From the IMG/VR virus record IMGVR_UViG_3300008954_000002, positions 1 through 64,000 of that record: a DNA stretch of 64,000 nucleotides. The stretch is one strand, 5' to 3'. This document shows, piece after piece, positions 1 to 64,000 of the stretch. This DNA comes from a virus. The notes beneath the pieces were generated by a model. That model made no database searches. It had not been told where the DNA came from and was given only the letters and a program-made list of their open reading frames with translations. The stretch's first letter is position 1; every line of letters begins with the position of its first letter. A program made the translations under genes and the position numbers.

Positions 1-15
1 TTTTATTTTAATGGC
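1..15 (+). promoter_or_regulatory. Class I repeated element TTTTATTTTAAT^GG (candidate early phage promoter), copy 1
   Basis: Same motif at 1221, 1458, 1805 and 4758; each copy is followed by a hairpin starting at the GG (here GGCTA-GTAG-TAGCC, 13-26). Confidence 0.6.
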
Positions 16-560
16 TAGTAGTAGCCAGTGTGCACCCGTTACCTGGGACAAAGGCGTAAGCCGGTATAGGGACGGTGTTGTAGGGTTTAAAGACCCAGTC
101 CTATGTAGACGATCTATAGGGAAGAGAGTAATTGCCTCGACCTTGTAGAGCATTACCCTATTGGGTAACTAGTCTACATGAAGCTGAATAAGCTGAAGTT
201 GCACAGTAAGTAAGGCGGTGAGATTCACACACCTACTTACCTCTTACTGTGGTATTGGGTTGCTATTAAGTAGCCCCGCATCCCTGCGTAAAGGGGTGCT
301 TGCCGATGAGCGCGGTGCCAAGGGAATGTCGTGAGACACCCCAAGAGCACCTTGAGCAGACCCTATCATGTCGTGAGACACATAGCGTATGCAAAACGAA
401 TCGGTTCGGGTTGCGTGCTGAACCTAGAGGGACTGTCAGGAACCCTCATGTAGCTCTCTTAGGAGAGTGTCATGAGTCTCCAATTACCCCTGACGGACCT
501 AATCAGCACACCCTTGCATCTACAATCCTGTAGGTGCAGCAACAACGCCCTTCGGGGCAC
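13..560 (+). ncRNA. Candidate structured ncRNA or long structured leader
   Basis: No credible ORF; many hairpins (GGC-GTAA-GCC, TGTC-GTGA-GACA twice, CACAGTAAG..CTTACTGTG, GCATCCCT..AGGGGTGC, TGCATCTACA..TGTAGGTGCA, GCCC-TTCG-GGGC). Confidence 0.5.
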
Positions 561-572
561 AAGGAGGGACTT

Positions 573-1160
573 ATGTCCTATCTCGCAACTGCTGCTGCCG
601 CTAGTGCGGTAGCACAGGTGTCATTCCTCGCTACCATCCCCTTGGTGGTGGCGCTTTTCCTCCTGGCCATCATTGTGCTGGCCACGGAGGACATTCAGAC
701 CTTCCGGGACTTGTCCCGGGAGGAGCTCATTCTGGGCTGGGAGGCCCAGAATGAGATGAGGGAGGCGCTAGCGTCCCTCATCAGGGAGTGCGAGGAGAGC
801 AATCTTCTCGACGCTCCCCATTGGCAAGAGGAGGAGGAGGTCATTGAGATCTCCTCTAGCCAGGAGCAGTATCGGCTGCTCCTGGAGGACCTCCTTACGG
901 AGGTCGAGATCCAAGATCGTCGCTTGACGGTCTTGGAAGATGAGGTCAGGGTCTTGGAGGCCCTAGTCATTGAGACGAGAGAGCGTAATGCTTCTCTCTC
1001 CACCCTGGTTGGGATGCAGGTGCATCCTGGCCAGGGTGGAAAGGCCATCAATTTGATGGCCAGCTACCTCGATGTAGGGGGCATCGGGGGCGTGAGGGGC
1101 CGCACCAAGGGTGTGGTCCTCCAGGAGATCAGGGAAGCATTGGCTTCCCTGATCTCATAG
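573..1160 (+). CDS. Hypothetical protein with N-terminal TM helix and acidic coiled coil
   Basis: AAGGAGG RBS before ATG 573 (in frame with ORF 534..1160). Confidence 0.7.
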   Translation: MSYLATAAAASAVAQVSFLATIPLVVALFLLAIIVLATEDIQTFRDLSREELILGWEAQNEMREALASLIRECEESNLLDAPHWQEEEEVIEISSSQEQYRLLLEDLLTEVEIQDRRLTVLEDEVRVLEALVIETRERNASLSTLVGMQVHPGQGGKAINLMASYLDVGGIGGVRGRTKGVVLQEIREALASLIS

Positions 1161-1165
1161 CGGTG

Positions 1166-1224
1166 GGGGAGTCCGGTCTACCTTCGGGTAGGCTGGGCTT
1201 CCCCTTGGGGGGATAAGTCTTTTT
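1166..1224 (+). terminator. Intrinsic terminator with UUCG loop
   Basis: GGGGAGTCCGGTCTACC-TTCG-GGTAGGCTGGGCTTCCCC, then a T-tract. Confidence 0.7.
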
Positions 1225-1235
1225 ATTTCAATGGC
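1221..1235 (+). promoter_or_regulatory. Class I element, copy 2 (TTTTATTTCAATGGC)
   Basis: Motif followed by hairpin 1233-1258. Confidence 0.6.
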
Positions 1236-1282
1236 TTATACGTATGAGGCGTATAACCAATCAACTCATCAAAGGAGCTGAG

Positions 1283-1414
1283 ATGAGTGAGCTGATGCAG
1301 ACAACAATCTTGATAGCTGGAGTCCTAGCCTTGGGGCTGGGAGGCTACCTTGTTCTTCCTAAGGGAGAAGAGGTAGATGAGGTCTGGGACTTCATCAAGG
1401 GATTGTTCAAGTAG
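1283..1414 (+). CDS. 43-aa small membrane protein (MSELMQTTILIAGVLALGLGGYLVLPKGEEVDEVWDFIKGLFK)
   Basis: AAAGGAG RBS, one hydrophobic helix, lies between a class I element and a terminator; below the ORF-track size cutoff. Confidence 0.7.
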   Translation: MSELMQTTILIAGVLALGLGGYLVLPKGEEVDEVWDFIKGLFK

Positions 1415-1420
1415 AGGATA

Positions 1421-1461
1421 ATGGGGCGGGTCTCTTCGGAGGCTCGTCCCATACTTCTTTT
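1421..1461 (+). terminator. Intrinsic terminator with UUCG loop
   Basis: GGGGCGGGTCTC-TTCG-GAGGCTCGTCCC plus T-tract. Confidence 0.7.
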
Positions 1462-1472
1462 ATTTTAATGGC
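1458..1472 (+). promoter_or_regulatory. Class I element, copy 3
   Basis: TTTTATTTTAATGGC followed by GGC-AATAAC-GCC. Confidence 0.6.
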
Positions 1473-1498
1473 AATAACGCCACACAATAGGAGATGCC

Positions 1499-1762
1499 AT
1501 GAAAGCTAGACTTCGTGGTAGCTGCAAGCTCTGTGGTCGCCTGTATAAGGCAGGCACAGAGATCGTGCGCTATGGGTCTGTCAGGCCCTGGGTGCACGAA
1601 AAGTGTGCAGCATCTCGGGAAGTGGTCCCCGAGAATAAAGAAGTGACCATGACCACCTCCCACGGTGAGTGTCCTGGAGAGTTCACTCTATGTACCTGTT
1701 GCGGAGGCTTCTGTCAGGGTTGTGATGACCCTGAGTGGAAGTCCCGCTCAAGAGGTAGGTGA
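1499..1762 (+). CDS. Small Cys-rich (Zn-binding) protein
   Basis: CxxC..HxxC and further Cys clusters; AGGAG RBS. Confidence 0.65.
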   Translation: MKARLRGSCKLCGRLYKAGTEIVRYGSVRPWVHEKCAASREVVPENKEVTMTTSHGECPGEFTLCTCCGGFCQGCDDPEWKSRSRGR

Positions 1763-1767
1763 ATCAG

Positions 1768-1808
1768 AGGGGTGGTGGGTCTTCGGGCCTGCCACCCCTA
1801 GCCTTTTT
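1768..1808 (+). terminator. Intrinsic terminator with UUCG loop
   Basis: AGGGGTGGTGGGTC-TTCG-GGCCTGCCACCCCT plus T-tract. Confidence 0.7.
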
Positions 1809-1819
1809 ATTTTAATGGT
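1805..1819 (+). promoter_or_regulatory. Class I element, copy 4 (upstream of the RNA polymerase gene)
   Basis: TTTTATTTTAATGGT followed by hairpin GGTCAT..ATGACC (1817-1835). Confidence 0.6.
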
Positions 1820-1896
1820 CATTGGTGTGATGACCACCCCGTGTGTGAGTGCACGACACTCATGGGTTTCTAATAGTGCAACAACAAGGAGAAGTT

Positions 1897-4707
1897 ATGC
1901 ATAATAGCATGACACCACGCGAGCAGCGGAAGATCTCTGCGGCTGCGACACGACTCGTTAATCGAGTTGCATCGTACGTCACGGCGTTCGTGATGCACGT
2001 TCGTGTTAGAGAGAGAGGAGGTGCGGACTTTCCACATCTTCGCTATGAGAGAGCTGTCACCATGGCTGGGTTGCTGACCCGGTCTGTGGAGACAGGTTCT
2101 CCCGTTGTCATCCACCTGAGGGATCAGGTGAACGCAGATGATGATGACCGTGGAACGGAAGTTCCCCGTGAAGTGATCTTGGCCTTGCGTAAGCAGGGTT
2201 GGGTGAGCATTGCGGGGAAGCACTTGATTCCTAGACAACTTCTTAGGAAGTTGTCTAGGATCTTCCCTCGGGCAGTGGATGCCCTGGCATACCTCGGAGG
2301 ACTGTGTGGTCCTCTGTGGGCTGGAACCTTCATTCGTAACTGTAATGTTACGGTACGGACTATCCGTACGAAGGGAAAGCAGAAGGCTGGGTCGGATGGA
2401 GCCGGAAGGCTCCATCCGAAGCATCCACTGTACAGCATGCTGGACATTGTTCCAGCATCTGCCTGTGCAATTCAGATTCGTGCAATGAATCTGGAGACAG
2501 GTATCTTCATCAAGGGCATTCTCGTTCCTGACGAGAGGTGTCTGGATGAAGACGGCAACCCTGACATCTGGGTCGATTGGCTTCAGATCAAGGGGCGCTG
2601 GAAGGCTGCAGCAAAGACCAAAGCAAAGGCTTCAGACGATCCCATGTCTACACTTGTAGTAGATCTTGGGGTTACCGGAGTCTTTGATCGGCCTGTGCCG
2701 TATTCTTGGAACTATGAGATCCTTGGATGGATCAATAGGACCGAGGAGACGTGCAGGATCATCGATAGCTTCATCCACGAGGCTATCGACCGATACATCA
2801 AGAACGATGGAGACATTGGTTTCTTTCGTCAGATGGCTGAGGAGGACGAGCACCTGAGCTTTATGGCAAAGGCGCTTGAACTCCTAGGGTTGAGTCCTAA
2901 GGCGGTTCCCGAGATCCGTCAGCAGTTGGACCAGAGGGTCAGTTCGTTTCGGTATCTCTGTGTACAGGGAGCCGGGCGGAAGAGTCCTGCTCTTGTGTCG
3001 GTAATTGACAACGGGATTCCCGATGGTCATGCCGTCATGAGGCCACTGAAGATAGACGGAGAGTGGAAATACCTGCCAGGTGACGAAGTCGCCATCACCA
3101 GGTATCCGCTGGTCCTGCCTCAGGCCCTTCGGACTGTGAAGATCATTGATCCTGCCCAATGTGGTTTGGGTCATATTCTGATCGGTGACCATCGCGGAGA
3201 GAAAGCAGTTCCTGCTGGAGCTGTCTATCTCTCCGAAGTCGATCTGGTGGAGGGTCTGATGGGCGATGACGATGGAGACATGGTCATTGTCGATTGGGAT
3301 CCTCGGACTGTGGAGCTGTTCAAGAACAGACTCACATTCCCTGGGTTCAGCAAGAACCATCGGTTCTTGATTGAGCCTGAGGAAGCCGAGGGCTTCGCTA
3401 AGTCATCAGCCAAAACGGATACCGACGAAGGGTTGGATATTCTGTCACAAGACGGTAGAGGCCCTGTAGGGCTTGCTACTGTGTGGCAGTTCTCCTTCCT
3501 GAAGCTCGGGAAGCCGTTCCATGCATTGGCTACCGGTGTACTCGTTCAAGAGTTCATCGATATGGCCAAGCGGGTTGTTCAGTACACAGATCCCAGATGG
3601 GCAATTGAGCCGAAGAAGTGGCTCAAGAACCCTAACGGATCTGTTCAACTCACTGACGGGTGCAAGTTTGCATCTGATTCAGTATGGGTTGGTGAGCATG
3701 GTCTTATTGACATGGACATGCTCAGCTCCTGGGTTAAAGAGCAGATGGCTTGGGCCAAATCGGCAGACCTGCTGCCCTGGCGCAGTAGCAACGGTAGGAT
3801 TCCGTTGTCACAGTGTGAAGACCTGTTGAAGCGTTTTGACGGAGACGTCGAGAATGCAACGACGTTGGTTGAGCATTGTGCCATCAGGGCCTCTGAGTTG
3901 CTGCTCAGGGTAGATGCAATCAGCGAGTCGGAGGAGACAGTAGAACTCCCCGATCTGCTTCTGAAGCTCGTAGAAAGGAGGCTTGGAGTCAAGATGGACA
4001 TTCGTCCATTGGGACTTACATCCCCCGAGTACACAGAGTTGAGGAAGCAGTCTGGACTGCATGATTATGGTGCACAGCTGCATCGGATTTGTAAGCCTGG
4101 CTTGCATACCCGTGAAGAGCGCAACACCATGATTGAAGCAGAGAAGGCTCTGCTGCTGGAACAGTTGAAAGGACTAGCCGACCCTACTAGCGCAAGCTAT
4201 GAGGGAGAGCTAGCCACCAAGCTGCTCCTCATCTGGGTGACGGAGACGTCACAGGTCGGAAACAAGCACTATAGATCTCACCTCAACAGGGCATTCCGTG
4301 CCGTGTTGTGGGAAGGGTCTCCAATCTTGGCAATTGTCGATCCCGACGGGAAAGGCATCGCTGAGAGCGGGTGCTCGTTCATGACGCCAGAGCGACTGAG
4401 GGCTACGTCTCAGTATCTGAAGAACTTTGCTACCACACAGCATGGGCGCGAAGAGATGCTGAGCTTGGTCCCGAATGCGAAGCCAAGTGTATTCTTGGCA
4501 ACGCAGGTTAGCCTGAGTCGTAGTGTGAAGCATGAGGATGAGATGGGAATTCCTCTCACCGATTGCCCACACTGTACGAAGGCAGTAGTCGGACAGGTCG
4601 TGTCCGAAGAGCGAAGAGATCGAAGCGGTGACTTCGACAAACATCTCGGTGCACTGGTCAAGAAGACCAATGTGACACTGGGATGGCCTGACTATACCAA
4701 GAAGTAG
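1897..4707 (+). CDS. Single-chain two-barrel RNA polymerase, cellular RdRP (QDE-1)/YonO-like
   Basis: Ordered family motifs SDGAG, AIQIR..IKGILV, GDEVAITRYP, catalytic GDDDGD (DxDGD) and FIDMAK; AAGGAG RBS before ATG 1897. Confidence 0.85.
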   Translation: MHNSMTPREQRKISAAATRLVNRVASYVTAFVMHVRVRERGGADFPHLRYERAVTMAGLLTRSVETGSPVVIHLRDQVNADDDDRGTEVPREVILALRKQGWVSIAGKHLIPRQLLRKLSRIFPRAVDALAYLGGLCGPLWAGTFIRNCNVTVRTIRTKGKQKAGSDGAGRLHPKHPLYSMLDIVPASACAIQIRAMNLETGIFIKGILVPDERCLDEDGNPDIWVDWLQIKGRWKAAAKTKAKASDDPMSTLVVDLGVTGVFDRPVPYSWNYEILGWINRTEETCRIIDSFIHEAIDRYIKNDGDIGFFRQMAEEDEHLSFMAKALELLGLSPKAVPEIRQQLDQRVSSFRYLCVQGAGRKSPALVSVIDNGIPDGHAVMRPLKIDGEWKYLPGDEVAITRYPLVLPQALRTVKIIDPAQCGLGHILIGDHRGEKAVPAGAVYLSEVDLVEGLMGDDDGDMVIVDWDPRTVELFKNRLTFPGFSKNHRFLIEPEEAEGFAKSSAKTDTDEGLDILSQDGRGPVGLATVWQFSFLKLGKPFHALATGVLVQEFIDMAKRVVQYTDPRWAIEPKKWLKNPNGSVQLTDGCKFASDSVWVGEHGLIDMDMLSSWVKEQMAWAKSADLLPWRSSNGRIPLSQCEDLLKRFDGDVENATTLVEHCAIRASELLLRVDAISESEETVELPDLLLKLVERRLGVKMDIRPLGLTSPEYTELRKQSGLHDYGAQLHRICKPGLHTREERNTMIEAEKALLLEQLKGLADPTSASYEGELATKLLLIWVTETSQVGNKHYRSHLNRAFRAVLWEGSPILAIVDPDGKGIAESGCSFMTPERLRATSQYLKNFATTQHGREEMLSLVPNAKPSVFLATQVSLSRSVKHEDEMGIPLTDCPHCTKAVVGQVVSEERRDRSGDFDKHLGALVKKTNVTLGWPDYTKK

Positions 4708-4725
4708 TCAGGTAACAGTATAGAC

Positions 4726-4761
4726 AGGGGAGGGGGCCTTCGGGCCCTCTCCCCTTCTTTT
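4726..4761 (+). terminator. Intrinsic terminator with UUCG loop
   Basis: AGGGGAGGGGGCC-TTCG-GGCCCTCTCCCCT plus T-tract. Confidence 0.75.
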
Positions 4762-4772
4762 GTTTTAGTGGC
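4758..4772 (+). promoter_or_regulatory. Class I element, copy 5 (TTTTGTTTTAGTGGC)
   Basis: Followed by hairpin GGCACTCA-TGG-TGAGTGTC (4770-4788). Confidence 0.55.
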
Positions 4773-4813
4773 ACTCATGGTGAGTGTCAATAACCAACCA
4801 AGGAGCGTGTGAG

Positions 4814-5203
4814 ATGAAGTCAATTAGTTTGACAATGGCCGAGCTGGGGGTGTGGATGCCCCCGAGTCTTCTGACTGAGGAAAGCAGGAGACAACAAGGA
4901 GCAATTGCTCCCAATGAAGCGTTTGCCTTTTGGGCAGATGTCTTCGGATGGGTCAATCCGGCCCAAGCGCGGCGGGCAAAGGAGCAGCGCCTTAGGAAGG
5001 TGTATGCCATGGCCTCAGCTCTCAGGAGAGACGAAACCCTCCACAAGCAGGTAGTTGTGATTGATCGCGGGTACTACATGGAGAACAAGGATGTGTGCTT
5101 TGCATTCTTCCGGGCTCTCCAGAAGCGTGTGGAAGAGAGAGGAATAAAGTGGGAGGTCGTGTGCTACGGGCCTCAGATGAGGCTCAAGGGCTTCCACTGG
5201 TAG
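4814..5203 (+). CDS. Hypothetical protein
   Basis: AAGGAG RBS before ATG 4814; terminator follows. Confidence 0.65.
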   Translation: MKSISLTMAELGVWMPPSLLTEESRRQQGAIAPNEAFAFWADVFGWVNPAQARRAKEQRLRKVYAMASALRRDETLHKQVVVIDRGYYMENKDVCFAFFRALQKRVEERGIKWEVVCYGPQMRLKGFHW

Positions 5204-5211
5204 AAGCAGAA

Positions 5212-5249
5212 AGGGGAGAGGGTCTTCGGACCCTCTCCCTGACCTTTTT
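5212..5249 (+). terminator. Intrinsic terminator with UUCG loop
   Basis: AGGGGAGAGGGTC-TTCG-GACCCTCTCCCT plus T-tract. Confidence 0.75.
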
Positions 5250-5368
5250 ATTTACTCCGTTCCCATCTCAAGGACAACAGCTAACGACTCCGTGAGGACA
5301 ATAAATAAATAATCCCTCCTCACGTCGGGCTTATGTCAGGGTGTCAACTCGTACAAAGGAGAACTGTT

Positions 5369-5413
5369 ATGCCTATCTCATTGGCAGAAGCAGTTGGCTT
5401 TCGTATTGAGTAA
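5369..5413 (+). CDS. 14-aa micro-ORF MPISLAEAVGFRIE
   Basis: Strong AAAGGAG RBS; lies downstream of an imperfect class II hairpin element at 5314-5339. Confidence 0.4.
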   Translation: MPISLAEAVGFRIE

Positions 5414-6409
5414 TTAGTTTTGCACTCGTAACGCCCCTAACGGGGAGGTGCATAGTCAAAGGGCCTGCGACGATAAACAAGGACCCTGCGGGCTTACAAA
5501 GCTGGTTCCCGGCAGTGAGATGAGCAGTAAGTTATAACCCACGGGCTCTGGAGAGTATTCAGTATGTCTATCTTGAATGAATGCTTTACTATACATATGG
5601 ACAGGTAGAGCGGTGTTGAGTCACCATCGTAAAGATCATAGTGCACTATGGTTAGTGGCTCGTTTTCCTATAGAGAGGAAGAAATGGGCGGAGCTCACAG
5701 GGGTATAGACTACTCCGTTAGTATCCTACCTAGGATCCTTAGGTTCTATTTAGATCCTCAATTCTTACCTACAATTGGGTAGGTAGATCTCTACTATCAA
5801 GCATTAGTTCTATTTATGTAGGTAGCGTTCAATACGCGTCTACGTGCGTACACACTTAGGGTGTGTACTCGATTACGAGCTAAAAACAGATATGTAAGCA
5901 CCGTTTATAAAACGTCAAGGGGTCTATTCAAATTAAATACATATTTCTTTTGTATAGGTGTTTATCCAGTACAGGTAAGAGTGGGCCGGGGTCTGTCAGG
6001 GATCAACTCTTTGAGTCCTATTAGATCCTTCGATCCTATCCAGGGTATATCCTATCAACACTCTTTGTTTCTATCTAGTACTCTTACAGTGAGAGTCTTC
6101 TGGGGGAAGCCTCCTGTGGGCGTACTAATCCTTTCAAGGGAATGATTGGGCCGTGCTCGTTGCACACACTGGGCAGGCCCTATAGAGAACTGGATAAGGT
6201 CGCTGACGCTCCCTACCAATAGGGTCCCGTAAGGGGCCCAATCAATACTCTTCAAGTCTGGGACCCACACTCCCATTCTCGATGTGGGTCCCTATGCAGG
6301 ATCCTGATAGTGACTATTGAACACCTGGGAGAACCATTCTATTCCCCTTTATTGGAAAATAGTTCAGAAAGATCTATTCCGCGCTGAAAATACCAACCAA
6401 GGAGTACTC

Positions 6410-6649
6410 ATGCTTGTAGCTTTCGAAATACTGATCTACGGAGCTAAGGTTCCCGTATATATCAACCCCAACCATGTAGTCATGTTGAGAGAAGATGAAT
6501 CACCCAACGAGACACGCATGATCCTGTCCAGTGTCAACAGCTGTGTTGTTGCTGGAACCCTCCAAGAAGTAGCACAAGCCCTTCAAGGAAAGACACCACC
6601 CTCCCTGTCAGAAGCAATGCTTGCACATGACATCAACTCACTAACTTAG
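6410..6649 (+). CDS. Small protein with an FlbD-like pattern (YINPNHV...VAGTLQEV)
   Basis: AAGGAG RBS at ATG 6410; motif resemblance only. Confidence 0.55.
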   Translation: MLVAFEILIYGAKVPVYINPNHVVMLREDESPNETRMILSSVNSCVVAGTLQEVAQALQGKTPPSLSEAMLAHDINSLT

Positions 6650-6657
6650 GAGACTAT

Positions 6658-6972
6658 ATGTCCCTGGTAAACAAAGTAAGAGAAGCTCTTGAAGCTCTCG
6701 TAGAGATCGGCAGTACTACTACTGATCACCTAGAAGAATGGCTCCGTATCCGTACAGAAGCTGGAGACACATTCCACGCAACAAGTTTGCGTCATGATGC
6801 AGCACTTACAACCCGCAACATTGAATCAGTAAGAGAAAGACTTGAGTATCTTACCTCTATTGGATCTGTCCCTGAACAAGTACAGATGGCGCTGACCATT
6901 CAGGAATTGTTCCCCAGTGGAGAAGCACTCCTCTCTGACCTTGTGTCATCTTCTTTAAATCCAGGTATTTAG
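6658..6972 (+). CDS. Hypothetical protein
   Basis: AGGAG RBS. Confidence 0.65.
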   Translation: MSLVNKVREALEALVEIGSTTTDHLEEWLRIRTEAGDTFHATSLRHDAALTTRNIESVRERLEYLTSIGSVPEQVQMALTIQELFPSGEALLSDLVSSSLNPGI

Positions 6973-7005
6973 GGGCATAATATATATAGCCAAAAGGAGG
7001 TTGCT

Positions 7006-7416
7006 ATGAATCTGACAGAAGCGAAGAAGCTACTCTCGAGTACAGTCCGGGGAGAGCTCCGCGATCATGCCTTCGGTGACCGAGAGGTCACCTGGTTCGT
7101 CGTCAAGGACGGCCTTATTGTGGCGCAAGCTGCAGAGGGCTACTTCGGCGGAGGCTCCAGTGGGGTGAGTGTCTACACGACGCCCATCCCGTTCGAGGAG
7201 CCGTGGGACTTCGAGACGGGAAGCGGGTACCTGGCGGAGGTGGACGACGAGGCCTACGCCGCTGCCGAGTTCGACGGTCGTGATGCTCGCGAGCTGCTGA
7301 CGTGCGGATCGTTGCGTGTCGGGCGCAACGATGAGACGGGTCCGGACACCTACCGGGACGGGGCGTGCATGCCAGGACTGACTCTCGAGGGAGTCAGGAA
7401 AGAGTTGTGCGGCTAA
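7006..7416 (+). CDS. Hypothetical protein, markedly GC-rich
   Basis: AAGGAGG RBS; third codon positions strongly G/C. Confidence 0.65.
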   Translation: MNLTEAKKLLSSTVRGELRDHAFGDREVTWFVVKDGLIVAQAAEGYFGGGSSGVSVYTTPIPFEEPWDFETGSGYLAEVDDEAYAAAEFDGRDARELLTCGSLRVGRNDETGPDTYRDGACMPGLTLEGVRKELCG

Positions 7417-7620
7417 GAGCTCTGCGCAAGCGGTAGGTCCAGAAGCAATCTCAAGAGCATACAGCAAAGACCAAAAGCGTATGCTCTGTGTCGCCCTAGG
7501 AATGGAACAGATGGAGTCTGAAGACGAGTACTGAGAACAATAAAAGAACCCTACTCCGGTGGGGTATCTTTTATTTTACTTAACTTCAGTATCTCATAAA
7601 TAAATAGCTCATAAATAATA

Positions 7621-7645
7621 ACTCCTTACGGAGTTTACTAGGTAG
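7621..7645 (+). promoter_or_regulatory. Class II hairpin element (ACTCC-TTAC-GGAGT ... TAG)
   Basis: One of ~13 copies; A-rich tract upstream, RBS and ATG 7666 downstream. Confidence 0.6.
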
Positions 7646-7665
7646 CCTTCACAAAAGGAAACAAT

Positions 7666-7848
7666 ATGAATGAGCTACCAAAGTGGATGGATCCTGATTA
7701 TGAACCGTTGGATGACCCAGCAGTTCGTGGATTTGATGGATTCTTCGATCCACCAGTATATGCTATAGGCAGGATACTGTTGATAACCGTAAGTGTAGGA
7801 GCAGCTATGACTGTTACCACACTCCTTGCACAACTCCTACCAGGATAA
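7666..7848 (+). CDS. Small protein with C-terminal TM helix
   Basis: AAGGA RBS; hydrophobic C-terminus. Confidence 0.6.
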   Translation: MNELPKWMDPDYEPLDDPAVRGFDGFFDPPVYAIGRILLITVSVGAAMTVTTLLAQLLPG

Positions 7849-7964
7849 GATAATGGGACTCTTCCATGGAATGCCACCAATACTCTTCCTTCTGTTTTGT
7901 ATTGGATATGTATACTTCAACTCAAATACCGGGGAATAGCCCAAGCATTCTGCTAGCACAAACA

Positions 7965-7992
7965 AGTGGGCTTACGCCCACTAACCGTACAG
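7965..7992 (+). promoter_or_regulatory. Class II hairpin element (AGTGGGC-TTAC-GCCCACT ... CAG)
   Basis: Perfect 7-bp stem; CAG at +15 to +17 from the loop. Confidence 0.6.
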
Positions 7993-16966: not shown

Positions 16967-17653
16967 ATGATCTACTATGCTGGCGATATTCATGGAGAAG
17001 TAGAAGCTGTTATTGGTGTAAACAATGCCGCTAGAAATAATAATATAAAGTATATTATCCAAGTAGGTGATTTTGGAATTAGATGGCCGGGAAGACCCTG
17101 TCCTATATATAAATACTTTAAAAAACAAAACTATCTTGGTAACAATAGTCCTATATGGATTACCTGTGGCGGTAATCACGACAATTGGGATAAATGGTTT
17201 AGCTTAGCTGAAAAACAAAGTCAACCCAACTTAGTAGAACTAGCACCTAACTGCTTTTATGCACAAAGGGGTGTTTACCTTAAAATAGAAGACATAGGAC
17301 ACTTGTTTTTAGGTGGCGCGGAAAGTGTTGATAAACACCACCGTACTGAAGGTAAAAGTTGGTGGGCAAGTGAAACACCTTCTTATGAAGAATTTAGTAA
17401 GTTCTTTACTAACTTGGAAAATCATAAGCCTGAAGTAGTAGTTACACATGATGCTCCTCTATTCTTGCCAATAGCAGGATATCAACGAAACAATAGTCCA
17501 ACACCACGCAATTTAGAGAATATTATTAAACTCTCTAGTCATAAGCCCACATATCATGTATATGGACATCACCATCTTCTTCAAGAAGATTTGATAGATG
17601 GAATCACTTACAAATGTTGTGGTCTTGGTGGTCAATATATAACCTTAGAATAG
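16967..17653 (+). CDS. Calcineurin-like metallophosphoesterase
   Basis: GDIHG, VGDFG, GNHD, THDAP and GHHH motifs. Confidence 0.88.
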   Translation: MIYYAGDIHGEVEAVIGVNNAARNNNIKYIIQVGDFGIRWPGRPCPIYKYFKKQNYLGNNSPIWITCGGNHDNWDKWFSLAEKQSQPNLVELAPNCFYAQRGVYLKIEDIGHLFLGGAESVDKHHRTEGKSWWASETPSYEEFSKFFTNLENHKPEVVVTHDAPLFLPIAGYQRNNSPTPRNLENIIKLSSHKPTYHVYGHHHLLQEDLIDGITYKCCGLGGQYITLE

Positions 17654-17679
17654 CGCGGCTTACGCCACGCAATAAGTAG
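17653..17679 (+). promoter_or_regulatory. Class II hairpin element (GCGCGGC-TTAC-GCCACGC ... TAG)
   Basis: Intergenic, 10 nt before ATG 17689. Confidence 0.55.
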
Positions 17680-17688
17680 GCATGTAAT

Positions 17689-18093
17689 ATGTACAAATGT
17701 ACTATTTGTGATGGCACAGGTATGCTTGGCGGAAGCATTAAATATACCTGTTTTGTATGTAATGGTGAAAAGAAAACTAGAAGACAAATTTCTCTTCAAG
17801 CCACTTCTAAATTTACAGCAAACACTCAAAATATATGGCTTCAAATTAATAATGCTCTCCACTCAACAGCTTCCAGTGTAAACATTGGAAATCAAACAAT
17901 TCCTATTAAGACAGGAACTAATGGCTGTCGTTTTATTAGATGGAAAAACAAAACATTTATGGAGCAAAACAAAGCCAAATCAAGCCACTATGCTAAAAAA
18001 GCAAAATTAGGCCAGAAAATTACTTGGATAATGAGCCAAGACAAAAGTAAATCTTGGGGCCTTATTATAGATGGAAAAATAAAACACTATTAA
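17689..18093 (+). CDS. Hypothetical protein with N-terminal CxxCxGxG Zn finger
   Basis: CTICDGTG ... CFVCNG. Confidence 0.6.
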   Translation: MYKCTICDGTGMLGGSIKYTCFVCNGEKKTRRQISLQATSKFTANTQNIWLQINNALHSTASSVNIGNQTIPIKTGTNGCRFIRWKNKTFMEQNKAKSSHYAKKAKLGQKITWIMSQDKSKSWGLIIDGKIKHY

Positions 18094-18233
18094 TATCTAA
18101 TTATATTTAACTTCATAGATATTATATTTAAATATACAAGCCTAGCTCAATAGTAAGAAACTCATTCAAACACTATTGCTCTAATAGTGTTCTTATACCC
18201 ATCAAGGCATCACCTGCCGACTAGGAGAAAATT

Positions 18234-18836
18234 ATGGAGACTATCTCGTCTTCAGAAGTCACCCTCACCCCTACCATTACTATTGGAATAAATGAGTTTG
18301 CATCTCGCCATACTATGAACTCTCCCTATAGCTTCTATAATGGTTCAAACGATAGTTTGATCGATCTCATTACAGCAGCTTGGGACAATAAACAAGTAGG
18401 TGAACTGGAAGGTACTTTCATTGTTCCAGTACCTCCTGAAGGATTCTTTACTGGTATTGTAGAAGTAGATGAAAATACAGAACTTACTGCTATTTATTCT
18501 ACACGTACAAACGCTATAGAAGCAGAAACACCCTCCATTAGTGTATTTGCTAATGGTCGCAAGATCCCCGCTAAAACTGCACAAGCAATCATCTACAGTA
18601 GAACTATTCTAGCTTCTCAGAACATGAATACTACCGATGCTGATTATGAGGTAATTAGTATTGAAGCCTCTCCTACAGTAGAAGCCGAGCCTATGTCGCC
18701 TATGACAATGGCTCGCAATTACCTTAATATGCCTGGCGGCACTAAGACAAAGTATACTGCAGAGCAGTTTGCAAAGGCTATTTGGTTTTGGGCAACTCAC
18801 GCCCATTCAATACCTACTACTACAGACTCAGAATAA
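18234..18836 (+). CDS. DUF3228-like protein
   Basis: PMSPMTMARNYL..GG..Y....AIWFW C-terminal motif. Confidence 0.65.
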   Translation: METISSSEVTLTPTITIGINEFASRHTMNSPYSFYNGSNDSLIDLITAAWDNKQVGELEGTFIVPVPPEGFFTGIVEVDENTELTAIYSTRTNAIEAETPSISVFANGRKIPAKTAQAIIYSRTILASQNMNTTDADYEVISIEASPTVEAEPMSPMTMARNYLNMPGGTKTKYTAEQFAKAIWFWATHAHSIPTTTDSE

Positions 18837-19135
18837 TTAGGAGTTCTATTTGTTGTGAGAGGTATATGAACTAATACCTCTTGCAACAAATATCTTTATA
18901 TGAATAAACTATCTCAACTTCCAACTGTTGAACCAGTTAAAAATAATAAAACAACTCAATTTTCTCATAAGTATATAACAACAATAGTAAGAAATTCTTA
19001 CACAACTACTATTGTATATAAAAACAAACTCAGAGAAAAAACTCATACTTGAAATATAATCAAGAACAATCTTGTATCTATTTTGATACAAGACAGCATA
19101 TAGCTGTCCTTGTCACCCTCTCATAGAAATGAATA

Positions 19136-19690
19136 ATGGACGATATCGCAGGAAGCCCGTATCTTACTCTCGTAGACGTAGAAAATAGTAAGCAGCTTTT
19201 AAATTATATAGAACCCTACGATGTAACAGCTAAACATCAAGAACATATAGCTACTCTAATAAAAGAATTAATCAATACCTCAGCCAGAGAAATCCGGCCA
19301 TTGCTTACCTCTTTTATGAAAGAGAATGTCCTCTATCTTCAAATTTCTATTCCTTATCGACCTTATGACTCGCCAGAGACACAAACCGAATATAAGGTAA
19401 AAAATATAGAAACAATAGAGTTTCCTATTGATAGAGAACTACTCTCAGATCATAGCTATTGTACTAGTATGTCAACTGTTACAGGCATAGCGATTATTAA
19501 TTTGTCTATAGCATATGGAGCACTCACAGATATGTATTTACATACACTTGTGTCTCCCTTTCATAGTACTGAGAAAAAGAAGCAAACAATTGCTTTTGAA
19601 ATTGGTGATGGTCTTGTAGACTTTTGTAGCCTTAGTGATAAAGATTTGATGAGTCTTAGAGAAAAACTAATCGAATACGAATCACTCTAG
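19136..19690 (+). CDS. Hypothetical protein
   Basis: 184-aa co-oriented ORF. Confidence 0.6.
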   Translation: MDDIAGSPYLTLVDVENSKQLLNYIEPYDVTAKHQEHIATLIKELINTSAREIRPLLTSFMKENVLYLQISIPYRPYDSPETQTEYKVKNIETIEFPIDRELLSDHSYCTSMSTVTGIAIINLSIAYGALTDMYLHTLVSPFHSTEKKKQTIAFEIGDGLVDFCSLSDKDLMSLREKLIEYESL

Positions 19691-19692
19691 CT

Positions 19693-19720
19693 GACATCGC
19701 TTACGCGATGTCTTGCATAG
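19693..19720 (+). promoter_or_regulatory. Class II hairpin element (GACATCGC-TTAC-GCGATGTC ... TAG)
   Basis: Perfect 8-bp stem; precedes the tRNA pair. Confidence 0.6.
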
Positions 19721-19789
19721 CATTACAATATACAAGACAATCTAGAGCAAGGCCACTAATGGTCTTGCTCTTATTTCATATAAAGTTAT

Positions 19790-19872
19790 GGGCACATATC
19801 CCAGCGGTCTTATATACCGTCCAGTATAATTCGGGTAATCGGTGGATGTAGGTTCGAGTCCTACTGTGCCTA
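19790..19872 (+). tRNA. Atypical tRNA-Ile(TAT) lacking a canonical D-arm, with a long variable region
   Basis: Acceptor GGGCACA/TGTGCCT, anticodon arm GCGGT-CTTATAT-ACCGT, T-arm GTAGG-TTCGAGT-CCTAC. Confidence 0.65.
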
Positions 19873-19889
19873 CCTCAACATATACATTA

Positions 19890-19962
19890 GGGCACTTAAT
19901 TCAGTGGTTAGAATCTCCGTCTCATACGCGGCCAGTCCTCAGTTCGAATCTGAGAGTGCCCA
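19890..19962 (+). tRNA. tRNA with CAT anticodon (probably Ile2, possibly Met)
   Basis: Cloverleaf; acceptor GGGCACT/AGTGCCC; loop CTCATAC. Confidence 0.85.
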
Positions 19963-19983
19963 CCTTCAATATAAAAGGAATAC

Positions 19984-20343
19984 ATGTCAGACACATCATA
20001 TAAACCTTATACTCCCTCCGTAAATAGACTTATTCAACCTGAAGAAGATCCTTATGATCCCCTAGAAGAAGTAACTGATGAACAAGGCTACGAGCCATAT
20101 AGTAGCTCACCAGCTGTTGTCCCTTCTACACAAGTTACATCTCCTAAAAAGTCAAACTTTAAGATAATAGAATTATCTAAAAGATTTATGGGACACTTTT
20201 ATAAGCTTATTGAGCATACAATTACACGAGAAAGGAAATGGGTAGATGCAGATAGTATAAAAATAGATGGAATACCAACTGCCTTCTATGACGCAGACCC
20301 CCATTTCGAACCTCAGATTGATGACGAAGATATACCATTCTAA
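19984..20343 (+). CDS. Hypothetical protein with acidic DDEDIPF tail
   Basis: AAGGA RBS; SSB-like C-terminal DIPF. Confidence 0.6.
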   Translation: MSDTSYKPYTPSVNRLIQPEEDPYDPLEEVTDEQGYEPYSSSPAVVPSTQVTSPKKSNFKIIELSKRFMGHFYKLIEHTITRERKWVDADSIKIDGIPTAFYDADPHFEPQIDDEDIPF

Positions 20344-20444
20344 ATAGTATAAATACTACATAGAACAAGTTCTCACAAAAGCAAAATACATTTTGCTTTA
20401 TCCTGTCCTTTTAGGACATCCTTCAATTGGAGTAATTCCAAACC

Positions 20445-20894
20445 ATGAACAGTACTGATATTGCTCGTATCGTCGAGCTTGCTACATCCATTCAAGAGCT
20501 TCACGAAGCCATGGAATCACAAACCATGAAACTTCACGAAGTAATGAAAACAAGTCTTGATACAACAGGTGTTTCTATTACTGACAGCTCTATTAATGGC
20601 ACTGTGATGCCTGTTTCTGTCTACAACCCTTACACTCTCAATAGCTATCGCTGGAAGGTATTTAACTTTCTGCTAGAACATACAGTAGGAGAAACATCTG
20701 ATACAAGATATACAAAAGTAGATCTTGCTCGTATCATGTATGGAAATGCTTCTTCCTCTAACAAGAGTAAAGTAAGCAGCGTCCTTTATGCTCTTAAAAA
20801 GGATGGCTGGGTAACACTTGATGAAAACTCAGAGTGGTACTTTTGCTCTGAACAAATTGTTACAGAAACTACACCAGAAAGTTATACTAGCTAA
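20445..20894 (+). CDS. Probable winged-helix DNA-binding protein
   Basis: TKVDLARIMY...VSSVLYALKKDGWV pattern. Confidence 0.55.
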   Translation: MNSTDIARIVELATSIQELHEAMESQTMKLHEVMKTSLDTTGVSITDSSINGTVMPVSVYNPYTLNSYRWKVFNFLLEHTVGETSDTRYTKVDLARIMYGNASSSNKSKVSSVLYALKKDGWVTLDENSEWYFCSEQIVTETTPESYTS

Positions 20895-21288
20895 CAAGGA
20901 TAATTATTATAGGGCATGCCGGGAAATTCCCGGCATAGCTCTACTAATATTATGTCTAAAAATATATACAGTATTTCATCTTATGGTAGTGGATCTCCTC
21001 CTCTTATTCTTCAATCACAAGAGACTCTCACTCTCTACTGGAAATATGAAACTTATACTCATATAATCCGTTGCGATAATCCTGCTAAAAAAACAGGAAA
21101 AGGTACTTGGTACCAAGAAAACAAAAAAACCAAGACCAAAACTTGGTGGGTAGGTTCCAACAGTACAGTAGATATCAACCCAATACTTTGGAAAAAAGAG
21201 TACTGGCAACAACACTTTGAATTTGAAAAGGATGTCTCATAACACTTACAAATAAACTCATAGTTTTCTATACTTAACTTAAGAAACT

Positions 21289-21495
21289 ATGGACGCACTT
21301 AAACTCCAAATACACAACCTTTCTGATGAACTCAGAAGAATGTATCAGTGGGGATTAGAAGATACACCTCTCTTCAAGAAAAAGTGCAAAGAACTTATTC
21401 GATTACAAGAAAAACTAGATAAAGCTAATAAAGTACTAAACAAATATTTTAAAGATATTGCTTTAGAGGTATATTGGTACAATAAAAAGCTATAG
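21289..21495 (+). CDS. Small hypothetical protein
   Basis: Co-oriented ORF. Confidence 0.5.
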   Translation: MDALKLQIHNLSDELRRMYQWGLEDTPLFKKKCKELIRLQEKLDKANKVLNKYFKDIALEVYWYNKKL

Positions 21496-21523
21496 ACTAC
21501 TATAAAATACTTTGCTTATTACT

Positions 21524-21832
21524 CTCATATAGCTGGCACGACTCTCAACGAGACAATCTGTACAAGTATATTCTTAAGAGTACAGGCTGGTAATGGTAAC
21601 TAGTCAGGCTAAGCATTATAAGTATTATTAGTAATGTGGTGACTACAATTGATATCTTGGTATCAATATAGGTCAGGATCCTAAGAAAACTTACTCTTGT
21701 TTATGCTTAGGTATGGTGGCGGGGTAGTAATAAGAGTGGAATGCGCAACACAGCATTGGACCCTAGCAGGAGGGCGTTCTAACGAATATCCTGCCAACTT
21801 AATTGTCTTGTTGAAAGTAACAACTCTATGAG
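21524..21832 (+). ncRNA. Candidate ~310-nt multibranch ncRNA (strand inferred)
   Basis: Closing helix ACTCTCAACGAGACAAT (21541) with ATTGTCTTGTTGAAAGT (21802), enclosing about six hairpins. Confidence 0.6.
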
Positions 21833-22048
21833 TTATATTCTTACATAAAATCAGACTACTTAATACTCTGATTATGGATTTAATATGTCACAAACAAAAG
21901 ATATATATCTTGAAAATCTCTCTCAAGAACATCAAGATAAGAAAGATTGGGAGGAAGAGCGGCTTACAACCCAAATCTTTAAAGAAATACAAGAAAGCAA
22001 ACCAGAAAAAGAAGAAAGTAGCTCAGATCTTAGTAATGATCCTGTTGA

Positions 22049-22984
22049 TTGGTAATGGACCATATAGCCTATAACAAAACAAGCTCCTTACTATATAGCT
22101 GGCAACCTAGCTGGTTTGGTAGAATTACAATAGATAAAGAACTTATATATGAGATAGCTAAATGGCAGCGCACTCATCAGTTAACTGTTGATGGACTTAT
22201 GGGTCCACTCACATATAAAAAGCTTTGGCTAGAAAGAGAACGCAACATCCATAGATATCAACCACTTACTCCTGGATACTCAAATAAAAACTCATATATA
22301 GTACATAATAGTAATTTTGCTCCTATTGAATGGCCTAAAGTAATTTTATGGTCAGAACCTAGTGGCCTAAAAACAAGAAGAAATGCATACTATGATTACA
22401 GTGGTAAAAGAGATAGGACTCCTACCCAATTTATAAATCATTGGGATGTATGTCTTTCCTCAGCTATCTGTGCAAAGGTTTTACATAGAAGAAAAATCTC
22501 TATTCACTTCTGTATAGATAATGATGGAACCATATATCAATTATTAGATACTCAACATGGAGCATGGCATGCTGGCAATAGAACTGTTAATAAGAATGCC
22601 ATTGGAGTAGAAATATCAAATGCATACTACCTTAAACATCAATCCCAATATATAGCTAAAGGATTTAGTAGTAGACCAATAGCTAAAAATATTACTGTAC
22701 ATAACAAAACTCTCTCTCCCTTTTTAGACTTCTACTCTATTCAAATAGAAGCACTAAAAGCTCTTTGGAAAGCTATACACATTAATAATAGAATTCCTCT
22801 AGAATATCCTAAAGTAGGAGAAGAATTTTGTACTACAATTCACCCACCAACTAAAACAGGTATCTTCTCAGGTTTTGCCAATCACTATAATATCTCTTTA
22901 GATAAGATAGATTGTGCAAACCTAGATTTACCTCTTCTTTTAACTCAAGTAAAACAGTTGAGGACAAACTATTGCCCAACTTAA
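22049..22984 (+). CDS. N-acetylmuramoyl-L-alanine amidase with PG-binding domain (endolysin-like)
   Basis: WQRTHQLTVDGLMGPLT; SIHFCIDNDGTIYQ..AWHAG..N..IGVEI; H...KID. Confidence 0.85.
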   Translation: MVMDHIAYNKTSSLLYSWQPSWFGRITIDKELIYEIAKWQRTHQLTVDGLMGPLTYKKLWLERERNIHRYQPLTPGYSNKNSYIVHNSNFAPIEWPKVILWSEPSGLKTRRNAYYDYSGKRDRTPTQFINHWDVCLSSAICAKVLHRRKISIHFCIDNDGTIYQLLDTQHGAWHAGNRTVNKNAIGVEISNAYYLKHQSQYIAKGFSSRPIAKNITVHNKTLSPFLDFYSIQIEALKALWKAIHINNRIPLEYPKVGEEFCTTIHPPTKTGIFSGFANHYNISLDKIDCANLDLPLLLTQVKQLRTNYCPT

Positions 22985-23613
22985 CCCCAATATATCTATA
23001 TGGGGACAAAACAGGACGCATATCTTGCATTTCTTATGACGGACTAGATCTAGTATCGTCAGAAACTAATCTGAGTGTTCCCCTGAGCTCAATCCTCAAA
23101 TCTAATACACTAACTATTGAATTAGTAGTGCCTAACTTTATCTATGACAAGTGTCCTTCAGCAAATACTACAATCTTGACTCAAGAAGAATTCTATACTC
23201 CTCCTAATACACTTAAAACTGATAATACTTCATATATGGTAGATCCCTTGATAAGTTATCCAAGAGATCTTTTTGCTTGTATAACAGCATCAAGCGCTAT
23301 TAGAGAGCATGCCAAGCTAAGCATTGAATTATATAGAAGACTAATTGATTCTGGAGTACACCACCGCCAAGCAATTATGGTGCTGCCTGGTAATATTTAT
23401 ATTAAATACCAAACAACTATTACCTTATCTGAACTTTTTGAATATACAGACTTAAAGGTACATCCTGCAGAACCAGAACTAACAGCTCTATACTATACTC
23501 TATATGCTATAGCCCATAAAGTTTGGCCCAATATAACTACTACTTACACTAAAACTAGTAATCGTTTAATAGAATACGAATATAATAGAGAGCAAGCTTT
23601 AAAAGAAGCTTAA
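22912..23613 (+). CDS. Degenerate ThyX-like protein
   Basis: C-terminal SIELYRRLIDSGV...A..VLP motif, but no RHR-x7-S catalytic motif. Confidence 0.5.
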   Translation: MCKPRFTSSFNSSKTVEDKLLPNLTPIYLYGDKTGRISCISYDGLDLVSSETNLSVPLSSILKSNTLTIELVVPNFIYDKCPSANTTILTQEEFYTPPNTLKTDNTSYMVDPLISYPRDLFACITASSAIREHAKLSIELYRRLIDSGVHHRQAIMVLPGNIYIKYQTTITLSELFEYTDLKVHPAEPELTALYYTLYAIAHKVWPNITTTYTKTSNRLIEYEYNREQALKEA

Positions 23614-23618
23614 ACTAC

Positions 23619-23694
23619 TGAGAGATAGTTCAATTGGCAGAACGCCTGGTTGTTACCCAGGAAGTTGCAGGTTCGAGTCCTGCTCTCTCAGCCA
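23619..23694 (+). tRNA. tRNA-Asn(GTT)
   Basis: Canonical cloverleaf, loop TTGTTAC, encoded CCA. Confidence 0.92.
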
Positions 23695-23710
23695 CCTTGA
23701 TGAGAAAAAT

Positions 23711-24805
23711 ATGACTTCAACACCTGACTCAATAAATACTGAATCTGCTACAGAACCTATCATCTGCACAGCAGAATATATATGGATCGATGGTACCGAA
23801 CCTACAGCACAACTTAGATCCAAGACAAGAATTCTTACATCAGAACAACTATCTAATCCACCAGCATGGACCTTCGATGGCTCATCTACAAATCAAGCCA
23901 CAGGAGATAGCTCCGATTGCATACTTCAGCCAGTAAGAGTAGCTTACGATCCCATTAGGCCTAATGGTGCACTAATACTATGCGAAGTTTTCAATTCTGA
24001 TCTTACACCTAGTAAAACAAACTACAGAGCTAGTTTGCGCAAAGTACTAGCTGAAGGTGCAGATAGTCTTGAGCCTATATTTGGCTTTGAACAGGAGTAT
24101 ACTATCTTTGAAGGAGATAAGCCATTTGGATTCCCAGAAGAGGGTGAGCCCGAAGCACAAGGTCCTTATTACTGTTCTGTGGGTACCTATAACCATGGCA
24201 GAAATCTTGCTGAACATCATATGAAATTATGTCTTGCTGCTAGAATTGCTTATGGTGGATTAAACGCTGAAGTAATGCCAGGACAATGGGAATTCCAAAT
24301 TGGACCTGCAAATCCACTTCGAGCAGGAGATGATATCTGGTTAGGCAGATGGCTATTGCAACGCATTGCAGAAAACTATGATGTAGATATTTCATACGAT
24401 CCAAAACCAGTAGCTGGAGATTGGAACGGCGCAGGTATGCATAGTAACTTCTCAACTAACCAAAGTAGAAATAAAAATGGTGTTGAGTATCTTAAAAATC
24501 TCTGCAGCCACTTACAATATCACACAGTAAACTGTCTAGCTGGGTATGGAGCAAATTATGAAAGTCGCCTAACTGGTGAACACGAAACAGCATCTTATAA
24601 GGACTACAAATGGGGTATTGCAGATAGAACAGCAAGCATTAGAATTCCACTACACGTAGATGTAGATGGAGCAGGCTATCTAGAAGATAGACGTCCTAAT
24701 GCTAATGCAGATCCATATAGAGTAGCTACTGTATTACTTGAAGCTACCCTAAAAATGACAAATACAGAAATAATTTCTCAAGAAGAAACCCAAACAACTA
24801 CATAA
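23711..24805 (+). CDS. glnII: Glutamine synthetase type II
   Basis: AEYIWIDG, FDGSST, EQEY, NAEVMPGQWEFQIG, WNGAGMH, GYLEDRRP; 364 aa. Confidence 0.95.
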   Translation: MTSTPDSINTESATEPIICTAEYIWIDGTEPTAQLRSKTRILTSEQLSNPPAWTFDGSSTNQATGDSSDCILQPVRVAYDPIRPNGALILCEVFNSDLTPSKTNYRASLRKVLAEGADSLEPIFGFEQEYTIFEGDKPFGFPEEGEPEAQGPYYCSVGTYNHGRNLAEHHMKLCLAARIAYGGLNAEVMPGQWEFQIGPANPLRAGDDIWLGRWLLQRIAENYDVDISYDPKPVAGDWNGAGMHSNFSTNQSRNKNGVEYLKNLCSHLQYHTVNCLAGYGANYESRLTGEHETASYKDYKWGIADRTASIRIPLHVDVDGAGYLEDRRPNANADPYRVATVLLEATLKMTNTEIISQEETQTTT

Positions 24806-24878
24806 CTTTACCTTCTTATAAAAGACATGTTAGCCTGAAAGTTCTAGTACTAAGATTTAGTAGAACTCAAGGTGTATC

Positions 24879-25859
24879 ATGTCTTTTTTATTATTACTTA
24901 GCTTTATTACCTCCTGTACTCCTGACTACGGAATAGTAGGTCATAGTACTTTCTATGTAGAAACACCTGGCGAAACCGAATACATATATACTCATGATAC
25001 AGGTGGAGAACCAGGAGTAGTTTGGGTAGATTCTTTTACTCAGCCTGCAAGTGTAGATGAAATAGATATACTCTGGATTATTGATACATCAGGCTCAATG
25101 TACAGATATACAGCTAACTTTTTAGTAGGTATTGAAGCAATGTTAAATGCTCTACCACCCTCTGGGTGGAGACTTGCTATGCTGTCAAATGATCCATTTA
25201 GAGCAGCAACAGAAAACCAATTCCCATTAGTACCCGGTGATGACATCATAGATGCAACTGATATGTATACACGAATGGGACAAGGCCCTTGGGAAGAAGG
25301 CTTTGATGCAGCATATGAATATATAGTTAACAATCCCTATTCAAGAACTTGGATGAGAAATAGTGCTGCACTATTAGTTGTTTTTGTATCTGACGAAGAA
25401 GAACAAAGCAATCAATATATGATAAACGTAAGAGATTTCACAAATTGGTATAGTGGGTTAAGATTAAACTCATCTTTTGTCTCAAGTATTGTGAATCTCG
25501 ATGGAAATACTTCTGTATGCCCATCAACTCCCACCGCTTTTGATGTAGGAGATAGATATATAGAAGCAACAAACTTCTTTAACGGGATAATTGTAGATAT
25601 ATGCTCAGATGATTGGTCTCCTGGAGTTACCGATGCCTTTCAACAAATAGAACCATATGAAGAGTGGAAACTTACCTATACTCCACTTGGCAACTCAGTA
25701 AGAGTATTTATAAATACTCAACCAATGCCTACTACAGATTGGTATTATAGTTTATATAATAATACTGTATATTTTAATACAATACCTTCAGAAGGTTCCC
25801 TAATAGAAATAGGGTATAGAATAGAAGATAATTTAGATACAGCCGACACTGGCTACTAG
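24879..25859 (+). CDS. vWA-domain lipoprotein
   Basis: Lipobox-like ITSC; MIDAS DTSGSM; VVFVSDEEEQS. Confidence 0.8.
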   Translation: MSFLLLLSFITSCTPDYGIVGHSTFYVETPGETEYIYTHDTGGEPGVVWVDSFTQPASVDEIDILWIIDTSGSMYRYTANFLVGIEAMLNALPPSGWRLAMLSNDPFRAATENQFPLVPGDDIIDATDMYTRMGQGPWEEGFDAAYEYIVNNPYSRTWMRNSAALLVVFVSDEEEQSNQYMINVRDFTNWYSGLRLNSSFVSSIVNLDGNTSVCPSTPTAFDVGDRYIEATNFFNGIIVDICSDDWSPGVTDAFQQIEPYEEWKLTYTPLGNSVRVFINTQPMPTTDWYYSLYNNTVYFNTIPSEGSLIEIGYRIEDNLDTADTGY

Positions 25860-25865
25860 GAAAAC

Positions 25866-26351
25866 ATGATCCGACAATTCATATATAAACTTAGAAAACT
25901 CTTTAGAAAAAACTTTTCTTATATAGAAATCAAAGCTTATCTTGGACTCATAAATGCAGAAGCTATATATCGAGTACAAGCGCATACGCCAAATAAAGAA
26001 CAAAATGAAGAATTAGAAGAATTCTTCTATACTGTAACAAATTCCGATCTTAGTACTATTATCTCTTGGACTCACAACTTCACTGAAAAACATTTTGATC
26101 ATATTGTTAAGCGTAAACAAGAAAGACTACATGCATTACAATATGATATGGCATTTCTTACACTAGACGAATGGCTAAAGCTACAACAATATCTATTAGA
26201 TCTAGATACAGAATGGCTTGTAGCCACAAATCAATATATCAAGGATCTACTCTACAAAAGTCACTCTGGTATGATAGAAAAGTCAATGACATTACCAAAT
26301 GCATATGAAATAATAGAACCATCACTTTCAGACGATGACTTTATTAATTAG
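25866..26351 (+). CDS. Hypothetical protein
   Basis: AGGA RBS. Confidence 0.6.
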   Translation: MIRQFIYKLRKLFRKNFSYIEIKAYLGLINAEAIYRVQAHTPNKEQNEELEEFFYTVTNSDLSTIISWTHNFTEKHFDHIVKRKQERLHALQYDMAFLTLDEWLKLQQYLLDLDTEWLVATNQYIKDLLYKSHSGMIEKSMTLPNAYEIIEPSLSDDDFIN

Positions 26352-26393
26352 AAAAAAACGATTTCTACGCCCAATTACTAGATGTAAGGGAGG

Positions 26394-26732
26394 ATGTTGA
26401 TGAGTTTTTACAATATACATCCTACTCATTTGTTAATAATCTTACTTACCTATACTCTTAGTGTGTATGGTATTTCTTGGACTATAACAATGAGTTCTCT
26501 CTTTGCTCCCTTAAGAGATAAACTACTAAACTTGCCCATCTTAAGCAAACTATTTCAGTGTATAGTTTGTATCTCTGTATGGGTAGGAATATTTGTTGCA
26601 TTAATTGCACCCTACACAGTAGGACTCTTTGAAGCATCCTTCATTAGAGAACCAGCAGATCTTTTTATATGGGGCGGCTGGAGTGCAGCAACTACATGGG
26701 CTATAGCACTTAAATTAGGCGATGCCCAATAA
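26394..26732 (+). CDS. DUF1360-like membrane protein
   Basis: LF.PLR...LF.C..C.SVW motif. Confidence 0.65.
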   Translation: MLMSFYNIHPTHLLIILLTYTLSVYGISWTITMSSLFAPLRDKLLNLPILSKLFQCIVCISVWVGIFVALIAPYTVGLFEASFIREPADLFIWGGWSAATTWAIALKLGDAQ

Positions 26733-26740
26733 CTATTTTC

Positions 26741-27105
26741 GGGGGTGAACTGGCTTCGACTTTGTAGCAAAGAAGAATAGTACAGGTGACCTTAAGAAAC
26801 AATAGGTCTAAAACTTAGTTTCAAAACCATAACTGCTAACAACAACAGTTTCAACGTAGCTCTAGCAGCTTAGTTGGGAGGCTTCTTAGAGCCTTCTATC
26901 CAATCTAAGATATCTTACCCTCGATGGAGAGAAACAACGCATTGAGAGAATGGCTACCCTACTTGTAGTAGGTGGATTCTAAGATGACATAAGAATGGTT
27001 GGCCTTGTCATTATTTTGCTATTTGAAGAAACAAATAGATAAACCTGTGAATAACTTGAATTCAAAACTATGAAGAACGCGGGTTCGAATCCCGCCACCT
27101 CCACC
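26741..27105 (+). ncRNA. ssrA: tmRNA; tag ANNNSFNVALAA* at 26835-26873
   Basis: 5' GGGGGTG..TTCGAC, 3' GCGGGTTCGAATCCCGCCACCTCCA, G3-U70 pair, ATAACT resume context. Confidence 0.95.
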
Positions 27106-27112
27106 CTTTTGA

Positions 27113-27184
27113 CTCCCTATAGCTTAATAGTAAAGCCCTAGATTTTAACTAGGAAGATGTAGGTATCGAATCCTACTGGGGAGC
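27113..27184 (+). tRNA. Degenerate or atypical tRNA-Lys(TTT)
   Basis: Acceptor CTCCCTA/TGGGGAG; anticodon arm CCTAG-ATTTTAA-CTAGG; 8-nt T-loop TATCGAAT. Confidence 0.55.
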
Positions 27185-28629
27185 TTTTTCTACCCTAAAT
27201 ATTAAATCTACATAAAACCTATGGACTTCATAAAGTGGAAATATGGTCTTATCCTCATCTCTATTGAAGATAAAGATACTGACTACGAATCTGAAATATG
27301 CGAACTAGTAGAGCTATACCAAGACAAAAATGGCAACTATACCTCTTGGTGTAAAGCTAGAATCAACTCTCTAGAAGAGCTTACCAATGCTTACAACGAT
27401 ATCCAGCGTGATGGTATAAACCATTGGTTCTATAAAAATGGATTTACTCATGAGCAATGATTCTTTAGATCCTGATGATATCTTAATAACTCGTGTAGTT
27501 AATGGATGGATAACTAAATCAGTTGATGTAGAAAATCCAGAACACACAAATATCATCATATATGAAGACCAAGATGGAGAGTTAGGAACTCAAAAAGCTC
27601 TCATATCTCTAATATATGATCATTTCAGTCACTACCTTCAATCTAAACATAAAGGTGGAATAATTATAGAACTAAAATCAAAAGGAAGAGATAATGAATA
27701 AAAGCTATGCTAAGTCACTTCTCCATAACGCTCCACTTATTCTTTTATGTATTACTCTATCCTTGTTGCTGTGGAATAAAGCATCTCTAAAAGCAGAACA
27801 TCCATTACTTGCATGTAAGGCAGCATGTGTTCCTCTTATGTATGAGATTATTGATGAAGAATGTTGGTGTAGAGTAAATGAAAACACACTTAAACTTCAA
27901 ACAAATAAGTAAAAAAGAGAAAATAATGAGCAAAACTAATAAAGAATTAGAAAAACAAATTATAGCCCAAACTATTATTTCTCTACTTAAGAGCAAAGAC
28001 AGTCCACTCCTGCGTTATTTAATCCCAGAACATGAAGCAGAAAACTGTGGAATGAAAAAGGAAGAAGTAGCCTGCTCATTTAGTAAATTGGTTGAACTAT
28101 TACGAGAAAAATATGATCTAACTAGTAAACAATTAAGCTATTCACATATCTATCCAAGTGTTCTATTTAATGCAAATCTAACTTGGGATGATAGTGGATT
28201 TCTCGCAGATCTTGACAGCAAGAAACCCGCATTGCCTTGGTATGGGAAATGCGCTCATCATGGTGATGGCTATCCTGATCAGGAGTGCTCTTGTGAAAAC
28301 TGGATTTGTGATGCCTGTGGCGTCACCTACACAAATGACACTGAGCTTAGTTTGATCACAGAAAAAAATCTCTCTGGTATAACTATGTGTCCCAACTGTA
28401 TTTCTCCTGAATAAACTTATGTTTAGACTTACTTCTTACAAGTTCCTAGAAATTAGCTTCTTTAAACTGCACAAATCGCATCATATAAAAACACATATAA
28501 TATTTTGGGATAGTAGTTGTGATTTTAGATGGAAAGGTTCTTATAGCCCTTGTTTCTATATTGCTCTCACAGTTCTAAACCTTCAATTGTTTGAAATATC
28601 TTTATATGATTGTCGAACCCGAGACTAAT

Positions 28630-28998
28630 ATGCAATTTGATATCATAAATGAAACTCCTAATGAAGACGGTACAATAACTCTTACTATAGAAATAGATGA
28701 TGAGTTCCAAGCTTGGTTCTTAAAAGAAACAGGCTTCGAAGAATGGGATGATACAAAATTCCAAGAGATATTATTAGAAGCTCTAGAAGTTGCTGCAGAA
28801 CTTCACAATAGCAATGAATTGCTTTACACAACTGTAAAAGAAAATGATGAAGGTCAATTATATCTAGAACTTCCAGAAACTCTTCTTTCAGATATAGGCT
28901 GGACAATAAACGACATGATAGACTGGATACCTAATCCCGATCAAAGTATTACATTAATTAATCTTTCTAAGAAACAGCGAGACATAATAGATAAATGA
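28630..28998 (+). CDS. Protein with C-terminal AbrB/MazE-like domain
   Basis: GQLYLELPETLLSDIGW...D.I.W. Confidence 0.55.
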   Translation: MQFDIINETPNEDGTITLTIEIDDEFQAWFLKETGFEEWDDTKFQEILLEALEVAAELHNSNELLYTTVKENDEGQLYLELPETLLSDIGWTINDMIDWIPNPDQSITLINLSKKQRDIIDK

Positions 28999-29462
28999 GC
29001 ACATGGTACACAGGTACAGGTAAATCAGTTTCTCATACCACTGTACTTGATGCAATCAAAACTCATATTGAGAAGTCAGGCCAACTATATATTGGTACTG
29101 ATAGTATGATCTCTAAGAAAGAATGCACCCTTGTAACTTCTATTTGCTTACATGGAGCAGAAGGACAAACTGGTGGCAATTACTTCTGGAAAAAAACCAA
29201 ATACAAAAATAAAAAGTATCAGTCCCTACCTACTAGGATATTCCAAGAAGTAGCAGATTCAGTTCAACTTGGATTAAGTCTGTTGGAAATCTATCCAGAT
29301 GCACCCATTGAATTGCATCTAGATGTTTCACAAAATAAAACAGCAAAAACCTCTACACTAGTAGAACAGCTTACAGGCTATGTAAGAGGTGCTGGCTTTG
29401 ACTATAAGATAAAACCAAACTCATGGGCTTCTAGCTCTGTAGCTGATAAACACTCTAAATAA
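28995..29462 (+). CDS. RNase H-like YkuK/DUF458 family protein
   Basis: YIGTDS, RI..E...S, ELHLDV, IKP.SWASS.VAD. Confidence 0.8.
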   Translation: MSTWYTGTGKSVSHTTVLDAIKTHIEKSGQLYIGTDSMISKKECTLVTSICLHGAEGQTGGNYFWKKTKYKNKKYQSLPTRIFQEVADSVQLGLSLLEIYPDAPIELHLDVSQNKTAKTSTLVEQLTGYVRGAGFDYKIKPNSWASSSVADKHSK

Positions 29463-29506
29463 TCTGAACCTGTAAGTATCTCTTACAAGTTCAAAACGAG
29501 AACCTT

Positions 29507-29878
29507 ATGGGAACAAATTATTATGCCCAACAAGACTCTTGTCGTCACTGTGGACGATGTAACAAGTATGATCGCTATCATATAGGCAAATCTAGCGGAG
29601 GATGGAACTTCAGTTTACATGTCAAAGGCCCTCAAGAACATGCAGCAAATCATGAGCTCCCCGAAGGGAAGTTCTCCTGCTTAGAAGACTGGAAACACTT
29701 CCTTTCCGCTATAGCAAAAGCAGAACACGAATCCCTTCAACGAGTAAAGAGACAGCTCTTTGATCAAAAAGAATTAGTAAAAAAACTTCGTAAAAGAAAT
29801 ACTCTTCTAGAAGAACAATATGAAGCTCTACAAGAGGATCTGGTTAATCTTGGTAAAGATTACTTAAACCAAACCTAG
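29507..29878 (+). CDS. Hypothetical phage protein
   Basis: MGTNYY..CxxC..HIGKSS.GW.F plus coiled coil. Confidence 0.6.
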   Translation: MGTNYYAQQDSCRHCGRCNKYDRYHIGKSSGGWNFSLHVKGPQEHAANHELPEGKFSCLEDWKHFLSAIAKAEHESLQRVKRQLFDQKELVKKLRKRNTLLEEQYEALQEDLVNLGKDYLNQT

Positions 29879-30580
29879 GAATCAAATATCAAATGGAACA
29901 ATTTATAACTCTCGATAAACTAGTTAGTCTAGTATTGCCTATCTTGCCTGCTGCTCAATTTGAAGGAGATCTTGAAGAACAAATTGCAATATATACAAAT
30001 CTAACCTTAGGCAATACTGATAAAATATTTGAAATACCTGAAGAACCTTCTGTATGAAAGACTCCTTAGGTAGAACTATCTCTATAGGAGATATCTTCTT
30101 AATTCCTGGAGGAAATCCTCGTTATGGAGGACTTCATCTTGAAATAGGAATTATTGAGGCTATAACAGAAAAAAGAATAAAAACCATTGTTACTAAACTT
30201 GCTGGAGACAAACATGCTTTCAAGAAGAGCTCTAGAACCAGTACAAAAATTCTAGTTATAGATGATCCAATTCTATCTTCACTAGATGTTGTTAACACTC
30301 TAAAACAAATGGTATTTCCTAATGAAAGTTCAGAAACTTATTGAATTGCTCTCTAAAGAGGATCCTTCCTCTATTGTAATCCTTCCAGGATATGAAGGCG
30401 GAGTAGATGAAGTACAAAATATTACTCAAGTGCAAATATATTTAGACTATAATATAGGCACTTGGCATTATGGAGATCATGAGATATGCGATAGATATAA
30501 CTCATCTGAACTAGATACTATGCCACCTGATAAGATAGCAACTGCTATCTTAGTTAAATAACCTTAAAACAAATAGCATT

Positions 30581-31189
30581 ATGAATAAAGAACTAGACCT
30601 AAAACTTGTAAAAGCTTTTCCACTACTTTATCAAGATAGAAACAGTAGTATGATGTCAACAGCTATGTGCTGGGGCTTTCCAGGAGATGGCTGGTTTGAC
30701 ATCATATGGAACCTATCTTCTAAACTTGAGCCACTAATACAAGAATTCTTAGACAACAGTCCTAATCTAGAGTGTAGTAATTGTGGCTGTAAAAGAGATC
30801 GACATTATGCCTGTAAAACAAAAACACCTGGCAAATGTTCCACTATATATATAGACCCAGAATCCGAAGAAGAGCCACCCGATAATTATAGGACTTGTTT
30901 CTGTGATGTCTATATAAGCTCTCATCCACGAGCAGCACAAGTTAAGGAAAAGTTTGGCGGTCTTCGCTACTATATGACATGTGGTAGCGATCAAATATAT
31001 GATCTAATATCTGAAGCCGAAGCTCTCTCTTATAAAACATGTGAAGAATGTGGAAACCCAGGAGAAGAAAGAGATACTGGGTGGATTAAAACATTATGTA
31101 CAGAATGTTTTACAAACTGGGATCAAATAAGAAAAGACCACACAGAAAAGTGGACAAAGGATTGCAGGAATGAGAGTAACAAGTCTTAA
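30581..31189 (+). CDS. Conserved phage hypothetical protein (QVKEKFGGLRYY family)
   Basis: GDGW..I, QVKEKFGGLRYY, CE.CG.PG..GWI.TLC. Confidence 0.7.
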   Translation: MNKELDLKLVKAFPLLYQDRNSSMMSTAMCWGFPGDGWFDIIWNLSSKLEPLIQEFLDNSPNLECSNCGCKRDRHYACKTKTPGKCSTIYIDPESEEEPPDNYRTCFCDVYISSHPRAAQVKEKFGGLRYYMTCGSDQIYDLISEAEALSYKTCEECGNPGEERDTGWIKTLCTECFTNWDQIRKDHTEKWTKDCRNESNKS

Positions 31190-31845
31190 AACTATATATT
31201 TAACAGAAGAAGAACTTAAACAAGTAATATCTAATCACCTGCGAGAAAAGGGCGATCATATTCTAGCTGAACACCTTCATACTAATATATGCACAATGGA
31301 ATGGCTTAAAAATGGAAACTTTGCGATTAGTATAGATGGAGAAGTTAATGAAAAATGTCTCTACACTGCAGTATCATCACGTATTGATAAGCTAAATAAT
31401 GATACTAAAGAAATGAAATCAAGTAATATACCTATGAGAATTATAGATAAGTTTCTTGAAGATGTTTGGAATATAACAAAGAAACAATGAGCTCCACTTT
31501 AAATATATAAACTAATACACCCAACTATAGAATTAGAGAAAAACTTACTAGATGAGCCGAAAGTCTATATACTTCAGTTCTTGTCTGATATAGACGAGTA
31601 AGCTATATTGCTAAGTCTATATAATCTATACTATAGTTATGACTAAAAGAATTGCTGGCAGAAGACCTGTTAAATTTAAACAGCGACTTCCTAAAAAAGG
31701 AAAACATGCTGATACTAAATATTTGAATGAAGAGCTTATTGCTACTAAAGATACAAAAGAAGCACAAATATACAATTCAGGTAATATCGAGAGAAAAGAT
31801 ATTATCCTTGCACAAACCTATCCTAAGACTAAGAAGGCAATTATT

Positions 31846-32913
31846 ATGAGTACAGACATTCTAGATACTACCCCTGAAATAGGGGACGACTTTGATTTTC
31901 TTGGTCATTATGATGAAGAATCCATCACACATGATGAAAAACTTCTTCCAGACAATACTGCAAGATCTGCTATTAATTGTGGATTTGTAGGTATTGGTGG
32001 GGGCGGCGGCAAGCTTGCCAGAGCTTTCTTAGACTTAGGCTTCAACAAGACACTACTGATTAATACTACTACCAAAGATCAACCTGACGGTACTCCTAAC
32101 GAGCATTTTGTACTACTCGAAGGTGCTGATGGTGTAGGCAAAGATGTAACTCTAGGCAAACAAGTACTTTCTGATAATAGTGCAGTAGTAGAAGATGCAC
32201 TTAGAACCCGTATGGGCAAAGTTGATTGGCTTTTTGTAATAGCTGGAGGCGGTGGTGGGACAGGAAGTGCAACCTCAGCCTTAAACAGTTCTTTTCAGCG
32301 TTATCTTACCTCTTTAGAAGCAGAAGGAAAAGTAGTCTACATAGTGACTAAGCCTACTGCTCAAGAGCTCCTAAACCCAACAATCAAGAATAACTATACT
32401 AGCTTGCTGAATGATATCAATAGCAATCCACATATTGTTATTGATAATGAAAGACAACTTGAACTATTACGAGGAAAGGTGGGCATATTGGGTATGTACC
32501 CAACTGCTAACAAATCTCTTGCTAAGCTTTTATACCAAGTACTTAAGCTAGCTTCAGAAAACTCTCCTGTACAAACATTTGATAGAAAAGATCTAGAAAA
32601 GCTTTTTTCTACCAATGGAAGAATATTTCTAGGTACCACTATTATACGCAACCCAGAAGATAAGAACCTAGGATCTACAATCTTCCAGAATTGCCTTAAG
32701 GGGTCTCCTTGTCCTCTACCTAGAGGTAAACCCCAGACAGGAGTTCTACTCCTAGTTATAGACTCTGCTATGGCTTCTAGTCCAGAAGTATCTAAGCATA
32801 TTGAGGCTGCAACATCTTATGTAGGCGGAAGAACAGAAACACTTTTCTCTGGCGTATATATACGGGAAGGATTGCCTGGTATGGTAGTCATAAGTGCTTT
32901 TGGCGGCTTATAA
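31846..32913 (+). CDS. Tubulin/FtsZ-family GTPase
   Basis: GIGGGGGK, INTT..D, GADGVGKD, signature AGGGGGTGS, IDNE; likely start ATG 31846 (ORF extends to 31639). Confidence 0.88.
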   Translation: MSTDILDTTPEIGDDFDFLGHYDEESITHDEKLLPDNTARSAINCGFVGIGGGGGKLARAFLDLGFNKTLLINTTTKDQPDGTPNEHFVLLEGADGVGKDVTLGKQVLSDNSAVVEDALRTRMGKVDWLFVIAGGGGGTGSATSALNSSFQRYLTSLEAEGKVVYIVTKPTAQELLNPTIKNNYTSLLNDINSNPHIVIDNERQLELLRGKVGILGMYPTANKSLAKLLYQVLKLASENSPVQTFDRKDLEKLFSTNGRIFLGTTIIRNPEDKNLGSTIFQNCLKGSPCPLPRGKPQTGVLLLVIDSAMASSPEVSKHIEAATSYVGGRTETLFSGVYIREGLPGMVVISAFGGL

Positions 32914-32914
32914 G

Positions 32915-33607
32915 CTACCTACCTAGTACTTCATCTACCCAGCCAAGAACAGTGGCTCCATTCCAACCATTCATACCATTATATAAAATCATTTCATCTG
33001 TAATAACAACAAGTGTTGGCCAAGCTGAAATTGGGTAACCGTCAATACCGGTAAGATCAACTAGATCTCTTGAACCTAAAAGCACTGCTGTGCTAGTTAA
33101 ATTATACGCATTAGCCCAAGCAACTAGATCCTCTTGTACTACTGGGTTGCGTGCTTCATCTTCTATAAGTACAGTTACCCATATCACATCATAGCCATAT
33201 GCCTGATACTTATCCTGTACCATCTGTGCTTCTGGTGCAATCATCTTGCATACTGAACACCACATAGTAGAAAAATCTATAATAATTACACTGCCATAAT
33301 GATCATATAAGTTCCAGTCATCACCATTTTGATCTACAAGTGTAAAATCACAAGGATGTGAACCAAGCCACTGATCGCAATCAGTCCATGTAATTGGGCT
33401 AGGAGCATCAGTATCACTTATAGCAGGCTCAGTAACATCTATGTCACCAATTGATGGATCTACTGAAACTATTGACGTATCACTATTACTAGTATTTTCA
33501 GCAACCTCTACAGTTTGACTACCTTGGCAAGCAATAAATATGTAACATATTGCTACTAAGAAACTTGTAATAAAAATAATAGTACTTCTATTTTTAAAAA
33601 ATGACAT
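32915..33607 (-). CDS. Thioredoxin-fold (TlpA/redoxin) lipoprotein
   Basis: Signal/lipobox; DFTLVDQNG; WCSVC; WPT. Confidence 0.8.
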   Translation of the reverse strand: MSFFKNRSTIIFITSFLVAICYIFIACQGSQTVEVAENTSNSDTSIVSVDPSIGDIDVTEPAISDTDAPSPITWTDCDQWLGSHPCDFTLVDQNGDDWNLYDHYGSVIIIDFSTMWCSVCKMIAPEAQMVQDKYQAYGYDVIWVTVLIEDEARNPVVQEDLVAWANAYNLTSTAVLLGSRDLVDLTGIDGYPISAWPTLVVITDEMILYNGMNGWNGATVLGWVDEVLGR

Positions 33608-34310
33608 ATTAGCTCCTGATATAGCTTACTTAGCAGAATAACATATATAGTTCACTTTATTCTGCTATCTTATGATGATAAGATCAAAATATGTCTCAGG
33701 CTCCTTGGTTTATAGTGTTCCTGCTTATGCTTTCTTGTTTTCTTGTAGGACATGTCACTGGCTTTATTAGTTATGGTCTATCACTTATAGAAAAGAAAAA
33801 AGAAAGCAATACCCTGCCAGACAATATAATTCCATTCCCTAATGATATAAGACAACCTATTGTTATAGAGATTAATACTAATGCAGATAGACATAGAACA
33901 ACATATTCAAAATCTGTTGACAGACATTATCAATCCAGGACTAGAAGATTATCAGACAACGATCACTCTGATTAAAGTAGAGCCACCTGAGCCTATTGTA
34001 ATTGTAGCAATTGAAATAGAATCATTGGATGAAATAGATAAAAATACAATACTTAATATGGTTGAAGTATATCTTAGAGATGAAACAAATATAGATACAC
34101 TTATTGTGCTAGATGACTAAAATATTATGTCGGACGATCAACAGCTTCTAACCACAGCCCTTATTACCATTATTAATCTTGAACTTAAGATGGCCTATAT
34201 GGTTCTTGAACAACCATCTCAATTCCCAAACCCTCAAAAAATGCTATATCATAATATACAAAATACAATGATAGCTGTAAAAAAACTACAAAACGTATTA
34301 GAGCAAGACT

Positions 34311-34709
34311 CTACCTCTTTCTAAGCCTTGTGGTATGAAGACGAGCTATCTGTATACTCTTCTTCCAAAAGACAATTCTTAAAGTTGCTACTACTTCGTT
34401 TCGTGGCATCTCGCTAGAATGTACACCGCCCTTACCCATGTGGCATGCTTTACATAGAGTGATGCCATTATCTAAATCATATGCAAATTGTGGTCTATAA
34501 TTCTTTGATATAACATGATGTGCATGTAGTACTTTGCTTTTACAATTACATGCAACGCATCTATAGTCATCTATTTCTCTAATAGCTAAAGACCACTTTC
34601 GAAGTTTATCTTTATTAAGTACAATATTAGTCGAAGCCTTACGGCTTCGCCTTCTGCGGGGCTTACCTCTTGAGAGATTTTTCCTTCTTTTATATAATCT
34701 TCTACGCAT
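34311..34709 (-). CDS. HNH endonuclease
   Basis: CVAC..LHAHH..DNGITLCKACH. Confidence 0.8.
   Translation of the reverse strand: MRRRLYKRRKNLSRGKPRRRRSRKASTNIVLNKDKLRKWSLAIREIDDYRCVACNCKSKVLHAHHVISKNYRPQFAYDLDNGITLCKACHMGKGGVHSSEMPRNEVVATLRIVFWKKSIQIARLHTTRLRKR
34632..34659 (+). promoter_or_regulatory. Class II hairpin element (CGAAGCC-TTAC-GGCTTCG ... CGG), antisense within the HNH gene
   Basis: Perfect 7-bp stem; sits where + strand genes resume. Confidence 0.5.
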
Positions 34710-34826
34710 TGTTCTTAATAAACCAAAATAAAAGATTTATATACTTGCACTGATTTGAAAACCTGTTATAACTCTGTTTCTGTTTTTATCTTAATATACT
34801 AAAACAGATACACAAAGGATAATAAC

Positions 34827-34955
34827 ATGTTAAAAACCAGCCTCATACTAATGTTTGTATGCATATTTTTATGTGGATGCACTTCTAAAGAGAAAGATTC
34901 TGCAATCGACACAGCAGATATTGATACTGCTGAAGCTATAGATACCGCAGAATAA
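34827..34955 (+). CDS. 42-aa lipoprotein with DTA repeats
   Basis: AAGGA RBS; lipobox LCGC; tail DSAIDTADIDTAEAIDTAE. Confidence 0.6.
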   Translation: MLKTSLILMFVCIFLCGCTSKEKDSAIDTADIDTAEAIDTAE

Positions 34956-35610
34956 TACTCTTACTTATCTTACTATAAACAATAAGTACTTTTAATGACC
35001 ATACATGATTTAGATCTTCTTGAAAATATAAAAATATATCTTATGCAATGTCAGCAATACCTTCTTGCAGAAGTTGGTCTTGAGCCAACTAATACATTGA
35101 TAGCAGATATAGACATATTGATAGAGAAGATCGACTATAAACTTAATGTTAGCTCAGATGAGCAGCCTTCTGATCAACAAGAGATTGACCCATTTGATAT
35201 GTCTCTTACAGGATTTTAACTCTAATGATAGATATACTGATCGCCATTCCAATTTATTTCCTACTGGGACTATCTGTAATAGCGATGACATATGAAGTAA
35301 TTGAGCGAACCTAATAATGCATAAAGCACTAATACCTCTAATATTACTAGGAACTGTTGATAAAGTAGAAGATAATATAATTAGTGTAGAAATACCTAAT
35401 GTCCAACTAATTAATATTCCTTATACACTAGATAATAATGAGCTTCTTACAGACTCAACAATCTACTTCTTTCCTAACCAATTGATCCCATGTATAGTGG
35501 AAGAAGGAGCAACTCTATATTTTAGAGTTGAACCCAATTCACTTCAAATCAAGTGTGAACTTGATCCTATATATATGAATCCTATGAAAAGATATATTTA
35601 CTTATAAGAT

Positions 35611-35934
35611 ATGCTCTATACCTATGAAGCCATTGTTACTGGTGTCTATGACGGAGATAGCATTACACTAAAATGCGATCTTGGTTATAAAATAACCTAT
35701 GAAATAAAAGTACGCTTATACGGTATAGATACTCCTGAGCTTAGAGGAAGTTCAAGAGAAAAAGGATTAGAAGCACGGGACTTCTTAAGAGAACTTATTC
35801 TTGATAAGAAAATCATATTTCACTCTATTAAAGATAGAAAAGGTAAATATGGCAGGTACTTAGGAATTATTTACCTAGATGACATAAATATAAATGATCT
35901 CCTATTAGACAAAGGGTTCGCAGAGCCCTATTAA
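35611..35934 (+). CDS. Staphylococcal nuclease (thermonuclease) family protein
   Basis: VYDGDSI, RLYGIDTPE, KYGRYLG. Confidence 0.9.
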   Translation: MLYTYEAIVTGVYDGDSITLKCDLGYKITYEIKVRLYGIDTPELRGSSREKGLEARDFLRELILDKKIIFHSIKDRKGKYGRYLGIIYLDDININDLLLDKGFAEPY

Positions 35935-36453
35935 TCTCGCGTTAGAACTCTTAAAATATAGAAATATATAGTTTGAGTTTTACGTATTTAGAAATTTGTA
36001 TTACTTCTTATACAACAAGAAGATTAAAGTCTTCTTGTTACTACTTACATCTTGTTGTTGCTATCCCGCTCATAGACATCTAACTTATTTATTCAGAACG
36101 CTAGCTATGAATATGAGTTTACATGTCTTGCTCTTAGGATACTAGCTGGTATAATAAGTAGTCAGCTCAACAACTTCTATGAAGTTCATAGTACAAAAAG
36201 CTAAATACTATTTATTTAACTTAAAACTATATACTTATGAGATTAAAATAGGAATTTATTATATCCTATTTAATATTCTGATTGTATTTTTATATATAGC
36301 TTTACTTAACAAACAAATAGAACTTGCTAATGTCATCTTGATAATTATCTTAGTTATGACATCTGCTATTTACACTATTTTAGGTAAAGGATAATTATTT
36401 ATTTAGAGTCTTGCACAATATAGAGTTAATTAACCTATTAAAGTGAGCTAATT

Positions 36454-36951
36454 ATGAGAACAAAATCTCAGAACTACGACTCTGTTTTACACAAATCTAT
36501 ACAAGCAACACCAGAGGAATGGCTAGCACCGTTTGACTTGGTGTTGAGCCAAATGTTTAATACAGCTTTTCCACAAGCTTCCAAGGAACTAGGTGAAAAC
36601 TTCTTTATTAAAGGATCATATCCTAAAGTAAATGTTCTTAATGAAGAAGAACAAGTTACTATAGAAGCTGCCATTCCTGGCTTGGCAAGAGATAATGTAT
36701 CAATTGTTATTGCTGATAATATCTTAACCATTATTGGCGATAAAAATCAAATAGCAGAAATAACTGAAAGTCAGTTTATAAGGCGCGAATTAAAGCGTTC
36801 AGCTTTTAAACGCTCCTTTAGCTTGTCTAATAATCTCGATGTAGATAGTATATCTGCTACCCAAAAAAATGGGATACTAACTATACGAATAAGGAAAAAG
36901 GTAGTAATCCCCCATCCTTCTATAGATCGAAAGACTATAGAAATAACTTAG
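36454..36951 (+). CDS. Hsp20/alpha-crystallin small heat-shock protein
   Basis: YPKVNV, AIPG, F.RSF.L, A...NGILTI, IEI tail. Confidence 0.9.
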   Translation: MRTKSQNYDSVLHKSIQATPEEWLAPFDLVLSQMFNTAFPQASKELGENFFIKGSYPKVNVLNEEEQVTIEAAIPGLARDNVSIVIADNILTIIGDKNQIAEITESQFIRRELKRSAFKRSFSLSNNLDVDSISATQKNGILTIRIRKKVVIPHPSIDRKTIEIT

Positions 36952-37000
36952 CAATATCTTAAAACACAAAGTTTATACAACTTGTAATATAGGAAATATA

Positions 37001-37426
37001 ATGATAGCTAAGCAAATAAATATAAGCCCTACAATTCTCAAACAAGGAAAAGAAGTTCCTACAACTGATACAACTCTACAAGGTTATATAGCCTGTAGTT
37101 ATACTCATATTGTAGATGTCTTGGGTCCTCCTGAAGCAGGTAGTAGCGATAATAAAACAACAGCAAATTGGTCTATCAAATTTGACGATGGAATAATCGC
37201 CACTATATATGATTGGAAAGTTGGAACAGCTTACTTAGGTAAAACAGGCATAACCCCAGAACAAGTGCTAGAATGGTGCGTAGGAGGCTATACAAGCCAA
37301 GCGCTACACAATACTCAAGCTCTACTAGCACTTGATAATGAGTCAGTTCTTAAAGCTAATCTTAAGGCAGATCTTGAACAAAGAAAAATCTTCTGGAAGA
37401 AGATAAAAGAGCTATCTAATAGATAA
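37001..37426 (+). CDS. Conserved phage hypothetical protein
   Basis: LQG...Y......G.P...K....W..ATIYDWK. Confidence 0.6.
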   Translation: MIAKQINISPTILKQGKEVPTTDTTLQGYIACSYTHIVDVLGPPEAGSSDNKTTANWSIKFDDGIIATIYDWKVGTAYLGKTGITPEQVLEWCVGGYTSQALHNTQALLALDNESVLKANLKADLEQRKIFWKKIKELSNR

Positions 37427-37446
37427 TAAATATAAACTATAGGTAC

Positions 37447-37522
37447 GCGCCCGTAGCTCAGTATGGATAAGAGCACGAGGTTTCTACCCTCGCGGCCGTG
37501 GGTTCAAATCCTACCGGGCGTA
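37447..37522 (+). tRNA. tRNA-Arg(TCT)
   Basis: Acceptor GCGCCCG/CGGGCGT; anticodon arm CGAGG-TTTCTAC-CCTCG. Confidence 0.9.
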
Positions 37523-38128
37523 CCCTATTACACCTTGGATACCCTTAAAAAGATGATGTGGACCTTAGTCTCATACCAAAATGATAAACTCTTAGTGACT
37601 GAAAGCAACGGACCTCATGGCGAAGCAACTGCTTCTAATCACTTTGCTAAAACTTACTCTAATATACTTCTACTAATACCTGGCCGTCATTCAAAAGAAA
37701 TCTATTTTCTAAATAAAAAGGATTTAACATGCAAAAAACTGGTCGATTTATACAAGCTATAATTATGCGTTCTAACGCTAGAAAACAAGAAGCATTAGGC
37801 AATATAGAACTTATTCTAGATGAACCCAACCTAGAATTAAATCTAGCCAATAGACTAGAAAAAGAGATAGAAGAAGTAGCTCAGGCAGACTTAGTATTAT
37901 CTACTATCTCAAGCCTCTTCCCTACTCCTTCTCCAGCAAGTGAGCTACCTCCAGCTCCTCTACATGCAATAGTAGAAGAAGATGAATGATAGTCAAAAAG
38001 ATAAAACTCCACTTCTATTAAAGATAATTATCTTTACTACAATTACAATAATATGCATACTAGGAACAGCTATCCCTGCTAGAAAATGTACTTATTCTAA
38101 TAGTCAATTCTAAATAAATAATACCTTC

Positions 38129-38156
38129 AGCAGGCTTACGCCTGCTCTTCCTGCGG
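38129..38156 (+). promoter_or_regulatory. Class II hairpin element (AGCAGGC-TTAC-GCCTGCT ... CGG)
   Basis: TAAATAAATAATA upstream; precedes ssb. Confidence 0.6.
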
Positions 38157-38208
38157 CAGTTCATTAGAACTCTATTAATCTAAAATTAAGTGCTATAAGG
38201 AATAGCTG

Positions 38209-38643
38209 ATGAATAAATTTACTGGTATTGGTAACTTGGGTTCAAACCCTCAACTGCGGAAGACAGACTCGGGTATATCTGTAACAAACTTTAGTATTGC
38301 TATTGATAGAACCTACTATCAAGGCGAGGGTTCGAATAGGCAAACAGTTAAAGGAACTGATTGGATTCCAGTTGTTGCATGGGTAGGGCTTGCAGAAATT
38401 TGCTGTAAGCACCTACAGAAAGGCTCAAAGATTTGTGTAGAGGGAGTTATTAGACCTCGCTCATATCAAAATAGTCGAGGCACTACTCATAATACATTTG
38501 AAGTAATTGCTTCTGCAGTACACTTTTTGGACAAGATCCGTTCTAACAGTGAAGTTATGAACCAAGAAGAATCAGATACTAATACATCTGAAAAACTTGC
38601 AAGATTTATTGCAAACCACAGAGAAACATCTAGTCCTCTTTAG
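38209..38643 (+). CDS. ssb: Single-stranded DNA-binding protein
   Basis: MNK...IGNLG.NP.LR, TDWIPVVAW, L.KGS.I.VEG. Confidence 0.9.
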   Translation: MNKFTGIGNLGSNPQLRKTDSGISVTNFSIAIDRTYYQGEGSNRQTVKGTDWIPVVAWVGLAEICCKHLQKGSKICVEGVIRPRSYQNSRGTTHNTFEVIASAVHFLDKIRSNSEVMNQEESDTNTSEKLARFIANHRETSSPL

Positions 38644-39064
38644 GTTACTATAATAGGCAGCTGGGATATCTTCCCATGTTGCCTATTATTCTATACAACT
38701 TGCTGTGCTAATATATCTTAAATGCGAGGTATATGATGGCCAAATCTGTAGACAAAGATACAATAGATCAAGTTACAGAATTATTAGATATAATAGAAGC
38801 AGCTAACTTATCTAATATAGCTAAACTATCTATATGGTTAGCACTTACACAAAAAGTCTCAGCCACTGAGCCGGATCTGCTAACTACCACTATATTTAAT
38901 ATGATAGTAGAGGGCTTATGTGGTGATACTAACGATTTTCTTAATAGTACCTTAGTTTTTACTACTGCATTCGATAATGTTTCAAGATTTATTGTAGAAA
39001 ACTTTGACGATCTTATAGAACAAGAACATATTGCTAAAGATAAAGATGATGACTTCTTAAACTA

Positions 39065-39265
39065 ATGTTTAATACAATATCACCTATTATAGATCTACTT
39101 ACTAATAAATTGATTAGTAGGAAACTGCTTGCATTTGGACTTGCTACCTACCTTTTAGCAAACGATAACTTAACATCAGGCGATTGGACAATTATCACCT
39201 GCATTTATATAGGAGTTCAAGGTGCAATTGACTTCTGGAAAGTTAAGCACAGTATATCACCTTAA
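39065..39265 (+). CDS. Holin-like small membrane protein
   Basis: SRKLL...YIGVQGAID; 2 TM helices. Confidence 0.55.
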   Translation: MFNTISPIIDLLTNKLISRKLLAFGLATYLLANDNLTSGDWTIITCIYIGVQGAIDFWKVKHSISP

Positions 39266-39281
39266 TAATTTAACCCAACAA

Positions 39282-39821
39282 ATGAGATCATGTAAGGAAT
39301 GCTCCTTGCATGAGGAAGCAATACGCTCAGTACCAGGCTTCTCAACCTCTCCTCTTGCAAACATAGATTGTATGCTTATTGGAGAAGGCCCTGGTGAAGA
39401 TGAAGATAATCATGGATTACCATTTATTGGTAAGGCTGGGCAACTACTACAACAAATACTAACAGATATAGGACTAACAGAAAATATATACATTACTAAT
39501 GTAGTTAAACATCGTCCTCCTAAAAACAGAAAACCACATAAGCACGAAATGAAAACATGTGGGTTACATTTCTTACTTAGAGAAATAGATGAAATAAATC
39601 CTAAAAAAATAGTATGCTTAGGTAGAACATCTGCTGAATATCTTCTTGAAATATTAGAGCTACCATTTAAAGGTTCTCTCAGAGGACATAGATTCATGTA
39701 TATGGATATCCCTGTCCTCTGCACATGGCACCCAGCTTATATTCTTAGAAGAGAAGATAAACTAAGCGAATTGCTTGAAGATCTTACTTCTATAAGCATG
39801 TCTAACCTCACTCAAAAATAA
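39282..39821 (+). CDS. udg: Uracil-DNA glycosylase family 4
   Basis: CxxC, IGEGPG.DED..G.PFIG.AG, TNVVKHRPP.NR, TWHPAY. Confidence 0.92.
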   Translation: MRSCKECSLHEEAIRSVPGFSTSPLANIDCMLIGEGPGEDEDNHGLPFIGKAGQLLQQILTDIGLTENIYITNVVKHRPPKNRKPHKHEMKTCGLHFLLREIDEINPKKIVCLGRTSAEYLLEILELPFKGSLRGHRFMYMDIPVLCTWHPAYILRREDKLSELLEDLTSISMSNLTQK

Positions 39822-40187
39822 TAAATATAATGCAATCAACTCCATATACAGTCTTAGTATCTTTTGCAGGTACTCTAAATCTAGAAACATTATCTACAGA
39901 AAATAGAGTTGCGGCTGAAACCAATTCCACAGTATACCTTCTAAATAAAGTATATACTGAATTAAACAGAGCAATAGCTCATGGCTATATCTCTAGTAAT
40001 TCTATAGACATTAAAGCAGTATCACTTGAAAAACAGAACTTTTTAATTAAGGCTAATGAAGAAAGTACAGTTAAGCAAATATCTTGTACTGACCAGTCAA
40101 GCCAAAGCCTACTAAATAAAGAACTACTTTTATACTATAAGCCTACTCATTCACAAGGAGAACCCATGATATCTCTATTATCGAATA

Positions 40188-40562
40188 GTGAATCACCCTC
40201 AACGGCTTAAGAAGCCTCCAGGAGGTCATAGACACTTTGCCTTTGCAATTATAGGTAAGACTATCTATATAGGTTGGAACAATAGTAAGACAAGACCTCA
40301 ACTCTTACATATAAAGAAAAGTGGCGTTGCTGTTGCATGTCATCATGCTGAAGCACACGCAATATATAAAGTACCATACAGTAAAAGGAAGGATGCTAAA
40401 ATATATGTAATGAGAATAAGAAAAAATGGTAATCTAGCATTAAGCAAACCCTGTTCAAATTGCATTAGATTGCTAAAAGAATACAAAATAAAGCCTAGAA
40501 ATATCTGGTATACAGATAAACATGGCAAATGGACAAACCTCCATGAAAACAAAACTGTATAG
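40188..40562 (+). CDS. Zn-dependent deaminase-fold protein
   Basis: HAE ... SKPCSNC. Confidence 0.8.
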   Translation: MNHPQRLKKPPGGHRHFAFAIIGKTIYIGWNNSKTRPQLLHIKKSGVAVACHHAEAHAIYKVPYSKRKDAKIYVMRIRKNGNLALSKPCSNCIRLLKEYKIKPRNIWYTDKHGKWTNLHENKTV

Positions 40563-41436
40563 TGGAACAAGTTATTGGCTTAGCAGGGCAGGTCATTATA
40601 ACTTCTATTATCAATATGGCTCTCCCTTAAAGTTAGAAAATACAATAATGGGAGAGAAACTACTTTGGCTATCAGACAATCAGCAATATTTGGCATATAG
40701 AATAGAACCAAATGATATTCCTAATTTTCAGTCTAAAATAAATGTTATATGGATAAAAAATGAAGAGTAGTAAAATTAAAAAACTTCAGAAAGTATTGTT
40801 TGATAGCATATTAAAAAACAACTTGCTAAAAGCCCAACTTACTAGATACCAATCAAAAATCAGCCAGCTTGAAAATAGACTACTAAGATTAGATAAAAAG
40901 AACTCAGAAGAGTTAGAAATAGTAGCACTAGCTGAAGATATACTTGAGTAATAGGATTAGTGATGACACTATCAATTCTTCCCCTCACTATTTTCTCTAT
41001 AGTTGGGTTAATAATTACTAGTTATTACTTTATCTGTGTAGGCAAAGCACTTGTATACTATGTAAAATTCCATAGCTTTCCATTAACAGAAAAAGAACAG
41101 CAATTAAAAATCCTCCAACAAGAAAATAAAAGACTTAATGAGATCATTTCTAGACTTGAATCTGAAACAGAAGAAATGACTCGCGCTTTAATACAGCGCC
41201 TCTCTTAACTAATAAAAGATATATATGCTTTATACTACTTTCTTAGATACATCTCAGTATCAACCCTATTATACTCCTGCTCAAAATATACATACCGTCT
41301 CTTATATTCCGTACATTGGATGTACGTTATCTGCAGATACGACAAGCTTGTATACTGCTTATTTTAGTTTTTCTCGCTAAATAAGTGCATATACATAGTT
41401 GATAGGAGCTATTCGATAGATTTACAATAGCTATAA

Positions 41437-43209
41437 TTGTTCACAATTAGAAGAAGTATGACTCTATTACCACTACAGGTCGTCTCATTTGAAGAAGGAG
41501 TTCCTATTCCAAACAATATCTTCAATTTTAAGATGACAAAAAGCCAAATAGAGTCTTTTGAAGTTGAGCCTGTTGAACTGCAGGATTCAACTACTATAGA
41601 ACATGCTTTCCTATTGGGAATTTCTGTACTAGATAGTTTAAATCTAAATCTTACTACTTCTGCTGAAGAGCTAGTAGAAACTATTACATTTGTAGGCACT
41701 CTATGTGAACTTATAAAAGTTTCTGAATCAGACGAATATATATATAATGTTGAATGCTTAGTTTATGCTAGAGCAAATTTAGATACAATAGATGGTACAC
41801 AAAACCCACTTAAGTGTGGAGTACATATAATAGACGACATACTTCTTCCTGGTGAAGAAGAGCTACTTACTGATATGCGGTCACTTATTAAACTGCTTTT
41901 AGTTAATGAAAATGTTTTGTCTATAGAAATAACAAAACAAATAGCTATTACCAATGACATACTAATTATATCAAATATATTAGCTACGTCTCTAAATCTT
42001 AGCAATAAAGACAAACTAAGATATCTACAATCAAATGATACTCTAGATCGATTTACAATCGTTCTTCAAAACCTTATAAGAACTTTAGACAAAACTTCTT
42101 CTCAAGGATCATCTATTGGGAAACTAATAGATCCCTTCTCTTTGGAAACAAGTAAACCTAAAAAAACTTCTAGATCTAAGCGCAAGCCAGTAACTTCTTC
42201 TTTAGAAGATAAGCTTAAGCTAGTTAAAAATGCACCCCAAGAAGTACTAGACAAAGTACAAAGAGAAACCAGTAGGCTATCATCGTTGCCCACTGGCTCA
42301 TTAGAATATCAAACATTATATGAATATCTTACTTGGGTATCTGAAATTCCATGGGGAGTCACTACAAATAAACAAGTAGAACTTACTACCTTGATTGATG
42401 AACTAAGCAAAACTCATTACGGATTAGATGATGCTAAAGAACATATTCTTGAGTATCTAACTATCGAGCATATAACCGGGAGTACAAAAGGCACAGTAAT
42501 GTGTTTTGCAGGACCTCCTGGTACTGGAAAAACAACCTTAGCTAAGCAAATTGCTCATGCTTGTAATAGAAAGCTAATACGCATTGCATTAGGTGGCCTA
42601 TCTGATGAATCAGAACTTAGAGGACACCGCAAAACTTATGTATCTGCATACCCAGGTCGCTTAGCTAAGGGACTCAAGGATGCCAAGGCAATGGATCCAC
42701 TGTTCTTGTTGGATGAAGTAGATAAGCTAGATATGAAGAGAGGAGATCCTACAGCTGCCCTACTGGAAATATTAGATCCAGAACAAAATGACGCTTTTAT
42801 AGATAGATATCTAGAACTACCTGTAGATCTTTCAAAAGCTATGTTTATATGCACAGCTAACTATCTTGATATGGTTCCTGAACCACTACTCGATAGATTC
42901 GAAATAATTGAGTTTAGAGAGTATACGCTAGAAGAAAGAGAAATAATCCTACAATCTTTTATGGTAGATAAATGGATAAGAGAATACGGATTGGCTGACT
43001 TTGATATTACTATCCAAGAAGAAGCATACCCAGTATTCTGCCAACCTACTGGCGTAAGAAATATAGAGAGAACACTTAAAAAACTACTACGAAAGGCAGC
43101 AGTTTCTATTGTAGTCAATCACGAAGACAAAGTTATTATCACAGCAGAAGATGTTGAAAAAGTATCTAAACAACAATCTAAAACTAAAATAGGTTTCTCA
43201 GCAGGTTAA
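41437..43209 (+). CDS. Lon-like AAA+ ATPase lacking the C-terminal protease domain
   Basis: HYGL..AKE.I, GPPGTGKT, RGHRKTY..AYPG, LLDEVDK, ALLEILDPEQN, GVRN; ends KIGFSAG. Confidence 0.85.
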   Translation: MFTIRRSMTLLPLQVVSFEEGVPIPNNIFNFKMTKSQIESFEVEPVELQDSTTIEHAFLLGISVLDSLNLNLTTSAEELVETITFVGTLCELIKVSESDEYIYNVECLVYARANLDTIDGTQNPLKCGVHIIDDILLPGEEELLTDMRSLIKLLLVNENVLSIEITKQIAITNDILIISNILATSLNLSNKDKLRYLQSNDTLDRFTIVLQNLIRTLDKTSSQGSSIGKLIDPFSLETSKPKKTSRSKRKPVTSSLEDKLKLVKNAPQEVLDKVQRETSRLSSLPTGSLEYQTLYEYLTWVSEIPWGVTTNKQVELTTLIDELSKTHYGLDDAKEHILEYLTIEHITGSTKGTVMCFAGPPGTGKTTLAKQIAHACNRKLIRIALGGLSDESELRGHRKTYVSAYPGRLAKGLKDAKAMDPLFLLDEVDKLDMKRGDPTAALLEILDPEQNDAFIDRYLELPVDLSKAMFICTANYLDMVPEPLLDRFEIIEFREYTLEEREIILQSFMVDKWIREYGLADFDITIQEEAYPVFCQPTGVRNIERTLKKLLRKAAVSIVVNHEDKVIITAEDVEKVSKQQSKTKIGFSAG

Positions 43210-43212
43210 CCC

Positions 43213-44064
43213 ATGATAATAAAATCCACTCCAGAAGACGGAGTGGTGCCTCATCGTGAGAACATCCGTGTTATTCATGAAAGCCTACCTATACTGCCAA
43301 TATTAAGCGATCTAGACCCCATATATGCAGGTGGGTATGCTATGGCACTACTCTTTGCTCCTAGAGCTGAAAACGGAACTACTATTCAGTCTAAATACTA
43401 TGGAGATTATGATATTTACTTTAGTAATATCGATACACTTGACGAAGCTCAAGGTAGATTGGCCAGTGTTGATACCGTAAAAAGTTGTTCAGAAACAGAT
43501 AACGCTCACACATATAGTCATCTATCTTCTGATGGAAAATATAATCCTCAATTACAGCTTATTAAGATAGCAACAGGCAATCCTAGTATAATATTAAAAG
43601 AATTTGATTTTATTAATTGCGCAGTTGCTTATACTCCATTGAATCAAAATATCTATTTTCATAAAGACACTATCTCGTTACATCACGATCGTTCTCTTGG
43701 TGTGCTAAAGCCAAGATATATTCCTCCCAGAACTGAAGATGATGTAATTGTACAACTCGCTAGAATACAAAAGTATTGTATGCGTTGGGAATATAGACTA
43801 AGCAATACATTATATGATCTATTAATAGAACTATATAATGAATACCCAAATCTTATAGCAAGACAAGGCCAAGTATATTACAGCACTTTCTCATCTTATC
43901 GAGACACACAAGTTATAGGAACTTGTACAGAGAATATCTGGACAATATTAGCTCCGCTAATACGAGCACATCCCAATTGGATAAACACTCCAGATATACA
44001 TAATATAATTACTAGAGCACCTCTAGAATATAGAATTAACTCTATATTAGAAGCTAGAACCTAG
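43213..44064 (+). CDS. Nucleotidyltransferase (Pol-beta/CCA-PAP head-like)
   Basis: AGG...DYDIYF, QLI, FDFINCAVA. Confidence 0.65.
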   Translation: MIIKSTPEDGVVPHRENIRVIHESLPILPILSDLDPIYAGGYAMALLFAPRAENGTTIQSKYYGDYDIYFSNIDTLDEAQGRLASVDTVKSCSETDNAHTYSHLSSDGKYNPQLQLIKIATGNPSIILKEFDFINCAVAYTPLNQNIYFHKDTISLHHDRSLGVLKPRYIPPRTEDDVIVQLARIQKYCMRWEYRLSNTLYDLLIELYNEYPNLIARQGQVYYSTFSSYRDTQVIGTCTENIWTILAPLIRAHPNWINTPDIHNIITRAPLEYRINSILEART

Positions 44065-44317
44065 ATCTCTTATTATATAAAAAGATCGTTCTTAAAATAA
44101 TACGATCCTACCCTAAATAAAGGAAACCTTTAATGGAAATTTCACGAGTGCCCCAAAACTTTTACTTTGTAGAACGTGACGGCAGAGTTATGCCTACAGT
44201 CCTAACATCTAGAAAGGAAGCACGTAGCGTAAAAACTAGCCTTGCTTCAAGCTATCAGAGCAGCAGCTTTCGCATTCTACAGAGAGCAGTTGTCTTAGGA
44301 GAGCCAACCCTAGTTAG

Positions 44318-45016
44318 CTAATAAAGCTTAATAGGTATATTTTCAATGGGGACTGCAAGCACTTGACTTGCTTGTGGTCCCCATGTGCCTACGCCTATAG
44401 CTATAGTAATAGCTACTAGCTCTCCTTGCCTATTGTAAATACCACCACCAGAATATCCAGGAGCAGCATAACCATCTATACCATAAAGCACTCCCTCAGG
44501 ATACTCTAATAACCAAGCTGTATGACCTTGACTAACCCATGGATGTTGTCCAAAGGGTACTCCAATTAGTGTTACTGGTTCTCCTATAGCAAGTTGAGAG
44601 CCTTGACTAACTAGTGCTGGAGTTACCCCCTCAGGTATCTCAGTGAGTGGATAGAATGCCCAATCAGTAACTGGGTGTTCATCCGAATCGAAAAGAAAAT
44701 ATCCATCCATGTTGATACAACTTTTGCCCTCTAGATTACATACTCTGATATTGGTGTCTAATACGCCCAAAACAACATGTTCTGCAGTAAGTACAATACT
44801 ACCAAGACTTTCCGTATATATTAAGACTCCAGATCCCGTTGCTCGCCAATCTTTATATATCGGATCAAATTCTTGTATCACTAAAGCATGTTCTATTGCT
44901 TGTGCACTAATTTTTTCAATACTTCGTGTTGGGCCTAAAGACATCGTGTTAGACCATATACAACAAATAGAAAAGGTCAACACTGTAACTAATACGGCTA
45001 GGTTATAGCGAAACAT
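44318..45016 (-). CDS. Trypsin-like serine protease, secreted or membrane-anchored
   Basis: GSGV, LTAEHV, D, GYSGGG. Confidence 0.85.
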   Translation of the reverse strand: MFRYNLAVLVTVLTFSICCIWSNTMSLGPTRSIEKISAQAIEHALVIQEFDPIYKDWRATGSGVLIYTESLGSIVLTAEHVVLGVLDTNIRVCNLEGKSCINMDGYFLFDSDEHPVTDWAFYPLTEIPEGVTPALVSQGSQLAIGEPVTLIGVPFGQHPWVSQGHTAWLLEYPEGVLYGIDGYAAPGYSGGGIYNRQGELVAITIAIGVGTWGPQASQVLAVPIENIPIKLY

Positions 45017-45581
45017 TATAATCTCCTACTAAATACTACCACTCTATAAAACATTAGTATAAAGTAAGAAGACTTACCATTCAAAGGCTATTCAAATATG
45101 TACAACACAGAAACTGCTATTATAAATCCATCTGATCTGTTATATGACTCATCAATAGATGCTTGGTCAGCAGTTACAAAGCAACATACTATTATTGTTA
45201 TAGATAAAGATGATACTTTCTATAAAGTAGAGGGCTGGGCCTCATCTAATATGACAGCTGTACCAGATATGAGCTTTTCAGTAAGAAAAGACTCTTACAC
45301 CCCGCCTGGATCTATAACATTGTCTAATATCATAAATTCTTTTGATCTTTTCATTGAAGAATACAATTAATGAAACTCTATTGTTTAGATTTCGACAACT
45401 GTGGCTTCTACAAAAAATATGAAGAAGATGAAGTTGTACCAAAGAATATATGCCCAGATTGTTACTCTTTAGCAGCAGTATATTCTGATAATTATACTCC
45501 TATATTCATAGATTCAGATCCTAATAAGCAAGAATATTTAGAGTCTCTTTTACAATACTATCTTACAAAAGAGACCTAATA

Positions 45582-45609
45582 AGCGCTCTTACGTGCGCTC
45601 TTTGTATAG
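45582..45609 (+). promoter_or_regulatory. Class II hairpin element upstream of the E2 gene
   Basis: AGCGCTC-TTAC-GTGCGCT, TAG at +15 to +17. Confidence 0.55.
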
Positions 45610-45646
45610 CGATAAACTTATTAACCCTAAATAGGATATTCTGATA

Positions 45647-48328
45647 ATGATTCCTATAACTAGAGATGAATTTGCTGTTGTTACAAGAACAATACTTGAA
45701 TATAATCAATGGCAATCACTACTTACTCAAAATGAAATAGAAACAGCATATATACTAGAGAACTATAACCTCTATCTACCTTATCGAAGACCAAGAGAAG
45801 GAGACGATCAGGAAGTGTTGGGCTTTCTAAACACAGAAGCTCCAGATACTCTATTTTGTAGAGTGTCATCTAATTCTGTACGCAAAGCTATGCTTTGTAG
45901 CTATAGAACAAATCCTATAACAGAGCAAAAAGAGCTTGCTTTCCCACTTACAGTTAGCAAAATTAGTAACAATATATATACTACATGCCCTGGAAAGGCA
46001 TATGAATATTTTCAGTCTGAAATAGACATAAATCTTTTTGAAGCAGATATAGTGGAAAGACATAGCAATGATCAAGATATAACTATCAATAATAAAGAGC
46101 TCACTTTAGATCTTATAGATCCTGTGCACTCTAAGCGTGCGTTCTACGCACGTAACAGACGCTACATGGAACTAATTGATTGCTCTCTTCCGATTGATAC
46201 TATTGCACCCTTCTCATTACTTGGTGATATGCCAAACGTAAAGCAAGCCTTTCTAAGTACTACCAATAACAATAGAATACCTGCTATCAAAATTAGCAAC
46301 TTGTATAGAGGCGGCTCTACAGGAGATGCAGTAGCAGAACTAGTTCCTAATGCAAGACCTCAAAAAATAGCTAAAGGTGGACACATCTTTATGTATAAGA
46401 TGTCAGTCTTAGCTATAGATTTTGAAACAACAAGTTGGAAACCTGTCACAATATACAACTTAGGTATCTTTGAACCACGTACAAAAGTTATCAAGTATAA
46501 GCGAAGTAGAACATTTATACCCAAAATAGCTACTGAACTGTTTGATAATGAAGGTCTTAAATACTTTGCTCCTGAAGAGTGGGAAGAGTATATACTTAAG
46601 CAATATGGACATCACACTACATATTGGAACGGTATCACTAGAATATTTCCTAAAGGATTACCGCCTAAAACTAAAGTTATAAATAACATTTTAGATCAGC
46701 ACGAAACTAGTCCAGAAGAATTTAAATATATAACTTATGCCTCTCAGATAGAAAATATTCCAGATGTAGTACAATATAGAAACATCTACTCATCTTATAA
46801 CAATATTGATAATCAGCTAACTGGACTAGTGGCTACTATAAATAATAATGACAGAATAATTAATAGAAATACTCGGGATATTAAATCTTATCGACAAAGC
46901 ATTGAAGAATATGAAAACAATATTCAACAGTTGACTACTGCTAATGAAAAGCATAGCACTTCACTAACTGGATTAGAAGAAGCAAAAACTTCAATACAAG
47001 AAGAATTGGCAGCTGCAGAAGCAAGTTATACTGCTGCTCTTAATAAAAGTATTTTATCTGAGGAAGTCCTTATTCAAGCAGAATCATGGATAAATAATCT
47101 CAGAAATACTGGTATTGTTATCCATAAAATTACTTATTATAATAGCAACACTAATGAAAGCAGAGACTTATCTGAGTCTCCTCAAGTAGCCTTGTTAGCT
47201 AAACAAGACATAGCATGGAATTTGCAGAGTATAAACTTCTCAACTCTTAAACCAGTAGTTATTAAAGTAGACTATGGACGTGATGGTGAGAATTGTAAGA
47301 AGATAGTAGGTGGTCCATATAATGTTGAGCTTACACAAAGCAATCTCAATATCAAACTATCCTCAAGCACAGCCTGTTTTGGTTTAAGTGATAGCTACAT
47401 ATGGGCTCATCCACATACTTCTTCTCAATCTATATGCATATCTACATCTACATCTGATTCAAAAGTAGCTTGGACCAACTTTAAAAGAGCAATTTCTAGG
47501 TGGACATCAGCATGCTTAGGTGAAGCATCACCAGGAATATATAAAGCTTTTGAGAACAATGAACCAAAGACAGCTATTTTTGCAGCAATGACTTGGATAA
47601 CAAATGCTAACTCAAAAGATGCTTGGGGTAAGAACTATAAATATTTTCCTAAACTAGATGCCGTTTCTATAACAGAAAGTAAAAATGAAAATATTATAGA
47701 CAAATTTAATGCTGAGACATTAGTAACTACTGAAGATGGTATGGACATCATTATCGAGGAAATGTTTACTAGGTTAACTAATATAGAAGAAACTAACACC
47801 ATCGACAATTTAGAAGAATATATAGAATCAGTTCCAACCGTAAATGTAAACAGTGGCTGGTCATATGTACACTTTGATGATATTGCTATAGAAAACTATT
47901 TACACAATATAAGACTACACACTAGGACTAGTGAAGGTAATAGAGAAATATCTTTTGCACAAGATATGGAAACTAGTATTATTCTTAGCCATGAAGAAAT
48001 AATAAATTGGCTAATTGATAACATAGACAAATGGAAAGAACTAGTAAATTATCATACTATTTCTACAGAAATAGAACCAGTAGAATCTATCCATGCAAGA
48101 GCATTCAGCAGAACATATGAAAATATGTTTATTATGTATTTTGGTAGTAACCCTTGGCAATATATACCAAATCCTATAGTTATTGAAAATAACACTATCT
48201 ACGATGAGCAAAGATATACCATATTAGATTCTGTTAACTCAGTAGAAAACTATATAAAGAGTTGTTTAGGTATTCCTTCTAACTTGCCTATAGCAACTAC
48301 TAGCTCTAGCTACCAACCATATCGATAA
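45647..48328 (+). CDS. Large protein with coiled coil and prokaryotic E2-like (UBC) domain
   Basis: HPH ... ACLG (candidate catalytic Cys623) followed by helices; upstream of JAB, E1 and Ubl. Confidence 0.65.
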   Translation: MIPITRDEFAVVTRTILEYNQWQSLLTQNEIETAYILENYNLYLPYRRPREGDDQEVLGFLNTEAPDTLFCRVSSNSVRKAMLCSYRTNPITEQKELAFPLTVSKISNNIYTTCPGKAYEYFQSEIDINLFEADIVERHSNDQDITINNKELTLDLIDPVHSKRAFYARNRRYMELIDCSLPIDTIAPFSLLGDMPNVKQAFLSTTNNNRIPAIKISNLYRGGSTGDAVAELVPNARPQKIAKGGHIFMYKMSVLAIDFETTSWKPVTIYNLGIFEPRTKVIKYKRSRTFIPKIATELFDNEGLKYFAPEEWEEYILKQYGHHTTYWNGITRIFPKGLPPKTKVINNILDQHETSPEEFKYITYASQIENIPDVVQYRNIYSSYNNIDNQLTGLVATINNNDRIINRNTRDIKSYRQSIEEYENNIQQLTTANEKHSTSLTGLEEAKTSIQEELAAAEASYTAALNKSILSEEVLIQAESWINNLRNTGIVIHKITYYNSNTNESRDLSESPQVALLAKQDIAWNLQSINFSTLKPVVIKVDYGRDGENCKKIVGGPYNVELTQSNLNIKLSSSTACFGLSDSYIWAHPHTSSQSICISTSTSDSKVAWTNFKRAISRWTSACLGEASPGIYKAFENNEPKTAIFAAMTWITNANSKDAWGKNYKYFPKLDAVSITESKNENIIDKFNAETLVTTEDGMDIIIEEMFTRLTNIEETNTIDNLEEYIESVPTVNVNSGWSYVHFDDIAIENYLHNIRLHTRTSEGNREISFAQDMETSIILSHEEIINWLIDNIDKWKELVNYHTISTEIEPVESIHARAFSRTYENMFIMYFGSNPWQYIPNPIVIENNTIYDEQRYTILDSVNSVENYIKSCLGIPSNLPIATTSSSYQPYR

Positions 48329-48334
48329 GGGCAG

Positions 48335-48362
48335 GGCGGGCTTACACCCGCCATCTACCCAG
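48335..48362 (+). promoter_or_regulatory. Class II hairpin element upstream of JAB-E1-Ubl
   Basis: GGCGGG-CTTACA-CCCGCC, CAG at +15 to +17. Confidence 0.55.
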
Positions 48363-48392
48363 CGCTTCCACTCTATACCTAATGGATAACTA

Positions 48393-49595
48393 ATGAAAGC
48401 AATAGGGGAACTTACCCTAATAGATAAGAAACCTACAATCCTCGTTAACCACCAAGATCTTGAGGCTATTAGACATATAGTTGCATTAGCACCTCAAGAA
48501 GCACAATGGTTTCATAGAGTAGACAAACTTACTGCAGATAATCATATTTTATATCATATATATGAAATGTATATTCCAGAACAATTCTGTAGTGCTGCAG
48601 AAGTAGATACATCACCTGAAATGATGATGAATTTCTACAAAGAACTACGAGAAGAGCATGGGCAAGAAGATACCAACTCAATCATGAGTAATCTAACTGT
48701 TTGGTGTCATAGCCATCATAATATGGCTGTCAATCCTAGTGGACAAGACACAAAACAATTTAGAGAGCAAATTGATAATGCAATTAAAGCTAAGGTAGAA
48801 GTTCCACAGCTTATGTTCATATTTAACAAGAAGGATCAGTTCTTTTGTAGAGTCTGGGATCCTGAATATAATCTTACTTTTGAAAATCCTAGAATGGTAG
48901 TGGGTACATATGACTTTGATCATTTAACTACACAAGCTAAAGCTAAATTTAAGAAACGCCCTGTAACTAAGCGGAAAGTAGTTAAGACAACTCCTAAACT
49001 ATCTACTTCTACTGGCAGCGTCATAGACTGGAAAAACAGTTATGATTGGGAAGGCTCTTGGAAAGACCCACTAAGAGTTACTCCAATGGCTAAAAAAAAA
49101 GTAGATAATAAAGTAACAGGACTTACTACAGATTTAAGCTTTGACATTGAAGAACAAATTGATGAATTCTTAGCAGCAATTAATGCTTGCAATGGAGCTC
49201 ACTATGAAATCTCAGCCCTACTAACATTAATAGATTCTATCCTGAATGCAGAACAACTATACATACTGCTTGCTCTATTGTCCCTAGAGCATGAGGCTAT
49301 TCGTGAACTTGAGTTCTGTAAATGGCGCACCAATAAAGCAGAACATACAGACACTCTTGCAGAATTATATGATTTGTTCAATGATACAATTATAGCAACT
49401 GAATTAATTGTAACTGGACTAAAAGTAGCTAAAACTATCTCCACTTGTTCATCTGAATCTGAAGTAGAAAACCTATTAGATCTTTGGATAGAATTTTATG
49501 AAGAAATAGATTATGAACCTTACTTCTCTGAAGAAGATGACTCCTTAACTCATATTATGGAAGAAGGACGCAATGCCATCAGTAAGCTTTCTTAG
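48393..49595 (+). CDS. JAB/MPN+ metalloprotease (deubiquitinase-like) with acidic C-terminal extension
   Basis: E ... WCHSHHNMAVNPSGQD (HxH-x7-S-x2-D). Confidence 0.85.
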   Translation: MKAIGELTLIDKKPTILVNHQDLEAIRHIVALAPQEAQWFHRVDKLTADNHILYHIYEMYIPEQFCSAAEVDTSPEMMMNFYKELREEHGQEDTNSIMSNLTVWCHSHHNMAVNPSGQDTKQFREQIDNAIKAKVEVPQLMFIFNKKDQFFCRVWDPEYNLTFENPRMVVGTYDFDHLTTQAKAKFKKRPVTKRKVVKTTPKLSTSTGSVIDWKNSYDWEGSWKDPLRVTPMAKKKVDNKVTGLTTDLSFDIEEQIDEFLAAINACNGAHYEISALLTLIDSILNAEQLYILLALLSLEHEAIRELEFCKWRTNKAEHTDTLAELYDLFNDTIIATELIVTGLKVAKTISTCSSESEVENLLDLWIEFYEEIDYEPYFSEEDDSLTHIMEEGRNAISKLS

Positions 49596-50265
49596 ACATG
49601 CAGGCTGGTTTGGTCCAGAAGACGTAACAGAACCTCTTCACATCATAGGAGTAGGAGCAACAGGCAGCTATATTGGACTGATAGCTGCTAAAATGGGATT
49701 CCATAGCTTCAAAATATGGGATCCTGACATAGTTGAAGATCATAATCTGCCAAATCAAATTTATGATGTAGAACATATTGGCGAAAGAAAAGTTATTGCC
49801 TTTCAGAAAGTATTGCAAAGATTCAATCCTATGATTAAGGTTGAAGCTTATGATGAATACTTTGCAAGCGATAGTAAAGACAGTATAGAAGGCCCACTTG
49901 TACTTACCGTAGATACAATGTCTGCCAGAAAAGAAATTTATGATGCTTTTAGACTGAATTGGAAAGTAAAGAATGTATTTGAAACTAGACTAGGCTTTGA
50001 TTACGGCGAAATAAATATTATAAAAAATATGGATTTAGCCGTATTAGAAGAATGGAAAAGTACCCTCAGAGATGATTCAGAAATTCCTGAGGGACCATGT
50101 AATATGCGTATCTGTACTACTTTAGTTAATCTAGCAGCCTCCTTAACAGTGCATAGCATATGCAGTATGCTATCTGCTCAACGACAAAATAGAGAATGGG
50201 AGTATAGTAAAAAGACTATCTTCTCTACTAATCCCCAGTTCTCTTCATACAACATAAGCGAATAG
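49573..50265 (+). CDS. ThiF/E1-like activating enzyme
   Basis: IIGVGATGS, WDPDIVE.HNL.NQ, VD...AR, ETR.G, EGPC. Confidence 0.9.
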   Translation: MPSVSFLRHAGWFGPEDVTEPLHIIGVGATGSYIGLIAAKMGFHSFKIWDPDIVEDHNLPNQIYDVEHIGERKVIAFQKVLQRFNPMIKVEAYDEYFASDSKDSIEGPLVLTVDTMSARKEIYDAFRLNWKVKNVFETRLGFDYGEINIIKNMDLAVLEEWKSTLRDDSEIPEGPCNMRICTTLVNLAASLTVHSICSMLSAQRQNREWEYSKKTIFSTNPQFSSYNISE

Positions 50266-50275
50266 GAAACATTTA

Positions 50276-50503
50276 ATGCCTAACAATACTAATAATATAA
50301 CACTTGTACTAGTACCTGGCCCTGGAGCATCTTCTGTAGCAATCACAGAAGGAATGACCCTTGCCCAGTTTGCTGCCGAGCACAGTCTAAATGGTCGTCA
50401 ACTTATTGTTGATGGCGAAGGTATCTCACCTGATAATTGGAGCAGCGTTACTCTTAACGCAGCTAGCGAAGTCTTTGCCACCGGTGCAGTAAAGGGTAAC
50501 TAA
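50276..50503 (+). CDS. Ubiquitin-like (beta-grasp) protein ending KG-N
   Basis: 75 aa, ThiS/MoaD-like pattern (GMTL..., IVDG, VKG); operonic with E1 and JAB. Confidence 0.8.
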   Translation: MPNNTNNITLVLVPGPGASSVAITEGMTLAQFAAEHSLNGRQLIVDGEGISPDNWSSVTLNAASEVFATGAVKGN

Positions 50504-50542
50504 CTCTTTACTAGCCCTTGAGACTTACCGCTTAAGCGCTCC

Positions 50543-50576
50543 AAAGGGGTCCAAGTATAATAGCTTGGGCCCCTTT
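50543..50576 (+). terminator. Intrinsic terminator closing the Ubl operon
   Basis: AAAGGGGTCCAAG..CTTGGGCCCCTTT. Confidence 0.65.
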
Positions 50577-50584
50577 CTATTAAC

Positions 50585-50971
50585 ATGAAAACAATTATAC
50601 AAATAATAGGCTTACCTGCCTCTGGAAAAACAACAGCTGTTAATCGCTATATACAAAAACATAACAATATAGCTTATATAGATATTAGAAATTTCAATGG
50701 TAAGAATAGAATTAAGAACTACACTAAAGCCATTAGTCAATCTAAACATAGTGTACTAGCAGAATCAGCTTGTGGAGTTAAGTTAAGAAATAGTGTTATT
50801 ATACATTGGGATGTACCTATACATATTCTATACTCAAGATACTTGAGAAGAGAACAAGTCTTAGACGAAGACTATCTTTCACTACTCAAAACAGAAATGC
50901 TTCCTGCACAGTACTCAGTTAACGATTATAATGCTTTAGAACAGTTACTTAATACTTTAATAGAGAAATAG
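50585..50971 (+). CDS. Small P-loop kinase-like protein
   Basis: GLPASGKT. Confidence 0.7.
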   Translation: MKTIIQIIGLPASGKTTAVNRYIQKHNNIAYIDIRNFNGKNRIKNYTKAISQSKHSVLAESACGVKLRNSVIIHWDVPIHILYSRYLRREQVLDEDYLSLLKTEMLPAQYSVNDYNALEQLLNTLIEK

Positions 50972-50972
50972 T

Positions 50973-51851
50973 ATGATAGAGCTCTGTAGAATAATAGATG
51001 TTCAAATAGAAGACAAACAGATCAATACTATATATGATAAGTCACAGATAAGAGCACCTATATCTCTACCTCAAGTTCCTATAAATACTTATATGATCTT
51101 AAGATCCTCTATAAACCCACAAAAAACCGCTCTAGCTAGACTGCAAGATAGAAATACCATTGTATTGGTTAATACCAAACATGGACATAAACTATGCAGT
51201 GTTAAGCCTAAAGATGCTAAACAAACTACTTTAATAGACTCTTTTGTCAATGAAGACATACTTATATCTTGCGCAATAGGACCTGCAGGTACAGGAAAAA
51301 CCTACCTTGCAATGGCCTACGCTATGGACAAGTATCTCAGTGAGAATAAATGTGTTTATATGACAAAGCCTACTACTCTAATAGGTAGAGGCAAAGCTTT
51401 TGGGCCAGTACCAGGAGATATTAAAGAAAAATACTCTCCTCATATTGCTTCATATAAGATAGTATTGAAAAAACTTTTAGGAGAAACTTCTGCAAATTAC
51501 ATCGATCTCTTAGAAGAAAAAAAAGCGATTGAGTATGTTCCTCTAGAATATGTACGAGGATGTACATTCGAGAACTGTACTTTTATATTAGATGAAGTAC
51601 AAAACTTGAACTGGCATGAACTTAAGTCACTAGCTTCTAGAATGGGCGAGAATACTAAGCTTATATTACTAGGCGATCCAGAACAAATCGATACCCGTCA
51701 AAATGTAGCAGACTCAGGTATTGCTAGTATGCTTTACTCTAAAAGCTATCAAGACTCTAAGCTTACTAGTTGTATATATTTAGAACAACAATATCGTGGA
51801 CCAATTCCACAAATAATTACATCTATAGATAGAGAACTTAATTTAAAATAA
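50973..51851 (+). CDS. phoH: PhoH-family ATPase
   Basis: GPAGTGKT, RGCTF, ILDEVQN, SRMGE, GD..QID. Confidence 0.9.
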   Translation: MIELCRIIDVQIEDKQINTIYDKSQIRAPISLPQVPINTYMILRSSINPQKTALARLQDRNTIVLVNTKHGHKLCSVKPKDAKQTTLIDSFVNEDILISCAIGPAGTGKTYLAMAYAMDKYLSENKCVYMTKPTTLIGRGKAFGPVPGDIKEKYSPHIASYKIVLKKLLGETSANYIDLLEEKKAIEYVPLEYVRGCTFENCTFILDEVQNLNWHELKSLASRMGENTKLILLGDPEQIDTRQNVADSGIASMLYSKSYQDSKLTSCIYLEQQYRGPIPQIITSIDRELNLK

Positions 51852-52144
51852 CTTTCACCGAATATGATTACTTCTAATCAATCTATACATACAAATATAA
51901 AACTCCTCTTAGAGCCTCTAGATATAAATGAGCAAGTAGAAATACTCGCTAACTTATTTATAGATTTAGGCGTTAGACACCTTCCTATACAAAGCTCCCC
52001 TCAAGAGATTACTAAACATGATATTATTAAAATAATACTAGATGACGTAAAAACTTGTGGAGATACGATACCCAACTCCTTAGTAAGGCAAGGATTAGTA
52101 CTACTAAGTTGGCTTGAGGATATTGACCTAAAAAAGAAAAAGAT

Positions 52145-52597
52145 ATGAAGCAACACCCTGGACAATTTACCATATATAAGAAACTGGGAGCAGCTCAGTT
52201 TACACTAATAAATCCCACAAGATCAGACGAAACAGGTAGAATAGAAAGAGATGGCGCTATTCTACTAGACGCAGCAAGTAGTGCTGGAGATAAGCATTAT
52301 AGTTGGAGCTCCAAGATTAACTTTGCTTTTGGAGTCTCAGACATATGCAGAATCTTCGATAATCCAGATAAGCCACCACGACTAGTTCATTCTCCCCCTG
52401 GGTCTACAATTATTAAGAGCCTCGACTTAGTACCAGGCAGTGGAAAGTATGTAGGAACCTATATGCTTAACCTACAAGAGAAGAATAAAGAAACAGATCA
52501 AACCAAAAGTGTCTCAGTACCTATCTCAGGTGGAGAGTACACAGTACTCCTAAGACTTTTGATGACTGCTACACCATTATTGATTGGGTGGGAGTAA
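52145..52597 (+). CDS. Whirly-like ssDNA-binding protein
   Basis: F.IYK..GAA, G.ILL..A, Y.WS.KI.FA....DI pattern. Confidence 0.65.
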   Translation: MKQHPGQFTIYKKLGAAQFTLINPTRSDETGRIERDGAILLDAASSAGDKHYSWSSKINFAFGVSDICRIFDNPDKPPRLVHSPPGSTIIKSLDLVPGSGKYVGTYMLNLQEKNKETDQTKSVSVPISGGEYTVLLRLLMTATPLLIGWE

Positions 52598-53026
52598 TAT
52601 GAAGTGGAATATTAAAACCAGCACAGAACCTCTCTCTCTTACAAGAGAGCAGCTATTAGATATGCTTATGAGTAAAGTAATAAGCTCTACTAAACCAGAA
52701 TTTACAACACTTGTCTCATCCTTTAATAACTTTCTCCAAAGTAAAAAGACTATGAGTACATGTAATATAGATCAGCTTATGACTATGGGGTTCACAGTTG
52801 GCTATTATTACAGAGTATTCCTAGAGAAAAATAATGTAGAGATAATAGGAGAAGAATTAGATGATAATGTGGTTGAAAGCTCTGACAACAGCACCAACAA
52901 TCAAAACCCTATTTTATGATATAGCGGATTACGTTCTCGATCAGATAGCAGAAGTCGCTGCTACGCATATATTAGAGTTACGTAAACAAAATACTAATAA
53001 CATACTAAAATTTAGAGAAAACAATA

Positions 53027-53383
53027 ATGTTCAGTTACACAGTACAAGTACGCACAATAAAGAATCCAAGAACGAAAGTAGTTGCCTTCGCCTCGTTACT
53101 GATTAATGATGTACTATCTTTAGAAGGCTTTAGAATCATCGATGGTGCAAAAGGCCTTTTTGTTTCAGCTCCTTCACACAAAGGGAAGAACAAAGAAGGC
53201 GAAGATACTTGGTATGATGACGTTAGATTTGTAGGAGATGATGCAGAAGCAGTTAAGGAAGAGATTTATAAATCTGTTCTACAAGCTTATACAGATACTA
53301 GTACATCTAGAGAATCTGCTGCAGAAGCTCAAGCATCTGTAAACGATACTGAGAGCTCAATGACTCGTCGCCCCCTCTGGTAA
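53027..53383 (+). CDS. spoVG: SpoVG-family nucleic-acid binding protein
   Basis: AFAS..I.D......RIIDG.KGLFVS.PS.K ... VL.AY. Confidence 0.85.
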   Translation: MFSYTVQVRTIKNPRTKVVAFASLLINDVLSLEGFRIIDGAKGLFVSAPSHKGKNKEGEDTWYDDVRFVGDDAEAVKEEIYKSVLQAYTDTSTSRESAAEAQASVNDTESSMTRRPLW

Positions 53384-53394
53384 CTCCCAATTTA

Positions 53395-53425
53395 AACCCC
53401 TCCACTTGTAAGGGGTGGAGGGGTT
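53395..53425 (+). terminator. GC-rich stem-loop (probable terminator)
   Basis: AACCCCTCCAC..GTGGAGGGGTT. Confidence 0.55.
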
Positions 53426-53739
53426 ATCTTATGGATAAGATATGTTAAAAAACATTGATATAGCTATTGCATGGACTCAACAAGAAAGAGCCTCTTGCAG
53501 AAACTTTAAAACTGCAAATGGTAGAGCTTGGTCCTATAACCTTCTAGTAGCTAGATGGACCAAAGATGGAACCATGATTATTTACGACTATACAAATAGT
53601 GCTAATAATTTTGTAAGTCATTCTACTACTAGACATATAACAGCTTTAGTAGAAGCCGCTTATAAACATGCTCCAGCAGCAGCACCATTAGTTATTACTC
53701 CACGCGTACCTCGTCAACCTCATCAATCAAAGAGAACTC

Positions 53740-54315
53740 ATGATAGACGCAGCGGAAAACAGCAAACCAATAGAAAACACTAAAGCTGAAATTGAAATTG
53801 AAGTTTCTACAGATACTTTAGTTGCAGTAGTAGAGGAAGGTGCTCAAATATATTCAGAGATAACCGCCTCGTTTATATCTACATTTGTTTTCTATGATAA
53901 AACTCTTTACCAATGGGCAAATGAAATGATGATCCATATTCCAGAGAATATGGACGAAAATCAGTTTAGAAGCACATTAGTAACATTAGCTAATAACTTA
54001 CAAATAGCTCAGAACTATTTCTCAGTAGCATCCTCCATGGCTGACGCCATATCCGGGGGGGGCTCAATAAAGCGTTCTGATGTTATATCAGCTATTGTAT
54101 ATTCTTATGCGAAATCAGGAGCTAGAAGACCAGCAGCCACAGTTATAGAAAAAATGGCAGATAGCTATATGTCTTCAACTGTTTCAGCAAGGGTTGCAGC
54201 TCAAATAGTTAAAAACTTTTGGAAACAAAGAACTGATACCTTGTTGGAACTTAGAAAGATTTTAGAACAAATTGGTATGAGCCTTCATGTAGAAATGAAG
54301 TGGACAAACCAATAA
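53740..54315 (+). CDS. Hypothetical helical protein
   Basis: 191-aa co-oriented ORF. Confidence 0.6.
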   Translation: MIDAAENSKPIENTKAEIEIEVSTDTLVAVVEEGAQIYSEITASFISTFVFYDKTLYQWANEMMIHIPENMDENQFRSTLVTLANNLQIAQNYFSVASSMADAISGGGSIKRSDVISAIVYSYAKSGARRPAATVIEKMADSYMSSTVSARVAAQIVKNFWKQRTDTLLELRKILEQIGMSLHVEMKWTNQ

Positions 54316-54369
54316 TTTACTCTCACCTGATAAGACTTTATAAAGCTTATCCTATTAAAGGAGCCAATC

Positions 54370-54675
54370 ATGATTGATGGCACAATCCTCGGTATTCTTA
54401 CCTGGTTCAGTATGATGTTTTCATATAGACACTTTCCTATTTGGATTAGAAACTATATGCTTAGACATCCAGTAATGACAGATGTAATTGCTACATCGAT
54501 CTGCTTCTTCTTTCTCTGCAGTATCTCAAGCAGTCTGACTGCAGTAGCAGCATCTGTCGTTTGTGGTCTACTAGTTAATATGACACTTGTCATTGCCATT
54601 CAAATTGGAGAATTTAATGCCAGAACAAAACTTGTGGCAGACTCTATCAGAGGAAAACAAACAGCAACTTGCTAA
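54370..54675 (+). CDS. Small membrane protein
   Basis: AAGGAG RBS; hydrophobic. Confidence 0.55.
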   Translation: MIDGTILGILTWFSMMFSYRHFPIWIRNYMLRHPVMTDVIATSICFFFLCSISSSLTAVAASVVCGLLVNMTLVIAIQIGEFNARTKLVADSIRGKQTATC

Positions 54676-55150
54676 ATTAGTATTAGATGATATCTGTACT
54701 GAAACCTTTTCTCTTTTATGTGATGATGAACCACAAATATTCGTAGAACTATTAGATCAAGTACTTTTAAAGAGTGAGGCCTCCTGTTCAAGGAGGCTTC
54801 TCTCTTTTTTACTAAGTGCTTCAGATCTAAATATGCACCTAACTGGTCTCTTATCAATCATTAACGAAGAAGCCTTATATAATGATATACAAGGAGAAAC
54901 AGAATAATTACTACTTTTATAGTATTTATTCTAAAATTAAAACAATACGATCATATTATTATGATAAAGTACTTATTCTAACAAAAGAAGGAATATCACT
55001 CTTAACAAGAGTGGTGTTGCTTCTTTTTATAATTCTATTGTTGAGCAATCTCTGCATAGTGCTTTTTTTATATAAGCTCAGCAACAAACTGTCTAACAAG
55101 CAGTCACAATCTATTATTATAGATACAACAGAAACCTTATAGGACACTAA

Positions 55151-58100
55151 ATGTTTTTATCAGAAGAGTATGATGGTCGTAAGATCCGTACCTTTAGTTT
55201 GAGTGACTCCTTTATAGAGCAATTTGTAGGGAAGCAACCTAACTGGGGTCCCGTAGGCCAGTTTACATTTAAAAGAACATACTCAAGACCTACTTGTGAA
55301 TGTGAAGACCCAAACACCTGCAGCCACCCCTCAGAAGAGTACTGGGAGACCTGTAAGCGTGTAGTAGAAGGCATCTATACAATACAAAAGCAACACTGTA
55401 AGACACTTCTTTTACCTTGGGACGATAGAAGAGCACAGCGCTCAGCCCAAGAGATGTTTACTCGTATATGGGAGTTTAAGTTTACTCCTTCTGGCCGTGG
55501 CTTTTGGATGATGGGAACAGATCTCATTTACAAGAAAGGATCTGCTGCACTAAACTCATGTGCATTTGTTACTACTGAAAACCTCAATATAGATTTTGCT
55601 GCCCCATTCTGCTTCCTCATGGATATGTCTATGCTGGGAGTAGGCGTAGGAACTGATACAAGAGGAGCCGGTACAGTTAAGCTATGTATGCCTCGCTATA
55701 CAGATGAGCCCCACATTGTAGAGGATTCTAGAGAAGGTTGGGCACAAATAGTTAGCAGAGTTCTAAACTCCTTTGTAGGTAAAGGAACCTATCCTACAAA
55801 TATAGATTACTCTCAAGTAAGACCTAGAGGTACGCCAATTAGAACATTTGGTGGAGTAGCATCAGGACCAGATCCTCTAATTAAACTTATAGACAATCTA
55901 ACTAAGCTATTAACACCAACAAATGATGAGCCTATACCAATTACCTCAACACATATAACAGATATATTTAACTATATAGGCAAATGTGTTGTCTCAGGTG
56001 GAGTTAGGCGATGCTTACCAGCAGGAACCCTTATACATACTTCAGAAGGACTTGTTCCCATTGAAAATGTAAAAGCTGGAATGGCAGCACTTACTTCAAA
56101 CGGTATGAGCAAAATAACAGATTGGTTTCAGCAAGGTATACAACCTATCAGTCAGATTACAACACAAATGGGAACATTTGAATGCACTGACAAGCATCAA
56201 GTTGCTGTAATCTCAGACATAAGTGGTGGCTACAAGTGGAAAACAGCCAATGAGCTTGAGCCTGGAGACCGTATGGTGTTCGTGGATCGTGTTCTTGAGG
56301 GGCAAGCCACTAAGCTACCTTCGTATAATTATATCCGTCCTAAACACTCAATAATATGTAAAGACATTGCTATTCCAGATCTCAGCACTGAAATGAGCTG
56401 GTTCTTAGGACTTTTACATGGAGATGGATACAAGACCTCAGACAAGGGCTATGTTTCTATAGCTATTGCTGTAGGTCAAGAGGCAATTCTTAATCGAGCA
56501 AGAAAAGTGTTTGAATCTTTTGGAGTCAATACAGGAACGATTGAGCCAAAGGAATCAGATCAATGCTATAAGCTTAGTGTCTCATCCAAACAGCTTGCCG
56601 ACTACCTGTCTCGATTCAAGAAGCCTAAAATATCAATTGATATTCCAGAATGTATTCTTCAAGGCGATCCTAGGATCCGTGCCAGCTATGTTGCTGGACT
56701 TTTTGACGCCGATGGCTCATCAAGAAGTCGTCCCTTGGTCGCTGCAACAAGTGTATATCCTAACTATCTTAAGCAAGTGCAAGCAGTACTAGCATCTCTT
56801 GGTATTCCTTCTCAGCTTAACCTTAACAAGGATAAAGCACGACTACTTAAGGGATGGCAACCTATCCATAGCCTTACAATTGTGGGCGAAAAAGCTATCC
56901 TGCGCTGGGAGCAGCGAGTTGCCACTTATGCCTCTAAATATGAAAACAAGAATAAGACTCGTCGCTCACAAAACGACTATGGGTTTCCCACTGCTATGGC
57001 AGCAGAATGTGGCATTACAGGATACAAAGATGGAAAATCAGTTTGGAGCCAACAAAATCGTCAGATTACTGTCTCTCACCTTGAGATGATAACAAAAAAA
57101 GACATTCATCTTGTACCAGTTGAAGTGCTTAAAATAGAACACGATGTACGAGAGGATATAACTTATGATATCACAGTAGAAGCACATGAGTTTGTTGCTC
57201 AAGATGGATACTTAGTTCATAACTCAGCCGAAATAGTCTTTGGGACTCCAGATGACACCGAGTTTCTTGCTTTGAAGCAAGATAAAGAAGCTCTACAGGA
57301 CAGAAGATGGGCCTCGAATAATAGTATCTTTGCTGAAATAGGTATGGATTACACACACATAGCTGATTCTATTGCTATTAATGGAGAGCCAGGACTAGCA
57401 TGGCTAGAGAACATTCGCCATTACGGTAGACTAGCAGATGCATACAATGGTAAAGATCTCCGCGCCATGGGATGCAATCCTTGCTTTACAGGAGATACAC
57501 TAATAGCAGTAGCTGATGGACGAAATGCTATATCTATTAAACAATTAGTAGATGAAGCCAATGATATACCTGTCTATTCTATTAATCTTGAGGGCCAAGT
57601 AGAGATTAAGATGGGCCGCAACCCACGATTAACTCGTGAGTCAGCTCAAATACTCGAAATAACTCTTGATGATGATTCTACATTACGAGTAACACCTGAC
57701 CACAAGATGGTTCTGCTAGATGGTACTCGTTGTGAAGCTCAAGATCTTAAAGCTGGAGATAGTCTTCCAAGGTTCTCAAAGAGACAGGAAGTAGCCAAGA
57801 AAGACGGCAACAAGTATTGGCAGATAATAACAAATACTAGAAATCCACAAAGTAAGGGCAGCAGAGTATCTGAGCAAGAGCTAGTAGCTAGGTTTAACGA
57901 AGAAGAGAAAACTGACTTAAATACAGTTTGGATAGGCAATAGGCTACATGCCATTCGGAATTGTGAAATCTGTTCTGAAGAATTTATTACTACCTGGACA
58001 AGGAGAGGCCGCAGTTACTGCTCACACTCTTGTAGAAACAAAAGTGTAGAAGGCATTGCCGCTCGCACAGCAGGACAGGAGATGGTCTTTGAAGATAAAC

Positions 58101-59332
58101 AGCGCCAAACTCTTCACTTACAGATACAGAAGTATAAAGAATTACAAGAAAACTTAAGTAGAGAGCCTTGGAAAACAGAATGGGAAGCAGCATGTAGAGC
58201 TGATCAAATACCTGTTAGATTTAGAACTAAAGGAACAACAGATAATCTACATACTCTCCGTGGATTTAGACATCTTAAAGAAGTAGCTGCTGAGTATAAT
58301 CACAGAGTTAAATCTATTAGGCTGCTAGATGTACAAGAGCCTGTTTACAACCTATCTGTAGATGATAATCATACAGTAGGACTAGTTACAAACAATAGCA
58401 ATAGCAAGTACTTAGGAATTTATACAGCACAATGTAGCGAACAATCCTTGGAGGACCAAGAAACCTGCAATTTGGTAGAAACTTTTCCAGCCAAGCATGA
58501 CAGCTTTGAAGACTATAAACGAACACTTAAGTTCGCTTATCTATATGCAAAGACTGTTACTTTAATACCTACTCATAACCCTAAAACTAATGCAGTCATG
58601 ATGAGAAATAGAAGAATTGGTTGCTCTATGAGTGGTATCGCTCAAGCCATACAGAAACTAGGTAGAAGAGAGTTTCTCAATTGGTGTGATAATGGATATA
58701 AATATATCCAAGACTTAGATCAAATATATAGTGAGTGGCTATGCATACCTAAGAGTATTAAAATGACTAGTGTTAAGCCTAGTGGAAGTGTGTCTTTATT
58801 GAACAATAGTACGCCTGGGATCCATTATCCTCATAGTGAATATTACATCAGAAATATACGCGTACAAAATACATCACCATTATTAAAAGCTTGTGTAGAT
58901 GCTGGATATACTGTAGAGCTAGACGTTTATTCGGATGATACATCAGTTGTTTCTTTTCCTGTACAAGAGGAACATTTTATAAAGTCAAAGTTTGATGTTA
59001 GTGTCTGGGAGCAGTTTATGAATGCCGCCGATATGCAATATTGGTGGGCTGACAATCAAGTATCTATTACTATTAGCTTTAAGGAATCTGAGAGACATGA
59101 GATAGCAAATTGTCTTGAGACCTTTGAGACAAGACTAAAGTCAGTATCGTTACTACCCTTAGAAAACAGTAAGCATGGATATGTCCAAGCACCATACATA
59201 GAGATAACAAAAGAGCAATATATAGAAATGACTTCCAAGCTAAAACACTTAGATTTATCTGGTGCAGTTCATGAAGCTGATGACAAGTTTTGCGATGGTG
59301 ATACATGTACAATTGGTCCTAGAGAACTATGA
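55151..59332 (+). CDS. nrdJ: Class II (AdoCbl) ribonucleotide reductase with two inteins
   Basis: RTYSR, PSGRG.W, ALNSC, LGVGVG, GGVRR|SAE, NP|CSEQ, CNLVE, TSVKPSG, C-terminal FCDGDTC. Confidence 0.93.
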   Translation: MFLSEEYDGRKIRTFSLSDSFIEQFVGKQPNWGPVGQFTFKRTYSRPTCECEDPNTCSHPSEEYWETCKRVVEGIYTIQKQHCKTLLLPWDDRRAQRSAQEMFTRIWEFKFTPSGRGFWMMGTDLIYKKGSAALNSCAFVTTENLNIDFAAPFCFLMDMSMLGVGVGTDTRGAGTVKLCMPRYTDEPHIVEDSREGWAQIVSRVLNSFVGKGTYPTNIDYSQVRPRGTPIRTFGGVASGPDPLIKLIDNLTKLLTPTNDEPIPITSTHITDIFNYIGKCVVSGGVRRCLPAGTLIHTSEGLVPIENVKAGMAALTSNGMSKITDWFQQGIQPISQITTQMGTFECTDKHQVAVISDISGGYKWKTANELEPGDRMVFVDRVLEGQATKLPSYNYIRPKHSIICKDIAIPDLSTEMSWFLGLLHGDGYKTSDKGYVSIAIAVGQEAILNRARKVFESFGVNTGTIEPKESDQCYKLSVSSKQLADYLSRFKKPKISIDIPECILQGDPRIRASYVAGLFDADGSSRSRPLVAATSVYPNYLKQVQAVLASLGIPSQLNLNKDKARLLKGWQPIHSLTIVGEKAILRWEQRVATYASKYENKNKTRRSQNDYGFPTAMAAECGITGYKDGKSVWSQQNRQITVSHLEMITKKDIHLVPVEVLKIEHDVREDITYDITVEAHEFVAQDGYLVHNSAEIVFGTPDDTEFLALKQDKEALQDRRWASNNSIFAEIGMDYTHIADSIAINGEPGLAWLENIRHYGRLADAYNGKDLRAMGCNPCFTGDTLIAVADGRNAISIKQLVDEANDIPVYSINLEGQVEIKMGRNPRLTRESAQILEITLDDDSTLRVTPDHKMVLLDGTRCEAQDLKAGDSLPRFSKRQEVAKKDGNKYWQIITNTRNPQSKGSRVSEQELVARFNEEEKTDLNTVWIGNRLHAIRNCEICSEEFITTWTRRGRSYCSHSCRNKSVEGIAARTAGQEMVFEDKQRQTLHLQIQKYKELQENLSREPWKTEWEAACRADQIPVRFRTKGTTDNLHTLRGFRHLKEVAAEYNHRVKSIRLLDVQEPVYNLSVDDNHTVGLVTNNSNSKYLGIYTAQCSEQSLEDQETCNLVETFPAKHDSFEDYKRTLKFAYLYAKTVTLIPTHNPKTNAVMMRNRRIGCSMSGIAQAIQKLGRREFLNWCDNGYKYIQDLDQIYSEWLCIPKSIKMTSVKPSGSVSLLNNSTPGIHYPHSEYYIRNIRVQNTSPLLKACVDAGYTVELDVYSDDTSVVSFPVQEEHFIKSKFDVSVWEQFMNAADMQYWWADNQVSITISFKESERHEIANCLETFETRLKSVSLLPLENSKHGYVQAPYIEITKEQYIEMTSKLKHLDLSGAVHEADDKFCDGDTCTIGPREL
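56012..57223 (+). mobile_element. Intein 1 (404 aa) with LAGLIDADG homing endonuclease
   Basis: CLPAGT ... LGLLHGDG, VAGLFDADG ... LVHN|S. Confidence 0.92.
57482..58432 (+). mobile_element. Intein 2 (317 aa), ends in Ala-Gln, inserted at the NPC active site
   Basis: CFTGDT, block B VTPDH, VYNLSVDDNH, IYTAQ|C. Confidence 0.85.
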
Positions 59333-59913
59333 ATATAGCAGATCCAAAAGACTACAATGTTCTCTTAAATGCCATATTGCGACAAGCTATGGATGATTAT
59401 GTAAAGCTTCAGCACCCTAAGCTGCGTAGAAAGAAATATTTACAAGAGGCATTTGATAATGCCGTAGATATGTTCTTCGACTCTGATTATCGTCTACTAT
59501 ATGTATCAGACGATGATGGAAGCTTTATGTCACTACCAGAGCTGCTTAAAACGCTAATGAACAACAACAATGTAGACATTAGCAAGATGCAAGAGCACCT
59601 CATTTTAGAGGCTCAATCTTTTTGGGAAACCAAGATGGTACATACACTCTATATTCCAGATAGCTTTATATATGATGGGCATGTCTACTCTATAACCGCA
59701 CACAGCGAAGACATTCCAGAGATAGACTTCAAAAGCAAGATAGTTAAGATCAATAAAGACTTCTCCTGCTCAGACAACCAAGAAGCCTTTATGCAGGTAG
59801 CACTTAAAATAATGCTTTATCACGAAGAAATACCTATGCCGCAAGCTAAGATTGATGCTTTGGGCAAAGGTCTCTTTAAGATGATGAGACTTAATGGCTG
59901 CTTTACAGGCTAG
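59329..59913 (+). CDS. Hypothetical protein
   Basis: Overlaps the nrdJ stop codon. Confidence 0.6.
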   Translation: MNIADPKDYNVLLNAILRQAMDDYVKLQHPKLRRKKYLQEAFDNAVDMFFDSDYRLLYVSDDDGSFMSLPELLKTLMNNNNVDISKMQEHLILEAQSFWETKMVHTLYIPDSFIYDGHVYSITAHSEDIPEIDFKSKIVKINKDFSCSDNQEAFMQVALKIMLYHEEIPMPQAKIDALGKGLFKMMRLNGCFTG

Positions 59914-60330
59914 CTATTTTATTTTATCAAGAACGGCTGGAAGTCCGCTGCTGAGAATAGAGGCATTGTACTCTTTCTCTGCTCGGTGAATAATAAGCGT
60001 ACTACCTACTTCTTCTAAAGCAGCTGCTTCAGGAAGAACCTGGTTAAGATAATCAGGTCCTCTAATGTAATAGAGAGGTTTGAGCTGTCTGATTAGTTCA
60101 GATGGCTCATCCTCTCTAAACATTACTACCTTATGTACGAAAACGTTATTACGTAAAACATAACTTCTATCAGATAGTGGCACTGCAAGCTCTCCATACT
60201 TATTCTGTAAGTATTTATCACTATTGATCCCTACTGTTACTAATCCGTATCTGGATGCAAATTCCAGCAATCTCAAATGACCAGCATGGAGTATATTAAA
60301 ACACCCTGTGCATAACACTTGTGTGCTCAT
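59914..60330 (-). CDS. HxGH cytidylyl/adenylyltransferase (RfaE/TagD-like)
   Basis: TGCFNILHAGHL, VGINSD, RGPDY. Confidence 0.85.
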   Translation of the reverse strand: MSTQVLCTGCFNILHAGHLRLLEFASRYGLVTVGINSDKYLQNKYGELAVPLSDRSYVLRNNVFVHKVVMFREDEPSELIRQLKPLYYIRGPDYLNQVLPEAAALEEVGSTLIIHRAEKEYNASILSSGLPAVLDKIK

Positions 60331-60331
60331 T

Positions 60332-60853
60332 ATGAATCAATCCTTAGAGACATATATCTTAATATCCTCTATTATACTATTGCTTATCCTATTGGGATAC
60401 AAGATACATTCTACAATTAGTATCCTAAAGCGAACCAATCATGGACTGTCTATCGATACTATCTCTTTGATAGCCGAAAACAGACTACTGCATGACAAAC
60501 TTTTTAATCTTGCTGAAAGCAAAGATAAAGCTATTACAGAAGCTCGTAAAGACGCTCTAACACGCTCCCGACACGTAATGAGGGGGCAGGCCACAGAACA
60601 CCTTGCACCGCTACTTCAGAACGACTACAATCCCAAGGATTTTAGGTTCCTAGCTAACCCAATCGACTACATAATCTATGATGGTCTTTCTGACCTCTCA
60701 GATAAGGTTAGAAAAGATATCAACAAGATTGTATTCTTGGATATTAAAACAGGGAGCAGCAACCTAACTACAATTCAAAGACGCATCAGAGACGCAATAC
60801 AAGAAGGTAGAGTTGAGTTTCAAGTATATAATCCAGACAAAGAAGAAGAGTGA
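60332..60853 (+). CDS. Holliday-junction-resolvase-like endonuclease with N-terminal TM
   Basis: SR.V..G...E.LAP, RFL..PIDYI, F.DIKTG...L...Q..IRDAI..G.V. Confidence 0.8.
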   Translation: MNQSLETYILISSIILLLILLGYKIHSTISILKRTNHGLSIDTISLIAENRLLHDKLFNLAESKDKAITEARKDALTRSRHVMRGQATEHLAPLLQNDYNPKDFRFLANPIDYIIYDGLSDLSDKVRKDINKIVFLDIKTGSSNLTTIQRRIRDAIQEGRVEFQVYNPDKEEE

Positions 60854-60960
60854 ACCAACTCAGATGCAAGGGTTGCTATTGCGTAACCGCTTGCACCTGA
60901 TACAAATAAGAAGTTCTAATATGGCTTATCACTTATGTGATTTAACAATAGGAGTTTCTC

Positions 60961-61326
60961 ATGGACAATGAGCAACCTGAACAAAGTGCTAATGACCTGC
61001 TACCAAAAAGACCCTCTAAGCTTGCGCCACAAGGCATTGATACATTTACAGTATGCAGAGTCCTTGATGAGACAGGCATATCGGGAGAAGGTGTTGTAAT
61101 TGAAGGCGTTATTCTTGCTACTGGACAGTGCATTGTACATTGGCTATACCCACCGCCAAGAGGAGGTATAGCTGTATTTGATTCTATGGAAGACTTTTTA
61201 AAAGTACATGTAATACCACATCCTAAGAATAGGACAATTATTACCTTTGCAGATGGTGAGCAGAAGACCTATCCGCCCCCTCCTGTCCCTCCCGAAGAGG
61301 AGGAAGAAAATGAAGATCAATCATGA
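60961..61326 (+). CDS. Conserved phage hypothetical protein
   Basis: D.TGISG.G.V.EG......W pattern; AGGAG RBS. Confidence 0.6.
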   Translation: MDNEQPEQSANDLLPKRPSKLAPQGIDTFTVCRVLDETGISGEGVVIEGVILATGQCIVHWLYPPPRGGIAVFDSMEDFLKVHVIPHPKNRTIITFADGEQKTYPPPPVPPEEEEENEDQS

Positions 61327-61612
61327 GTATGTGTACGAGGTACTAGTTAGGAACTGGCGCATATCTTGGTGGAAATCGCATAAAATATCTGATTATCTGC
61401 AGATTTCCCTGTACTATGATTGGAAAGAAGTTCTTCATGTACCAACTCAACTGTCAATAGAAGCATCGAAAGCTGATCTTCTATCACTTAGCAATCAGCT
61501 TATAGCTGAACTAACCATTCCAGACGAGCTTGATAGGTCACTTATCCAGCAAAAAATAAATCAAGGGATAGCTTTTACTGAGCTATAGCCCAACTATACA
61601 AAAGGAACATAT

Positions 61613-62269
61613 ATGGGAATAAAGAAAATAACAGGCATTCCTGAAATAGACACTATAGCTAACGCCTTATCTAAGAAGTTTGGTGGCAAGGAAGTGCTTA
61701 CTCTTGGCCCAAGAATTAAAGAGGCCAACCCAATCCCTACAGGCTCTCTATCTCTAGACTGCCAACTAGGTATAGGCGGAATACCAGACGATAGAGTAAT
61801 AGAGCTGTTCGGCCCATCCTCAGCCGGGAAAACCTCCTTAGCCCTACAGTTTATGCGTCAGTACGTAGACACTAGAGGATATGATCGCCCCCCTGCCTTT
61901 ATTGATCTAGAAAGAACTACTGGACTAGATCTTATACAGGGCATGGGTATAGACCCTGATAGAATTCTATTCTGCTATCCAGATACAGCTGAAGAAGCAC
62001 TACAAATAGCTGCTGACCTAGGCCGTAGTGGTCAAGTAGGCATGATTATATTCGATTCAGTAGATGCGGCTCAGTCTGAGAAAGAGACTAAGAGACAAAT
62101 GGATGAGCTTGGTGTTGGCGATCTACCGAGAGTAATGTCAAAAGCACTAAGAACTATATCCAAGATAGCTACAGACAATAAAGTTGCTTATATCTTCATA
62201 AATCAAATCAGAATGAAGATCGGTTGTGTTGCTCCAGATACTAACATAACCTGGCGACAAGTTGACTAA
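61613..62269 (+). CDS. recA: RecA N-terminal half fused to a 14-aa split-intein N fragment
   Basis: TGSLSLD..LG.GG.P, GPSSAGKT, DSV, FINQIRMKIG|CVAPDTNITWRQVD*. Confidence 0.9.
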   Translation: MGIKKITGIPEIDTIANALSKKFGGKEVLTLGPRIKEANPIPTGSLSLDCQLGIGGIPDDRVIELFGPSSAGKTSLALQFMRQYVDTRGYDRPPAFIDLERTTGLDLIQGMGIDPDRILFCYPDTAEEALQIAADLGRSGQVGMIIFDSVDAAQSEKETKRQMDELGVGDLPRVMSKALRTISKIATDNKVAYIFINQIRMKIGCVAPDTNITWRQVD

Positions 62270-62290
62270 GTTGATTTATAGTACTATCCT
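62262..62290 (+). promoter_or_regulatory. sigma70-like promoter for the endonuclease/IntC-RecA unit
   Basis: TTGACT - 17 bp - TATCCT; ATG 62297 near the expected +1. Confidence 0.45.
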
Positions 62291-62296
62291 ATATAT

Positions 62297-63166
62297 ATGA
62301 AAAATATATGCAGAGTTTGCTCAACCCGAATAGAGCAATCTAAAAAATACTGTTCAAGAAGCTGTTATCATACAAGTCGCAAAGGCATACCTAGATCAGA
62401 GTCTTTTAAAGAAAAAATAAAGCTTGCTCTTATCGGCAAACCACTTTCTCAAGAGAGAAAAGATAAAATAGGCTTAGCTAATTTAAAAAAAGAAGATTTG
62501 TATATAGAAGAACTTAAGTACCTTTGGTCCATAAGATATATTCAAGACTATTATGCAGTAAAAAGCCACATGAACTTTCCCCATTCTTTAAGAGTCTACA
62601 ATAGACTAAGGAAGAAATATGCAAGCTATCTTATAGAGTGCAAGCCCATCTCCCATCTCCCTGTTACCCTTCAAAAAATGAAAACAGAAAGATGGGAACA
62701 ACTACTTCTTGATCTTAAAACAATGAGAACAAGAGCAGTTTTGGCTAAATGGAGAATAGGCGAAAAAACCATTCGGAGAATTTTAGAAGCCTATTCACTT
62801 CAATGGATCTCAAGCTCTAGACGCTATGGTCAAGAAACCTCAATAGAAAAAACAGTGAGGATATGGCTTCAAAAGCAGGAAGTAGAATTTACACAAGAGT
62901 ACTCTCTTGGCTCTTACTTTTATGATTTTAGAATAAGAAATTTACTTATTGAAGTTCATGGGGACTACTGGCACTGTAATCCTCAGATCTATAACGAGCC
63001 GATATCAGCTACTCAAAAACGAAACCTCATAAACGATAGCCTTAAATTTTCATTTGCCTCTAAAGAGAATTACGAAGTTTACTATATTTGGGAATATGAT
63101 TTAAAAAGAAATACTCAAGCTGAGTTAGATAAACTCAAGGACAAAATAAATGAACTCAACAATTAG
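62297..63166 (+). CDS. Free-standing Vsr/DUF559-like homing endonuclease with Zn finger and NUMOD3-like repeats
   Basis: CRVC..YCSRSC, SE..K.KI, TSIE, YDF..LIEVHGDYWH, IWE.D. Confidence 0.8.
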   Translation: MKNICRVCSTRIEQSKKYCSRSCYHTSRKGIPRSESFKEKIKLALIGKPLSQERKDKIGLANLKKEDLYIEELKYLWSIRYIQDYYAVKSHMNFPHSLRVYNRLRKKYASYLIECKPISHLPVTLQKMKTERWEQLLLDLKTMRTRAVLAKWRIGEKTIRRILEAYSLQWISSSRRYGQETSIEKTVRIWLQKQEVEFTQEYSLGSYFYDFRIRNLLIEVHGDYWHCNPQIYNEPISATQKRNLINDSLKFSFASKENYEVYYIWEYDLKRNTQAELDKLKDKINELNN

Positions 63167-64000
63167 CGAGCTTTTCTTAGCGCTAGGGCACCCACAAGAA
63201 AACCTTGTAGAGGACTCTCCAGTAGATGTCAAAGATAAAAACTTTGAGATAGAGAGCTTCGATTTTAGCACAAACCAAAACACTTGGAAGAAAATCTTAA
63301 CAATAGTTAAGAAACCAAAAACAAAAGCCTATATTGTATCCGCAGAAAGTAGGGCCTTTACTTGTTCACCAAATCATAGAATAGCAATATCTCTAGATAA
63401 AGACCTAACAGGTCTACATTTTGTTGAAGCATCTGAATTAGTTTCATTTAAGAAACCCTTTTATTGTAAAACTCCTAAAGGTTTAGTACAAGCATCTGTA
63501 GTTCAGACAGGCAAAGAAACCAATATTCTAGATATAGAAGTAGAAGATACTCATTCTTACTACTCTAACGGAATACTTTCTCATAATACTCTTTATGGCA
63601 ATCCAGAGGCTACATCGGGAGGAAATGCCCTACCCTACTATAGCTCTGTACGCCTTAGAGTAACTTCTAAAGCATCTCCTACACAGAAAGATGCCTTGAG
63701 TATGAAAGTAAGAGTAGTAAAGAATAAAATGGCCCCTGCTTTATCAAAGCAAGCAGAATTTACTTTCATATGTGCACAGGGCACAGATATATACGATGAT
63801 ACATTTGAATTTGCTAAGTCTATTGGCTTAATAAGATCTGCAGGCTCTGCAGTAAAAATTACAATGCCGGGTAAAGAAGAAGAGACATTATGTACTGGAG
63901 GAAAGCTTGGCGCAAGACAGCACTTTATTGAAAATACAGAATACTTTGAACAAATTAGACAGGCCTGCTATAGTATTTCAGGGCTTACCCCGTCAGACTC
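63150..64000 (+). CDS. recA: Split-intein C fragment (146 aa) fused to RecA C-terminal half; runs off the window
   Basis: AAGGA RBS and ATG 63150; CSPNH, LDIEVEDTHSYYSNGILSHN|TLYGNPEATSGGNALPYYSSVRL..VVKNKMAP. Confidence 0.9.
   Translation, partial: MNSTISELFLALGHPQENLVEDSPVDVKDKNFEIESFDFSTNQNTWKKILTIVKKPKTKAYIVSAESRAFTCSPNHRIAISLDKDLTGLHFVEASELVSFKKPFYCKTPKGLVQASVVQTGKETNILDIEVEDTHSYYSNGILSHNTLYGNPEATSGGNALPYYSSVRLRVTSKASPTQKDALSMKVRVVKNKMAPALSKQAEFTFICAQGTDIYDDTFEFAKSIGLIRSAGSAVKITMPGKEEETLCTGGKLGARQHFIENTEYFEQIRQACYSISGLTPSD

What the first reader, a model, noticed from the sequence alone, without database searches (positions are those of the whole stretch)
5314..48362. Dispersed variable-stem hairpin with fixed C-TTAC-R loop and fixed-distance YRG: candidate hairpin promoter family
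Seen: copies at 5314 (imperfect), 7621, 7965, 9063, 9130, 11584, 14349, 17653, 19693, 34632, 38129, 45582 and 48335, plus an intragenic perfect stem at 888-905. Stem sequences differ but stay complementary. The loop is TTAC or TCAC, i.e. GTAA/GTGA on the template strand. In all 13 listed copies a YAG/YGG triplet lies at +14-16 or +15-17 from the loop, several have AATAAATA upstream, and nearly all are intergenic before genes, tRNAs or ncRNA. They lack U-tracts, so they are not terminators. Established: N4 virion RNAP recognises template-strand DNA hairpins at a fixed distance from +1. Inference: a hairpin or cruciform promoter read by the two-barrel RdRP-like RNAP; I am not aware of this being described for that family.
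Basis: partly seen in the sequence, partly recalled or inferred. Interest (0 to 1): 0.85.

Follow-up and report, generated by a model that had tools for sequence, protein, structure and literature searches.

The report
Hairpin promoter candidates in uncultured phage
An uncultured 161-kb marine phage carries about 14 small DNA hairpins with a fixed loop just upstream of its early genes; they look like start signals for the phage's own unusual RNA polymerase, read as a folded template strand, which so far is known only from the unrelated phage N4 enzyme.

Summary
All 13 listed copies exist, on the + strand and outside convincing ORFs. Each has a 7-bp GC-rich stem of variable sequence, a C-T[T/C]AC-R loop, a G-poor spacer, then a purine and a G at 16 and 17 nt after the loop. 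A covariance model adds a minus-strand copy (6222-6239) and finds nothing beyond 48.4 kb of the 161-kb genome.

Non-Watson-Crick cells in the stems are C·A, which is G·T on the template strand. The phage's ordinary terminator hairpins show the opposite bias (Fisher p=4.5e-5). The structure is therefore selected on the template strand, where the loop reads c-GTAA/GTGA-g.

The units follow intrinsic terminators and precede Shine-Dalgarno sites, tRNAs and a conserved 1-kb RNA. They start directly after the gene for a QDE-1/YonO-like two-barrel RNA polymerase, whose fold I confirmed. A separate AT-rich element (TTTTATTTTAATGG) covers the region around that gene. Six of seven related lineages examined keep the architecture and five the loop-to-G distance; the loop differs by lineage.

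Best reading: N4-like template-strand hairpin promoters for the non-virion two-barrel RNAP (confidence about 0.5). No transcript ends could be examined.

The parts
5313..5340 (+). Class II unit 1. Imperfect hairpin with TCAC loop and AT box upstream. Predicted +1 at 5339, G at 5340.
   Evidence: (20 bits). It lies 60 nt after the terminator at 5213-5250.
6212..6239 (-). GGGCCCC-TTAC-GGGACCC, then TAGG. Predicted +1 near 6213. It points into the ORF-free stretch 5400-6200.
   Evidence: (24.7 bits, E 8e-4). It carries one C·A mismatch.
7619..7646 (+). Class II unit: hairpin, TTAC loop, TAG. Predicted +1 at 7645. SD and ATG at 7666.
   Evidence: Terminator at 7548-7576 and AT boxes lie upstream.
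7965..7992 (+). Class II unit in front of the conserved 1.06-kb ORF-free RNA. Predicted +1 at 7991.
   Evidence: Homologous sites in L003 and L007 have different stems and a TCAC loop.
9063..9090 (+). Class II unit with AT box, directly after the terminator at 9010-9050. Predicted +1 at 9089.
9130..9157 (+). Class II unit with TCAC loop before the conserved 88-aa gene at 9200. Predicted +1 at 9156.
   Evidence: A hairpin sits upstream of the orthologous gene in 6 of 7 lineages.
11585..11612 (+). Class II unit with CTTACA loop (T·G closing pair on the template strand). Predicted +1 at 11611. A 500-nt ORF-free stretch follows.
14349..14376 (+). Class II unit with AT box and CTTACA loop. Predicted +1 at 14375.
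17653..17680 (+). Class II unit with an internal C·A mismatch. Predicted +1 at 17679. ATG at 17689.
19693..19721 (+). Class II unit with an 8-bp stem, before the two tRNA genes. Predicted +1 at 19720.
34632..34659 (+). Class II unit. Predicted +1 at 34658.
38129..38156 (+). Class II unit with an AT box 6 nt further upstream. Predicted +1 at 38155.
   Evidence: best score, 31.2 bits
45582..45609 (+). Class II unit before the 893-aa gene. Predicted +1 at 45608.
48335..48362 (+). Class II unit with CTTACA loop, between the 893-aa and 400-aa genes. Predicted +1 at 48361.
888..915 (+). Perfect TTAC hairpin inside ORF 534-1160, within the class I territory. Membership uncertain.
   Evidence: 22 bits; the ORF's C-terminal part has homologues in L003 and L007
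52632..52659 (+). Possible extra copy: CTCTCT-CTTACA-AGAGAG with AG at +16/17 and ATG at 52662. Weak; the covariance model did not report it.
9051..9062 (+). AT box ATAAATAAATAA abutting the hairpin. The other copies are at about 5299-5312, 7596-7619, 14337-14348 and 38111-38122.
   Evidence: The same box occurs in relatives L002, L003, L004, L007, L016 and L028.
9010..9050 (+). Canonical intrinsic terminator immediately upstream of a class II unit. Others are at 5213-5250 and 7548-7576.
1849..4707 (+). Gene for the 952-aa single-chain two-barrel RNAP (QDE-1/YonO-like, invariant DDDGD). Proposed reader of the class II units.
1805..1818 (+). Class I element TTTTATTTTAATGG at the foot of a UUCG terminator. 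Other copies are at 1, 1221, 1458 and 4758, and beyond the window at 160308, 160780 and 160980.

Best explanation
The elements are promoters of the phage's early transcription units and work in the manner of phage N4 early promoters. Negative supercoiling, or local melting helped by the AT-rich flank, lets the template (bottom) strand fold into a 7-bp hairpin. That hairpin is capped by a stable c-GTAA-g or c-GTGA-g tetraloop. The phage's 952-aa QDE-1/YonO-like two-barrel RNA polymerase, encoded just upstream, binds the hairpin tip. It starts RNA synthesis at the conserved purine-G pair 16-17 nt downstream of the loop, with the distance measured from the loop rather than from the stem base.

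The units form the second promoter class of a cascade. An AT-rich class I element (TTTTATTTTAATGG) serves the region that contains the polymerase gene. Class II hairpins then serve the next 43 kb.

Shown here:
- the motif and its statistics;
- selection of the structure on the template strand;
- the positions of the units relative to terminators and genes;
- the separate territories of the two classes;
- conservation of the architecture and geometry in relatives;
- the fold of the polymerase.

For: 1. The motif is real and far above chance.

2. The structure is selected on the template strand.
- In the 7-bp core, non-Watson-Crick cells are 7 C·A (8 with the minus-strand copy) against 1 G·T.
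- There are no G·U-type single-side changes in 168 cells.
- The bottom strand folds as stably or more stably at all 13 copies.
- The class I terminator hairpins of the same phages show the opposite: 49 G·U in + strand folds against 10 in minus-strand folds, and the + strand is more stable 28 to 6. Fisher p=4.5e-5.

3. The template loop, 5'-c-G-T-R-A-g, has the 5'G, the 3'A and the C:G closing pair that N4 needs for extrusion (PMC4496689).

4. Position fits a promoter.
- All copies are co-oriented with the genes. Twelve lie outside my ORF calls and the thirteenth only inside a doubtful minus-strand ORF.
- For protein genes the gap from hairpin end to start codon is 18-62 nt where a gene follows directly (9 copies; 178 nt at 34632).
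- Three copies sit directly after canonical terminators.

5. Territories are separate. Class I occupies 160.3 kb to 4.8 kb across the terminal repeat. Class II occupies 5.3-48.4 kb and starts after the polymerase operon. The same order is seen in relatives.

6. Geometry is conserved although the polymerases are only about 30% identical.
- G lies at loop end +17 in 6 of 7 copies in G002 although the stem base distance varies from 7 to 10.
- Y-G-G/A lies at +15-17 in G004, where the loops are TTGC or TGGC.
- GG lies at +16/17 in L030.
- The orthologous gene orf9200 keeps an upstream hairpin in 6 of 7 lineages, with unrelated stems.

7. The polymerase is a two-barrel RdRP-like enzyme: Foldseek E 6e-14 to QDE-1 and 3e-8 to the Thermus phage nvRNAP. 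No T7-like RNAP and no sigma factor was detected in the genome.

8. Precedent: phage P23-45 uses AT-rich promoters for its virion RNAP and GC-rich promoters for its homologous non-virion RNAP (PMC10770324).
Against: - There are no transcript 5' ends.
- Nothing shows that a 7-bp hairpin extrudes in this DNA.
- The link to the non-virion polymerase rests on adjacency, territory and lineage-specific loops only.
- The P23-45 promoters were described as linear motifs with no hairpin.
- No copy lies between 19.7 and 34.6 kb, so other promoters or long read-through must exist there.
- In 10 of 24 copies the minus strand has a T-rich tail after the hairpin, so part of the family could also stop antisense transcription.
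- The wobble asymmetry rests on 8-9 cells, five of them at the loop-closing position.
- The second (virion) polymerase claimed by other notes could not be confirmed here.
Confidence: 0.5

Rival explanations
1. The units are promoters, but they are read as ordinary duplex DNA. The polymerase or a cofactor recognises the central CTTACG and the +1 RG in double-stranded form. The palindromic arms never extrude. They would persist for another reason, for example easy melting, or an RNA hairpin formed in read-through transcripts.
For: Position, orientation, territory and conserved geometry fit any kind of promoter. The P23-45 nvRNAP promoters are described as linear GC-rich motifs.
Against: Arm sequences vary freely while complementarity is kept: 92% paired and 70 double changes. 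That shows selection on intramolecular pairing. The mismatch bias points to the bottom strand and not to the RNA-like strand. In G002 the loop is not conserved at all, yet the hairpin and the distance are.
Confidence: 0.15
2. The elements act in plus-strand RNA. They could be a terminator for the phage polymerase that lacks a U-tract, an RNase processing or stabilising hairpin with cleavage at YAG, or an operator for a translational repressor.
For: The hairpins are intergenic, lie just upstream of ribosome-binding sites and in four cases start within 6 nt of the preceding stop codon. A fixed distance to YAG could mark a cleavage site.
Against: There are no G·U pairs in 168 stem cells, whereas real RNA terminators of the same phages have about 10%. 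C·A mismatches break the RNA stem but are wobble pairs on the other strand. The RNA loop UUAC is not a stable tetraloop, while the complement is of GNRA type. Three copies sit just after canonical terminators and would be redundant as terminators. Only 2 of 24 copies have a T-rich tail.
Confidence: 0.12
3. The elements are intrinsic terminators for minus-strand (antisense) transcription. On that strand they form a GC hairpin with a GNRA tetraloop followed by UUAUUUAUUUAUU. They would shield the early region from convergent transcription.
For: The consensus scan flags the minus-strand versions of 7620, 7965, 9063 and 14349 as terminator-like. The minus strand is the strand on which the structure is selected. 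Ten of 24 copies have a T-rich minus-strand tail.
Against: Fourteen of 24 copies have no T-rich tail. This reading leaves four features unexplained: the near-invariant loop sequence, the constant 7-bp stem, the conserved purine-G at a fixed distance on the other side, and the restriction to the territory after the polymerase gene. The one minus-strand copy (6222-6239) has no T tract on the + strand. The AT box has a specific period-4 sequence conserved across distant relatives, not a plain T run.
Confidence: 0.1
4. The hairpins are bottom-strand DNA signals for another DNA transaction. Examples are primase loading (a hairpin plus a 5'-CTR-3' trinucleotide, as at single-strand initiation sites) or a structure-specific nuclease or transposase site.
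For: The structure is selected on the template strand. YAG on the + strand equals 5'-CTR-3' on the bottom strand, which from my own knowledge resembles DnaG-type primase trinucleotides.
Against: Such sites have no reason to be intergenic, to sit 18-62 nt before start codons, to follow terminators or to be confined to the early gene block. Stem sequences differ in every copy, so this is not a mobile repeat.
Confidence: 0.03

Closest known systems
Early promoters P1-P3 of coliphage N4, read by the virion RNA polymerase (PMC4496689)
   Same: Both are short GC-rich inverted repeats upstream of +1 whose stem sequence is partly free. In both, the functional hairpin is on the template strand. Both template loops begin with G and end with A and are closed by a 5'C:G3' pair. 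In both, the start lies at a fixed distance from the loop, so that longer stems have to melt at the base. In both, template C is conserved at or next to the start.
   Different: N4 has a 3-nt loop centred at -11 and 5-7 bp stems. Here the loop has 4 nt, is centred near -17/-18, and the stem is a constant 7 bp. N4 has three promoters at one genome end. Here there are about 14 spread over 43 kb, some with an AT box. The N4 enzyme is a T7-like single-subunit RNAP. This genome has no such gene, and the candidate reader is a two-barrel RdRP-like enzyme. Dependence on gyrase and SSB is unknown here.
Two-polymerase cascade of Thermus phage P23-45: gp96 virion RNAP with AT-rich promoters, gp64 non-virion RNAP with GC-rich promoters (PMC10770324)
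   Same: The non-virion polymerase is a structural homologue (Foldseek hits to 8f5m and 8f72). There are two promoter-like classes, one AT-rich and one GC-rich. The AT-rich class covers the polymerase gene and the GC-rich class covers the following early genes.
   Different: The P23-45 motifs are described as linear sequence motifs, and no hairpin is mentioned. Here the GC-rich class is a covarying hairpin. The tape-measure-fused virion RNAP of this phage is only suggested by an invariant DFDGD and was not confirmed.
Rho-independent (intrinsic) terminators
   Same: Both are GC-rich stem-loops in intergenic DNA.
   Different: There is no U-tract on the coding strand (2 of 24 copies). The loop is fixed and the stem length is fixed. 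A conserved purine-G lies 16-17 nt after the loop. The mismatch bias is on the opposite strand from the genome's true terminators.
YonO of SPbeta and QDE-1-type RdRPs
   Same: Both are single-chain two-barrel polymerases with a DxDGD motif. QDE-1 is the best structural match.
   Different: The YonO promoter was undetermined when the enzyme was described in 2017 (PMC5467207). Pfam, PHROGs and PDB sequence searches find no similarity for the phage protein.

Membership tests
N4-type DNA-hairpin promoter | Short inverted repeat (5-7 bp stem, small loop) at a fixed distance upstream of the start | tested here: met
   7-bp stem and 4-nt loop. Purine-G at loop end +16/17 in 22-23 of 24 copies. The distance is kept from the loop and not from the stem base in G002. 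The start itself is predicted, not mapped.
N4-type DNA-hairpin promoter | The hairpin functions on the template strand, with a loop from 5'G to 3'A closed by 5'C:G3' | tested here: met
   The template loop is c-GTAA/GTGA-g. C·A against G·T counts are 7-8 to 1, the reverse of the terminators. The bottom strand is as stable or more stable at 13 of 13 copies. This is sequence evidence only.
N4-type DNA-hairpin promoter | Read by a T7-like single-subunit virion RNAP | tested here: not met
   No PF00940 match in the complete genome, though that search's control genomes did not ring either. The polymerase next to the units is a two-barrel QDE-1-like enzyme.
N4-type DNA-hairpin promoter | Extrusion that depends on supercoiling and SSB; activity on single-stranded template | not testable with these tools
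   Needs probing and in vitro transcription.
P23-45-type two-RNAP cascade | Non-virion two-barrel RNAP homologous to gp64 | tested here: met
   Foldseek E 3e-8 and 3e-7 to 8f5m and 8f72, with probability 1.00.
P23-45-type two-RNAP cascade | Virion RNAP fused to the tape measure protein | tested here: inconclusive
   A 1755-aa protein next to a 2962-aa tail-module ORF has an invariant DFDGD in 3 homologues. The model had pLDDT 47.7, there was no profile match to the nvRNAP, and atlas scores were below 0.8.
P23-45-type two-RNAP cascade | Two promoter classes with separate territories, the AT-rich one covering the nvRNAP gene | tested here: met
   Class I occupies 160.3 kb to 4.8 kb and class II occupies 5.3-48.4 kb. 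The same order is seen in relatives. Their promoter function is not shown.
Intrinsic terminator | GC-rich hairpin followed by a U-tract on the transcribed strand | tested here: not met
   On the + strand, 2 of 24 copies have at least 5 T in 8. On the minus strand, 10 of 24 do.

The most novel reading that the evidence does not exclude
A whole clade of QDE-1/YonO-like phage RNA polymerases (at least 150 clusters at 50% identity in metagenomes) uses extruded template-strand DNA hairpins as promoters. The enzyme would grip the hairpin tip and start 16-17 nt away, with lineage-specific loop sequences. This would be a second, independent origin of the N4 solution in an unrelated polymerase fold. 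It would also be consistent with the preference for single-stranded templates reported for this enzyme family.
Probability: 0.4. Interest if true: 0.85.

Novelty: new variant of a known kind. Interest (0 to 1): 0.72.

Why it matters
How single-chain two-barrel RNA polymerases (YonO, crAss-like and P23-45-type enzymes) find their promoters is largely open. The YonO promoter was undetermined when the enzyme was described. The P23-45 motifs are known only as sequence logos.

This phage clade offers a compact, testable promoter code: a 7-bp hairpin of free sequence, a four-base loop and a fixed ruler to the start. Dozens of natural variants, including compensatory stem changes and lineage-specific loops, are already in hand.

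If the enzyme reads a folded template strand, hairpin promoters evolved twice, in T7-like and in two-barrel polymerases. That would link these phage enzymes mechanistically to QDE-1, which copies single-stranded DNA. A 952-aa polymerase with a promoter of about 35 nt could also be a useful orthogonal expression tool.

Tried and rejected
- Cultured relatives: there is no nucleotide or protein match in GenBank phages, so no published transcriptome applies.
- Rfam reports only tRNAs and the tmRNA, and nothing for the hairpins or the large ORF-free RNAs.
- Sequence searches of the polymerase against Pfam, PHROGs and PDB gave nothing. Only the predicted fold identified it.
- Virion polymerase: the PDB sequence search was empty, atlas scores were below 0.8, the model was of low confidence and not searched, and the profile comparison with the nvRNAP found nothing. 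Its identity is therefore left open.
- The covariance model built on TTAC loops found nothing in four more distant relatives. Direct hairpin scans showed that they carry the same architecture with other loops.
- Host sigma-70 promoters were rejected as an explanation. The AT box contains no TANNNT hexamer (read directly from its sequence), and sigma-70-like sites are not enriched (26 found against 37.5 expected).
- A mobile repeat was rejected because every copy has a different stem.
- The 71373 hairpin with a TCAC loop was rejected as a member because the model does not score it.
- Literature searches found no description of hairpin promoters for two-barrel RNAPs.

Full report
**Context.** The window is the first 64 kb of a complete 161,098-bp uncultured virus record with direct terminal repeats. 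Plus-strand genes fill 1-87.5 kb and minus-strand structural genes fill the rest. The window encodes a weak tubulin/FtsZ-domain match (below Pfam's threshold), a Lon-like ATPase, a glutamine-synthetase-like protein, an intein-containing ribonucleotide reductase, five tRNA genes and a tmRNA. GenBank phages hold no relative. Relatives occur only in metagenomes, including Tara Oceans assemblies.

**The observation.** All 13 listed copies are present. Anchored on the loop, they align without gaps with 11 copies from four related contigs (alignment A2). The unit reads as follows:
- often ATA, or a longer ATAAATAAATAA box;
- a 7-bp stem of free sequence, counting the closing pair;
- the loop T-T/C-A-C, closed by C and G (or A);
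- an 8-nt G-poor spacer;
- a purine at loop end +16 (23 of 24) and G at +17 (22 of 24).

The stem is 92% paired, with 70 double-change cells and no single-side change. No shuffle and no slid register comes near this.

A covariance model recovers the 13 copies and the intragenic 888 copy. It adds a new minus-strand copy at 6222-6239 and finds nothing in the remaining 113 kb. Perfect TTAC/TCAC hairpins number 8 against 0.36 expected. When the loop is left free, TTAC/TCAC is the only recurring loop. Twelve copies lie outside my ORF calls and 34632 lies only inside a doubtful minus-strand ORF. TAAATAAATA abuts five copies, which is five of its six plus-strand occurrences.

**Which strand folds.** Within the 7-bp core, the non-Watson-Crick cells are seven C·A and one G·T. 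The new minus-strand copy adds an eighth C·A. C·A on the coding strand is a G·T wobble on the template strand. The variable closing base (G or A) fits this reading, since it makes C-G or T·G on the template strand.

As a control I folded the hairpins that precede the TTTTATTTTAATGG elements of this phage and its relatives, which are ordinary terminators. They carry 49 G·U pairs in plus-strand folds against 10 in minus-strand folds, and the plus strand is more stable in 28 cases against 6. The contrast with the TTAC family gives Fisher p=4.5e-5. With both RNA and DNA energy parameters, the bottom strand is as stable or more stable at all 13 copies.

On the bottom strand the loop reads c-GTAA-g or c-GTGA-g. 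This has the 5'G, the 3'A and the C:G closing pair that N4 early promoters need for extrusion and stability (PMC4496689). The element is therefore not a feature of the sense RNA. That weighs against a sense terminator, a processing site or a translational operator.

**Position.** Canonical terminators, with a UUCG-type loop and a T-tract, lie just upstream of the units at 5314, 7620 and 9063. Downstream of the units come Shine-Dalgarno sites and start codons 18-62 nt after the hairpin for most protein genes, two tRNA genes, or ORF-free stretches. One such stretch, 7991-9050, runs to a strong terminator. It is 70% identical over 570 nt to the corresponding regions of two relatives. The alignment is strongly conserved from about the predicted start, and weaker conservation continues upstream.

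**Two classes with separate territories.** TTTTATTTTAATGG, each copy at the foot of a terminator hairpin, occurs on the plus strand at 160308, 160780, 160980 (equivalent to position 1), 1221, 1458, 1805 and 4758. This checks an earlier first-stage note. That block contains the 952-aa polymerase gene. The hairpin class begins at 5314, after the terminator that closes this block, and ends at 48.4 kb. The AT-rich element is conserved almost unchanged in every relative examined, upstream of or just after the polymerase gene.

**The polymerase.** The 952-aa protein has no Pfam, PHROGs or PDB sequence match. Its eight-sequence alignment has an invariant DDDGD. Its model (pLDDT 80) matches QDE-1 at Foldseek E 6e-14, plant RDR2, the Thermus phage non-virion RNAPs at E 3e-8, P23-45 gp96 and the crAss-like phi14:2 virion RNAP. 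A profile search finds 212 clusters at 50% identity, 150 of them below 1e-30. The genome has no detectable T7-like RNAP and no sigma factor.

A second two-barrel polymerase in the tail module, proposed in other notes, has an invariant DFDGD in three homologues. I could not confirm its fold.

**Relatives.**
- With polymerases 57-61% identical (L003, L007), the sites before the large RNA and before the conserved 88-aa gene are kept. Their stems are different and their loops are TCAC or TTAC. The site before the orf7666 orthologue has terminator, ATAAATAAATAA, a hairpin with loop C-TGAC-G and TGG at +15-17.
- At 34% identity (L004), six CTTACG/CTCACA hairpins follow the polymerase gene. Some have the AT box, and five have TAG or AAG at +15-17 (the sixth has TGG).
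- At 29% identity (G004), twelve plus-strand hairpins with loops TTGC, TGGC, TTGT or TGGT all lie downstream of the polymerase gene, most of them with Y-G-G/A at +15-17.
- At 30% identity (G002, complete, 132 kb), seven hairpins directly follow the gene. Their loops are not conserved and their stems are 7-9 bp. Even so, the G of a conserved ATGA lies at loop end +17 in six of them, while its distance from the stem base varies from 7 to 10.
- Two further relatives show TTAC/TGAC loops with CATAAATAA boxes (there TGG lies 1-3 nt closer to the loop), or four hairpins with GG exactly at +16/17.

The architecture and the ruler measured from the loop are thus features of most lineages examined, while the loop differs between lineages.

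**Interpretation.** The simplest account is a promoter in which the template strand folds, the polymerase recognises the hairpin tip, and synthesis starts 16-17 nt downstream. This is the logic of N4 early promoters (PMC4496689), here paired with an unrelated polymerase fold. The layout of two classes mirrors phage P23-45, where the virion RNAP uses AT-rich promoters and the homologous non-virion RNAP uses GC-rich promoters (PMC10770324). That paper mentions no hairpin. The YonO promoter was undetermined in 2017 (PMC5467207). I found no paper describing hairpin promoters for two-barrel RNAPs.

The AT box may help local melting or act as an upstream element. It also reads as stops in all three frames, and as a T-rich tail on the minus strand. 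Its role is open.

**Limits and rivals.** No transcript ends were available. Four rivals remain:
- The promoter is read as duplex DNA. This cannot be excluded, but it does not explain strand-biased selection on pairing.
- The element is a minus-strand terminator. This is possible for the 10 of 24 copies with a T-rich tail. It leaves the fixed loop, the fixed stem length and the conserved purine-G unexplained.
- The element works in sense RNA. The wobble bias disfavours this.
- The element serves a DNA transaction other than transcription. This fits the positions poorly.

I put the hairpin-promoter reading at about 0.5 and any kind of promoter at about 0.65.

Noticed in passing
window 7991-9050: This is a 1.06-kb ORF-free stretch between a class II unit and a strong terminator. 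It is 70% identical over 570 nt to L003 and L007, with compensatory-looking changes in its helices. Rfam has no match. It is a candidate large structured RNA.
   Followed up: partly
window 5400-6300: This ORF-free region of about 900 nt is bracketed by convergent class II units (the plus-strand unit at 5314 and the minus-strand unit at 6222-6239). After the 5314 unit there is only a 14-codon ORF at 5370. The region is not conserved at DNA level in L003 or L007.
   Followed up: partly
window 1-4771 and genome 160308-160993: The element TTTTATTTTAATGG sits at the foot of UUCG terminators, in eight plus-strand copies spanning the terminal repeat. It is conserved almost unchanged in every relative, always upstream of or just after the polymerase gene. 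It is probably the other promoter class.
   Followed up: partly
window 726-755, 860-885, 1125-1156, 2229-2260, 2392-2419: Unusually long perfect hairpins (10-14 bp) lie inside ORFs of the GC-rich first 5 kb, two of them within the polymerase gene. I have no explanation for them.
   Followed up: no
window 10714-10743: A perfect sigma-70 consensus (TTGACA, 18 nt, TATAAT) lies on the plus strand inside a 543-nt ORF-free gap. Across 5-20 kb as a whole, sigma-70-like sites are not enriched.
   Followed up: no
whole genome: There is a strong GC gradient: 53% in the first 4 kb, about 35% from 12 to 52 kb, and 41-47% in the replication and structural parts.
   Followed up: no
genome 123221-128488, minus strand: A 1755-aa protein next to a 2962-aa tail-module ORF has a DFDGD motif that is invariant in three homologues down to 28% identity. 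This fits other notes that call it a virion RNAP. Its fold could not be confirmed (model pLDDT 47.7).
   Followed up: partly
window 26741-27105: The phage encodes a one-piece tmRNA with the tag ANNNSFNVALAA, flanked by tRNA genes.
   Followed up: no
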